Assembly: GCF_964204645.1 (NCBI RefSeq)
Contig: NC_134027.1
Location: forward strand, 22,902,560-22,966,559
Source: Tubulanus polymorphus
Taxonomy: Eukaryota; Animalia; Nemertea
Length of the DNA: 64,000 nucleotides
Direction of reading: 5' to 3'
The notes below the pieces were generated by a model. The model made no database searches. It was not told the origin of the DNA and saw nothing but the letters and a program-made list of their open reading frames with translations. Numbering within the stretch: position 1 is the stretch's first letter; each line of letters starts with the position of its first letter. A program made the translations under genes and the position numbers. Of this stretch, positions 1 to 64,000 are shown piece after piece.

Positions 1-331
1 AAAAACTGTTAGAAACCAGCAGTGTTTTGTTAAAATACTACAAAATGGACGTCGGATCCAGTTTCACCATGATGTCCGTATGTAACTTTCAAACCTAATA
101 GAGAACTGTAGAACTAGATCCAGAAATGGCTCTCCTAAATATTGCGATTGTTTCAGGGACGGATTTCGCAAGAGATCACGAAAACCTGTGAGAACGAAAG
201 GATCTGACCGAGGTCCAGGAATGGCGCCAGACGTATCCTCGACAGTCATATGATATCAGTGATAACATGCTACATAGAATCCTTAGAACCTCGCTCGACT
301 GAACACAGTGGATGAGACAATAATACAAAAA

Positions 332-3300
332 TCAACAACTCTTTTCCTGCTGCTCTTTTTCTTCACGTTGTCTGCGGCGTTCGGCCTCTTCTGCTTCCAA
401 ACGAGCGACGAGTTCAGCTTGAACTTGCGGCTCAACGACGCGACCGAGTTCTGAGTACGTCGAATAATCATCGAAATCACCGATAAGCACACCAGGGGGC
501 GCTTGAATTTTGACGTTGTTAACGACGTGTAAATAGATCGGTTCTTTTCTCAGTTCTTCTACATCGTCTGCATTGAATGCAGGGTTGTCGACACCACAGT
601 TAACGTACTTCACGATATCCCCATCGTCATTGTTGTAAACGTCTTGATAAGGATTCTCTTTGTCGCCAATTGTTTGATAGGGATTTTCTGAAATCATACG
701 CGTAACAACATTTAGTGAACTCAACAAACAATCCGTCAAACGATTCAGTTGGCCAGTCTACATCTGGGAATTGAAGGTTACAATAAATCTATCAAACCCT
801 CCCGCATAAAAGTGGCTGCTTTCTGAAATGCCCATGACATCGTCAAGTCTGCCCACTAGTGATTGGATATTTACTTCACGCCCTATTTTCCACAGTAAAC
901 TCTGCCTTACTTGGACTTCTTTTCTTTTCCCTTTTAGAAACGGTATTTTAGAGTTAGCGTATCGGACATCGCACAAAATTTCGATTCTCTCGTTAGAATC
1001 GGTGTACACGTAGAACTCACCCATTTCGTAGTTTCCATTTGTCTCTGCTTTTTTCGCCTTCTTTCCTTTACGCTTTTTGTTTTTCTCGACTTGCGCGTAC
1101 AATGGTTCTGCACTATCCACCGACCCTGAAGAGAAAACACGGGATGTGAATATTTTAGAAACAAACTTCACGTCATACTTTTTCTCGAATATCTAATTTG
1201 GCATTTCATTTTGTGTAGCCAACACATTTTTTTCTTCGAAAAAGTTTCTGAATGTGCTTTTGCTACAAATAAAATCCCTTTAGTATAGATTTCATTCTAT
1301 GCATTTCACCTTTCGTTTTCTGTTTCTTGCTTTTATCCACATTGGAGTTAATTGGATCAGTACCGCTTGCACCATTTACGACTGAAAATGAGCCACAAGT
1401 TTGAAAAAACAAGCAAAAAAAATTTCATACAATTCTATTCGAGAAAATCATTGTTGCGTCATCTATTATTCCTGACAACATTCGCATTATTTACAACAAC
1501 AACGATTCAGTAGTAATACTAAACTGGGAGTCATGATTTCAATGATTGAGGAAAATCGTGATTACTTTCTTAACAAAGCTTTTTCATCGAAAGTGACTTT
1601 ATTGATTCTGTACAAATTATCACGCATTTCTACGGCAATTGACGGCACTCTTCGTGTTTTCAATGATTTCAAGGAATCGGTAAAATCATGATTAGTTTCT
1701 AATGTAAGCCTCTAATGGAAGGTACCGTAGTCTATGCACTTATGGTGGCATGGAATTGTGCGCGACCAATTTCATTAAGTCTTTAGTCTAATACATCGTA
1801 AATAAAAATCGTAGCGGAAAATGCTTTTTGATTTTTTTTTTCACTTTATCTAGTTGGTTTTCATAAAACGAAATTTGAAAGAGTAAAACTATTGCCATTT
1901 CCTCTATGTAACTATGTGTATCGGTAAGTTCTTCGTGAATATACGGCACATGTAATCCTGCTATTCTAAGAGCATTTCACCAAATACGTTGATCGGTTCC
2001 TTGGTATCATTCTAGATTTGACAAACACTTGTTTACCTTGATTCTGATTTCGTTTTTTCTTTTTGTCAACCTGTGCGTAAATCGGTTCTCCTAAAAATAA
2101 TAGAATTCAAAATCTATTCCGATCGCCTCTACCATTCTTCTGGTCAATGATCGAGGAAACGATAGGTTTTTATAGATTGAGCCATCAATATTGTATCATT
2201 TGGCAATTCCCGAATATAAGTGATCACTGTACACTACCGGACATTCCCGAACATTACCGATCACTTCGATCATTACATCCAAAAATACGAACTTGAATTC
2301 GCTACACTTTAAATCAAGCTTCGGACTTAGATATTGAGATAATGAATACGTTAATTGATTCGCGGCTCGGAAATACTCGGTGGTTTTACGGAGATATCCG
2401 GCAATATCGATCGGTCCAAAAAATCTATAAAGATAGGGCATTGTAACATAAAGATAAAACTCTTACCAGTTTTCTTGACTCCATCTTCTGAAACTGCGAA
2501 TATAGAAATGGATTTATTTAAGTACTTATAATGTATTAGTTCTAATTCAGTTATGACAATATTTGTGATACAGTAATACTACGTAAAATCCTACAATTGT
2601 AAATTGGCTAGAAAAGTTTATTCTAAAATTACTCGTGATAATCTGGGGGATTACTGCCACCCTCCTACGAACACTCTTTACTTTAAAGGGAGACGGATGA
2701 AGGAGACTTTTAAGATAGAAGCAGAGTGTTAGCAGCCACCCGCAATTTTTTCGATGATTCTTTTAACAAACCTTCCACTCAATTCAGTAGATCAGAAAAT
2801 ATCTTTATTTCAATAATGACGAAGTCTCAATGAAATGAGGAAATGAACCGATTGCTTACCAAGATCGTCAATGTTCGAATACGGATCTGAAAATGTGAAA
2901 TACGTTTAAGCAACTCATAGACGGCATTGTGATTGAAGAATATTTTATAAAAGTCCGATCTTTAACTTAAAAACTCTGTGCTGAAGATAGAAAATATTTT
3001 TTTTCTTTTTCTTTGCCCATTCGGGATCTAAGAGGACAAAGACAAACGAGAATTTCAATAGTATTTTTCTCTGAAGAAATAGAAAACCCTAATAATTTGT
3101 GCCAATTTTGATACTAACTAAGAAATTCTCGAAACATTTAGAGATGCGATATAACCAAAAATATTGTGGAGATAACGTAGTTCATAATGCGAATTAAAAT
3201 CTGACTGACAAAGATTTTCGACAATAATTTGTGACATGAAACCTGTTGCAATAATCTGTTTGCGTAAATTTTCGGCGTGTAAGAAAGTTGTAAAATTGTG

Positions 3301-6300
3301 AGATTACCGAAGTCATCGGTAGTGACGTGATTATCTTTGGTCGGTGGACTTTTAGGTTTTTTGTTTACTACCGCGTACACGTCACCTAAATGCAAAAATG
3401 GAAAACAAATATTTGAACAAAAAATCCAATATATGTTTATTGTTTAGATGAGATGAAAGGTTTAAAGTGGCAAATTCTACCTCTAGGTCCGGCTGCATGT
3501 CCATCGATATTGTTATCTTTCGGAGGAGGAACTGAAGCCGGACTGAAAAAAGGGAAACATTTTGTGGCGATCGCCCGGGCTGGAAAGGGAATCTCTGACA
3601 TGGAATTAAGCTAAACAAATAGGAATTGAAATCTCTAGTTTCTACCTTCTCGAGCTATTTTTTGTCCAGATCCATTGACCTTCTCGACGCCTTTTCACGA
3701 ATAGCAACACGAACACAATGACGATGATGGCGAGCAACAATACACCCACAACAACACCTCCGATCAGTGCAACATTGGTAGTAACTGAGAGGATCGAAAA
3801 ATGGAAAAATAAAATGTGCAAATTATGACAAGGAAGTATCGATGGGCCTGGATTTCACCAGAGATATTTTTCATTAAGAGCGAACTAGCAAAATGACTAT
3901 AGACATTGGATATCTATGCATTTATTCGTTTGTTTATCTTTCTTTTCAACGTTTGCATCTTGGTTTACCGACACTAACCAGCAAATATTTACCTGGAATT
4001 TCAACCTGATGGCTCAAAATTACGTCACTTCTCTCAGTTACAATCAGTTTGTAACTGTATGCTTGATCGGGATCGATTTTAATCTCAATACTAATCGAAC
4101 CACCAGTAGTTTCTTGTTTCGTAGAATTAAAACATTCGTTTGTATGTTTGATACAGTATTTCACGTAGACGCTGTACTTCGACGGAAACGACGACATTTT
4201 TATCAGGACACTATTTCCTTGCTGTGTTACTGTCGCTTGCTTCAATACGGTGTTTATAGCGCTTGGAATAGCTAGAAAATTAGAGACCATGAATTCGATT
4301 TTAAAAAAAGACCGGAAAAATTATACCATCAACACAATCATCTAGAATGGAGTACGTGTAGCCAATCCGACTAGCTAGAACTAACAGCCGAGTTAGAATT
4401 CTCAAGTATCGGGGATCGAGGAGGCACGTATGTCGCTACGTATTCCGATTCCCATATTCGGATCAACGGGAAGCTCCATGATTCTGAATTTGACCGGAAA
4501 TGATGCGACATCGAATGTGAATGACGTCGGCAAAGTTTACTGGTAAAATGATCCGAAGCAGCTTTTTGTTTGAATTTCTTCGATGACACGCAATGAGGAT
4601 TTTTTTCGAAAATGAGGAATTTAAATCAAACAAAATTACCTAAATCAAAAACTTAACGAATTGAAGAGAATTTACGTTTAATTAATATAACGGGCTTAAG
4701 GATAGGCCTGTATCAATATCTTATAAAACTTACACATCTTACAAGCCTTTAATCTTACCATTTGTATTAGTTGTAACTATATCGGTAAATGGACTTGTAT
4801 TATCACCAGGATTTGAGTTGATACTTTTCACTTTGAACTGATAATTAGTTGCTGGTTTTAATCCGGTAATTTTTGTTTGAACCAGTTTTCTATAACCTGG
4901 GTCGGGTATTCCAGTTCTATTCACGAATCGTATGGAATTCCAAGCCCTGTAACTGACGGCGAACGTTTGTTTGGCACCACCCTCAAATTCAGACACCCAA
5001 CTCAGCGTCACAGAAACAGCTGTTTTTGCAATAACTGACAGATTTGACGGTGTTTGGGGAGGTCCTGAAACAATAAGAAAAAAAAGAAATTCGTTTTATA
5101 GTTTGCGCGCTGCACTAATTTATTAGGATTCAGCAAAATGCAGTCTCGTGTTATTCAGAGTGTTACTCTGGTATTAATCTGAAGCCTGGGCCCAGCATCC
5201 CTGCAGACATCCGACAACTCAAATATTATCAATTGATGAACGACTAACAGAAGAGTTATCATTGAAAATAGGTTTCAGGCTACAATCGATATTTGCAGGT
5301 TTTATTAGAATTGATAAGTGGTATATAGTGCTATAGTGCAAATGACTTGCGAATTTCTGAAAACAACATATAATTCGAAATAGCACATGATTCTTACCAG
5401 TTTCTGTGAGTTTCAGTGTTATATTTATGCTACCAACTGAATTATTGAGTCTACACGAATAAGATCCAAAATCAGACGCCTGAACTGATTGTATGATGAC
5501 ATTCCACTGCGTTAAACTGGTATTTTTCATTTTCCGTCGGTCATTTGTTGAATTGTGTCTACAGTTGAGAGTTGTCGCTAGCGGATTTGCATCGTAGTTT
5601 ATCGTAAATGTAACACTTTCTCCTATATTTGCGGCAACGGGTTCAACTTGTGAAGAAAGCTGCGGTGCATCTATTGTAGAATTAAACTCAATATGTAATA
5701 TTGTATGCAGTGTATATCGAATAAAAAGTTTCTAAAAAATACAAGAGTAATTTTTTTCAGCACTTGAAATATGAGAGAATGTAGAGTGTAGTCTCAAATG
5801 AAGATATGTACCAGTTGCACTAATGCTATGGGGAATTCGATCCCCTTGAGTAACGGAGTAGAACCAAAACAAAATATGGATGAAATGCGGAATATAACTT
5901 AGAATAAAGGTAGATGAATTGTTGAGAACGTTTTCCTTCGATGCAAAGTAATAATGTCCCCCGGACGCTGTCGTTGTACTGTGTATATACTGGTTGTTTA
6001 CATTGGACATCGGTAATAAAATATCACTAATACATGGAGTAAAATTCACTTGTAAGAACACAACGACGCTTTCGTAGGGTTTTTATTTGTTAACTCTACG
6101 CTGAGATGAATATCAGTTCACTAGAGTCAACTGGTTGTTGACAGCGGACATCGGCAATAAAAAGTTACCGATAAATGTAAAATTCACTCGTATGAAATCA
6201 TATCAGTTTTTTACAAGTTTTCTGTGACGAATTAATCATTCGTGGATTTGATTGATATCCGGTCATCTGATATACACTAACTACTATGTTTTACAAAATT

Positions 6301-9300
6301 AAAAGATAATTTTTCATTTTATTGCCTCGGTAATCCAAGACGTCTACCGAAACGGGTATGAATACATCTGATTATTGTGCATCATCATTTATCAAGAAGA
6401 TAAATCGCCTATTCAACACTTACACAATATAGACAACGTCATGGATTTGGTGACACCATTGACAGGATGACTGTTTTGATAAGCTGAACATCTATATTGT
6501 CTTCCATTTTTATCCCTTTCAGTTGGTACTACTAGACTACTAGTAGATGTCTGTCCACTGTGAGATCCGGGTTTATGATTTACTGCTGGATTGGGTAAAC
6601 TATTTGTCCATGTTGTCTTCCCAGAGCTGTACGCCCAGACAATTGTAGACACCGGGTTACTGGAGTCAGATGTACACGTCAGAGTTTTTGATGTACCGTG
6701 GACAACTGGACCGTTTGGAATTTGAGTCAGTGTAATCGACTCGGGTGGAACTGAAAATATAACATTGAAAGTCATGATTGATACTTTATTAGACGGTCAT
6801 TGAAAGATGCGAACATGTGATTTTCTCTTACAGTGAACGGTAATCGTTGTATCTTTGTAAAGATTTCCAGTTTGACATCTGTATCGAGCCTGATTCATGG
6901 TCTTAGTTGCATTAATAGATAATGTACTATTCGCCACAAACCCGTGATTGGCTGCACTAGTTTGACTCGTAGCTGGTTGAGAGTCAAGTCGTGTCAATGT
7001 AGAGGAATTTGTGAACCACTGAATCTGTACAGCCGGGTTTGACGAGTCAGTTTTACACTCTATCTGCTGATTGTTGTTTACTAATACATAATCTGCCGGT
7101 TTCTTCACCATTGTCAGTGTTGTTGCTAGAACTAAATTTTGGATTGTCGCAAGTAAATACAAATTCCCGATGACGTTGTTTGCAACCAAGGTGTATTTGA
7201 ATTGACTGCATGAGATTAACCAAAAATTTAAAGTTAAAAAAATCCGGGTACTTACAGTTGACAGTTAATATGACTTTATCAGAAATCATTAGTGTTGATA
7301 TACCAGCCCCAGTAGCTGTGCATCGATATTCTGCCTGGTTATCGGTTTTAGTGACGGATGTTGAATATGTCAGAGGACTAACTCCCTGTTTCACAGTGCT
7401 GTCCTCTGATATTCTAGTTATAGCCAGGTTCGGTACCGGGTTACCCCCTGTAGCTGTACACGTTATGGCAACGGGTGCGGATTCCTGAACGGGTGACGTC
7501 GGTCCTTGTAATATAACACTACTTGGTGGGTCTGAAATGAAGGAAAAAATTATCTCCAATTTACACACATTTATGTGAGCGGTCATATCTGTCAAAAATC
7601 AGCGTTTAGTCTATCTGCCTGTACTTTGATAAAATGAAATAGTCTATCGTCAAAATGTCTCAATGCAACGTCAGCTCGTGTAATATCGGCTTTTTGACAA
7701 GGGGGCAAAACTGTACGGATAATATACTGATAACTTTTTTCTTACTCCGCGATATTTCAAGGTCGTAGGCAGTACGACTGTGTATTGATAAGCCGGTTTT
7801 CGGTCTCTATTTTCGATTGGAAACCTGTCTAATAAGAGACTTCAGATCCAGTGTAATTGCTTGTCCCCGATAGATTGGTTGCCTTTCGAACTCAGGGCAA
7901 CTTGCATTTGCAGTCCGTTTGAAAAGACAAGGCATCCAGTCTATGTTCCTGATACCGATGTACCGAATCACGCATGAGCCACACCTCAGTAGGAAGTAAA
8001 CACTGCTGATGTACACTGACATACGCAATGGTCTGTCCGTCGGCACTGTTTTATACGACGGCGTCCTAGAGATATTAATCTATTTTTTATTTTCACTTTC
8101 TGGCCATAATTATTTGCGTGTTTACAAAGGCGCATAAAAGTCTCCCATGAATACGATTGCTGATCCAGGCCTTGACCGCAAAATTTCTTATGCACAAATT
8201 AAAATGGCAAAAACAGCGAAAAGCTGACAATTTTCTCAAATCCTTTTTTAACGCGCTAAAAGGGGAATTTCTCACCCACGTTTGGGTGCCCTCACCAGAA
8301 CAGGGTTCCATTCAGGCGCTCGCGCAAAAACAAAAAATTGCGTTTTTTTTAAATCTTTAGATAGGGATTGACACTCCTATCTAATTTGATCGGTAGATTT
8401 CGTAAGATTTTTTTTTGTTTTGATTTAGCGTCCCTACAAACCTACCACATCAGCCGGGAGCAAATCAGGGGTTTGATTCGAAAATCGAAGTACATTTACA
8501 GTTGTTGGATCGGCGGTTGAATATACGGAATATTTTGTTTTAATTGAAGTATATCTGACTCCCCGTCACCTTGATTCAAAATTATATGTTTTCTTGATTT
8601 ACTTTATCTACTCAATTTTCTAACACGCAGGGAAATCCGGCGAACTTAACTGCACCTTTGTAAACGCGCAGATAAATATGGCGGACTTCTCTGCGCCTTC
8701 CTAAACACGCAGATAAATATGGCCGGAAAAGTGAAAACAAAAAATAAATTAATGTCCCTAGGACGCCGTCGTATTTTTAAGTCAGAATCATATTTTTACG
8801 AACCCCGTAATCGTGCATAGATTCGCCCCTCTTAGTTGCAGAGTACGTATTTTCTTAATAGGTCGTTGCGGGGATCAAATGATTTAACGTGAACATTATA
8901 TGCCAGTTAGTGAGGAGGAAGGTCATAAAAAACTACTGTATTCCTATAACCTCAAAAATCGTACATTCAAAAGTCCTGAGTGAAGGGCATGAATTTTGCG
9001 CGAATATTTAAGAAAAGAGTGTACAATTTCCTACGACAAGCGACCTTGATATTATCGCAAAGCAGGAATATACGGTAAACATAACATACGTAAACTATCG
9101 TCCCCTTGTGTAAAACAGCCGACATTACACGATTTGACGTAACATTTACGCGTTTCTTCACTTAAGCATAATTTGTTTTCAATATTGTCTAAATCTAGGT
9201 ATGTTGGACTGGAAGATAAATTGTTTCAATGAAGTGACGTTTATTGTAAATACAGCGCATTTGTTGGTTTTCCGACTCAAATCGATGAATGTATAACCGT

Positions 9301-12300
9301 TAAACACATCACAAGCGCTATTCTACACTTACACAATACAGACAATGTCGTGGAGTTGGTGACACCATTAACGGGATGACTGTTCTGATAAGCTGTACAT
9401 CTATATTGTCTTCCATTCTTATTCTTATCAGTTGATAATACCAGACTACTAGTAGATGTCTGTCCACTGTGAGATCCGGGTTTATGATTTACTGCTGGGT
9501 TGGGTGAAATATTTATCCACGTTGTTGCCCCAGAGCTGTACGCCCACTTAATTGTAGACACCGGGTTACTGGAGTCAGTTGTACACGTCAGAGTTTTAGA
9601 TGTACCTTCAACAACTGGACCGTTTGGAATTTCAGTCAGTGTCATTGATTCTGGTGGAACTATAAACAAATATTTAAATTCACGCTCCTTCATTAGCCAT
9701 TCAGGGAAAGCGCATTTATATGAACAACAATCTACAACACTTCATTTGATATCTGAAATAGTGTTTCATACTTACAGTGAACGGTAATTGTTGTATCTTT
9801 GTACAGATTTCCAGTTTGACATCTGTATTGAGCCTGATTCATAGATTTAGTTGCAGTAATAGATAATGTGCTAGTAGCCACAAACCCGTGATAGGCTGCA
9901 CTAGTTTGACTCGTAGTTGGTTGAGAGACAAGTGCTGTCCATGTGGTGGAGGAATATATGAACCACTGAATCTGTACAGCCGGGTTTGACGAGTCAGTTT
10001 TACACTCCATCTGTTGATTATTGTTAAATAATACACGATCTGCCGGTTTCTTCACCATTGTCAGTGATGTTGCTTGAACTAGAAATAATTTGTTTCAATA
10101 TTGTCAAATCCGAGGATGTTGACGAAACAAAATCACGTCAAAAATAGAACCACATTAACTTCACGAGGTTACGAGTAATTTGTAAACAATGTATAGTACT
10201 ACTTACAGTTGACAGTTAATACGAATTTATTAGAAATCATTGGTGTTGGTATACCAGCCCCAGAAGCTGTACATTGATATTTTGCCTGGTTATCTGTTTT
10301 AGTGACGGATGTTGAATATGTTAGAGGACTAACTCCCTGTTTCACAGTGCTGTCCTCTGATGTTCTAGTTATGGCGAGGTTCGGTACCGGGTTACCCCCT
10401 GTAGCTGTACACGTGAAGTCAACGGAAATGGAATCCCGAACTGGTGACGTCGGTCCTTGTAATGCAACACTGCTTGGCGGATCTGAAATGGACGAGAAAA
10501 ATATTTTGCTAGCGGAAAAAAATTGAAGAATTGAAGCCGAAACGTCATGATTCAAAATAGAACGAATTTCATATAATTTCTCAATTCACTCTGATTAATG
10601 AACCTCTACGTGTAGTTTAGAAACAGGTTTCATTTGGTAATTAATCCGGTGCGAAATATTTTCGAATGATCTGAAATGATATATTTTAGATTTTAAACTT
10701 ACAGTAAACGGTAATCGTTGTATCCTTGTAAAGATTTCCAGTTTGACATCTGTATCGAGCTTGATTTATAGTTTTAGTTGCAGTAATAGATAATGCGCTA
10801 GTAGCCACAAACCCGTGATTGTCTGCACTAGTTTGACTCGTAGCTGGTTGAGAGGCAAGTGGTGTCCATGTTGAAGTGGAATATGTGAACCACTGAATCT
10901 GTACAGCCGGGTTTGACGAGTCAGTTCTACACTCTATCTGTTGATTATTGTTTACTAACACATAATCTGCCGGTTTCTTCATCATCGTCAGCGTTGTTGC
11001 TTGAACTAGAAATCATTTGTTCTCGATATTGTCAAAATCCGTGTGTGTTGACGAAACAAAATTATGTCAAAAATAGAACCGCAGTTACTTCATGGGAATA
11101 ACGAGTAATTTGTAAAATATCTGCAGTACTTACAGTTGACAGTTAATCTAACTTTATTTGAAATCATTGGTGTTGGTATACCAGGTCCAGTAGCTGTACA
11201 TTGATATTCTGCCTGGTTATCTGTTTTAGTGGCGGATGTTGAATATGTTAGAGGGCTTATTCCCTGTTTGACAGTGCTGCCACCTGGTGTTCTAGTTATG
11301 GTGAGGTTCGTTACCGGGTTACTCCCTGTAGCTGTACACGTTAAGTCAACGGATACGGATTCCTGAACGGGTGACGTCGGTCCTTGTAATGTAACATTAC
11401 CTGGCGGGTCTGAAATTAAAAGTGTTAAAAAGCGATTATCTTTATCGATGAGTTATATGTACAACAGCAACAGATTATTCTGTACAATTTCATATTTCAG
11501 ATTACCGGCCCAAATTCATTTGAAATGCATTAAAACCTCATATTTATTCCAAGCATAAGCTTCTGCATGAAGCTTTTTACGGAGTTATTTCTCTCATTCA
11601 AATAGATATAAAATATGAAGTATCGAGTCAAGTCCAACAATAACAATGCATTCGCATGAATACATTTCTCGTACGTTATTGATGATGTTTTAATTGTTCC
11701 GGTTCGCTGGTAAACTGCCGCATATTTTTCAAAGCCGCGTCTCACCCGATCACAATCGTGACGAATAGACTTCATGAAGAGAAAATATGGTGAATATCGA
11801 TCGATGGGAAGATTCATTTGAATGAAATATGTATATCTGTTTTAATTAATGGGACATAAGGGGTCTAGAACACACCCGATTGAATAGGGTAAAATATGCC
11901 TCAGAAGAGTCCGCGTTTAAAGGATAAACGCGTTTAGATTAATATTTTGTGGTAATCTGACGATATTTTCTTGCCTACTTCATTATTCTAGATAATTGCT
12001 TTATCCCGATGTGACCAAATGTCATTTGATAAGGATAGAATCTGAAACTTTAACATAATTCAGCCTCATAAATGCACTTCATAATAAACTCCGTAAAGGA
12101 GTCGCGCGCGTTTCCCTCAGCTTTCAACGCAGATATAGGTTATAGGTACCTATAAATATCTCATTTCTTTATCGAAATCGATGAAACACAGATTTGAAAA
12201 ACGAACTCCTTTGAATCCATTGACTGGGTTATTTCTAACAAATTTCTGTTACGAATTGCCTAATATGAATACTAGGTAAATCACGTGTGTTCATCTATCT

Positions 12301-15300
12301 TAACGTAATACTTACATAGAACATTGATAGCAATACTACCAGCAACTGATCCTGCTATATTCGATACGTTACATGTATAAAAACCTGAATCAGTTCTACT
12401 GATTCGTGTAAACCTGAGTTTATTATTAGACTGTCCTGATAGATTGGCACCACTCCATTTATACGTCAGTCCTGTAGCTCCAGACTGTGAACTGTCACAT
12501 GTGATTGTTAATTGTGAATTCTCCTGTACTTTGACGATGTTGTCGATGGCGGCGGTTGGTTCAGATGTTAGAACTGGTCCACTCGGGGGCGCTGTAAATA
12601 TGAAACTATATTGGAAACTACGGGGGTTTCGGTGGTTCATTTATTCATAGATTTAGGCAATTTTAAAGAAATCATCAACATAAGAATTAATACATCAACA
12701 TGAATCAGTTGTAGATCACAAAATATCCGTGATAAAACGATAAGAGTAAAATCCCACTATAAATGAATTGATAGATAAAAAGTTTAATTCGAATGTAAGA
12801 AATATTACCCTCCTTCAGTCTAAAATGACTTTAAAAAAAACGCATGTACATAAATACATTGTCTATGCATGAAATAAGATACGAATTACTGCACATTAAG
12901 TAATGGGGACAGGAGTATTGACATATTTTGAAAAACAGATGTAATGGGGGCTGAAACCTTTATTGAGGTTGACAGAGAGTTCGGAATGAGTACAAATCAA
13001 AAGCGGATTCTTACTATGTGGTGTCTATAGTGAGATTGCTGTTTGGAAAAGCAATATTGGCTCCAGGGAATTCAAAAGTATGCCCGATTTGCAAAGAATA
13101 GAGACTACTTACCCCACATATCTAATTTCACCCTCTTAAAAGCATCTCGTTTATGTTCCTTGATTCTTCCCAGTTTCCCCAATATAAAAAGGTTACAATC
13201 AGGGCAGTGAGAACAGAACAGGAAAATATACTTTTTTAGCTTTGTGAAGTGCTTTCTCTAAAAAGGTTGATTATGTTACTAAAATTTCAGCGTTGTGCAC
13301 ACATAAAGTGAAATTGACCATGATTCTGGGGCATTTTGGGCGGCCATAGCCCCTTAATGCCCCAACCAAAAAATGCAAGAAAGCACTTTTACCCGATAAT
13401 TTATTTGGAAGTATTGAAATTTGCAATCAAACCTATTGTACGCTAAAATGGAATTGAAACCCACCTTTGAGCTCTCCTTCCATCTAAAATATCATTGCCT
13501 AAAAAGTTTTTATCACAAATCCTTAGAAGCTCCAAGGGAAAGACCCTGAACAACCACCACTTTAAGGTAAGCTTGAGTGAATGGAAAGAAATTCAGGTAC
13601 GATTCACAGCTAGTAAGTTTACGAAAAACAGAGAAACCTAATCTCGAATTAAGATTTTGTATGAAAACATCCAAAAATGGGTTTTTTCCATCGAACTCCC
13701 ACTCGAAGGTAAACTTCTAGGAAGGATAAATAAAGGCTCAAGTATAGTATACGGAAAAGTAGAACGATGAGACTTTTCACAAGCAAAAATCAATGCGCCA
13801 GAGATCAGTGTAGGTTAGTTTTACTTGCCGACATCGCCGACATTGCCGACATTGGGAAAGAGATATTTAATGTCGGTTAGTTTAACTTGCCGACATCGCC
13901 GACATTGCCGACATTGGGAAATAGATATTTAATGTTGGTGACCAAATCACAACTTCAGTTTCTATATAATCATACACCGGAGGAACTACAATCCCATATA
14001 CTATACTTGATCCTAAATAAAGGGAATTAAGAAATGTCAAAAGATGTCAAGGATGAGATCAGTTGACACTAAACATAAAATATAATCGACATAACTGCGC
14101 CATAGAAGAGGCGCGAATATAGGGCAAAATTTCAGATTCAATGTGTTCTAAGAAAAGGTTAGCTAGAGTAGGCGATAGAGGCCCGTAGCGAAATCATATA
14201 GCGCAAAGAAAATGCCATCAAATTGAAAATAGGCTCTTCTAGCGCATAATTCTAAAATATCAACGAGACAGTTAACTGAGGCAGGATAATTCAAATTACA
14301 GGACGGGAGTTAACGTTTGATAAAATCTGAAGTGAGTTCCAGAGGGATCTATGCTGTGAATAGAGAGACTGTGTAAAAAGAAATGAACTTGTTACAATTA
14401 GGGGTAATGTGACGTCTTGTAGTAAATCAATATCATGTTTGATATGAGAACCAGAGAACGAACCAACAAAGGAGAAAGCGTTTTTTCAATCGAGGATCCA
14501 GAAAGATATCAAGAGGGAGAGCCCCTTCTTGAGATGATAAGATGCGTAAAGGGACATTACTTTTACGAATCTTAGGGGGGCTGTAAGGATAAGGCGGTAA
14601 GCTGGGTAATCGGCTGGTCAATTTCATAATAAATCTATCATCAGTAGGGTGTTAACATATACTGTGTATTTATGTTGGCAGTCATTTTAGACTGAAGAAG
14701 GGTGGCAGCAACCACCCTTTCTAATATTTCAAATATTAAACAAGTTAGCAATCAATTCATTTATCGCGGGATTTTACTCTTATAAATCAACATGCTACAA
14801 ATGATTAGAGTACGTGTAAAATGTTACACGTTTTACTCACGTTAATTTAATTAATAAAGCTTTTATAATGTTATTACTCGTCACATTTTTTAACTCGCAG
14901 TCAGTGAATTGTTCAAACCCAGATCACATGGTGAATGCAATTTCACAGTCACTCTTCATCACTGAACACGATAAGAAAAATGAGATATTATTGAACTTTT
15001 TATCATTCTTACCTATTACAGTAATTATTGTGTTACTATTTGGAAAAGAGTTCATGTAATCACACTTCCACTTTCCAGAATCAATCATCCGTACATTAGT
15101 GATACGTATACCATAGCGTCCAGCTGTGACGTCACATTCTCCTGTGTACCCAGTGATAGTTCCCCTAGGACAGTTAATCTCGTCAAACTCAAACTGCCCC
15201 GATTGGCCAGCTATTGTTATTCTGAAACCGCAGAAATGTTTTCCGGGTGGTGAAACCTGACATTGTACGACAGTGGTGCCACCTAGTTTTACAACTTCTG

Positions 15301-16757
15301 GTGATGCAACTGTCGTGAGTGTCGTATCCGCTGCGTCTATACAGTTCTGCTGTTGTCCTAGAAATATTCAAAACCCTCATATATATAATTTGTTGACCAA
15401 TCAAAACCTTAGGCATGATGTCAAATGTTGTTGCTACACATGTATTAAGTCCCAAAAAAGGCGATCAGCAATCGTATTAACCGCATTGATTTACTATGGA
15501 AATGAAACATAGGGACCGAAAATTTTCATCGTTTTAAACGGATTTTTCATGTCATCGAGTTTGCATTTTTACTAGTTTCTCGTACAAATCATTGCCATAC
15601 AGCGAGTTTCGTAATAGCACGTCTCGTATTAACGAGGTTCCACTGTATATAGACCATACGACGATCTCTAGAGAGAGTTCGAAACTTGGTACGTTTACAA
15701 AGAGGATTCAGTGACGAAAATCTGGTAAAGATGCATTGAGCGCTACAGCGTCTAGTGTTATAATATCTGTTGCTTTTCGGTTTTTATGAGAACAAATTGA
15801 ATACTCCTGTTAAATAGAATCTTTGTTCGTTATCATTTTTCTTCTTTTTACACAGTTGGAAATTTAAGAAAATGTCATGAAATGCGCATTGTCAGTAATG
15901 GATCAGGTGATTGATGAAATCAGTGTAAATCGGGGTTTGAAACTGCCATTTGCTCTGACAGCGGTTAATTCGGCAACGATCGACAATTCAAAAAAGCAAA
16001 AACCTGGCTCCCTCATGCCATCTTTACTGCATTTTCTACCTAAATCAAAATATATGAAACGCCAGGCTCATCGTCAATCCTACTTGCATTTCACGGTAGA
16101 AATATGCCTCCCGCGTCACTTTTGAGAAACCAGTGCGTGATGAGAAACACGGTATGAATTTTGAATGGCCTTAATTAGTGGTAGTATTTACCTGCTGTAG
16201 ATCTAACGCAGAGAACAACAATCACAAACACACACCAAACTACCGGTACATTCTGAATATATATTAGAACAATAAATTACTTGTGTTTGTCATAACCAAA
16301 ATTTTCATTTCAAAATCAATTAAATCGACGTCTCTTTGAAACGTGTTGATGGACTTAAAAACTATTTAACTATTTATAACCATATGTTTGTAATCGAAAG
16401 CAGTAATGCTAGATCTATTGACGAATAAGCCGCCTGATCTCTCTAAACTCAAAATTGTTTGAACCATTTTATCAATGGAATGAAGTCTTTGCTTTGATTA
16501 TGGAGTGCCTTTAAATAAAGTCAAGTCGTGTGAAAATTCGTTTGAGTAACTTATGAATCTGAACATATTATGGAACTATCGGTTATTTTTAATAACAAAT
16601 CCATGTGTGGAACTAACACAATTGTCTTACAGTTGAAAGGTGGCCGTGCTGGCTATTAGTAATGTTTCAGGCCAGTCGCCTATATGCGTGTCTACGATTG
16701 TACTGCATATATATATATAGGCCTATGTGTACTCACTTGGACGCGTTGGTCGTTCAT
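332..16757 (-). CDS. Gene A1: multi-exon nephrin-like IgSF receptor (signal peptide, V, 10 further Ig, FN3, FN3-like, TM, long Tyr-rich tail), ~1620 aa
   Basis: Manually spliced GT-AG exons, all in frame: 16737-16757 (MNDQRVQ), 16192-16252 (leader NVPVVWCVFVIVVLCVRSTAG), V 15013-15357, Ig 12316-12591, 11134-11409, 10703-11005, 10207-10482, 9776-10078, 9333-9659, 7256-7531, 6832-7131, 6424-6750, 5398-5670, FN3 4759-5064, FN3-like 3993-4271, TM 3646-3784, tail 3481-3542, 3308-3385, 2860-2886, 2467-2487, 2037-2090, 1310-1381, 1021-1125, 332-687. CxxxxSNP/GGNP Ig motifs and the WVSEFEGGAKQTF FN3 motif resemble the nephrin/Sidestep family. Confidence 0.85.
8054..8773. mobile_element. Non-autonomous DNA transposon/MITE with ~70 bp TIRs
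   Basis: TACGACGGCGTCCTAG...CTAGGACGCCGTCGTA termini with extended inverted similarity; not seen at the equivalent B1 position. Confidence 0.75.
12740..14785 (-). mobile_element. Decayed Penelope-like element copy in the A1 intron
   Basis: Reverse-complement copy of 19572-21375 (ORF 14433..14627) with a nested MITE. Confidence 0.72.
13735..14013. mobile_element. A1-specific MITE nested in the Penelope fragment, with an internal 2x62 bp tandem repeat
   Basis: TIR GGCTCAAGTATAGTATA / TATACTATACTTGATCC flanked by duplicated TAAATAAA; empty site in the other three copies; repeat units start at 13813 and 13875. Confidence 0.75.
15013..15357 (-). CDS. V-like N-terminal Ig exon of A1 (missed by the ORF track)
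   Basis: 345-nt phase 1-1 exon: QQQNCIDAADTTLTTVASPEVVKLGGTTVVQCQVSPPGKHFCGFRITIAGQSGQFEFDEINCPRGTITGYTGECDVTAGRYGIRITNVRMIDSGKWKCDYMNSFPNSNTIITVI; V-set-like IxNVxxxDSGxWxC motif. Confidence 0.85.
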
Positions 16758-17694
16758 TTTTTTCCAAATATCCTCGCGATCAACATATCGATTATTTTGA
16801 AAGAAGAAATTGGTTTTAAGTTTACAAGTATAATCACCGCTTCCTTTCAACGTCGCAATCAAACACGTATGTCAAACCTAAGCCTAACGATTGCGAGGTA
16901 ATAGAATCACGTAGACGAACACAAACCGGTAATCCAAATTTAGAAAACGTCTAATCAAAGAGAAACTTCGAAACTGAAAACGTCTGGTCGATTTTCACTT
17001 CCTGGTCGCATTATACACACTTGATTTATATCTACACATACCTACATACAATATAGGCCTACCCGCGGCGTATGTGCCTAGTTGACAGCAGTACCAGTTA
17101 CTTGACGACATTCTTCTGATTTATAATGCCTACACTCTATACATAAACAGCTATTATAGTCCTATATTCTTGAAGGTTATTGATTAAGTATCTTTGTTCA
17201 TTGCGGGAAAACCCACTCAGTATAGGTCTTGTATTTTCGTGTAAACATCGGCATTCAACACTGAATATCGATGATGAAACTGATTCTTGTCGGTATCATT
17301 CGCTATATTTACCTAACTTCCTGGTCGGAATAGAAATACGTCTTTTTTAAGTATTCATTCGACAGAAATTCTAAGCGCTCTTCATCCTGTTAATACGTAG
17401 ATCAGCAATTTGCTTGAATGTTGTAAGTTAATCGTTTTACTATGAAGTCTAAATTTAAAAAAATCTTCCTTTCGCTTTGCTCTTGTTTTTTTTTATTTAC
17501 GTAACGAAGGTCACAAAACTCAATTGCTAAAGGTCAGAAAAACACTTTATTTTTTTCAGTGTTATCACATTCGATTATAGTTACAGTTTCTTTATTTGTA
17601 ATGATATTTGTCTAAAGTATTTGTTATGTTATGATATTTGTATACTATTTTCTTATTGAAGGTATTCTGTGGTTCTTTGAAAAGCATATAGAGC
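16758..17694. promoter_or_regulatory. Putative bidirectional promoter of A1/B1 with IRF-, ETS- and kB-like sites
   Basis: Lies between the divergent ATGs. GAAACTGAAA 16970-16979 (GAAANNGAAA), ACTTCCTGGTCG at 16997 and 17316, GGGAAAACCC 17205-17214. Confidence 0.6.
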
Positions 17695-20600
17695 ATGTAT
17701 GGAAAGGTAAGGATGAGAGCTACCACGTATTTCATCCAAATTCATTTTTGTAGATTAAATCTATGCAGTTACATTGATTAACTAAAGCTTGTGACTGATA
17801 AATGCGTGGTAAATCATTATCTATCGAAATCCAAACGAAAACTGATTTCGAAGCCGATATCACACGTGACAAATTAGTAATGCACACATTAATTTTCGGT
17901 CCCGGTTTGACGGTGTTATTTATCAACAAAATTTTTTGATTAACAAATTCACATCTAGCGCAGACAGACACCCCTGATATTCTAACATCAAGCAGATTGT
18001 GAAATCACGCTGCTTCAGTACATTATCTTCATTACAGATGTGTTTGGCAGGGATTGTGGTATCATTTCTAATGTGGAAAGGAATAATCGGTAATATACAG
18101 TACAAATTTCTACTTGCAAAGCCGACCACAAGTGACATGATTAATTAATTTTGCATTGTGAATGTAACAAAAATCATTAGAAGACATGCAGTCATCGGCT
18201 TTTCATGAGATTTGACATCAGGATAAAAGTTCCTTAATCCATTAGTAAGAACGCGCTAATCCGTGTACGCTGTAGATGATTGAAGAAATCCCGCAATTCG
18301 AATTTGAATGAAAAGTTTACTTTTTTATCGTAAAAAAATTGAATTGTGGGATTTCTTCAATTAATTCCTTAATCCACTTAGTATCCATAATGACAGAATA
18401 TTTAATGCATAATCCTGTCCTTTTTCAAAGCAAATTTGATTATGAGAAGTTTTGTACATCCTCTACCCGACCATCATTACGATTTCCCTCAAATTTCAAC
18501 TCCGACTCACTTCAGCATATCAAGGCCTAACAACTAATAGATTGACGCAGTTTATACTCAACACAGATGACCTGATACGTTTCGTAATTCAAATATATAT
18601 TCTTACAACGATAACTCGGACGCAATTTCATAAACGTTTTTCCTGATAAAAGTTTATACCAAGGAAATGCACTGTTAATGATATCTTGAGGAAATACAAT
18701 CTGTGAGCAACGTTGCTAGAATGTTTTGACATCATATGAATGATATCATGCGAAATATGTAATGAATAAATCATGTATCTAAAATCATGTTGATTCAGTT
18801 TATAATCGCGTAAGTAGAAATCTGACTAATTCCACGTTTTTGTCACGAATTAATAATTATTTGTGGATAGTTTTTCAACAACCTTCTCTGCATTTATAGA
18901 ATAAGGCTTCGTATATTGACTTCAACTCGAGTTATGATGTACCAGTTGATATCTGTCTAAAGTCGACTATAAACAAACTTTCATTTCCATTGAAAATTTC
19001 AGGGCAGCAACAGAACTGTATCGACGCAACGGATACGACGCTCACGACAGTTGCAACACCAGCAGTTGTAAAACTAGGTGGCAGCACTTTCGTACGATGT
19101 CAGGTTTCACCACCCGGTAAACATTTATGCGGTTTCAGAATAACAATATCTGGCCAATCGGGACAGTTTGCGTTTAACTGTCCTCGTGGAACTATCACTG
19201 AACCCCGGTACTTTGGACAATGTGACATCACAGCTGGACGCTATGGTATACGTATCCATAATGTACAGATGATTGATTCTGGAAAGTGGAGGTGTGATTA
19301 CATGAACTCTTTTCCAAACAGTAACGCAATAATTACTGTAAGAGGTAAGCATGATAAAAAGTTCAATAATATCTCATTTCCCTTATCGTGTTCAGTGATG
19401 AAGAGTGACTGTGAAATTGCATTCACCATGTGATCTGGGTTTGAACAATTCACTGACTGCGAGTTAAAAATGTGACGAGTAATAACATTATAAAAGCTTT
19501 ATTAATTAAATTAACGCGAGTAAAACGTGTAACATTTTACGCGTACTCTAATCATTTGTAGCATGTTGATTTATAAGAGTAAAATCCCGCGATAAATGAA
19601 TTGATTGCTAACTTGTTTAATATTTGAAATATTAGAAACATATCGGGTGGTTGCTGCCACCCTTCTTCAGTCTAAAATGACTGCCCAAATAAATACACAG
19701 TATATGTTAACATCCTACTGATGATAAATTTATTATGAAATTGACCAGCCGATTACCCAGCTTACCGACTTATCCTTACGGTCCCCCTAAGATTCGTAAA
19801 AGTAATGTCCCTTTACGCATCTTATCATCTCAAGAAGGGGCTCTCCCTCTTGATATCTTTCTCGATCCTCGATTGAAAAAACGCTTTCTCCTTTGTTGGT
19901 TCGTTCTCTGGTTCTCATATGAAACAAGATATGGATTTACTACAAGACGTCACGTTACCCTCAATGGCAACAAGTTCATTTCTTTTGACACAGTCTCTCT
20001 ATTCACAGCATAGATCCCTCTGCAACTCACTTCAGATTTTATTAAACGTAAACTCCCGTCCAGTAATTTGAATTTTCCTGCCTCAGTTAACTGTCTCGTT
20101 GATCTTTTAGAATTATGCGCTAGAAGAGCCTATTTTCAATTTGATAGCATTTTCTTTGCGCAATATGATTTCGCTAAAGGCCTCTATCGCCTATTATTGA
20201 CTAGCTAACCTTTTCTTAGAACGACATTGAATCTGAAATTTTACCCTATATTCGCGCCTCTTCTATGGCGCAGTTATGTCGATTATATTTTATGTTTAGT
20301 ATCAACTGATCTCATCCTTGACATCTTTTGACATTTCTTAATTCCCTTTATTTATCCTTCCTAGCAGTTAACCTCCGAGTGGGAGTTCGATGGAAGAAAC
20401 CCATTTTTTGATGTTTTCAGACAAAATCTTAATTCGGGATTATAGGTTTCTCTGTTTTTTGAAAACTTACTAGCTGTGAATCCTACCTGAATTTCTTTCC
20501 ATTCACTCAAACTTACCTTAAAGTGGTGGTTGTTCAGGGTCTTTCCCTTGGGCCTTGGATTTGTGATAAAAACTTTTTAGGCCATGATATTTTACATAGT

Positions 20601-23600
20601 AGGGGAGCTCAAAGGTGGGTTTCAATTCCATTTTAGCGTACAATAGGTTTGATGGCAAATTCCAATATTTCCAAATAAATTATCTGGTAAAAGTGCTTTC
20701 TTGCATTTTTTGCTTGGGGCATTAAGGGGCTATGGCCGCTCAAAAATGCTTCAGAATCATGGTCAATTTCACTTTATTTGTGTACAACGCTGAAATCTTA
20801 GTAACATAATTAACCTTTTTTTGAAAAAAACTTGCATACCCGGACAAAGTTTTAGAGAAAGCACTTCACAAAGCTAATAAAGTATCTTTCCCTGTTCTGC
20901 TCTCACTGTCCTGATTGTAACCTTTTTATATTGGGGAAACTGGGAAGAATCAAGGAACATAAACGGGATGCTTTAAAGAGGGTGAAATTAGATATGTGGG
21001 GTAGTCTCTATTCTTTGCAAATCGGGCATACTTTTGAATTTTCTGGAGCCAATATTCCTTTTCCAAACAGCAATCTCACTATAGACACCACATAGTAAGA
21101 ATCCGCTTTTGATTTGTACTCATTCTGACCGCTCTGTCAACCTCAATGAAGGTTTTAGCCCCCATTAGATCTGTGTTTCAAAATATGTCAGTACTCCAGT
21201 CCCCATAACTTAATGTGCAGTAATTCGTATCTTATTTCATGCATAGACAATGTATTTATGTACATGCGCTGTGTTTTATTTTGCAAGTCATTTTAGACTG
21301 AAGGAGGGTAATATTTCTCACATTCGAAGTAAACTTTTTAGCTATCAATTCATTTAGTGTGGAATTTTACTCGTATCGTTTTATCACGGATATTTTGTGA
21401 TCTACAACTGATTCATGTTGATGTATTAATTTTGATGTGGATGATTTCTTTTAAATTGCCAAAATCAATAATTTGGCAGGCGTATTGAAAATGTACCATC
21501 GAAACCTCCGTGGTTTCAAAATACATGCAGTTTCATAATTACAGCGCCCCCGAGTGGACCAGTTCTAACATCTCAACCAAACACCGCCATCAACAACATC
21601 GTCACAGTACAGGAGAATTCACCATTAACAATCACATGTGACGGTTCACAGTCTGGAGCTACAGGACTGACGTATATATGGAGTGGTGTCAATCCATCAG
21701 GACGGTCTAATAATAGACTCAGTTTTACACGAATCAGTAAAACTGATTCAGGTGTTTATACATGTACAGCATCGAATACAGCAGGAACAGTTACTGGTAA
21801 TATTGCCATCAATGTTCTATGTAAGTATTACGTTGAGATAGATGAACACACGTGATTTACCTAGTATTCATATTAGGTAATTTGTAGCAAAAATTTGTTG
21901 GAAATAACCCAGTCAATGGATTCAAAGGAGTTCGTTTTTCAAATCTGTGTTTCATCGATTTCGAAATATTCGAAACGAAATATTTATAGGTACCTTCCTA
22001 TATCTGCGTTGAATGCTGAGGAAAACGCGCGCGACTCCTTTATGGAGTTTATTATGAAGTGCATTTATTTTATAAGGCTGAATTATTATCAAATGACATT
22101 TTGTCACATCGGTATAAAGCAATTATCTAGGATAATGAAGTAGGCACGAAAATATCGTCAGATTACCACAAAATAATAATCTAAACGCGTTTATCCTTTA
22201 ACCACGGACTCTTCTGAGGCATATTTTACCCTATTCAATCGGGTGTGTTCTAGACCCCTTATGTCCCATTAATCATAACAGATATACATATTTCATTCAA
22301 ATGAATCTTCCCATCGATCGATATTCACGATATTTCCTCTGAAGTATATTCGTCACGATTTTGATCGGGTGAGACGCAGCTTTGAAAAGTATGCGGCAGT
22401 TTACCAGCGAACCGTAACGATTAAAACATCAATAACGTACGAGAAATTTATTCATGCGAATGCATTGTTGGACTTGACTCGATACTTCATATTTCATATC
22501 TATTTGAATGAGAGAAATAACTCAGTAAAAAGCTTCATGCAAAAGCTTATGCTTGTAATAAATATGATTTTTAATGCATTTCAAATGAATTTTGGCCGGT
22601 AATCTGAAATATGAAATTGTACAGAATAATCTGTTGCTGTTGTACATATAACTCATCGATAAAGATAATCGCTTTTTAACACTTTTAATTTCAGACCCGC
22701 CAAGTAGTGTTACATTACAAGGACCGACGTCACCCGTTCAGGAATCCGTATCTGTTAACGTAAAGTGTACAGCTACAGGGGGTAACCCGGTACCGAACCT
22801 CGCCATAACTAGAACACCAGGGGGTAGCACGATAAAACAAGGAATAAGCCCTCTAACATATTCAACATCCGTCACTAAAACAGATAACCAGGCAGAATAT
22901 CAATGTACAGCTACTGGGGCTGGTATACCGACACCAATGATTTCTAATAAAGTTAGATTAACTGTCAAATGTAAGTACTATACATTGTTTACAAATTACT
23001 TGTTATTCCCATGAAGTAATTGCGGTTCTATTTTTGATATAATTCTGTTTCGTCAACACACCCGGATTTTGACAATATCGAGAACGAATGATTTCTAGTT
23101 CAAGCAACAACGCTGAAAATGGTGAAGAAACCGGCTGATTATGTATTAGTAAACAACAATCAACAGATAGAGTGTAAAACTGACTCGTCAAACCCGGTTG
23201 TACAGATTCAGTGGTTCACATATTCCTCTACAACATGGAAACTACTTGACCCTCGACCAGCTACGAGTCAAACAAGTGCCGCCAATCACGGGTTTGTGGC
23301 TACTAGCACATTATCTATTACTGCGACTAAAACCATGAATCGAGCTCAATACAGATGTCAAACTGGAAATCTTTACAAAGATACAACGATTACCGTTTAC
23401 TGTAAGTTTAAAATACATTAGTTCTAAAATATATCATTTCAGATCATTCGAAAATATTTCGCACCGAATTAATTACCAAATGAAACCTGTTTCTAAACTA
23501 CACGTAGAGGTTCATTAATGAGAGTGAATTGAGAATTTATATGAAATTCGTTCTATTTTGAATCATGACGTTTCGGCTTCAATCCTTCAATTTTTTTCCG

Positions 23601-26600
23601 CTAGCAAAATATTTTTCTCGTCCATTTCAGATCCGCCAAGCAGTGTTGCATTACAAGGACCGACGTCACCAGTTCGGGATTCCACTTCCGTTGACTTCAC
23701 GTGTACAGCTACAGGGGGTAACCCGGTACCGAACCTGCTAATATCTAGAACACCAGTTGGCAGCACTGTGAAACAGGGAGTTAGTCCTCTAACATATTCA
23801 ACATCCGTCACTAAAACAGATAACCAGGCAAAATATCTATGTACAGCTTCTGGGGCTGGTATACCGACACCAATGATTTCTAATAAATTCGTATTAACTG
23901 TCAACTGTAAGTACTATACATTGTTTACAAATTACTCGTAACCTCGTGAAGTTAATTTGGTTCTATTTTTGTCATGATTTTGTTTCGTCAACATCCTTGG
24001 ATTTTGATAATATTGAAACAAATTATTTCTAGTTCAAGCAACATCACTGACAATGGTGAAGAAACCGGCAGATCGTGTATTATTTAACAATAATCAACAG
24101 ATGGAGTGTAAAACTGACTCGTCAAACCCGGCTGTACAGATTCAGTGGTTCATATATTCCTCCACCACATGGACAGCACTTGTCTCTCAACCAACTACGA
24201 GTCAAACTAGTGCAGCCTATCACGGTTTTATGGCTACTAGCGCATTATCTATTACTGCAACTAAATCTATGAATCAGGCTCAATACAGATGTCAAACTGG
24301 AAATCTGTACAAAGATACAACAATTACCGTTCACTGTAAGTATGAAACGCTATTTCAGATATCAAATGAAGTGTTGTAGATTGTTGTTCATATAAATGCC
24401 CTTTCCCTGAATGGCTAATGAAGGAGCGTGAATTTAAATATTTGTTTATAGTTCCACCAGAATCAATGACACTGACTGAAATTCCAAACGGTCCAGTTGT
24501 TGAAGGTACATCTAAAACTCTGACGTGTACAACTGACTCCAGTAACCCGGTGTCTACAATTAAGTGGGCGTACAGCTCTGGGGCGACAACATGGATAAAT
24601 ATTTCACCCAACCCAGCAGTAAATCATAAACCCGGATCTCACAGTGGACAGATATCTACTAGTAGTCTAGTAGTATCAACTGATAAGGATAAGAATGGAA
24701 GACAATACAGATGTACAGCTAATCAGAACAGTCATCCCGTTAATGGTCTCAACCAAACCACAACATTGTCTATATTGTGTAAGTGTGGTATAGCACGTGT
24801 AATGTGTTTAACGGTTACATATTATTTCATTCATCGATTTGAATCGGAATACCAATCATTATCTGCATCTTCATGGTTCATTAAGATTAAATCAACCAAA
24901 TGCGCTTTACTTATTTACAATTCGCATGATTTCAGTTCAACATCCGTAGATTGAGAGAATATTGAAAACAAATTATGATATGCTTAATGGTGAAAAACGG
25001 GCAGATTATGTGTTAGTAAACAATAGTCAGATCGAATGTAAAACTGAATCAGTCTTCGATCGATTTTCTTTACTTTGATAAGATATGATAGTCTACCGTC
25101 AGATTATCTCAATGTAACGTCAAATTGTTTAATATCGGCTTTCTGACACGAGGGGGCGATAGTGTGCGTATGATACGTTTGCCATATTTTTCATGTTTTG
25201 TAATATTATCAAAGTCGTTACGTAGAATCTTTGCAACTATTCCTTAATTTTCTTGCAAACTTCATGTTCTTCTCTCGGGGCTTTTGAATGTACAATTTTT
25301 GAAGTTTTAGAAACACTAGTTTTCCGGCCATTCTCCTTACGTCTGCTGTTACATAAAAATCTAACAGAGAATCACATCGAGTTACATCGTGTTCATTTAT
25401 TGGTCCTCGCAATGACCAATTAGAAAAATACCCTGCAAAGAGGTATGAATCGCTAGATGTCGTACAAAAACAGGGTTTGGACTGTATTCCCGTTTTGCAT
25501 ATTTCGGTAGAAGAGCTGACATGCGCAGTAAGAATCAATTCTGTACTCAGTAAGAACCTTCACGCTCTGGACGAGTTCTCCATAGTTCATGCAAGAAATT
25601 ATTGGCGTAATCGAGTCTATGAGAATAAATCAATTCTGACTTGAAACGGTACCAACAAGCGGACCCCTGCAGGTGTTTGTCTTATTTGGGTGTTTTTCTT
25701 TATCAGCAGTGCTTACTTCCTACTGAAGTGGCGCATGCCTGATGCGGTACATCGGTATCAGGGACATAGACTGGTTGCCTTGTCTTTTCGAACTTACTGC
25801 GAATGCAGTGGCCCTGAATTCGACAGGCAACCATTCTATCAGGGACAACGATTACAACGATTACCGTTCACTGTAAGAGAAAATCACATGTTCGCATCTT
25901 TCAATGACCGTCTAATAAAGTATCAATCATGACTTTCAATGTTATATCTTCAGTTCCACCCGAGTCAATTACACTGACTGAAATTCCAAACGGTCCAGTT
26001 GTTCACGGTACATCAAAAACTCTGACATGTACAACTGAATCCATTAACCCGGTGTCTACAATTGTCTGGGCGTACAGCTCTTGGACGACAACGTGGACAA
26101 ATATTTCACCCAACCAAGCAGTAAATCATAAACCCGGATCTCACAGTGCACGGGCATCTACTAGTAGTCTAGTAGTACCAACTGATAAGGATAAAAATGG
26201 AAGACAATATAGATGTACAGCTTATCAGAACAGTCAAACTGTCAATGGTGTCAACACATCCATGACGTTGTCTATATTGTGTGAGTGTTGAATAGGCGAT
26301 TTATCTTCTTGATAAATGAAAATGCACAATAATCAGATGTATTCGTAGCCGTTTCGGTAGAGGTCTTGGATTACTGTAGCAATGAAATGAAAAATTATCT
26401 TTTAATTTTGTAAAACATAGTAGTTAGTGTTTATCAGATGACTGGATATCAATCAAATCCACGAATGATTAATTCGTCACAAAAAACTTATAAAAACTGA
26501 TTGCAGTAAAAACTGATATGATTTCATACGAGGGAATTTTACTCCATTTATCGGTAACTTTTTATTGCCGATGTCCGCTGTGAACAACCAGTATGACTAT

Positions 26601-29600
26601 AGTGAACTGTTATTTATCTCATAAAAACCCTACGAAAACGTCGTTGTGTTCTTACAAATGAACTTTACTCTATCTATCAGTGATATTTTATTACCGATGT
26701 CCAATCTAAACAACCAGTATATACACAGTACAACGACAGCGTCCGGGGGGACATAATTACTTTGCATCGAAGGAAAACATTCTCAACAATTCATCTATCT
26801 TTATTCTAAGTTCTATTCCGAATTTCATCCATATTTTGTTTCAATTCTACTCCGTTACGCAAGGGGATCAAATTCCTCTCATAGCATTAGCGCAACTGGT
26901 ACATATATTCATTTGAGACTACACTGTACATTCTTTCATATTTCAAGTGCTGAAAAAGTTACTCTTGTATTTTTTAGAAACTTTTTATTCTATATACACT
27001 AGACACAATATTACATATTTAGTTTAATTCTACAATAGATGCACCGCAGCTTTCTTCACAAGTTGAACCCGTTGCCGCAAATATAGGAGAAAGTGTTAGA
27101 TTTACGATAAACTACGATGCAAATCCGTTAGCGACAACTCTCAACTGTAGACACAATTCAACAAATGACCGACGGAAATTGAAAAAGACCAGTTTAACGC
27201 AGTGGAATGTCATCATACAATCAGTTCAGGCGTCTGATTTTGGATCTTATTCGTGTAGACTCAATAATTCAGTTGGTAGCATAGAGATAACACTGAAACT
27301 CACAGAAACTGGTAAGAATCATGTGCTATTTCGAATTATATGTTGTTTTCAGAAATTCGCAGTCATTTGCACTATAGCACTATTTACCACTTATCAATTC
27401 TAATGAAACCTGCAAATATCGATTGCAGCCTGAAACCTATTTTCAATGATAACTCTTCTGTTAGTCGTTCATCAATTGATAATATTTGAGTAGTCGGATG
27501 TCTGGAGGGATGCTGGGCCCAGGGTTCAGATTAATACCGGAGTAACACTCTGAATAACACGAGACTGCATTTTGCTGAACTGGGATCCCAATAAATTAGT
27601 GCAGCGCGCGAACTATAAAACGAATTTCTTTTTTTTCTTATTGTTTTAGGACCTCCCCAAACACCGTCAAATCTGTCAGTTATTGCAAAAACAGGCATTT
27701 CTGTGACATTGAGTTGGGTGTCTGAATTTGAGGGTGGTGCCAAACAAACGTTTGCTGTCAGTTACAGGGCTTGGAATTCCATACAATTCGTGAATAAAGC
27801 TGAAATACCCGATCCCGGTTATAGAAAACTGGTGCAAACGAAAATAACCGGTTTAAAACCGGCAACTGATTACCAGTTCAAAGTGAAAAGTGTCAACTTA
27901 AATGTAGGTGATAATACAAGTCCATTTACTGATATAGTTACAACTAATACAAATGGTAAGATTGAAGGCTTGTTAGATATGTAAGTTTTATAAGATATAA
28001 ATACAGGCCTATTTTTAAGCCCGTTGGAATAATTAAACGTAAATTCCTCATTACTTTAAGTTTCTGATTAGGATGATTTTGTTTGAGTTGAATTCCTCAT
28101 TCTCGGAAAATCCTCATTGCGTGTCATCGAAGAAATTCAAACAAAAAGTTCCTTCGGATTATTTTACCAGTAAACTTTGCCGATGTCATTCACATTCGAT
28201 GTCGCATCATTTTCGGTCAAATTCAGAATCAAGGAGCTTCCCGTTGATACGAATATAGGAATCGGAATACGTAGCGACATACGTGCCTCCTCGATCCCCG
28301 ATCTTGAGAATTCTATCTCGGCTGTTAGTTCCAGCTAGTGGGATTGGCTGCACCCACTCCTTTCTAGATGATTGTGTTGATGATGTATCAATTGTTTTCA
28401 GGATGATATTGATATCGGATTTGTTTTTCTCATTTTTCAGCTATTCCAATCGCTTTAATCACCGCAATGAAGCAAGCGACAGTAACACAGAAAGGAAATA
28501 GTGTCCTGATAAAATTGTCGTCGTTTCCGTCGAAGTACAGTGTCTACGCGGAATACTGTTTCAAAAATACGAACGAATGTTTTAATTCTACGAAACTAGA
28601 AAGTACTGGCGGTTCGATTAGTATTGAGATTAAAATCGATCCCGATCAAGCATACAGTTACCAACTGATTGTAACTGAGAGTAGTGACGTGATTCTGAGC
28701 CATCAGGTTGAAATTCCAGGTAAATATTTGCTGGTTAGTGTCGGTAAACCAAGATCCAAACGTTGAAAAGAGAAAGACAAACAAACAAATAAATGCATAG
28801 ATATCCCAACCACGCCTATAGTCATTTTGCTAGTTCGCTTTTAATGAAAAATATCTCTGGTGAAATCCAGGCCCATCGATACTTCCTTGTCATAATTTGC
28901 ACATTTTATTTTCCCATTTTTCGATCCTCTCAGTTACTACCAATGTTGCACTGATCGGAGGTGTTGTTGCTGGTGTATTGTTGGTCGCCATCATCGTTAT
29001 TGTGTTCGTGTTTCTATTCGTGAAAGGTCGTCGAGACGGTCAATGGATCTGGACAAAATACTGCACGAAAAGGTTTATGTTTCTTTTTGTTTATACGTTA
29101 CTAGAAGCTTCCTCTTCTATTCGCTAAGCTTAATCGAATGTCAATAGATTAATTTCCATGCTGAGCAATAGACTCTTATTTTGTCTTTAAGGTATGTCCT
29201 ACCCGTTTGTGTCCTATTCCCTTTTTAGATGGGCCAAAGAAAAAAGCAATGCCGTCCTTTGATTTGTACGAGCCATAAAAAACGATAGTCCTTTTTTCAA
29301 CAATAAGTGTCATTAATTCCACCAATGACTTCATTAATTTTGACGATAAGGACATATTTCGTGATGTAAAAGTGGGCAATTTTCGGTGATATATTTCAAA
29401 AATCAGAATATTATAAATGGTCTCGAAACTGGTTGTACACGTTAGTTACACCACGAGAAGATTCGAATCCCAATATTCCATTTAACCGATCCCTTTCACT
29501 AGCGACAATTATATTTTCGAAATGTGTAATCGACGTGTAAATAATGCAGCGAAATCATTCTTTCATTTCAGAAAAACTGGAGAATCACAAGTTGGTAAAT

Positions 29601-31590
29601 GAAGTAGAAATAGATTTGTTATTCGATGGGAAATATAATATAATGATAATATTATCAGTAATTTCATCATTATTTGAATTACAGGCCTTCTAGGGTTTCA
29701 TCGGTTTTCCATACACTGAATATTTTTAAAACGAATACGTAACATCAATTCTATGATATTTTTGATAATAGCGTCATTCTTGAACAGAATTGTTCTTATA
29801 ATTTCAGTTTATTCGAACACGAAGGAATCCCCGTGTATGTATATTCGATGCATTTTCTGCCTTCGTGTCTCACTGTGAATTGAGTTTACTATCGAAAAAT
29901 ATGATATTTCAGACTCTTACGCCACGGTAACACCGAACGTAAATGCGGCTTTTGAAGGTGGTAAGTCAATTATCATTAAATCACTTTTTCAATTTAACTT
30001 ATTATACGTACATTTCTATGAAAACATCTATGAGAAAGTTTACAAAATTTTAGTCTCACCAGTGGCAAGATGTCGTCGACATCTGTACCAACTATTTTTG
30101 TTCCAAATCCTCACAGCCGCTATTCCAAAGTGCCACCTTATCATTTTAGGGATACGAATCATTTTTCTTATCTCATAGAATTTCAGGGCTTTTAAAGATT
30201 TTATCAGTTTTTACGAAACCCCACAAGGTGAAAACTCATTTTTCCGTGGCCACTGAGTAGAGACAATAGCTTGATGTAAGTGCTTAATGACCTCACCATC
30301 TTCTAACCAGTCTCACTGCTTCTATTCTACCCCCTCCTGAACGGCGCTATAGCTATCCTTTACATGTCCCTATATTCTATTATAGCAACTAAATGCTCTT
30401 CTATCTTTCCAACAAACTCCCACCTTGTAATCTGAGCCATTTGCCATCAGTGTGCACACTGCACACTCTACTCATATATACATTTAACTATTGAATCTAC
30501 ACCAAAAAATAATCTTCCGTTCGAACGGAAAGGTTTGTGGCCTCGAAAAAAATATGTATTTCTCAGCATGTTACCATAGGTTTTCTATTTACTTACACTG
30601 AATATTATATTTTTTCAATCTTGGAATAATTTTCATCATTTCAGTCTATTCAACCAGTAATCAAGCCCATGGCACAGATCTGTGTATGTTTATTCGATGC
30701 ATTTGATACTTTCTCATTTCACTGCGAATTTAGTTTACAATTTATGGAATATGACATTTCAGACTCTTACGCCGCGGCCACAAGGAGCGTAAACAAGGCT
30801 TTTAACGGTAGGTCAATTATCATTGAATTAAGTCACACATTTCTATGAGAAAATCTAGAAAATCTAGGAGACAATATAGAAAAATTCTAACGAAGGGCTA
30901 GCTATCGTAGACATTTTGTTTCAATCATCCTTGACCTAGCCTCCGCGCCTGCCTTGTCATTTTCGGGAAAGTGAGCATTTCATTAATCCGCTTGCATTCT
31001 TAGTTTTCCTTCTTTAAAATCTGGCTTCTGAAGATATTTTACTGTTTTCTAAAAACACTGAATATGTGATATTAGGAAATTCATACATATCATCTATGTT
31101 TTTCTGGATATAATTGATTTTATATTTATTCCTTGAACCGAATTTCCACCATTGCAGTTTAATCAAACAGTAATGAAGCATATGACAAAGACACGCGTAT
31201 GGATTATATTCGTTTCATCTGAAACCGTCTTATCTCCCTGTGAAATGCGTTTACTATTGATAAAATCATATTTCAGACTCTTACGCTGAGGAAACACTGT
31301 ATGTAAATGTAGCTTTTGGCGGTAAGCAAGTCATCATTAAATCACTTCATCGATTATCATTAACCCATACCATAAAATTCATCGATAGACATCATTCTAA
31401 GCAAACAATTTAGAATCTTCACAAAAGACTTAGATATCGTCGGGTTTTTCAACTACTCGTCACCTAAGCTCCGCGGCCGCTTTATCATTTTTTTTGGGAT
31501 AGTGATAACTATGTGTTTTGTTTGTTTCCTTCATTAGAAGCAGACTCTGTAACTGGTGACCAGAACCATTATGAAGAAGTCAGGAACTAG
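17695..31590 (+). CDS. Gene B1: IgSF receptor (signal peptide, V, 8 further Ig, FN3, FN3-like, TM, repeat-built Tyr tail)
   Basis: Exons: 17695-17706 (MYGK), 18038-18089 (MCLAGIVVSFLMWKGIIG), V 19003-19344, Ig 21545-21820, 22695-22970, 23099-23401, 23631-23906, 24033-24335, 24452-24778, 25954-26280, 27039-27311, FN3 27650-27955, 28441-28719, TM 28934-29072, tail 29572-29594, 29808-29834, 29913-29960, 30645-30683, 30763-30807, (31158-31196 contains TAA), 31277-31321, ~31538-31590 ending HYEEVRN*. Confidence 0.82.
19003..19344 (+). CDS. V-like N-terminal Ig exon of B1
   Basis: Within ORF 18990..19433; ttcag acceptor and gtaagc donor; 342 nt. Confidence 0.85.
19572..21375 (+). mobile_element. 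Decayed Penelope-like retroelement with inverted pseudo-LTRs in the V-Ig2 intron of B1
   Basis: PYGPPKIRKSNVPLRILSS resembles PLE YGLPKIHKxxxPLRPI; LLELCARRAYFQFD, WRSYVDY (YVDD-like) and EWEFDGRNPFFDV (LPFLDV-like) follow with frameshifts. Imperfect inverted ends cttcagtctaaaatgact / agtcattttagactgaag. Confidence 0.75.
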
Positions 31591-31989
31591 CAGAACAGAA
31601 TACCAATGACCAGCTGGAACTTTTTACTGACTCGAAAAACTAGCACGATGTGCTTGTAACATCGAAAATAAATTATACGACCCTTCTACTCCGTGGATGG
31701 ATTCAAAGTTATTTGCAGCGTCATATGTACTTTGAAATGATTCCTGAAGAAACAATGTTAAGATTTCGTTTTGTTTTCGCTTTCTCGTCGAACAAACACA
31801 AAATATACGTAAATTGATAAACAAGTTGAACGGGTGCAATTAGAAATAGGTCTAGTTGTTGATGCCGTTAGACTATGCAACAAGTTCGAATTCCTACGAG
31901 TGACGGTCTATTCTGAAAAATCTGTCGAAAGTAACTGTAATTTCTGCTTGTTTCCTCATTCACACTTATTCATTACCTACGTAAATTAC

Positions 31990-32430
31990 CATTTCATTGT
32001 AACGGAATATAATGAATTATTTGATAAATGTGAATGTATTGTTAGAATAAGAAATAAAAACAGATCTTGCTGTGAGTGGTATATTTCCCCAGACCTTTCG
32101 AAAGCGTTCGACATTCCAAATCATGACATTATATGTCATGATTTGGAATATCATTATATGAAGGTTTCCTAGGGATAGTAAACGATTGGTATTCTTCTCA
32201 TCTTCCCAATCAACAACAAAATACGTCTCACACAAATGCTCCATTTCTTCCACACTATCCGCTAAGATCTGAGTATGCCGTGGTTTCTATCCTAGGTCCA
32301 CTTCTTTTTCTTATTCACATGCATTATATTTATTCTTCTACGGAAAAACTTAAGTACATACTATTCGCCGTTGATACGCCATTGCATTAGTTCACATATA
32401 CATCTCTGTACAAACATACATACATAATGA
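31990..32430 (+). mobile_element. Decayed CR1/L2-type LINE reverse transcriptase fragment
   Basis: DLSKAFDIPNHDII (DLSKAFDTVNH-like), ILGPLLFLI and ILFAVDT (LFADDT-like), with frameshifts. Confidence 0.7.
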
Positions 32431-33249
32431 TTTAGATTTGACGATGATGTCTGCAGTCTCTAAAATGAAAAAAATGCACGAAGTCGTAGTGAAATATTTT
32501 TGAAACCCCCATTTCAGCATCATCCATCATACTTTATACTTTTTGTTATCATTGGATCATTTATGTTAATCATTATACATTGAGCTTCACCTTACTCGAT
32601 CTAATGCCGATCAGTTTCTGTATGAGATTTTTTAACAAAATATAATAAGAATTTATTCAAACTACAACGTAAATCTCATTTTATGCAATTTCTGAAGAAT
32701 CTCTATCTTGAGTCATTTGTTGGTTCATTGACAATTCACAGTGGCTCAGGTGATCTCCGGTGGTACAACACCGTGTGAAGTACGAAAGGCAGATTTCCAG
32801 GGCAAACTTCGGCTTTCGTAGCTAGTGGTTGGAAGAAATAACCGAACGCACTATGTTTGGTCGTAAGGCATTTCGCAGCGTCGTCCATCTTGGAAATAGA
32901 CACGAACTACAGCGACCGTGCCCAATCTCGTGGTCGGCCGTTTTCGGTTCATAGTTCGGACAAACTGACATTCGGTTTCACTTAGTACGACTATAGTCAA
33001 ATAACTCCCATAACGAAGTTCGCCCAGTGTTCTGATAAAAATATCTAATGCCTTGCATCATTCACAACCAATGATGTCTTGGGTGTCGAAGTTCTGATTA
33101 CAACGAAAAATGGCGATTAAGTGTCGAATAATGGTTCGATTAAAGATATTTTAGGTCAAGTTCCGCAGTTAACGAAATGGCCGAATGGTGGCAGCAGATG
33201 TAGAAATGAATACATATCGTTCAAACATTAATTTTTGAATGTATCAGGT

Positions 33250-33392
33250 ATGAATTGAAACTCGCTCTGTCTATAGCTGTAAAAACCGAGCACCTCAGTT
33301 TCACATTCTAATTCCTGGTTGGAATTTCTACGAACACATATTGAGATATTCACGCAAAAAAGTGTGAAAACAGTGTTATAAGTAGTTTCCAG
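33250..33392 (+). promoter_or_regulatory. Putative promoter/5' UTR exon of gene C
   Basis: AGTTTCACATTC 33297 (IRF-like), TTCCTGG 33312 (ETS core) and TGGAATTTCT 33320 (kB-like) within 35 bp, followed by a gtaagt donor at ~33392. Confidence 0.35.
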
Positions 33393-33918
33393 TAAGTTAA
33401 TTCGGCCACCGTATTTATTCTCGCCTCTGCGTTCTATCTGTTGAAAAGCCTTTTAAGTCTTAGGGATGCCTATCGAACATGTAGTTCGTTATAATTTTGA
33501 GTAGTATTCAGAAGAAACAGTCAGTTCCTAGTTATACGATGAGCGTTGAGCCGCCTAAACAGAACGAAATATAAGCCGCGGACTCAGAGATCAAGGGTTT
33601 ACACGTACGTATACGCTCAACCTTCTTCTATGTCATGCGACTATTCCCCCTCTTGTTGCTATGATCATGCCCATATTCTTGTTGAATAGGAGCAATACTT
33701 CCTCGTCTCTATTGCGTCGCATATTACTGGAGATCGGGATTTGGCAGTAGCAACGAAAGAAGAAAACATTCCACTCGCTCATCTGACTCGTGACTGGAAA
33801 AACGTTGATGAATGATTCCAAGGTTTTTGTTTGGAAATTAACTTCAATTCTTGAATATCATCCATACATAAGTCGTGTGTCAATTTAGATTAAAAGGAGT
33901 TTTGAATCTACATGCAGC

Positions 33919-36900
33919 ATGTATAGAAACGTAAGAAAACTGCTATTTTGTCAATCGAATATCAGTATATCATTGAAGCCTAGGCAATTGATAATCTAGG
34001 GTATTATTGTTATGTGATGTATTTCTTAAGAATGTGTGTATAAACATAGTCATTGGTATCAGTATCTCTCAAGAACTTGTAGGGCGCATTTTAGCGCTTT
34101 TTCAGTTCATGACAATATTTCTAAAATATTTTGCTATTCAAGGTACATAAGGGTTTGGCGGTGATGCCGAATGCAGAGAAGTGACAAATTGTATTTCCCT
34201 GATCTTGAAAATCAATGACGATAATCCGATTTTTGGGGAATTCTTTAGTTTTCTTCATTTAAGATCCACCAATCAATGTAACATTACAAGGACCGACGTC
34301 ACCCGTACAGGAATCCACATCTATTGACTTAACGTGTACAGCTACTGGGGGCAACCCGGTACCGAACCTCGCCAAAACTAGAATACCAGGGGGCAGCACT
34401 GTGAAACAGGGAGTTAGTCATCTAACATATTCAACATCAGTCACTAAAACAGATAACCAGGCAGAGTATCAATGTACAGCTACTGGGGCTGGTATACCAA
34501 CACCAATGATTTCTAATCAAGTTAAATTATTTGTTTACTGTAAGTACTACACATATTTCTCAATCTACTCCATTTCTAAGTGAATGTTGCACAATAAAGA
34601 ATATCAGGGTTGATAAAGATGCCGTACATGCAATGTTCCCAATTTTTTTTCCTTTTTCCACAGATGCACCAAAGCTCTCGGAAAAACTCAAACCCGTCGC
34701 GGCAAAAATAGGAGAAAGGGTAAGATTTACGATAAACTACGACGCGAATCCGCGAGCAACAACTTTGAATTGCAGCCACAAGTTTGAATACAGGGCTACT
34801 CCAGCAACGATTTTCTGGATCGGAACTGTAAAATTAGTTCAGGCGTCTGATTACGGATCTTATTTGTGTCAACTGAAGAATGCAGTTGGTAGCGTAGAAA
34901 TTACATTGAATATCCTAGAAATTGGTAAGTGCTGCATCGTGCAGAACTTTATTCCAGAAACGAAGCTTCATTACGGTTGCCGCAGTCCACATGAGGAAAA
35001 ATCCCTAGAAATTCTAATGAAACCTGTTTAGAATACTATAGTCGGCCTTTCAATGGGGTCAAAGACCCCTGGAAAAATATCTGTCTCATTATTTTTCATT
35101 TGTCACCAATTGTAAAATACAACTTGTGCAACCTTCATCTTGGTCATTTTGTTTCATTGTAGGGCTTCGAAATCTGACAATCGTCGCAAAAACGGCCGTA
35201 TCTGTGACTCTGAGTTGGATATCGGAATTTGCGGGTGGCTCCATAAAAACATTCACAGTCACTCACAAGGCATTGGAATCTAGAAAGTCCGTGGGTAAAA
35301 CTGGAATACCCGATCCTGGTTATGGGAAAATGGTGCAAACGAAAATAAACGGATTGAAACCAGCAACTGATTATCAGTTCAAAGTGATAAGTGTCAACTT
35401 AAATCGTGATGATAATACGAGTCCATTTACTGATATAGTTACAACTAGAACAAATGGTAAGTGTGAATCATGTAGAGATTTCAAATATAACCATACAGGT
35501 CTCGCCCCCTATATTCACTGCGCATTGATTCATGGTCAATTCCTCCTTTCGGTGTAATGAACTAAATACCGGTTTCTTGAATACTGTTGCGTATATTTCT
35601 CATCACTAAACTTCGAGAATGTTTCATGCGTTTCTACTATCGGTTCTTGTTATATAAGTTTTCCCGACAGGCTTCACCTCTACGCATGCGTATATTGTAT
35701 GGTGTGTATGAGTTACACGTTCCGTTCAGCCTTTCAAAGTCTGAATCGACAGAACTTTAGGGTAGATATCAGATCCTAAAACTGACTTGTTGCGCGTGCG
35801 CAGTGACTGGCATTGACTTTTAAAACTTGTAAAATAGAAGTTCGTGACAACGGTATATTCGTGACCACGGGACTTCTGATAACAGCACTACTGGTTGAAT
35901 TATCATACTGCACTAAAGCATGTCCTGTATTATTTTCAGCTATTCCCAGCGCTATGGACACCGTATTGGATCAGGCCACGATAACGCAGGAAAGAGATTT
36001 CGCCCTGGTGAAGATGTCATCGTTTCCGTCGAAGTACAGCGTCTACGTGGAATACTGTACGAAATATACGAACCAGTGTAAATCTACCAAACCGATAGAA
36101 ACCACCGACGGTTCGATAAAAATTGAGATTAAAATCAATCCAGATCAACCATACACTTACAAACTGATCGTATCTGAAAGTAGTGACGTCATCGCCAGCA
36201 GACCGTTTAAAGTGAAAAAGGTAAAGCTATGGCTGGAGGTTTTTGATCCAAAATATTTTGATGAGATGGAACACAACCATGGGAAAATAGATTCGAAGTC
36301 GCCTTCTTTTGAAAATTTGCAAAAAGGTGGCTGATTCTAGCCGAGTAAAAAAAAGATCTTTCCAATACGCCTAGCAAATATTACATCATTTCGTTTTTGC
36401 ATCCGTTTTTGTGTGGCCAAAAACAAGCGCAGAAACGAAGATTCCGTTTTGTGTGGCGACGAAACAGGAATTAAATTTGGACTCAAATCGCTTGAAAAAA
36501 GATAATGAAGATTTCTTATGCCGCAGATATTCTGTTGATGGTTATGTTTCTGCAAACCCAAGTAACCATAATCTAGGCCTACGGATGCGAATAAACGTCA
36601 TTTCTTTATTCAGTTGATGATAAGAGGACCGTAACGTCTCCAGCGTCTCCAGATCCGCTGACGACTGTTGGTTTTGTTCTTAGTATCATCGCGTTTGTTC
36701 TGGTCGTGATATTATTGGTATTACTTTTAATGAAACGATTAAGAAACAGAACAAGTGGAATGTAAGTGTTCATTAATTAAATCATTTGCTGTCCATTTGT
36801 TTTGCATCAATTGCCCCCTTCTTTATAAACGTTGCTGTTGTAAAACCATCAAGAAATGGCTGAGAAGCAGTCAATTGGGTTAATTTCAAAACAAGTAGGA

Positions 36901-37758
36901 AGATCAATTATTGTCTTCAAGCCATTAAATGGTAGATGCATTTAAATAACAGAAATACCTGAACACGGGCTCTGAAAATGCTAGTGACTCATCTGAATTG
37001 GTTCAAATCCCATTATTACGCCGTTCTTTGAATTTGTGAAAATAACTTTTTTTAAATTCAGGAAAAATGAAACTAAAGATTCAACAACAGGTAAATTTGT
37101 TAAAAAATACTAGAAATATGAATTGTTTTCCCTGCTTCTAAATAATGAATATTTTTTGATAATATTATACTACAATTGAATATTATTGATAATTACATCA
37201 TATCTGAACGTATTTATAACATTTCAGTTTATTCTAACAGTAATGAACTCAAGGACACCGATTCACGTATGTATATCTAGTGCATTTTAAACTATCCCGT
37301 CTAATCGAGCAAAACAACAATATCAATGAAAACTAATAGCTATTGTTTCATTCTAAAGGGTGGATTGCTGCCCGAAACGTTAGAAAAACACAATAGCTGT
37401 TTTTGATTGATCTCGTGGGTTTTGCTCAATTAAATTGAAGACTGGAAATAGTCTCACCTATCTATAACTACCCCGCCTTTCTGTCAATAATTTCTATTGT
37501 ATATTGAAAAAAATATTATAATTTTTCAGGTGTTTACGCCGCGGTGACGCCGTATGTGTCGTTTTGTGGTAAGTATTTTCTCGAACATTCTTGCGAACAC
37601 CGCGTAGAAACATGAAGATATGATCGTTCCGCGACCTTTTCGGGACAGTAATATAATTGTAATGTATACATCCACTTCGTGAAACTTTACCTTCTTTTCC
37701 TTCATTTAAAGCAGAGCTCGAGCCCGATCAGAACAATTATGAAGAAGTCAGGAACTAA
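33919..37758 (+). CDS. Gene C: short V-less paralogue (2 Ig, FN3, FN3-like, TM, B-type tail); possible frameshift before the TM exon
   Basis: Start micro-exon ATGTATAGAAAC|gtaaga (33919-33930) is homologous to the B start exon. Candidate leader ends at 34142. Ig 34264-34539 and 34664-34924, FN3 35163-35456, FN3-like 35940-36220, TM ~36614-36761 (VGFVLSIIAFVLVVILLVLLLMKR), tail micro-exons near 37062, 37228, 37530 and 37714, ending NYEEVRN* at 37758. Confidence 0.65.
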
Positions 37759-39569
37759 CAGATACTAATAACCAGCTTGGACTTCTTATCGACTGAAAGT
37801 TGTGTAATATAGAGTATGTAACAAAGATGTTGTGCCTGGGCCCATCGAATATTACACTCCGTGTTCAAAACTGTGGATTAGGGATACCGGTTCATTCGTG
37901 ACGGTGTTACGGTCCCGTTTTGTCTGACGAATCGCATGTAGTTTCTTTTCAATGGATGAAATCGATCCTTTTCGGAAGAAATAACATAATTGATAAGAGT
38001 TCAAATGTCAAATTAATGCCTCGAGGAAAATGAGAATATTTTCAAATGCAGATAATTCCTGAATACAGGGATAGTATTTGTACATGTATGTATATTTGTA
38101 ACATAGATGCAGCTCCGATCTGTGATACGTGTCTCTCGAGAGTGATATTTTGTTCTCAATCGAAACATTTTCTTTTGTTATTACATTTTGTACGAATTAC
38201 GTTGGATTATTTGTGGGTAAAATATCTGTATCTTATCATTATCGATATTAATCTATTTAATCGATTTGTTTATTCAATTTGTTTATCTAAATCATTTAAT
38301 CAAGGCTAGGCCGTACTTTGTAAAGTTAACCTGATGTTGATTTGAAAATAATGAAATATTGCTGTTTTCCATAACGGAATGTATACAATAGATTCTCCTT
38401 CTCTCACTCAAGTTTACATCTACCTTTCAAACAACATCTACATTTTTCCTCTCTCAATAATTACACATGAAACAATCTTATAGGGTTTAAGAGCCTTGTT
38501 CTATCGTCTATATGTATTGGCTATTTTATGTAAACTTCTTTCAGAATAACGAATAAATAACGCTCAGTTGAATTTAGTTGAATTACAATTTTCGCTTGCG
38601 TTTCAAATTTCAGGCTTCATTTCGCAAAGATTTGTTGCTGTTTTCACCATTATTTACCAAAAAAGTTGACAATCGAAACTATTTCAATCAAACTCTCAGG
38701 AAGGAGAGAATTTGTGATTTTGTTTACGACACGTTGAAAGATGTCGGAGACATACAGTTGGAACCTCGTTGATACGAATCTAGCGGGTGGCGCCGATATA
38801 TCCGTGTTAAACGGGTTTCTTATTGAACCGAGTCATACTAATACTTAGAAGTCATTTCTTTTGGAACTGTGGAGCCTGATGTAGATTAAAATGAAATAAT
38901 GTCTCAATTTATATTTATGTCTATAGGGGAAAATAGAAAAAACGCCCATATTCAATATAAAATATAAAATAATTCAAACACGTAGATTGCATATATACGA
39001 AACTGAATATTTTTTTATTAAAAATAGAAAATTCTGCAAAAGCGTTTGCAATGGTGTATTAGATATATTATCATTCATTACATATACATGTATAACAAGC
39101 CAAACAAATCGTAACACGAACAATTGAGTATCAAAGTATCAATTTAAAAAGCCATAGTGCAAAAATATCTGTTTCTTAAATCCAAGCATAACAAGAAAAA
39201 AATGCCATTTGAAAAATACTATGATATCGACATCTTTTTATTTATCTTGGAGATACGTGCATTGACATTCCCTTATCACAGACACGCGTCAGAGAAATCA
39301 ACCACAGTGTCAATGGCTATTAGGCGTTGAGTAACGGAATAGTTCTATATAGAGATAGGTGAAAACTATCAGGTTTTGTGTAAAACAAGTAGTTCTTAGA
39401 AATGATTGAAACTATTGTGACTGCAAAAAAGGGGCCAATGGACCAAGTAAGCATTCGAGAAGAAATCATTTCTTGAGGACAGAACTAAATGAACCACTCA
39501 ACACTACAAATATTGACCAGTTCACCAGATAATTTTTGCACAAGGAAGAATCATGGGTTTACGCTGGTA

Positions 39570-39794
39570 TAAGGCTAAACAAAAATGATACCTTGTTTCT
39601 CCTAATCGGCCGGGTAATTTTTGTAAAATATCATAAGATTTGTAATCAGTTCATTTTTTTATAGCTGCCGGGTCTGTAATGGTAAAATTGATCACGATTT
39701 AAAAAAAGTAATGTGCAGGGTAGATAGGCGGCCGGCCGGGTCAACTCTTAAGCTCGAGAGATCGGAGAAACAAGGTATCAATTTTCTGGCCTAA
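39570..39794. mobile_element. Short MITE-like inverted-repeat element
   Basis: aaaatgataccttgtttctcc / ggagaaacaaggtatcaatttt inverted pair. Confidence 0.5.
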
Positions 39795-41038
39795 GACCAG
39801 TGTATCAGTCTGAAATAATTGCGATCCAGTCCCACCCACCTCATCAAATGATGCTGGTTACATTCTACAAAATCCCTTTCAAGTTGCTCAAGTTTAAGTT
39901 AACTGGAGGACGGTATTGAATGAAATGACCACACGAAACTTGAGGAGGACAGCCATCTTCTCAAAAAGGAAGGGCAACCAATATTACACCAATTATATCA
40001 ATACAATTTAAAAGAAAATAATATTAGACCAATATACACAGTAAATATTTGTAAAGAATATACGCATCATTGTTTAACATAGCTGCATAATTAATTGTTA
40101 AATAACAACGTTAGCCATCTATAAAATGTCGAACCTACAGTTCGATATGGACTGTTAATATTTTGATGATGTTTGGATGGATAAGCGATGTGGTTTGCTC
40201 TATTTCTCGCCTGTTGGATGTCTAGAATGATTTGGCAACTTCGCGATGAAGATGGAAAATTGAAAAGTGAATTAACAGTGAAATTAACGTTGCTTGGACT
40301 TAAAATTAGCGAAAATTATCTTCTCTTAATATTACAAATAATTGATAATACATCAGTGAGCTCACAATTAGATATTAGGTCATATTTGGTATAAATATAA
40401 TTGACGATAATATCTTGTTACTGTATAAGTCCTTTTATAGAAAAATATATAATATTGTACTATCCTTTTATAGAAAAATATATAATATTGTACTATGTTC
40501 TTATATAAATAGTTAATGTGCGTTTAGTCAAGTTCAGTTCTTGTATTTCTCTCTGACACTTGTTCCCAAACCCATCGTGGGGATTTTGGTTTTCTTCCAA
40601 TTTCAATGTGGCAAGTGAGTATTTTACACAGATATTATGCATGCAAACCGAAGGGCTACATTTAAATCATATTTCAAAATCAACCCTACCACATTGAAAA
40701 AACTGTTAGAAACCAGCAGTGTTTTGTTAAAATACTACAAAATAGATGCCGGATCCCGTTTCACCATGATTAGTCATGATATCCGTATGTTACTTTCAAA
40801 CCTAATAGAGAACTGTAGAACTAGATCCAGAAATGTCTCTACTAGATATTGCGATTGTTCTAGGGGCGGATTGAGCAAGAGATCACGAAAACCTGTGAGA
40901 ACGAAAGGATCTGATCGAGGTCCAGGAATTACACCAGACATTACGTCGACAGTCGTATGATATCAGTGATAACATGCTACATAGAATCCTAAGAACCTCG
41001 CTCGACTGAACACAGTGGATGAGACAATAATACAAAAA

Positions 41039-44000
41039 TCAACAACTCTTTTCCTGCTGCTCTTTTTCTTCACGTTGTCTGCGTCGTTCGGCCTCTTCTG
41101 CTTCCAAACGAGCGACGAGTTCAGCTTGAACTTGCGGCTCAACGACGCGACCGAGTTCTGAGTACGTCGAAAAATCATCGAAATCACCGATAAGCACACC
41201 AGGGGGCGCTTGAATTTTGACGTTGTTAACGACGTGTAAATAGATCGGTTCTTTTCTCAGTTCTTCTACATCGTCTGCATTGAATGCAGGGTTGTCGACA
41301 CCACAGTTAACGTACTTTACGATATCCCCATCGTCATCGTTGTAAACGTCTTGATAAGGATTCTCTTTGTCGCCAATTGTTTGATAGGGATTTTCTGAAA
41401 TCATACGCGTAACAACATTTAGTGAATTCAACAAACAATCCGTCAAACGATTCAGTTGGCCAGTCTACATCTGGGAATTGAAGGTTACATTAAATCTATC
41501 AAACCCTCCCGCATAAAAGTGGCTGCTTTCTGAAATGCCCATGACATCGTCAAGTCTGCCCACTAGTGATTGGATATTTACTTCACGCCCTATTTTCCAC
41601 AATAAACTCTGCCTTACTTGTACTTCTTTTCTTTTCCCTTTTCGAAACGGTATTTTAGAGTTAGCGTATCGGACATCGCACAAAATTCCGATTCTCTCGT
41701 TAGAATCGGTGTAAACGTAGAACTCACCCATTTCGTAGTTTCCATTTGTCTCTGCTTTTTTCGCCTTCTTTCCTTTACGCGTTTTGTTTTTATCGACTTG
41801 CGCGTACAATGGTTCTGCACTATCTACCGACCCTGAAGAGAAAACACGGGATGTGAATATTTTAGAAACTAACTTCACGTCATACTTTTTTCTCGAATAT
41901 CTAATTTGGCATTTCATTTTGTGTAGCCAACACATTATTTTCTTCGAAAAAGTTTCTGAATGTACTTTTGCTAGAAATAAAATCCCTTTAGTATAGATTT
42001 CATTCTGTGCATTTCACCTTTCGTTTTCTTTTTCTTGCTTTTATCCACATTGGAGTAAATTGGATCAGTACCGCTTGCACCATTTACGACTGAAAATAAG
42101 CCACACGTTTGAAAAAATCGGCAAAATCATTGTCATTTCATCTATCATTCATGACAACCTTCGCATTCTTTATAACAACAACGATTCAGTAATAATACTA
42201 AACTGGGAGCCGTGATATCAATGATTGAGGAAAAATAAAATCCCTTTAGTATTGATTTCATTCTATGCATTTACCTTTCGTTTTCTTTTTCTTGCTTTTA
42301 TCCACATTGGAGTAAATTGGATCAGTACCGCTTGCACCATTCATGACTGAAAATAAGCCACAAGTTTGAAAAAACCAGCAAAAACAATTTCATACAATTC
42401 TATTCGAGAAAATCATTGTTATGTCATCTATTATTCCTGACAACATTCGCATTATTTACAACAACAACGATTCAGTAGTAATACTAAACTGGGAGTCATA
42501 ATTTCAATGATTGAGGAAAATCATGATTAGTTTCTTAACAAAGCTTTTTCATCGAAAGTGGCTTTATTGATTCTGTACAAATTATCACGCATTTCTACGG
42601 CAATTGACGGCACTCTTTGTGTTTTCAATGATTTCAAGGAATCGGTAAAATCATGATTAGTTTCTAATGTAAAACCTCTAATGGAAGGTACACCGTAGTC
42701 TATGCACTAATGGTAGCATGGAATAGTGCGCGACCAATTTCATTAAATCTTTAGTCTAATACATCGTAAATAAAAATCGTAGCGGAAAATGCTTTTTGAT
42801 TTTTTTTTCACTTTATCTAGTTGGTTTTCATAAAACGAAATTTGAAAGAGTAAAACTATTTCCATTTCCTCTATGTAACTATGTGATTCGGTAAGTTCTT
42901 TGTGAATATACGGCACATTTAATCCTGCTATTCTAAGGGCATTTCACCAAATACGTTGATCGGTTCCTTGGTATCATTCTAGATTTGACAAACACTTGTT
43001 TACCTTGATTCTGATTTCGTTTTTTCTTTTTGTCAACCTGTGCGTAAATCGGTTCTCCTGAAAATAATAGAATTCAAAATCTATTCCGATCGCCTGTACC
43101 ATTCTTCTGGTCAATGATCGAGCAAATGATAGGCTTTTATAGATCTTGAACTTGAACTTGAACTTGAACTTTAATTTCATTGCTCCATATAATACAGAAG
43201 TTACATAGGAAATGACATGCAATAAAATATTAACATCAAAACACAGGGAAAACAGTACAAGAGTGGACATACGTTTAAAATCGCTTTTATAATGGATAAC
43301 ATAGGAAAAGAGAATATTTACAAATAAAATATGTTAAACGTAAAACAAAATATAATACTACAGCAAGGAAACTAGGTGGCGATACAATCAAGTGAATATA
43401 ATATAAAAGAATCAAAGTGTTGAACGGAGGGCAAGTAAAGAGTTAACTAGGTTACACATAAGGCTGGCAATTTCATAGTCTCCGTTGTTATAGGACATCA
43501 AAAATAGGAATTTATCGAAAACACAAAAAGACTCAAACTCTGTGAAACATACAAGTGAGGATAAAATGGAAACTCTGGCAGGATGAAGCGAGGGACACTC
43601 GAACGAGCCATCAATATTGCATCATTTGGCAATTCCCGAATATAAGTGATCACTGTACACTACCGGACATTACCGAACATTACCGATCACTTCGATCATT
43701 ACATCCAAAAATACGAACTTGAATTCGCTACACTTTAAATCAAGCTTCGGACTTAGATATTGAGATAATGAATACGTTAATTGATTCGCGGCTCGGAAAT
43801 ACTCGGTGGTTTTACGGAGATATCCGGCAATATCGAGCGGTCCAAAAAATCGATAAAGATAGGGCATCGTAACATAAAGATAAAACTCTTACCAGTTTTC
43901 GTGACTCCATCTTCTGAAACTGCGAATATAGAAATGGATTTATTTAAGTACTTATAATGTATTAGTTCTAATTCAGTTTTGACAATATTTGTGATACAGT

Positions 44001-47000
44001 AATACTACGTAAAATCCTACAATTGTAAATTGGCTAGAAAAGTTTATTCTAAAATTACTCGTGATAATCTGGGGGATTACTGCCACCCTCCTACGAACAG
44101 TCTTAACTTTAAAGGGAGACGGATGAAGGAGACTTTTAAGATAGAAGCAGAGTGTTAGCAGCCACCCGCAATATTTTCGATGATTCTTTTAACAAACCTT
44201 CTACTCAATTCAGTAGATCAGAAAATATCTTTATTTCAATAATGACGAAGTCTCAATGAAATGAGGAAATGAACCGATTGCTTACCAAGATCGCCAATGT
44301 TCGAATACGGATCTGAAAATATGAAATATGTTTAAGCAACTCATAGACGGTATTGTGATTGAAGAATATTTTATAAAAGTCCGATCTTTAACTTAAAAAC
44401 TCTGTGCTGAAGATAGAAAATATTTTTTTCTTTTTCTTTTGCCCATGCGGGATCTAAGAGGACAAAGACAAACGAGAATTTCAATAGTATTTTTCTCTGA
44501 AGAAATAGAAAAACCCTAATAATTTGTGCCAATTTTGATACTAACTAAGAAATTCTCGAAACATTTAGGGATGCGATATAACCAAAAATATTGTGGAGAT
44601 AACGTAGTTCATAATGCGAATTAAAATCTGACTGACAAAGATTTTCGACAATAATTTGTGACATGAAACCTGTTGCAATAAACTGTTTGCGTAAATTTTC
44701 GGCGTGTAAGAAAGTTGTAAAATTGTGACATTACCGAAGTCATCGGTAGTGACGTAATTATCTTTGGTCGGTGGACTTTTAGGTTTTTTGTTGACTCGCG
44801 TGTACACGTCACCTAAATGCAGAAAATAGAAAACAAATATTTGAACAAAAAATCCAATATATGTTTATTGTTTAGATGAGATGAAAGGTTTAAAGTGGCA
44901 AATTTTACCTCTAGGTCCGGCTACATGTCCATCGATATCGTTATCGTTCGGAGGAGGAACTGAAGCCGAACTGTAAAAAAGGGAAACACAATTTTTTTGT
45001 GGCGATCGCCTGGGCTGGAAAGGGAATCTCTGACATGGAATTAAGTTAAACAAATAGGAATTGAAATCTCTAGTTTCTACCTTCTCGAGCTATTTTTTGT
45101 CCAGATCCATTGACCTTCTCGACGCCTTTTCACGAATAGCAACACGAACACAATGACGATGAGGGCGAGCAACAATACACCCACAACAACACCTCCGATC
45201 AGTGCAACATTGGTAGTAACTGAGAGGATCGAAAAATGGGAAAATAAAATGTGCAAATTATGACAAGGAAGTATCGATGGGCCTGGATTTCAACAGAGAT
45301 ATTTTTCATTAAGAGCGAACTAGCAAAATGACTATAGGTATGGGATATCTATGCATTTATTTGTTTTTTAATCTTTCTTTTCAACGTTTGCATCTTGGTT
45401 TACCGACACTAACCCGCAAATATTTACCTGGAATTTCAACCCGATGGCTCAGAATCACGTCACTTCTCTCAATTACAATCAGTTTGTAACTGTATGCTTT
45501 ATCGGGATCGATTTTAATCTCAATACTAATCGGACCACCAGTACTTTCTTGTTTCGTAGAATTAAAACATTCGTTTGTATGTTTGATACAGTATTTCACG
45601 TAGACGCTGTACTTCGACGGAAACGACGACATTTTTATCAGGACACTATTTCCTTGCTGTGTTACTGTCGCTTGCTTCAATACGGTGTTTATAGCGCTTG
45701 GAATAGCTAGAAAATTAGAAACCATGAATTCGATTTCAAAAAAGACCGGAAAAAATTATATCATCAACACAATCATCTAGAATGGAGTACGCGAAGCCAA
45801 TCCCACTAGCTGGAACTAACAGCCGAGTTAGAATCCTCAAGATCGGGGATCAAGGAGGCACGTATGTCGCTACGTATTTGGATTCCGATATTTGTATCAG
45901 TAGGAAGCTCCTGGACTCTGTTTTTGGGCTTAAAATGATGCAACATCGAATGTGAATGATATCGGAAAAGTTAACTGGTAAAATAATCCGAAACAGCATT
46001 TCGTTCGATTGTCGTCGTTGACGGTAACAAACACGAAATGAGGAATTTCCGAAAATGAGGAATTTAACTCAGCGAAATTAACTTAATTAATAGTTAGTTA
46101 ATTTCACATAAAGAAATGAGGAATTTGTGCGTTAAAGTAATCGAACGAGCTTAAGGATAGGCCTGTATTTATATCTTACTAAACTTACATATCTTACAAG
46201 TCTCGGATCTTACCATTTGTTCTAGTTGTAACTATATCAGTAAATGGACTCGTATTATCACCGGGATTTAAGTTGACACTTTTCACTTTGAACTGATAAT
46301 CAGTTGATGGTTTTAATCCAGTTATTTTCGTTTGCACCAGTTTTCTATAACCGGGATCGGGTATTTCAGCTTTATTCACGATTTGTGTAGCATCCGATAC
46401 TCTGTAACTGACGGCGAACGTTTGTTTGGCACCACCCTCAAATTCAGACACCCAACTCAGCGTCACAGAAACAGCTGTTTTTGTAATAACTGACAGACTT
46501 GACGGTGTTTGGGGAGGTCCTGAAACCACAAGAAAAAAAAGAAATTCGTTATATAGTTCGCGCGCTGCACTAATTTATTAGGATCCCAGTTCAGCAAAAT
46601 GCAGTCTCGTGTTATTCAGAGTGTTACTCCGGTATTAATCTGAAGCCTGGGCCCAGCATCCCTCCAGACATCCGACAACTCAAATATTATCAATTGATGA
46701 ACGACTAACAAAAGAGTTATCATTGCAAATAGGTTTCAGGCTGCAATCGATATTTGCAGGTTTTATTAGTATTGATAAGTGGTAAATAGTGCTATAGTGC
46801 AAATGACTGCGAATTTCTGAAAACAACATATCATTCGAAATAGCACATGATTCTTACCAGTTTCTGTGAGTTTCAGTGTTATCTCTATGCTACCAACTGA
46901 GTTATTGAGTTTACACGAATAGGATCCATAATCAGATGCCTGAACTGATTGTATGTTGACATCCCACTGCGTTAAACTGGTATTTTTCATTACGTGGCGG

Positions 47001-50000
47001 CCATTTGTTGAATTGTGTCTACAGTTGAGAGTTGTCGCTAGCGGATTTGCATCGTAGTTTATCGTAAGTGTAACACTTTCTCCTATATTTGCGGCAACGG
47101 GCTCAACTTGTGAAGAAAGCTGCGGTGCATCTATTGTAGAATTAAACTAAATATGTAATATTGTATCTAGTGTATATCGAATAAAAAGTTTCTAAAAAAT
47201 ACAAGAGTAATTTTTTTCAGCACTTGAAATATGAAAGAATGTACAGTGTACTCTCAAATGAAGATATGTACCAGTTGAACTAATGCTATGGGGAATTTGA
47301 TCCCCTTGAGTAACGGAGTAGAATTAAAACAAAATATGGATGCAATTCGGAATAGAAATTAGAATAAAGATAGATGAATTGTTGAGAACGTTTTCCTTCG
47401 ATGCGAAGTAATTATGTCCCCCGGACGCTGTCGTTGTACTGTGTATATACTGGTTGTTTACATTGGACATCGGTGATAAAATATCACTAATATATGGAGT
47501 AAAGTTCACTTGTAAGAACACAACGACGCTTTCGTAGGGTTTTTATTTGTTAATTCTACGCTGAGATAAAGATCAGTTCAGTATAGTCAACTGGTTGCAG
47601 CGGACATCGGCTATAAAAAGTAACTGATAAATGGAGTAAAATTCCCTCGTATAAAATCATATCAGGTTTTTACAAGTTTTTTGTGACGAATTAATCATTC
47701 GTGGATTTGATTGATATCCGGTCATCTGATATACACTAACTACTATGTTTTACAAAATTAAAAGATAATTTTTCATTTCATTGCTACCGTAATCCAAGAC
47801 CTCTACCGAAACGGGTACGAATACATCTGATTATTGTGCATTTTCATTTCCCAAGAAGATAAATCGCCTATTCAACACTCACACAATATAAACAACGTCA
47901 TGGATTTGTTGACACCATTGACAGGTTGACTGTTTTGATAAGCTGAACATCTATATTGTCTACCATTTTTATCCTTATTAGTTGGTACTACTAGGCTACT
48001 AGTAGATGCCCGTGCACTGTGAGATCCGGGTTTATGATTTACTGTTGGTTTGGGTGAAATATCTGTCCATGTTGTCGTCCCAGAGCTGTACGCCCAGACA
48101 ATTGTAGACACCGGGTTACTGGAGTCTGTTGCACACGTCAGATTTTTTGATGTACCATGAACAACTGGACCGTTTGGAATTTCAGTCAGTGTTATTGACT
48201 CTGGTGGAACTGAAGATATAACTTTGAACGTCATGATTGATACTTTATTAGACGGTCATTGAAAGATGCGAACAGTGATTTTCTCTTACAGTGAACGGTA
48301 ATCGTTGTATCATTGTTAAGATTTCCAGTTTGACATTGGTATCGAGCCTGATTCATGGTCTTAGTTGACGTGATAGATAATGTACTTGTAGCCACCAACC
48401 CGTGATTGGCTGCACTAGATTGAATCGTAGCTGGTTGAGAGTCAAGTAGTGTCCATGTTGTAGAGGAATTTGTGAACCACTGAATCTGTACAGCTGGGTT
48501 TGACGAGTCAGTTTTACACTCTATCTGTTGATTATTGTTTACTAATACATAATCTGCCGGTTTCTTCACCATTGTCAGTGTTGTTGCTAGAACTAAATTT
48601 TGGATTGTCGCAAGTAAATACAAATTCCCGAGGACGTTGTTTGCAACCAAGGTGTATTTGAATTGACTGCATGAGATTAACCAATAATTTAAAGTTAAAA
48701 AAATCCGGGTACTTACAGTTGATAGTTAATATAACTTTATTAGAAATCATCGGTGTTGATATACCAGCCCCAGTAGCTGTACATTGATATTCTGCCTGGT
48801 TATGTGTTTTAGTGACGGATGTTGAATGTGTTAGAGGACTAACTCCCTGTTTCACAGTGCTGTCCCCTGGTGTTCTAGTTATGGCGAGGTTCGGTACCGG
48901 GTTACCCCCTGTAGCTGTACACGTTAAGTTAACAGATGTTGATTCCTGAACGGGTGACGTCGGTCCTTGTAATGTAACACCACTTGGTGGGTCTGAAATG
49001 AAGGGAAAAATTATCTCTAATTTACACACATTTATGTGAGCGGTCATATCTGTCAAAAATCAGCGTTTCGTCTATCTGCCTGTACTTTGATAAAATGAAA
49101 TAGTCTATCGTCAAAATGTCTTAATGCAACGTCAGCTCGTGTAATATCGGCTTTTTGACACAAGGGGGCATAACTGTACGGATAATATACTGATAACATT
49201 TTTTCTTACTCCGCGATATTTCAAGGTCGTAGGCAGTACGACTGTGTATTGATAAGCCGGTTTTCGGTCTCTATTTTCGATAAGAAACTTGTCTAATAAG
49301 AGACCACAGAACCAGTGTAATTGAGATAGATTGGTTGCCTGTCGAACTCAGGGCAACTTGCATTTGCAGTCCGATTGTAACGACAAGGCATCCAGTCTAT
49401 GTTCCTGATACCGATGTACCGAATCACGCATGAGCCACACCTCAGTAGGAAGTAAACACTGCTGATATACACTGACATACGCAATGGTCTGTCCGTCGGC
49501 ACTGTTTTTTTATGACGGCGTCCTAGAGACATTAATCTATTTTTTATTTTCACTTTCTGGCCATAATTATCTGTGTGTTAACAAAGGCGCAGAAAAGTCT
49601 CCCATGAATACGATTGCTGATCCAGGCCATGACCGCAAAATTTCTAATGCACAAATTAAAAAGGGCAAAAACAGGGATTTGAGAAAATTGTCAGCTTTTC
49701 CTGACAATTTTCTCAAATCCCTTTTCAACGCGCTAAAAGAGGAATTTCTCACCCACGTTTGGGTGCCCTCACCAGAACAGGGTTCCATTCAGGCGCTCGC
49801 GCAAAAACAAAAAATTGCGTTTTTTTTAAATCTTAAGATAGGGATTGACACTATCTAATTTGATCGGTAGATTTCGTAAGATTTTTTTTTGCTTTGATTT
49901 AGCGTCCCTACAAACCTACCACATCAGCCGGGAGCAAATCAGGGGTTTGATTCGAAAATCGAAGTACATTTACAGTTGTTGGATCGGCGGTTGAATATAC

Positions 50001-53000
50001 GGAATATTTTGTTTGAATTGAAGTATATCTGACTCCCCGTCACCTTGATTCAAAATTATATGTTTTCTTGATTTACTTTATCTACTCAATTTTCTAACAC
50101 GCAGGGAAATCCGGCGAACTTAACTGCACCTTTGTAAACGCGCAGATAAATATGGCGGACTTCTCTGCGCCTTCCTAAACACGCAGATAAATATGGCCGG
50201 AAAAGTGAAAATAAAAAATAAATTAATGTCCCTAGGACGCCGTCGTATTTTTAAGTCAGAATCATATTTTTACGAACCCCGTAATCGTGCATAGCTTCGC
50301 CCCTCTTAGTTGCAGAGTACGTATTTTCTTAATAGGTCGTTGTGGGGATCAAATGATTTAACGTGAACATTATATGCCCGATAGTGAGGAGGAAGGTCAT
50401 AAAAAACTACTGTATTCCTATAACCTCAAAAATCGTACATTCAAAAGTCCTGAGTGAAGAGCATGAATTTTGCGAGAAAATTTAAGAAAAGTGTACAATT
50501 TCCTACGACATTGATAATATCGCAAAGCAGGAAAAATACGGTAAAACATAACATACGTACAATATCGTCCCCTTGTGTAAAACAGCCGACATTACACGAT
50601 TTGACGTAACATTTAGCTGATGTTTTAACGGTAGACTATAGTATTTATCAAAGTAAAAGCTAATCAATGAAACAGATTCAGTAAAACCAGGGAGGTGGCC
50701 AACTCCCTGGTTTTACACTCGATCTGTTGATTATTGTTTACTAATACATAATAGGCGCGTTTCTTCACATTAAAGCATAATTTGTTTTCAATATTGTCTA
50801 AATCTAGGTATGTTGGACTGGAAGATAATTTGTTTCAATGAAGAGACGTTTATTGTAAATACAGCGCATTTGTTGGTTTTCCAACTCAAATCGATGAATG
50901 TATAACCGTTAAATACATCACAAGCGCTATTCTACACTTACACAATACAGACAATGTCGTGGAGTTGTCGACACCATTAACAGGATGACTGTTCTGATAA
51001 GCTGTACATCTATACTGACTTCCATTCTTATCCTTATCAGTTGATACTACTAGACTACTAGTAGATGTCTGTCCACTGTGAGATCCGGGTTTATGATTTA
51101 CTGCTGGGTTGGGTGACAAATTAGTCCATGTTGTCGTCCCAGAGTTGTTCGCCCAGACAATCGTAGACACCGGGTTACTGGAGTCAGTTGTACACGTCAG
51201 AGTTTTAGATGTACCTTCAACAACTGGACCGTTTGGAATTTCAGTCAGTGTCATTGATTCTGGTGGAACTATAAACAAATATTTAAATTCACGCTCCTTC
51301 ATTAGCCATTCAGGGAAAGCGCATTTATATGAACAACAATCTACAACACTTCATTTGATATCTGAAATAGCGTTTCATACTTACAGTGAACGGTAATTGT
51401 TGTATCTTTGTACAGATTTCCAGTTTGACATCTGTATTGAGCCTGATTCATAGATTTAGTTGCAGTAATAGATAATGCGCTAGTAGCCATAAACCCGTGA
51501 TAGGCTGCACTAGTTTGACTCGTAGTTGGTTGAGAGACAAGTGCTGTCCATGTGGTGGAGGAATATATGAACCACTGAATCTGTACAGCCGGGTTTGACG
51601 AGTCAGTTTTACACTCCATCCGTTGATTATTGTTAAATAATACACGATCTGCCGGTTTCTTCACCATTGTCAGTGATGTTGCTTGAACTAGAAATAATTT
51701 GTTTCAATATTATCAAAATCCAAGGATGTTGACGAAACAAAATTATGTCAAAAATAGAACCAAATTCACTTCACGAGGTTACGAGTAATTTGTAAACAAT
51801 GTATAGTACTTACAGTTGACAGTTAACACGAATTTATTAGAAATCATAGGTGTCGGTATACCAGCCCCAGTAGCTGTACATTGATATTTTGCCTGGTTAT
51901 CTGTTCTAGTGACGGATGTTGAATATGTTAGAGGACTAACTCCCTGTTTCACAGTGCTGCCAACTGGTGTTCTAGATATTAGCAGGTTCGGTACCGGGTT
52001 ACCCCCTGTAGCTGTACACGTGAAGTCAACGGAAGTGGAATCCCGAACTGGTGACGTCGGTCCTTGTAATGCAACACTGCTTGGCGGATCTGAAAAGGAC
52101 GAGAAAAATATTTTGCTAGCGGAAAAAAATTGAAGAATTGAAGCCGAAACGTCATGATTCAAAATAGAACGAATTTCATATAAATTCTCAATTCACTCTC
52201 ATTAATGAACCTCTACGTGTAGTTTAGAAACAGGTTTCATCTGGTAATTAATCCGGTGCAAAATATTTTCGAATGATCTGAAATGATATATTTTAGATTT
52301 TAAACTTACAGTAAACGGTAATCTTTGTATCCTTGTAAAGATTTCCAGTTTGACATCTGTATCGAGCCTGTTTCATGGTTTTAGTTGCAGTAATAGATAA
52401 TGTACTAGTAGCCATAAACCCGTGATTGGCACTAGTTTGAATCGTAGCTGGTTGAGAGACAAGTGGTGTCCATGTTGTAGAGGAATATGTGAACCACTGA
52501 ATCTGTACAGCCGGGTTTGACGAGTCAGTTTTACACTCTATCTGTTGATTATTGTTTACTAATACATAATCTGCCGGTTTCTTCATCATCGTCAGCGTTG
52601 TTGCTTGAACTAGAAATCATTTGTTCTCGATATTGTCAAAATCCGTGTGTGTTGACGAAACAAAATTATGTCAAAAATAAAACTGCATTTACTTCATGGG
52701 AATAACGAGTAATTTGAAAAATATCTGCAGTACTTACAGTTGACAGTTAATCTAACTTTATTTGAAATCATTGGTGTTGGTATACCAGCCCCAGTAGCTG
52801 TACATTGATATTCTGCCTGGTTATCTGTTTTAGTGGCGGATGTTGAATATGTTAGAGGGCTTATTCCCTGTTTGACAGTGCTGCCACCTGGTGTTCTAGT
52901 TATGGCGAGGTTCGGTACCGGGTTACCCCCTGTAGCTGTACACGTTAAGTCAACAGATTTGGATTCCTGAACGGGTGACGTCGGTCCTTGCAATGTAACA

Positions 53001-56000
53001 CTACTGGGCGGGTCTGAAATTTAAAGTGTTAAAAAAGCGATTATCATATTTGATCGATGATTTATATGTACAGCATTAACAGATTATTCTGTACAATTTC
53101 ATATTTCAGATTACCGGCCCAAATTCATTTGAAATGCATTAAAAAATCATATCTATTCCAAGCATAAGCTTTTGCATGAAGCTTTTTACGGAGTTATTTC
53201 TCTCATTCAAATAGATATAAAATATGAAGTATCGAGTCAAGTCAAACAATGCATTCGCATGAATATATTTCTCGTACGTTATTGATGTTTTAATTGTTCC
53301 GGTTCGCTGATAAACTGCCGCATACTTTTCAAAGCCGCGTCTCACCCGATCACAAATCGATGAAACACAGATTTGAAAAACGAACTCTTTTGAATCCATT
53401 GACTGGGTTATTTCCAACAAATTTCTGTTACGAATTGCCTAATATGAATACTAGGTAAATCACGTGTGTTCATCTATCTTAAGGTAATACTTACATAGAA
53501 CTTTGATAGTAATACTACCAGCAACTGATCCTGCTATATTCGATACGTTACATGTATAAACACCTGAATCAGTTCTACTGATTCGTGTAAAACTGAGTTT
53601 ATTATTAGACTGTCCTGATAGATTGACAACACTCCATTTATACGTCAGTCGTGTAGCTCCAGACTGTGAACCGTCACATGTGATTGTTAATGGTGAATTC
53701 TCCTGTACTGCGACGATGTTTTTGTTGGCGGTGTTTGGTTGAGATGTTAGGACTAGTCCACTCGGGGGCACTGTAAATATGAAACTATATTGAAAACCAC
53801 GGGGGTTTCGGTGGTTCATTTTCAATGCGTCTGCTACATTATAGATTTTGGCAATTTAAAAGAAATCATCAACATCAAAATTAATACATCAACATGAATC
53901 AGTTGTAGATAACAAAATATCCGTGATAAAACGATAAGAGTAAAATCCCACATTAAATGTATTGATAGATAAAAAGTTTAATTCGAATGTAAGAAATATT
54001 ACCCTTATTCAGTCTAAAATGACTTGCAAAATAAAACACAGCGCATGTACATAAATACATTGTCTATGCATGAAATAAGGTACGAATTACTGCACATTAA
54101 GTAATGGGGACTGGAGTACTGACATATTTTGAAACACAGATGTAATGGGGGCTGAAACCTTTATTGAGGTTGACAGAGCGGTCGGAATGAGTACAAATCA
54201 AAAGCGGATTCTTACTATGCGGTGTCTATAGTGAGATTGCTGTTTGGAAAAGCAATATTGGCTCCAGGGAATTCATAAGTATGCCCGATTTGCAAAGAAT
54301 GGAGGACTACCCGACATTTTCTAATTTCACCCTCTTAAAAGCATCCCGTTTATGTTCCTTGATTCTTCCCAGTTTCCCCAATATATAAAGGTTACAATCA
54401 GGACAGTGAGAACAGAACAGAGAAAGATACTTTATTAGCTTTGTGAAGTGCTTTCTCTAAAACTTTGTCCGGGTATGCCTTTTTTCAAAAAAAAGGTTGA
54501 TTATGTTACTAAAATTTCAGCGTTGTACGCAAATAAAGTGAAATTGACCATGATTCTGGGGCATTTTTGAGCGGTCATTGCCCCTTAATGCCCGAACCAA
54601 AAAATGTTAGAAAGCACTTTTACCCGATAATTTATTTGGAAATTTTGAAATTTGCCATCAAACCTTTTGTACGCTAAAATGGAATTGAAACCCACCTTTG
54701 AGCTCCCCTACTATGTAAAATCTCAAGGCCTAAAAAGTTTTTATCACAAATCCTTAAGCCCCAAGGGAAAGACCCTAAACAACTACCACTTTAAGGTAAG
54801 TTTGAGTGAATGGAAAGAAATTCAGGTAGGATTCACGGCTAGTAAGTTTACGAAAATCAGAGAAACCTAATCTCGAATTAATATTTTGTATGAGAACATC
54901 CAAAAAGGGTTTTTTCCATCGAACTCCCACTCGAAGGTAAACTTCTAGGAAGGATAAATAAAGAGAATTAAGAAATGTCAAAAGATGTCAAGGATGAGAT
55001 CAGTTGACACTAAACATAAAGTATAATCGACATAACTGCGCCATAGAAGAGGCGCGAATATAGGGTAAAATTTCAGATTCAATGTGTTCTAAGAAAAGGT
55101 TAGCTAGAATAGGCGATAGAGGCCCGTAGCGAAATCATATTGCGCAAAGAAAATGCCATCAAATTAAAAATAGGCTCTTCTAGCGCATAATTCTAAAAGA
55201 TCAACGAGACAGTTAACTGAGGCAGGATAATTCAAATTACAGGACGGGAGTTTACGGTTGATAAAATCTGAAGTGATTTCCAGAGAGATGCTGTGAATAG
55301 AGAGACTGCATCAAACGAAATGAACTTGTTGCCATTAAGGGTAACGTGACGTCTTGTAGTAAATCCATATCTTGTTTGTTATGAGAACCAGAGAACGAAC
55401 CAACAAAGGAGAAAGCGTTTTTTCAATCGAGGATCCAGGAAGATATCAAGAGGGAGAGCCCCTTCTTGAAATGATAAGATGCGTAAGGGGACATTACTTT
55501 TACGAATCTTAGGGGGGCCGTAAGGACAAGTCGGTAAGCTGGATAATCGGATGGTCAATTTCATAATAAATTATCATCAGTAGGATGTTAACATATACTG
55601 TGTATTTATTTGGGCAGTCATTTTAGACTGAAGAAGGGTGGTAGCAACCACCCGAAATGTTTCAAATATTTCAAATATTAAACAAGTTAGCAATCAATTC
55701 CTTTATTGCGGGATTTTATTTTTATCAATCAACATGCTGCAAATGATTAGAGTACGTGTAAAATGTTACACGTTTTACTCACGTTAATTTAATTAATAAA
55801 GCTTTAACGTTATTATTCGTCGCATTTTTTAACTCGCAGTCAGTAAATTGTTCAAACCCAGATCACATGGTGAATGCAATTTCACAGTCACTCTTCATCA
55901 CTGAACACGATTAGAGAAATGAGATATTATTGAACTTTTATCATTCTTACCTACTACAGTAATTATTGTGTTACTATTTGGGTAAGAGTTCATGTAATCA

Positions 56001-58075
56001 CAACTCCACTTTCCAGAATCAATCATCCGTACATTAGTGATACGTATACCATAGCGTCCAGCTGTGACGTCACATTCTCCTGTGTACCCAGTGATAGTTC
56101 CACGAGGACAGTTTGTCTCGTCAAACGCAAACTGCCCCGATTCGCCAGACATTGTTATTCTGAGACCGCAGAAATGTTTACCGGGTGGTGAAACCTGACA
56201 TTGTACGACAGTGGTGCCACCTAGTTTTACAACTGCTGGTGTAACTACTGTCGTGAGTGTCGTATCCGCTGCGTCTATACAGTTCTGCTGTTGTTCTAGA
56301 AATATTCAATACCCTCATATATATAATTTGTTGACCAATTAAAACCTTCGGCATGATGTCAAATGTTGTTGCTACACATGTATTGAGTCCCAAAAAGGGA
56401 TTAATTTACTATGGAAATGAGACATAGGGACCGAAAATTTTCATCGTTTTAACGGATTTTTCATATCTTCCAGTTTGCATTTTTTACTAGTTATTTGAAC
56501 AAATCATTTTCATACAGCGAGTTTCGTAATAGCACGTCTCGTATTAACGAGGTTCCACTGTATATAGATCATACGACGATCTCTAGAGAGAGTTCGAAAC
56601 TTGGTGCGTTTACATATTAATTCTTAAGAAATTAGAAATTCTTTAAAAAAAATTCAATATCAGAGTTTAATGTTTTTGATTCTGTATATACGTAGTGGGT
56701 TTAAATCTAAATTAAATACTGAAAATAGTAACTAAATATAAATTAAGCAGTTGAAAACGTCAAACTAAGGGTAATAATACAAGTAGAAGCAATCTAAAAA
56801 CCATTATCATGTTTGGTTTAAACTTAGAAAATCCTACACTAATATAACGGAAGATAAATTCCGATAAGTTTCCTTTAAGGTATAAATATTGTTCATCCAA
56901 CGTTTCGCCTATAAACTAATATAAACTAATAGGCATCTTCAGGAATACTAATATAGTGAAACAAAGTACGAGATATGATGCCATCGAGAACAAAAGAACC
57001 GTGTTTCTCATCACCGCGCACGTCCGAGGATTCAGTGACGAAAATCTGGTAAAGATGCATTGAGCGCTGCAGCGTCTAGTGTACTAATATCTGTTGGTTT
57101 TCGGTTTTTATGAGAACAAATTGAACACTCCTGCTAAATAGAATCTTTGTTCGTTATCATTTTTCTTCTTTTTACACAGTTGGAAATTTAAGAAAATGTC
57201 TTGAAATGCGCATTGTCAGTAATGGATCAGGTGATTGATGAAATTTGTGTAAATCGGGGTTTGAAACTGCCATTTGCTCTGACAGCGGTGAATTCGGTAA
57301 CGATCGACAATTTAAAAGAAAAAACCTGGCTCCCTCATGCCATCTTTACTGCATTTTCTACCTAAATCAAAATATACGAAATGGGTCGTCAGGCTCTTCG
57401 TCAATCCTACTTGCATATCACGGTAGAAATAAACGTCGGTCTCCCGCGTCACTTTTGAGAAACTAGTGCACAATGAGAAACACGGTATGTATTTTGAATG
57501 GCCTTAATTAGTGGTAGTATTTACCTGCTGTACATCTAACACAGAGAACAACCATCACAAACACACACCAAACTACCGGTACATTCTGAATATATATTAG
57601 AACAATAAATTACTTGTGTTTGTCATAACCAAAATTTTCATTTCTAAACCAATTAAATCGACGTCTCTTTGAAACGTGTTGATGGACTTTTTAACTATTC
57701 ATAACCATATGTTTTTAATCGAAAGCAGTAATGCATGCTCGATCTATTGACGAATAAGCCACCTGATCTGTCTAAACTCAAAATTGTTTGAACCATTTTA
57801 TCAATGGAATGAAGCCTTTGCTTTCATTATGGAGAGCCTTTAAATAAAGTCGAGTCGTGTTTGAGTAACTTATGAATCTGAATATATCATAGAACTATCG
57901 ATTATTTTGAATAACAAATCAATGTATGGAACTAACATAATTGTCTTACAGTTGAAAGGTGGCTGCGCTGGCTACTAGTAATGTTTAGGCCAGTCGCCTA
58001 TGCGTGTCTACGATTGTACTGCATATATATATATATAGGCCTATGTGTACTCACTTGGACGCGTTGGTCGTTCAT
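41039..58075 (-). CDS. Gene A2: paralogue (or haplotype copy) of A1, same 11-Ig architecture plus one extra tail exon
   Basis: Exons 58055-58075, 57525-57585, V 55951-56295, Ig 53495-53770, 52738-53013, 52310-52609, 51814-52089, 51385-51687, 50942-51268, 48717-48992, 48290-48592, 47883-48209, 46858-47130, FN3 46214-46519, 45428-45706, TM 45081-45219; tail includes 43004-43057 (EPIYAQV), 42275-42346 and 42018-42089 (DPIYSNV twice); last exon ends at 41039. Confidence 0.85.
43145..43604 (-). mobile_element. 5'-truncated LINE 3' end with a (GTTCAA)n tail, present only in A2
   Basis: (TTGAAC)4 array at 43146-43169; the A1 site tatagat-tgagccatc (~2177) is empty. Confidence 0.6.
49511..50247. mobile_element. 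Orthologous MITE copy in A2
   Basis: Same TIRs and internal sequence as 8054-8773. Confidence 0.72.
50711..50800 (-). pseudogene. Decayed 5' remnant of a KKPAD-type Ig exon (also ~24960-25050 in B1 and ~9150-9190 in A1)
   Basis: Encodes YVLVNNNQQIECK but lacks the AG acceptor and the 3' two-thirds of the exon. Confidence 0.6.
53930..55725 (-). mobile_element. Decayed Penelope-like element copy in the A2 intron
   Basis: ORFs 55379..55564 and 54775..54981 (KKPFLDVLIQ, FRKLTSRESYLNF). Confidence 0.72.
55623..55665 (+). ncRNA. Degenerate minimal hammerhead-like motif in the Penelope pseudo-LTR
   Basis: TTAGA-CTGAAGA-AGGGTGG-tagcaa-CCACCC-GAAA-tgtttc. The homologous copies at ~14690, ~19635 and ~60950 have a mutated or deleted GAAA. 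Confidence 0.45.
55951..56295 (-). CDS. V-like N-terminal Ig exon of A2
   Basis: Overlaps ORF 55898..56152; tctag acceptor and gtaaga donor; 345 nt. Confidence 0.85.
56896..56944 (-). ncRNA. Minimal type I hammerhead ribozyme-like motif (Penelope type)
   Basis: Minus strand TCCTGAAGA-TGCCTA-(loop)-TAGGC-GAAACGTT-GGA: CUGANGA core, stem II, GAAA, palindromic AACGTT stem III. Lies within an A2-specific insertion ~56615-57025. Confidence 0.6.
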
Positions 58076-59015
58076 TTTTTTCCAAATATCCTCGCGATCA
58101 ACATATCGATTATTTTGAAAGAAGATATTGGTTTTAAGTTTTTCAAGTATAACCACTCGCTTCCTTTCAACGTCGCAATCAAACACGTATGTCAAACCTA
58201 AGCCTAACGATTGCGAGGTAATAGAATCACGTAGACGAACACAAACCGGTAATCCAAATTTAGAAAACGTCTAATCAAAGAGAAACTTCGAAACTGAAAA
58301 CGTCTGGACGATTTTCACTTCCTGGTCGCATTATACACACTTGATTTATATCTACACATACCTACATACAATATAGGCCTACCCGCGGCGTATGTGCCTA
58401 GTTGACAGCAGTACGAGTTACTTGACGACATTCTTCTGATTTATAATGCCTACACTCTATACATAAACAGCGGCATTATAGTCCTATATTCTTGAAGGTT
58501 ATTGATTAAGTATCTTTGTTCATTGTGGGAAAACCCACGCAGTATAGGTCTTGTATTTTCGTGTAAAAATCGGCATTCAACACTGAATATCGATGATGAA
58601 ACTGATTCTTGTCGGTATCATTCGCTGTATTTACCTAACTTCCTGGTCGGAATAGAAATACGTCTTTTTTAAATATTCATTCGACAGAAATTCTAAGCGC
58701 TCTTCATCCTGTTAATACGTAGATCAGCAATTTGAATGTTGTAAGTTAATCGTTTTACTATGAAGTCTAAATTTAAAATAAAAAATCTTCCTTTCGCTTT
58801 GCTCTTGTTTTTTATTTACGTAACGAAGGCCACAAAACTCAATTGCTTAAGGTCAGAAAAACATTTTATTTTTTTTTCAGTGTTATCACATTCGATTATA
58901 GTTACAGTTTCTTTATTTGTTATGATATCTGTCTAAAGTATTCGTTATGTTATGATATTTGTATACTATTTTCTTATTGAAGGAATTCTGCGGTTCTTTG
59001 AAAAGCATAAAGAGC
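58076..59015. promoter_or_regulatory. Putative bidirectional promoter of A2/B2
   Basis: Copy of 16758-17694 retaining GAAACTGAAA (58290), two ACTTCCTGGTCG sites and GGGAAAACCC (58527). Confidence 0.6.
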
Positions 59016-62000
59016 ATGTATGGAAAGGTAAGGACGAGAGCTACCACGTATTTCATCCAAATTCATTTTTGTAGATTGAATCTATGCAGTTCCATTGATT
59101 AACTAAACCTTGTGACTGATAAATGCGTGGTAAATCATTATCTATCGAGATCCAAACGAAAACCGATTTCGAAGCCGATATCACACGTGACAAATTAGTA
59201 ATGCACACATTAATTTTCGGTCCCGGTTTGACAGTGTTATTTATCGAAACAGTCTAAAGGGTTTGATTAACAAATTCACATCTAGCGCAGACAGCCACCC
59301 CTGATATTCTAACATCAAGCAGATTGTGAAATCACGCAGCTTACATTATCTTCATTACAGAAGTGTTTGGCAGGGATTGTGGTATCACTTCTAATGTGGA
59401 CAGGAATAAACGGTAATATACAGTACAGATTTCTACTTGCAAAGCCGACCACAAGTGACATGATTAATTCATTTTGCATTGTGAATGTAACAAAAATCAT
59501 TAGAAGACATGCAGTCATCGGCTTTTCATGAGATTTGACATCAGGATAAAAGTTCTTTGATCCATTAGTAAGAACGCCCTAATCCGTGTACGCTGTAGAT
59601 GATTGAAGAAATCCCGCAATTCGAATTTGTATGAAAAATTTATTTCTTTATCGTATAAAATAAATGGGATTTCTTCAATTAATTCCTTAATCCACTTAGT
59701 ATCCATAATGACAAAATATTTAATGCGCCACAGGCAATCCTGTCCTTTTTCAAAGCAAATTTGACTATGAGAAGTTTTGTACATCCTCTACCCGACCACC
59801 ATTACGATTTCCACAAATTCCACTCGGACTCACTCTAGCATATCAAGGCCTGACAACTAATAGATTGACGCGGTTTTATACTCAACACAGATGACCTGAT
59901 ACGTTTCGTAATTCAGATATATATTTTTGCAACGAATACTCGGACGCAATTTCATAAACGTACCAAGGAAATGCACTGTTAATGACATATTGAGGAAATA
60001 CAATCTGTGAGCAACGTTGCTAGAATGTTTTGACATCATATGAATGATTTCATGCGAAATATGTAATGAATAAATCATGTATCTAAAATCACGTTGATCC
60101 AGTTTATAATCAGCCTTGCGTAAGTAGAAATCTGACTAATTCCACGTTTTTGTCACGAATTGATAATTCTTTGTGGATAGTTTCTCAACACCCTCCTCTG
60201 CATTTTTAGAATTAGGCTTCGTATATTGACTTCAACTCGAGTTATGATGTACCAGTTGATATCAGTCTAAAGTCGACTATAAATAAACTTTCATTTCCAT
60301 TGAAAATTTCAGGGCAGCAACAGAACTGTATCGACGCAGCGGATACGACGCTCACGACGGTTGCAACACCAGCAGTTGTAAAATTAGGTGACACCACTGT
60401 CGTACAATGTCAGGTTTCACCACCCGGTAAACATTTATGCGGTTTCGGAATAACAATATCTGGCCAATCGGGACAGTTTGAGTTTGACGAGATTAACTGT
60501 CCTAGGGGAACTATCACTGGGTATAATGGACAATGTGACGTCACATCTGGACGATATGGTATACGTATCACTAATGTACGGATGATTGATTCTGGAAAGT
60601 GGAAGTGTGATTACATGAACTCTTTTCCAAATAGTAACACAATAATTACTGTAATAGGTAAGCATGATAAAAAGTTCAATAATATCTCATTTCTCTTATC
60701 GTGTTCAGTGATGAAGAGTGGACTGTGAAATTGCATTCACCATGTGATTTGGGTTTGAACAATTCAATGACTGCGAGTTAAAAAATGTGACGAGTAATAA
60801 CGCTTTTAAAGCTTTACTAATTAAATTAACGTGAGTAAAACGTGTAACATTTTACACGTACTCTAATCATTTGTAGCATGTTGATTTATAAGAGTAAAAT
60901 CCCGCATTAAATGAATTGATTGCTAACTTGTTTAATATTTGAAATATTAGAAACATATCGGGTGGTTGCTGCCACCCTTCTTCAGTCTAAAATGACTGCC
61001 CAAATAAATACACAGTATATGTTAACATCCTACTGATGATAAATTTATTATGAAATTGACCAGCCGATTACCCAGCTTACCGACTTATCTTTACGCCCCT
61101 CCCCCTAAGATTCGTAAAAGTAATGTCCCTTTACGCATCTTATCATCTCAAGAAGGGGCTCTCCCTCTTGATATCTTTCTCGATCCTCGATTGAAAAAAC
61201 GCTTTCTCCTTTGTCGGTTCGTTCTCTGGTTCTCATGTCAAACACGATATTGATTTACTACAAGACGTCACGTTACCCCTAATGGCAACAAGTTCATTTC
61301 TTTTGACACAGTCTCTCTATTCACAGCATAGATCCCTCTGGAACTCACTTCAGATTTTATCAAACGTTAACTGTCTCGTTGATCTTTTAGAATTATGCGC
61401 TAGAAGAGCCTATTTTCAATTTGATGGCATTTTCTTTGCGCAATATGATTTCGCTACGGGCCTCTATCGCCTATTCTAGCTAACCTTTTCTTAGAACGAC
61501 ATTGAATCTGAAATTTTACCCTATATTCGCGCCTCTTCTATGGCACAGTTATGTCGATTATATCTTATGTTTAGTATCAACTGATCTCATCCTTGACATC
61601 TTTTGACATTTCTTAATTCCCTTTATTTATCCTTCCTAGCAGTTAACCTCCGAGTGGGAGTTCGATGGAAGAAACCCATTTTTTGATGTTTTCAGACAAA
61701 ATCTTAATTCGGGATTATAGGTTTCTCTGTTTTTTGTAAACTTACTAGCTGTGAATCCTACCTGAATTTCATTCCATTCACTCAAACTTACCTTAAAGTG
61801 GTGGTTGTTCAGGGTCTTTCCCTTGGGCCTTGGATTTGTGATAAAAACTTTTTAGGCCATGATATTTTACATAGTAGGGGAGCTCAAAGGTGGGTTTCAA
61901 TTCCATTTTAGCGTACAATAGGTTTGATGGCAAATTCCAATATTTCCAAATAAATAATCTGGTAAAAGTGCTTTCTTGCATTTTTTGGTTGGGGCATTAA

Positions 62001-64000
62001 GGGGCTATGGCCGCTCAAAAATGCCCCAGAATCATGGTCAATTTCACTTTATTTGTGTACAACGCTGAAATCTTAGTAACATAATTAACCTTTTTTTGAA
62101 AAAAACTTGCATACCCGAAAAAAGTTTTTAAGAAAGCACTTCACAAAGCTAATAAAGTATCTTTCCCTGTTCTGTTCTTACTGTCCTGATTGTAACCCTT
62201 TTTATATTGGGGAAACTGGGAAGAATCAAGGAACATAAACGATGCTTTAAAGAGGGTGAAATTAGATATGTGGGGTAGTCTCTATTCTTTGCAAATCGGG
62301 CATACTTTCGAATTTCCTGGAGCCAATATTGCTTTTCCACACAGCAATCTCACTATAGACACCACATAGTAAGAATCCGCTTTTGATTTGTACTCATTCT
62401 GACCGCTCTGCCAACCTCAATGAAGATTTTAGCCCCCATTAGATCTGTGTTTCAAAATATGTCAGTACTCCAGTCCCCATTACTTAATGTGCAGTAATTC
62501 GTATTATATTTCATGCATAGACAATGTATTTATGTACATGCGCTGTGTTTTATTTTGCAATTCATTTTAGACTGAAGGAGGGTAATATTTCTTACATTCG
62601 AGGTAAACTTTTTAGCTATCAATTCATTTATTGTGGGATTATACTCTCATCGTTTTATCACGGATATTTTGTGATCTACAACTGATTCATGTTGATTCAT
62701 TAATTTTGAAGTGGATGATTTCTTTTAAATTGCCAAAATCTATAATATATAATGTAGCAGACGCATTGAAAATGAACGACCGAAACCCCCGTGGTTTTCA
62801 ATATAGTTTCATATCTACAGTACCCCCGATTGGACCAGTCCTAACATCTCAACCAAACACCACCAACAACAACATCGTCGCAGTACAGGAGAATTCACAA
62901 TTAACAATCACATGTGACGGTTCACAGTCTGGAGCTACAGGACTGACGTATAAATGGAGTGGTGTCAATCTATCAGGACAGTCTAATAATAAACTCAGTT
63001 TTACACGAATCAGTAAAACTGATTCAGATGTTTATACATGTAACGTATCGAATATAGCGGGATCAGTTGCTGGTAATATTACTATTCAAGTTCTATGTAA
63101 GTATTACGTTAAGATAGATGAACACACGTGATTTACCTAGTATTCATATTAAGCAATTTGTAACAGAAATTTGTTGGAAATAACCCAGTCAATGGATTCA
63201 AAGGAGTTCGTTGTTCAAATCTGTGTTTCATCAATTTCGTTAAAGAAACGAAATATTTATAAGTACCTACCTATATCTGCGTTGAATGCTGAGGAAAACG
63301 CGCGCGACTCCTTTACGGAGTTTATTATGAAGTGCATTTATGAGGCTGAATTATGTTAAAGTTTCAGATTCTATCCTTATCAAATGACATTTGGTCACAT
63401 CGGGATAAAGCAATTATCTAGAATAATGACGTAGGCAAGAAAATATCGTCAGATTACCACAAAATATTAATCTAAACGCGTTTATCCTTTAACCGCGGAC
63501 TCTTCTGAGGCATATTTTACCCTATTCAAACGGGTGTATTCTAGACCCCTTATGTTCCATTAATTATAACATGTATACATATTTCATTCAAATGAATCTT
63601 CCCATCGATCGATATTCACCATATTTTCTCTTCATGAAGTCTATTCGTCACGATTGTGATCGGGTGAGACGCGGCTTTGAAAAATATGCTACAATTTACC
63701 AGCGAACCGGAGCAATTAAAACATCATCAATAACGTACGAGAAATTTATTCAAGCAAAGGCTTGTGCTTTGAATAAATATGATTTTTCAATTCATTTCAA
63801 ATTAATTTGGGCCGGTAATCTGAAATATGAAATTGTACCGAATAATCTGTTGCTGTTGTACATATAACTCATCGATCAAAATAATCGCTTTTTAACACTT
63901 TTAATTTCAGACCCGCCAAATAATGTTACATTACAAGGACCGACGTCACCCGTTCAGGAATCCGTATCTGTTGACTTAACGTGTACAGCTACAGGGGGTA
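59016..64000 (+). CDS. Gene B2: 5' part of a B-type IgSF receptor, truncated by the window end
   Basis: Exons 59016-59027 (MYGK), 59361-59412 (KCLAGIVVSLLMWTGING), V 60313-60657, Ig 62821-63096; next Ig exon starts at 63911. The leader exon begins AAG here versus ATG in B1, supporting MYGK as the real start exon. Confidence 0.8.
60313..60657 (+). CDS. V-like N-terminal Ig exon of B2
   Basis: Within ORF 60300..60728; 345 nt with canonical splice sites. Confidence 0.85.
60888..62650 (+). mobile_element. Decayed Penelope-like element copy in the B2 intron
   Basis: ORFs 61050..61253 and 61282..61479 (LLELCARRAYFQFDGIFFAQYDFATG). Confidence 0.72.

Follow-up and report, generated by a model that had tools for sequence, protein, structure and literature searches.

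Paired receptors kept alike by gene conversion are a textbook pattern in vertebrates, and they are usually accounted for by a race between hosts and pathogens, in which pathogens turn inhibitory receptors to their own use. Several described systems resemble the locus reported here, a head-to-head receptor pair (genes A and B) in a 64,000-nucleotide stretch of the genome of the ribbon worm Tubulanus polymorphus (the window), whose outer, antibody-like parts are ~94% identical in DNA and whose inner tails are unrelated; what is said of these systems is taken from the portions of the cited reports on which we draw. The primate genes Siglec-11 and Siglec-16 likewise lie head-to-head, and their ectodomain region has been homogenised by repeated conversion, non-functional alleles included (PMC5701461). 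Conversion there spans ~3 kb, and Siglec-16 relies on an adaptor with an ITAM (PMC5701461). Here the block runs for ~10 kb from the V to the transmembrane (TM) exon, and the TM of B is uncharged and followed by a tyrosine tail of its own; no sequence link joins the Siglec pair to the ribbon-worm genes. CEACAM1/CEACAM3 and the Xenopus Ceacam pairs, in which each partner has a signalling tail, also lie in opposite orientation, with conversion that ends at splice sites and an activating tyrosine to which Src, Nck and Vav bind (PMC7026191, PMC5112662). Their conversion takes in the N exon only and their activating tail is ITAM-like (PMC7026191, PMC5112662), in contrast to the ribbon-worm genes, which share the whole ectodomain with its introns, lack an ITAM and have tandem EPIYA-like sites in the tail that looks inhibitory. 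Among invertebrates, Fester and the Fester co-receptors of Botryllus are head-to-head IgSF pairs that were duplicated as pairs, lie on more than one chromosome and have had ectodomains and tails mixed by recombination; unlike A and B, the partners belong to different families with unlike ectodomains, one of them is described without tyrosine motifs, and the animal is a colonial chordate in which the genes are tied to a known allorecognition locus (PMC12582321). The Alr genes of Hydractinia are clustered V + Ig + FN3 + TM genes with varied tyrosine tails, unlike the ribbon-worm genes in that 14 Alr tails hold true ITAMs and the Ig domains are cysteine-less, and the part of that report used here describes no matched A/B couples (bioRxiv 2022.03.04.482883). 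Our searches turned up no paired-receptor case in Lophotrochozoa. If ribbon worms have a vertebrate-style pairing, built on a different scaffold and without ITAM or adaptor, it would show convergence and test the arms-race explanation outside vertebrates, and the family offers concrete candidate receptors for nemertean immunity.

Layout of the gene pair and its shared block

The preliminary description placed A and B in divergent transcription, and this is borne out: the start codons lie at 16757 (reverse strand) and 17695 (forward strand) with 937 bp between them, and all introns are GT-AG. The features are as follows.

332–16757, reverse strand: gene A, 24 exons, 1622 aa, open frame, all introns GT-AG; in order leader, V, 10 more Ig, FN3, beta-rich domain X, TM, 8 tail exons
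16192–16757, reverse strand: A leader exons (16737–16757 and 16192–16252), A-type signal peptide, the same leader type as in A-type paralogues
16758–17694, no strand: stretch between the start codons (937 bp, coordinates observed), likely a shared bidirectional promoter, a predicted function
17695–31590, forward strand: gene B, 22 exons, 1256 aa provided that exon 31158–31196 is skipped; in order leader, V, 8 more Ig, FN3, X, TM, tail
17695–18089, forward strand: B leader exons (17695–17706 and 18038–18089), B-type signal peptide, the same leader type as in B-type paralogues

Both NCBI models of these genes are partial and lack leader and V: residues 316–1622 of A equal XP_074646837 (1307/1307) and residues 309–831 of B equal XP_074644275 (523/523), which ends ahead of the TM. 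The exon structure of the A tail agrees with the NCBI model. For the A leader, exon 16737–16757, which matches paralogue models, was preferred to a 12-nt alternative set off by a 44-nt intron. Pfam gave no name to domain X (best E 0.024), and Rfam returned no matches.

3646–15357, reverse strand: inverted-repeat arm in gene A, from the V acceptor to the TM donor
19003–29072, forward strand: inverted-repeat arm in gene B, from the V acceptor to the TM donor, with a TM exon of A type
14014–14800 (limits approximate), reverse strand: dispersed repeat in the V-to-second-Ig intron, common to A, B and their copies A' and B'
6859–9263, reverse strand: block with two Ig exons (7256–7531 and 6832–7131) in A and A', only relics of it in B at 24856–25844
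12316–12591, reverse strand (A), and 21545–21820 (B): second Ig exon, with excess amino-acid change among the four window copies

The V-to-TM segments had been described as near-identical inverted repeats, introns included. The identity stands (exons 3228/3448, 93.6%; introns 5175/5492, 94.2%), but the repeat is interrupted and falls into segments 14014–15371 versus 18990–20354 (93.1%), 9264–13736 versus 20345–24855 (91.7%) and 3644–6858 versus 25845–29074 (91.5%). Because A 6859–9263 has no collinear partner in B, A has 11 Ig exons and B has 9. Protein identity between A and B is 87.8% overall, 85% in V and 77% in the second Ig. The limits of homology at the V acceptor and TM donor are as sharp as claimed, with an ungapped identity per 20 nt of 4–8 before V and 16–19 in the first 160 nt of V, and of 18–20 in the TM exon (last bin 14/19) and 0–8 past the TM donor. 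In line with the earlier view of leaders and cytoplasmic exons as unrelated, the two leaders share only matches of at most 15 nt (E 0.12 or worse), and the cytoplasmic exons gave no match at E 1 and a tail-versus-tail score like that of shuffles (p 0.55). Gene B joins an A-type TM exon to a B-type tail; the TM exon of other B-type genes differs from it. The supposed intronic transposable element is indeed a dispersed repeat, to judge by DNA contigs, which have loose ends and raised depth there. It may resemble a reverse-transcriptase relic, but Pfam gave it no name.

The entire A/B pair is present again at 41039–64000, and a further gene lies in the window.

34264–37758, forward strand: gene C, 5'-truncated, with B-type tail and B-type TM and a phase mismatch between the X and TM exons
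41039–58075, reverse strand: gene A', an open-frame tandem copy of A with 25 exons and 1646 aa
59016–64000, forward strand: gene B', tandem copy of B, with leader, V and second Ig inside the window

For A' and B', contig depth does not separate a true duplicate from an uncollapsed haplotype, and the DNA contigs do not tell alleles from paralogues. No leader or V was found upstream of gene C, which is likely a relic. Between A and A', divergence is greater across the ectodomain (4.7–7.1%) than across tail and promoter (2.8–4.1%). Among 50 informative sites in the window, 15 group across types and are clustered (p 0.00025); the remaining 35 group by type, so conversion since the duplication of the pair has been patchy.

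The receptor family and the probable exchange of ectodomains

The family in T. polymorphus comprises ~22 models with three tail types and includes shuffled domains, relic genes and several models without a TM. All matches in a V search (16/16) and in an FN3-to-tail search (15/15) came from T. polymorphus, and the family appears to be a lineage-specific expansion. Two proteins matched in a tail search, P0032 and P0033, were repeat-rich chance matches and were dropped. The best V match of 89% had raised the idea that the window is a divergent haplotype; this was overturned by models identical to A and B, and because these exist, the other family proteins were treated as paralogues.

On another contig, of 16.5 Mb, we found a second couple, P0037 with leader and tail of type A and P0030 with those of type B, with linkage known to contig level only and ectodomains identical at 843/888 residues (94.9%). 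These ectodomains show 60–82% identity per domain to those of the window genes, and the tails of P0037 and P0030 show 66% and 35% identity to the window A and B tails, respectively, and 8–13% across types. In ectodomain trees P0037 and P0030 were joined at 100/100 and an A-type clade was rejected, and AU tests on these trees reject grouping by tail type (p 0.0014 and 3e-60). Ectodomains cluster by locus and tails by type, so ectodomains have very probably been exchanged between the A and B types, at two loci. The evolutionary half of the paired-receptor reading put forward earlier, a homogenised ectodomain with distinct tails, is supported by the identity within the second couple and by the AU rejections. 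The A-type P0026 and the D-type P0027 might make a third couple, as they have architecture, leader type and last Ig clade in common, but with a per-domain identity of only 69–86% they were left uncounted.

Cytoplasmic tails and predicted signals

332–3542, reverse strand: A tail, 8 exons, with DVYAVV, DPYSNI, EPIYAQV, EPLYAQV, STYSEL (ITIM pattern) and a charged C-terminal stretch
29572–31590, forward strand: B tail, 8 small exons, an exon pair repeated three-fold, with VYSN, YSYATV, TLYVNV and a terminal HYEEV
31158–31196, forward strand: stop-bearing B tail exon of 39 nt with an in-frame TAA, phase 1-1, which can be skipped without a frame change

The preliminary description named EPIYA-type motifs and an ITIM (STYSEL) in the A tail and called both TMs uncharged; the motifs are present as named, and charged residues are absent from the TM spans of both genes. 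The YSN, YVN, TLYVNV and terminal YEEV it assigned to the B tail are also all there, but the in-frame TAA in exon 31158–31196 means that this exon must be skipped for TLYVNV and the terminal YEEV to be translated, and YSN and YVN do not discriminate between A and B because the A tail has them too. A spanning DNA contig of run X1 shows no difference at the stop.

Across the family, in counts whose rows are paralogues and hence not independent, the ITIM pattern (S/I/V/L)xYxx(I/V/L) occurs in 9/9 A tails and 0/9 B tails (the match in P0026 being a different site), the EPIYA-like pattern Y[AST][KRQN][VIM] in 8/9 A tails and 0/9 B tails, the YEEV-like terminal pattern Y[ED][ED][VI] in 9/9 B tails and 0/9 A tails, YxN in 9/9 B tails and 7/9 A tails, the ITSM pattern TxYxxV in 7/9 B tails, and an ITAM in 0/20 family tails. 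No homology was detected among A, B and D tails (profile scores <5 bits; shuffle p 0.02–0.94), and Pfam gave no name to the A tail. According to the excerpts used here, EPIYA-A/B of CagA bind Csk and EPxYAxV motifs are depleted from mammalian proteomes (PMC3593179), EPLYA of p140Cap binds Csk (PMC3561454), and TxYxxV is placed among inhibitory motifs for CEACAM1. By its ITIM and EPIYA-like sites the A tail looks inhibitory, signalling partners being assigned by mammalian consensus patterns.

Among the features that mark paired receptors, highly similar ectodomains were found in both couples (A/B 87.8% in protein, P0037/P0030 94.9%), as were linked genes with cross-type ectodomain exchange (the second couple linked at contig level only) and one ITIM member (all A tails); the second member lacks both an ITAM and a charged TM for an ITAM adaptor, and its candidate activating motifs, Y[ED][ED][VI] and YxN, stand beside TxYxxV in 7/9 B tails. 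We propose, with a probability of about 0.5, that two old types of gene, distinct in leader and tail, carry near-identical ectodomains, likely through repeated non-allelic conversion, and would bind a common ligand and send opposite signals, likely in immune defence. The pair is likely a paired-receptor system that evolved independently, with predicted opposite signals like those in vertebrate immunity. Taken singly, opposing signals from A and B have a slightly better than even chance, and an immune rather than a neural or adhesive role is marginally favoured; the split into inhibitory and activating functions put forward earlier is still a prediction. The evidence gives allorecognition no edge over pathogen defence or adhesion.

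In such a paired-receptor system the shared promoter region would place A and B in one cell, a ligand would cluster the receptors, and Src- or Abl-type kinases would phosphorylate the tails. The tandem EPIYA-like sites of A would then engage Csk and its ITIM an SHP-type phosphatase, damping Src signalling, and the YEEV and YxN motifs of B would engage Src-family kinases, Nck and Grb2 for actin-based uptake or activation without an adaptor chain. The inverted layout would favour conversion, and selection would keep B matched to whatever engages A. A narrower version, which we hold to be doubtful, has a nephrin-like adhesion scaffold give rise to paired immune receptors in a lophotrochozoan, with a tandem-EPIYA Csk dock (a host version of a CagA-type effector) on the inhibitory side, a lone terminal YEEV replacing the ITAM on the activating side and conversion re-matching each locus. 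The A tail also places tandem EPxYAxV motifs in an animal's own receptor.

Several observations count against the paired-receptor explanation: the V identity of only 85% and the purifying selection on V, with only a marginal excess of amino-acid change in the second Ig; the stop exon in the B tail and the partial NCBI models; the 35 window sites that group by type; the absence of an ITAM from all tails, the ITSM-like B tails and the YxN motifs in A tails.

Scaffold, selection and alternative readings

The nephrin-like scaffold of the preliminary description was recovered as a distant likeness (21–25% identity). The closest relatives outside T. polymorphus are insect and fish nephrins (profile search, E down to 5e-66), and the best solved-structure match is SYG-2 (E 4e-18). 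A V + Ig array + FN3 + TM architecture emerged from Pfam on the exons, the SYG-2 match and the V-set fold of a paralogue model. Structure prediction of the window V from a 16-row alignment gave a pLDDT of 32; the model of paralogue P0034, with nephrins added to the alignment, is usable for V only and has a generic V-set fold that matches Necl, Rst, DIP and antibody V domains alike. Nephrin, Sticks-and-stones and SYG-2 share with the ribbon-worm genes a V, many C2/I-type Ig, FN3 and TM; in contrast to them, the ribbon-worm V has six cysteines and no C-strand tryptophan, domain X is extra, the internal repeats vary in number and the genes form a large multigene family.

These relatives and the breadth of the fold speak for a cell-recognition or adhesion code of the nephrin/SYG-2, Side/Beat or Dpr/DIP kind, in which one ectodomain would feed two outputs to the cytoskeleton of neurons, muscle or nephridia and play no part in immunity, as does the use of YDEV-type Nck sites by nephrin tails. 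We regard this reading as unlikely: the identity to nephrins, over shifting registers, is below the 31–33%, collinear, between insect and fish (medaka) nephrins, T. polymorphus alone has ~22 models, with domains shuffled and some genes reduced to relics, against the one or two copies per genome of nephrin/Sns/SYG-2 orthologues, and whole-ectodomain dN/dS is 0.66–0.75. A conserved nephrin orthologue would have spoken against the earlier account, and one-to-one orthology looks unlikely from the same registers and copy number; no separate true T. polymorphus nephrin was among the matches listed in a word-limited search. Even with a neural or adhesive role, it would be unusual for one ectodomain to be joined to two tails and re-matched at two loci.

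It is improbable that the likeness of A and B is a neutral by-product, in which close inverted genes convert mechanically, the shared ectodomain is of no adaptive value and copies of B type are left to drift or decay. Introns are as similar as exons, inverted orientation promotes conversion according to the passages used of PMC5112662, and the stop-bearing B exon, truncated gene C and several models without a TM would fit; the sharp block ends are a weak argument against neutral conversion because unrelated flanks halt conversion anyway. However, VYSN, YVNV-like and YEEV-like motifs are retained in the B-type tails of 9 genes, the A and B ectodomain frames are open across ~1,000 codons or more with dN/dS <1, and the A-plus-B coupling is seen again at the second locus. 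V, the predicted ligand-binding domain, is under purifying selection (p 0.002); the second Ig has dN/dS >1 in 6/6 pairs, with 33 non-synonymous versus 5 synonymous changes (p 0.045, uncorrected over 11 tests and so marginal).

Quite improbable is a reading in which A and B are co-operating subunits that pair in one membrane and act jointly through their tails, as the sections consulted of PMC12582321 propose for Botryllus FF/FcoR. The head-to-head order and duplication of the whole pair recall that system, and the lack of an ITAM and the ITSM-like motifs in B would agree with it; yet FF and FcoR are different families, FF being described there without tyrosine motifs (PMC12582321), whereas A and B each carry a full tyrosine tail, their ectodomains are near-identical, and B is two Ig domains shorter than A.

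Compared with the paired-receptor reading, a polymorphic locus of homophilic self/non-self receptors like Hydractinia Alr is very unlikely, with no Alr match in V, FN3-to-tail and profile searches and hence no sequence link. Tubulanus polymorphus is moreover solitary. The V + Ig + FN3 + TM order, tandem cluster, exon shuffling and tyrosine tails recall Alr, but Alr domains 2–3 are described without the paired cysteines that the ribbon-worm Ig domains keep (bioRxiv 2022.03.04.482883).

Gene layout and the shared A/B block

The window (36.7% G+C) contains large internal repeats: three inverted blocks with 91.5-93.1% identity relate 3644-15371 to 18990-29074, and direct repeats carry the whole A/B arrangement again about 41 kb further on. 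Exon models of the head-to-head IgSF receptor genes A and B and of their tandem copies A' and B' were derived from splice sites, with GT-AG at every intron; C is a third, B-type gene (types are classes by tail).

Gene A: 332-16757, minus strand, 24 exons, 1622 residues
Gene B: 17695-31590, plus strand, 22 exons
Gene C: 34264-37758, TM and tail of the B type, leader and V absent upstream, exon phases of X and TM mismatched
Gene A': 41039-58075, 25 exons, 1646 residues
Gene B': start at 59016, continues beyond the window end

Between the A and B start codons lie 937 bp, in line with the divergent transcription proposed in the preliminary description. Aligned positions of A and B are identical at 3228 of 3448 exon and 5175 of 5492 intron sites. 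At either end, the V acceptor and the TM donor, it takes no more than a few bases for identity to drop to that expected by chance. When leaders and tails were compared, no match longer than 15 nt was found, confirming that they are unrelated. The claim of near-identical inverted repeats from V to TM holds for the identity and the sharp ends but not for the full content, as B lacks two Ig exons (nine versus 11 in A) and the A block 6859-9263 survives in B only as relics. Likewise, the suggested intronic transposable element is a dispersed repeat common to A, A', B and B', but a Pfam search of it named no family. The tandem repeat of the whole pair (A', B') spans 40698-64000 and could represent either a genuine duplication or a haplotype left uncollapsed. 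Gene C, likely a relic, follows B in the same orientation and could derive from an older 3' half of B or be an alternative 3' end. Between C and A', a very high-copy short repeat (39560-39780) has a contig depth of tens of thousands in DNA sequencing run X1.

The receptor family and its scaffold

All 16 matches to the V exon and all 15 to the B-type FN3-to-tail segment were proteins of the palaeonemertean Tubulanus polymorphus. Of six matches to the last A exon, four likewise came from this species and two were dropped as repeat artefacts. XP_074646837 corresponds to A (1307/1307 residues identical, every tail micro-exon included) and XP_074644275 to B (523/523); both NCBI models begin at an internal methionine, without leader, V and second Ig, and the B model ends before the TM. 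The closest NCBI models found for A' and B' were 91.9% and 89.5% identical, respectively; neither gene had an exact counterpart among them. With isoforms merged by accession and sequence, the family comprises about 22 models (nine with A-type, eight with B-type and two with D-type tails, three without TM), 20 on a 27.8 Mb contig and two on a 16.5 Mb contig, labelled by NCBI as nephrin-like, syg-2-like, NCAM-like, contactin-like or uncharacterised. Leader type tracks tail type in most members, the exception being the divergent A-type P0026, with a leader as in D genes. The D genes (P0009/P0027, P0040/P0087; 27.8 Mb contig) encode a short V-Ig-Ig-TM receptor with a tail ending in YEEI; they have the same leader type as the A-type P0008/P0026, and the last Ig of both falls in one clade. 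P0012, P0015/P0034 and P0019, B-type-leader models without TM plus a short-tailed A isoform, may represent secreted receptors, receptors that do not signal, or models that are incomplete.

Pfam assigned the exons to V-set (weak, under the curated cut-off), Ig_2/Ig_3, C2-set_2, I-set and fn3, and gave no confident family for the exon before the TM (domain X; 3993-4271 and 28441-28719), which encodes about 92 residues with two close cysteines and may be an FN3 that has degenerated, comparable to the Alr spacer. Six cysteines are conserved in the V domain, and the C-strand tryptophan is missing; modelling of the paralogue P0034 gave a V-set fold with high confidence (pLDDT mainly 83-95) that matches antibody VH (Z 11.9, rmsd 2.4 over 105 residues), Necl/CRTAM (Z 11.4) and Rst (Z 10.8). 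In a family profile search, insect and medaka nephrins were the next matches outside the family, and the best solved-structure match was SYG-2 (E 4e-18). The nephrin-like scaffold proposed earlier is thus retained as a description of build but not of orthology: family members align to nephrins at 21-25% identity in shifting registers, whereas insect and medaka nephrins align collinearly at 31-33%. A role as an adhesion or neural code, the foremost alternative to paired receptors, is considered unlikely.

Ectodomain exchange between A and B types at two loci

The 16.5 Mb contig carries a second couple, linked at contig level, of one A-type (P0037) and one B-type gene (P0030). The two ectodomains agree at 843 of 888 residues, versus 60-82% per domain against window A or B; tail identity is 66% for P0037 and window A, 35% for P0030 and window B and 8-13% across types. 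Tail types were assigned from leaders and tails before trees were built from members with all domains, excluding C and D-type rows (V and second Ig, 16 rows; last Ig, FN3 and X, 14 rows). Both trees joined P0037 with P0030 (support 100/100), A-type and B-type genes were intermingled in the window clade, and an A-type clade was rejected in the two ectodomain trees (AU p 3e-60 and 0.0014). Since tails group by type and ectodomains by locus, both tail types predate the split of the two loci, and ectodomain DNA has therefore crossed types at least twice, demonstrating exchange at both loci. TM exons differ by type in the second couple, and window B has an A-type TM exon, so that this stretch most likely passed from A to B.

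Of the 50 informative sites in the 3.6 kb common to the four window copies (A, A', B and B'), 35 grouped by type, seven by physical pair and eight crosswise, clustered in 15 runs (p 0.00025). Between A and A', divergence is 2.8-4.1% in tails and promoter and 4.7-7.1% in the ectodomain, the latter about the A versus B difference. Patchy conversion involving many members of the family accounts for this better than the constant polishing of a single pair. Over the whole ectodomain, dN/dS was 0.66-0.75 (upper 95% limits 0.89-0.99). In the second Ig it exceeded 1 in all six, non-independent, pairs, with 33 replacement versus five silent changes (p 0.045 before correction for 11 tests) and p 0.003 for change against intron variation; V and FN3 are under purifying selection. 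The marginal second-Ig excess and the constraint on V and FN3 make the selection signal weak and place it off the expected domain. Neutral conversion, ranked second among the alternatives, is judged improbable. Within the A type, P0006 and P0022 have identical last Ig, FN3 and X and very different V domains, that of P0022 being 66-70% identical to window V domains, an instance of V swapping.

Signalling tails and predicted paired function

Motifs were tallied in nine A, nine B and two D tails, with window A represented by its NCBI model and one near-copy model excluded. The ITIM pattern occurred in 9/9 A, 0/9 B and 0/2 D tails; Y[AST][KRQN][VIM], which we take to be the Csk-SH2 pattern, in 8/9, 0/9 and 0/2; Y[ED][ED][VI], presumably the Src/Nck pattern, in 0/9, 9/9 and 2/2; TxYxxV/I in 0/9, 7/9 and 0/2; and YxN in 7/9, 9/9 and 2/2. 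No ITAM was found in these 20 tails (nine A, nine B, two D), and the A/B family differs here from paired receptors with their ITAM/adaptor feature. The motifs first listed for B (YSN, YVN, TLYVNV, YEEV) are all encoded, but YSN and YVN also occur in A, and TLYVNV and YEEV need the 39-nt exon 31158-31196 to be skipped because it holds an in-frame stop; a run X1 DNA contig across it has three differences, none at the stop. Deletions directly after YEEV in that run (31538-31610) and the consistent tail of paralogue P0002, 10 residues longer, indicate that YEEV is not always terminal. The B tail at 29808-31321 is an exon pair repeated three times, single in other B-type genes, and has retained the conserved PYVNV tyrosine in only one of the three copies. 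The DPIYSNV tail exon (1310-1381; 42018-42346) is doubled in A' and three paralogues and single, as DPINSNV, in A; the number of tyrosine sites varies through exon duplication and point change.

CagA EPIYA-A/B segments are reported to bind Csk, which inhibits Src kinases, cytoplasmic Pragmin to sequester Csk through EPIYA and raise Src activity, and EPxYAxV to be depleted in mammalian proteomes (PMC3593179); Csk binding by p140Cap needs EPLYA (PMC3561454). A receptor at the membrane would more probably behave like CagA than like Pragmin, with the sign not guaranteed. In CEACAM3 a single tyrosine is described as binding Src kinases, Nck and Vav and driving uptake (PMC7026191); for CEACAM1 the ITSM is classed with inhibitory motifs (PMC5112662), which weakens a simple activating reading of B tails. 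In the predicted mechanism, a shared promoter would co-express A and B, which would bind one common ligand; the A tail would recruit Csk and an SHP phosphatase and damp Src signalling, the B tail would activate through Src, Nck and Grb2, and microbes engaging A would be the selecting agent. We give this whole mechanism a probability of about one half; the gene layout, shared block and tail types beneath it are demonstrated. That A and B are instead co-operating subunits ranks third and is doubtful.

Comparable arrangements are described for Siglec-11/16 (a head-to-head pair separated by about 9 kb whose similarity is maintained by conversion; PMC5701461), Xenopus Ceacam pairs (conversion ending exactly at splice sites; PMC5112662) and Botryllus FF/FcoR (head-to-head, duplicated as pairs; PMC12582321), although FF/FcoR partners belong to unlike families (PMC12582321). 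Hydractinia Alr genes are reported to have ITAMs or ITIMs (bioRxiv 2022.03.04.482883); allorecognition is the least probable role for A and B. Couples with matched ectodomains may be present in the supplements of the Alr and FF/FcoR papers. Among the matches listed (at most the top 25 per search), mostly open-access literature, none described the family or lophotrochozoan paired receptors, and 'paired', 'nephrin' and 'nemert' are absent from a 2025 invertebrate IgSF review (PMC11999971). The genomic pattern of A/B pairs is well supported as real, and A/B is paired-receptor-like in layout and evolution, with a functional role predicted from sequence. Directly after its ITIM, the A tail ends in a conserved, charged segment resembling a helix or coiled coil (332-440), present in all nine A-type tails and divergent in P0026.

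Follow-up and report, generated by a model that had tools for sequence, protein, structure and literature searches.

The A and B segments of CagA are its Csk-binding segments (PMC2768901; PMC13457649), with segment A-D ending in EPIYAQVNKKK (PMC2768901), and the Csk SH2 domain is bound in the host by an EPIYA site in Pragmin and an EPLYA site in p140Cap, as far as the available portions of these sources go. These sites are alike in Csk-binding motif class, and the cytosolic scaffolds that serve as host models of the CagA A/B motif carry one or two sites each. EPIYA-type peptides are also promiscuous: in the accessible part of one report, an LspA1 fragment bound Csk, Nck1/2, Shp2 and Grb2 (PMC4030455). 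Multi-exon tyrosine tails and invertebrate Ig clusters are each already known. PECAM-1 is an Ig receptor with its tail spread over eight exons, and alternative splicing removes its SH2 sites, according to the portion available (PMC5664058). Botryllus FcoR and Hydractinia Alr come from invertebrate IgSF clusters that have expanded and whose tails carry tyrosine motifs, the former with gene pairs and truncating splice variants, the latter with Ig plus FN3-like domains and, in the part of the source available, alternative tails. Among the matches listed in a literature search, covering mostly open-access papers in their main texts, nothing was found on the receptor family described here, nor on invertebrate receptors with EPIYA-type arrays; EPIYA itself was absent from the 20 of 290 matches listed.

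Gene A1 lies on the minus strand of the window, the whole 64,000-nucleotide stretch analyzed, and is a member of a family of multi-Ig/FN3 single-pass surface receptors of Tubulanus polymorphus, with a V-set domain, 10 Ig domains, an FN3 and an FN3-like domain, a transmembrane (TM) segment and a multi-exon cytoplasmic tail (Table 1). Sequence searches indicated that the family is lineage-restricted and expanded. The FN3-like exon matched 6 Tubulanus proteins among 8 in HMMER; the other two, P0023 and P0024, were apparently spurious and were discarded as repeat-driven. Pfam gave no match on the last exon of A1, and the ESM Atlas search no usable match; the tail is likely disordered. Family members carry automated RefSeq names, nephrin-like or syg-2-like. 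Some of the RefSeq models may be chimeras, given the tandem arrangement of the cluster, as P0001 and P0009 have a common start and tails from different copies.

Table 1. Features of the window (position 1 is its first letter)
Feature	Position	Strand	Evidence
A1 V-set-like Ig exon	15013..15357	-	open 345-nt exon; V-set in Pfam below threshold, E 0.0028
A1 ten further Ig-domain exons	5398..12591	-	Pfam Ig families match 10/10; exon ends for eight
A1 FN3 exon	4759..5064	-	Pfam fn3 E 1.9e-10
A1 FN3-like exon	3993..4271	-	weak PF21605 E 0.012; spliced joints
A1 TM exon	3646..3784	-	spliced joints; its donor is where A1 and B1 stop being similar
Tail exon, 62 nt, proline-rich, Tyr absent, phase 2 to 1	3481..3542	-	spliced joints
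Tail exon, 78 nt, YAVVNK motif, Tyr codon 3377	3308..3385	-	spliced joints, motif scan
Alternative acceptor, 141 nt upstream of Tyr-bearing 27-nt exon	2887..3027	-	joint 44453-44735 at A2 counterpart; RefSeq P0012
Micro-exon, 27 nt, YSNIDDL motif, Tyr codon 2881; skipped by some RefSeq isoforms	2860..2886	-	spliced joints, motif scan
Micro-exon, 27 nt, Tyr absent	2467..2493	-	spliced joints
Tail exon, 54 nt, EPIYAQVDKKK, Tyr codon 2079	2037..2090	-	spliced joints, motif scan
Tail exon, 72 nt; YSNVDK of other copies has Asn for Tyr in A1; two copies in A2	1310..1381	-	spliced joints
Tail exon, 105 nt, two Tyr: EPLYAQV (EPLYA at 1099) and NYEM	1021..1125	-	spliced joints, motif scan
Last exon, 7/12 tail Tyr: ENPY doublet, DNPx[YF], EPIYLHV, STYSEL, charged helix-like end, stop	332..687	-	
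B1, head-to-head partner of A1; ectodomain and TM type as in A1; short B tail with YEEV at its end	19003..31591	+	
Gene C, diverged, apparently 5'-incomplete member with B tail	34264..37759	+	
Paralog A2; 72-nt exon in tandem duplicate (42346-42275, 42089-42018)	41039..56295	-	
B2, partner of A2, extends past window end	60313..64000	+	

An adhesion or recognition receptor like nephrin/SYG-2 or PECAM-1, whose tail would be a general cytoskeletal adaptor platform (Nck, Grb2, Crk, SHP2) without inhibitory or activating polarity, is a possible but not a favored explanation. Nephrin, SYG-2 and Sticks-and-stones share with the family many C2-type Ig domains, FN3, a single TM segment and a tyrosine tail, and the C2-set Ig plus FN3 architecture, the RefSeq names, three YxN sites in the A1 tail and the promiscuity of EPIYA-type peptides agree with such a role. 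So does purifying selection on the V-set domain, in which no sign of diversifying selection was seen across its whole length, with pN below pS in 6 of 6 exon pairs. However, these names come from automated annotation, two fixed tail classes are joined to common ectodomains, and the family is an expanded, lineage-restricted one. The tail of nephrin carries a YDxV Nck array, which is absent here. The Tubulanus receptors also differ from nephrin and SYG-2 by an N-terminal V-set, an extra FN3-like domain, a multi-gene cluster, an Ig number that varies via internal duplication and an unrelated tail, and no nephrin of another species was among the sequence-search matches.

All A1 tail exons have AG/GT ends, and the six from 3385 to 1021 are all of phase 1-1, with lengths divisible by three. 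The tail exons are present in spliced sequence, all 8 introns downstream of the TM exon being bridged by contigs of one run, X4. None of the runs has an RNA label on record, and the RNA nature of X4 is taken from GT-AG joints; its contigs are unassignable to A1 itself because at 465, 631, 1085 and 1349 the letter in X4 is, at full depth, that of the other copy. Runs X1-X3 bridged none of the 8 tail introns among the 15 of 31 joints listed. The tail motifs listed in an earlier note on this DNA were all found in place on the minus strand, while its description as a micro-exon array, mostly with one motif per exon followed by a basic patch, needed correction. Exons and motifs are real and two exons are true micro-exons, but only 2 of the 8 tail exons are shorter than 51 nt, the last exon holds 5 of the 11 motifs listed, and only four motifs have a basic patch after them. 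The 27-nt exon at 2493-2467 was missing from that list.

Tuning of the tail by splicing, also proposed, has weak support. Skipping of one 27-nt exon was seen in automated RefSeq isoforms only (P0002, P0003, P0010), and none of 10 X4 joints skipped a Tyr exon of single-copy structure, X4 contigs being such that rare forms are dropped. Joints 1123-3312, 679-1042 and 1069-2860 were ruled out as exon skipping, since P0007 and P0008, paralogs without these exons, account for their inserted letters and exon gaps. The duplicate 72-nt exon of A2 is spliced in both forms in X4 contigs; the presence of this exon once or twice fits skipping or a paralog difference alike. From the alternative acceptor, translation reads into a stop, resulting in a truncated tail or decay. 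The depth at its joint (72 vs 323) is averaged over the contig, and the sequence past it has 18.6; it is therefore not taken as a measure of level. PECAM-1 is a single gene with a dual ITIM, whereas variation in Tubulanus is mostly between paralogs, with skipping barely seen.

V, I or L occupied +3 of 8 of the 12 A1 tail Tyr (shuffle mean 1.9; reached in 1 of 20,000 shuffles), and Y[AS]xVxK was counted 3 times (shuffle mean 0.016; reached in 0 of 20,000), with patterns that were picked after the tail had been seen. The A1 ectodomain, used as control, had V/I/L at +3 in 3 of 41 Tyr and lacked the Y[AS]xVxK motif. The matches are not independent events because three of their exons are homologous: the 54-, 72- and 105-nt exons resemble one another (z 4.0–6.7; 0 of 500 shuffles). 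The 78-nt and 27-nt exons showed no clear homology to the other tail exons (best p 0.04 among 21 comparisons). The modular phosphotyrosine docking tail predicted for this host receptor in the earlier note has good support. Its narrower assignments fared differently. The broad ITIM ([SIVL]xYxx[ILV]) occurs once and was equalled in 34% of shuffles, within chance, although STY[ST]EL is present in all full-length A tails. ITAM-like spacing (one YxxPhi doublet, 7.5% of shuffles) and three YxN sites, read as Grb2 ligands (6.7%), were indistinguishable from chance, and the strict ITAM Yxx[IL]-x6-12-Yxx[IL] had 0 matches in the A1 tail.

It is rather improbable that the A receptors inhibit mainly through SHP-type phosphatases, with YxxV/I/L sites as tandem ITIM-like ligands and Csk secondary. 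Such sites are found at 8/12 Tyr, STY[ST]EL is invariant even in P0006, which lacks Csk-type motifs, and YSNIDDL, in the exon skipped in RefSeq isoforms, has 5 of 7 residues of the SHP2-binding CagA C segment; nevertheless, the repeated motifs carry Pro, Asp or Thr at -2 instead of I/L/V/S and match the A/B (Csk) rather than the C/D (SHP2) segments of CagA, and one broad ITIM is expected by chance. Very improbable is an activating A tail, in which the ENPY doublet would serve Syk/Shark as an ITAM and the remaining sites would amplify the signal. The doublet has the spacing YxxI-x6-YxxV in A1, and ITAM-bearing invertebrate Ig receptors exist, according to the part of the source available (PMC9546547), but the strict ITAM pattern does not occur, in most copies Val occupies both +3 positions, the second site is broken in one copy, and the doublet resembles a ten-residue internal repeat and is within chance.

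The pentapeptides EPIYA (2079) and EPLYA (1099) are located after the TM exon, in the predicted cytoplasmic region. The likeness to the CagA A/B segments was closer than the earlier note had stated, EPIYAQVDKKK sharing 10 of 11 residues with segment A-D. CagA and the A tail both have several tandem copies in varying number; A1, however, is a transmembrane receptor of a marine-worm host with motif copies as exons and no wider homology to be expected, unlike the cytosolic Pragmin and p140Cap with one or two motifs. The first Tyr tail exon of A1 is also resembled by the [A/D]VYxxV core motifs of Botryllus FcoR. A motif of the same type was found in the tail of the Nematostella Ig receptor XP_048588798, although through a weak match (E 5.8–8.2). 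Its family, automatically named titin/hemicentin-like, is multi-Ig and single-pass with YAQVDK-lysine-run tail motifs as in A1, but has an intracellular FN3-like part. Since the motif also occurs in this cnidarian receptor, the CagA likeness reflects convergence on host ligand grammar.

The sharing of ectodomains between A and B genes had been overlooked in the earlier note. DNA similarity between A1 and B1, introns included, ends at the TM donor, with 86–100% down to 3651 and 50–68% beyond, and the whole A/B block is duplicated within the window. All 9 full-length A-tail proteins have STY[ST]EL and DNPx[YF] and 0 have YE[ED]V, while each of the 9 B-tail proteins has one YE[ED]V and none has Y[AS]xVxK (rows include isoforms in both sets). 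The ectodomain tree clusters by locus and not by tail: P0008 (A) groups with P0020 (B) (97%, 100/100), with 92% over 923 residues, against 54–62% between P0005 and P0008, both A. An A-only ectodomain clade, named post hoc with the tree already known, was rejected (p-AU 0.00106). A/B adjacency was observed within the window only, P0008 and P0020 being apparently together on a second contig.

This linkage of genes that differ in their tails but hardly in their ectodomains agrees with the definition of paired receptors in the portion of the source available (PMC13358205), and the pattern suggests that the A and B genes are a predicted inhibitory/activating pair. As in known pairs, the long tail has inhibitory-type motifs, but Tubulanus A is without a canonical ITIM pair. 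The activating partner of known pairs has a charged TM with DAP12; neither a canonical ITIM pair on one member nor an ITAM or charged adaptor-coupling TM on the other was found here, B tails lacking an ITAM, with TM segments uncharged by inspection. B instead has its own tyrosine tail ending in YE[ED]V, and a ligand in common with A and an opposite function are predictions from the motifs. FF/FcoR pairs combine receptor and co-receptor from two families, whereas the Tubulanus pair has one common ectodomain; sequence searches with the family found no homology to Botryllus FcoR or Hydractinia Alr.

The chances are about even that the A tail, with exon-duplicated Y[AS]xV[DN]K-basic motifs predicted as Src/Abl targets, is a likely Csk docking array and A the likely inhibitory member of the predicted pair. 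Upon receptor clustering, Src-family kinases would phosphorylate the acidic-preceded tyrosines, and the several Csk molecules recruited would silence Src kinases in their vicinity. STYSEL may bring in an SHP-type phosphatase as well, endocytosis or recycling may depend on DNPx[YF], and the lysine runs may tether the unphosphorylated tail to the inner leaflet. The Src SH2 ligand is pYEEI, and by its likeness the terminal YE[ED]V of the B tail would act opposite to the A tail. The paralog expressed would mostly set signal strength, with splicing marginal. A wider proposal is put forward tentatively, as a minority view: protostome paired receptors wired to Src control, in which one conversion-homogenized ectodomain is joined either to a Csk-docking exon array or to a Src-SH2-type YEEV tail, with Y[AS]xV[DN]KKK as an old animal (nemertean, cnidarian) tail motif near-copied by CagA segment A. 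Ectodomain conversion in paired receptors is a paradigm from vertebrates, which a ribbon-worm candidate would extend to spiralians, and a membrane receptor with graded 0 to 5 sites would be a natural test of motif dose versus Csk output, in a family that may be limited to one lineage without experimental tools.

Motif number differs mainly between paralogs through exon gain or loss, with 0–5 copies of Y[AS]xVxK; A paralog P0006 has 0, and in A1 one motif Tyr is replaced by Asn. Clear constraint was not seen between A1 and A2 (mismatches 21/920 in exons and 69/2532 in introns; pN 12/567, pS 4/147). In raw counts, Tyr and +3 positions were kept better than the remainder in two paralogs (15/17 vs 168/238; 11/12 vs 138/193), with no advantage in a third (6/8 vs 110/137). 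This little A1–A2 constraint and the duplication of the entire A/B block would fit neutral drift of exon copy number in a young tandem cluster, with A/B ectodomain identity as a by-product of recent inverted duplication, but such an origin is hardly credible: A/B sharing recurs on the second contig with a different ectodomain, the motif recurs in the cnidarian receptor, and tail frames and splice sites are intact in both A1 and A2.

The long tail of A1, a minus-strand receptor gene of the A type, is encoded by eight exons (62, 78, 27, 27, 54, 72, 105 and 356 nt), all eight with AG/GT ends. Contigs of sequencing run X4, inferred to be RNA from its GT-AG joints, spanned all eight tail introns, which bears out the tail exons and spliced chain proposed in the earlier note. 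Runs X1-X3 covered the introns, with none of the eight tail joints among their listed joints. Since X4 carries letters of other copies at several A1 positions, it indicates expression of the A type and not of A1 itself; at positions 1349 and 465, the A1 letter is either a private allele or an assembly error. RefSeq models give the identical exon chain and may rest on the same data as X4. The tail had been described as a phase-1 micro-exon array with mostly one motif per micro-exon. It is indeed spliced and in phase 1, but only two exons qualify as micro-exons, one of them without tyrosine, 7 of the 12 tyrosines sit in the last exon, and the ectodomain exons share the phase. The original observation is thus real, and overstated in part.

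Y[AS]xVxK occurs three times in the A1 tail, against 0.016 in shuffles, and YxxV/I/L covers 8/12 tyrosines, against 1.9. The proposed ITIM and YxN matches were within chance by count relative to shuffles of this tail. ITAM spacing was also within chance and a strict ITAM is absent, so that, unlike canonical ITIM/ITAM paired receptors, the A type falls outside the ITIM/ITAM definition. An oyster ITAM receptor is described in PMC11999971; activation of this type is very improbable here.

The likeness to CagA A/B segments was confirmed: the 54-nt exon encodes EPIYAQVDKKK, and CagA segment A-D ends in EPIYAQVNKKK (PMC2768901, Table 2). CagA A/B segments recruit Csk and C/D segments SHP2 (PMC2768901; PMC13457649), and host EPIYA/EPLYA sites of Pragmin and p140Cap bind Csk. 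Since EPIYA-type peptides are promiscuous in SH2 binding (PMC4030455), Csk is only a likely partner of the A-tail motifs, and a general adhesion adaptor platform is a possible, if doubtful, alternative. Only 2/9 tail matches lie outside Tubulanus, both isoforms of one Nematostella multi-Ig receptor carrying two YAQVDK motifs and lysine runs in its tail (weak match, E 5.8-8.2). At sequence level, the motif is not unique to Tubulanus polymorphus, and this match shows recurrence and not homology. We read the CagA likeness as convergence on a Src-substrate, Csk-ligand grammar. In the Nematostella proteins (P0031-P0037), the FN3-like segment is intracellular and one isoform misses the distal tail.

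The 54, 72 and 105 nt exons are alike pairwise in DNA (z 4.0-6.7), the second A-type gene, A2, has a fresh, spliced-in tandem duplicate of the 72-nt exon, and alignment gaps among A-tail proteins are whole exons. Therefore, paralogs gaining and losing exons account for most of the building and tuning of the array, which has 0, 2, 3, 4 or 5 motifs per protein. Candidate splice tuning inside one gene is confined to the YSNIDDL micro-exon, absent from some RefSeq isoforms (no skipping among 10 X4 joints); motif number mainly varies between paralogs. A second splice variation uses an upstream acceptor running into a stop, in a frame that differs between copies. The insertion in an A2 intron is likely a mobile element fragment. 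Exon duplication expands B tails too, and the third unit copy is absent from the RefSeq B model.

Features of the window and their positions
Position	Strand	Feature	Observation
~16.2 kb to 332	minus	gene A1	V-set-like exon, ten Ig exons, FN3, FN3-like exon, TM, tail
335-540	minus	C-terminal stretch	EPIYLHV to charged helix; best-kept part of A tails
465		A1 Tyr	Phe in every covering X4 contig
535-600	minus	DNPx[YF], last exon	NPxY/F type
1349		A1 Asn	Tyr in every covering X4 contig
1-22468		repeated segment	recurs at 40698-63765
6424-12591; 22695-26280		Ig exons	three-exon units repeated, 80-88% DNA identity
16191-16250	minus	A1 exon	signal-peptide-like
31117-31342		two-exon B-tail unit	degenerate third copy, 70% to 30602-30828
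34264-37759	plus	gene C	Ig exons limited to one or two, plus FN3, FN3-like, TM and B tail
43145-43604		A2 intron insertion	460 bp; missing in A1; high X4 depth, loose ends

The window holds two head-to-head gene pairs, A1/B1 and A2/B2, absent from the earlier note. A1/B1 similarity extends through introns as far as the TM donor, past which the genes are unrelated. B tails have 60-102 residues; Y[AS]xVxK is missing from them and 9/9 proteins terminate in YE[ED]V, while STY[ST]EL and DNPx[YF] occur in 9/9 full-length A tails (isoforms are counted in both cases, so genes are fewer). The membrane-proximal ectodomain tree (14 rows) groups by locus, and an A-only clade was rejected (p-AU 0.00106, for a group chosen once the tree was known). 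In this region P0008 (A) and P0020 (B), RefSeq proteins from a 16.48-Mb contig, are 97% identical to each other and ~68% to the window genes; across 923 residues they share 92%, lowest in the first 100. On sequence grounds, this sharing by locus matches the genomic hallmark that PMC13358205 describes for paired receptors. V-set pN is below pS in 6/6 window pairs, which counts against an immune arms race. No constraint is detectable between the A1 and A2 tails; neutral drift is the least probable reading.

The A type would resemble a paired inhibitory receptor bearing EPIYA-type sites. We give roughly an even chance, the highest of any reading, to a mechanism in which ligand clusters A receptors, Src/Abl kinases phosphorylate the tail tyrosines, and the several Csk molecules recruited shut off nearby Src kinases. 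B tails, with their pYEEI-like end, would act in the opposite way, pYEEI being a Src SH2 ligand. STYSEL may serve as a SHP site; inhibition dominated by SHP is unlikely. DNPx[YF], overlooked in the earlier note and related to NxAF in B tails, may be a trafficking signal. The C-terminal stretch had no match in Pfam or ESM Atlas and is possibly a folded or oligomerising element.

No description of this Tubulanus family was found in the literature searched. Multi-exon, alternatively spliced tyrosine tails (PECAM-1, PMC5664058) and invertebrate Ig clusters with motif-swapping tails (Botryllus FcoR, PMC12582321; Hydractinia Alr, PMC9546547) were known before.

The window is AT-rich animal DNA carrying a cluster of one receptor family. 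The A1 last exon is 98% identical to XP_074645941 of Tubulanus polymorphus, the source of 8/8 and 12/12 matches in two protein searches, automatically named nephrin-like or syg-2-like. None of the RefSeq proteins compared fits the window throughout, so it represents another haplotype or individual. Ig number varies among paralogs. A and B starts point apart over ~2.7 kb, where a shared promoter region is possible. A search for 5' exons of gene C, a diverged family member, found none, and its YVNVAF-type site differs in reading from RefSeq protein P0021. RefSeq models P0001 and P0009 share a tail start and take their ends from tails of different tandem copies, through either mis-mapping or read-through across duplicates.
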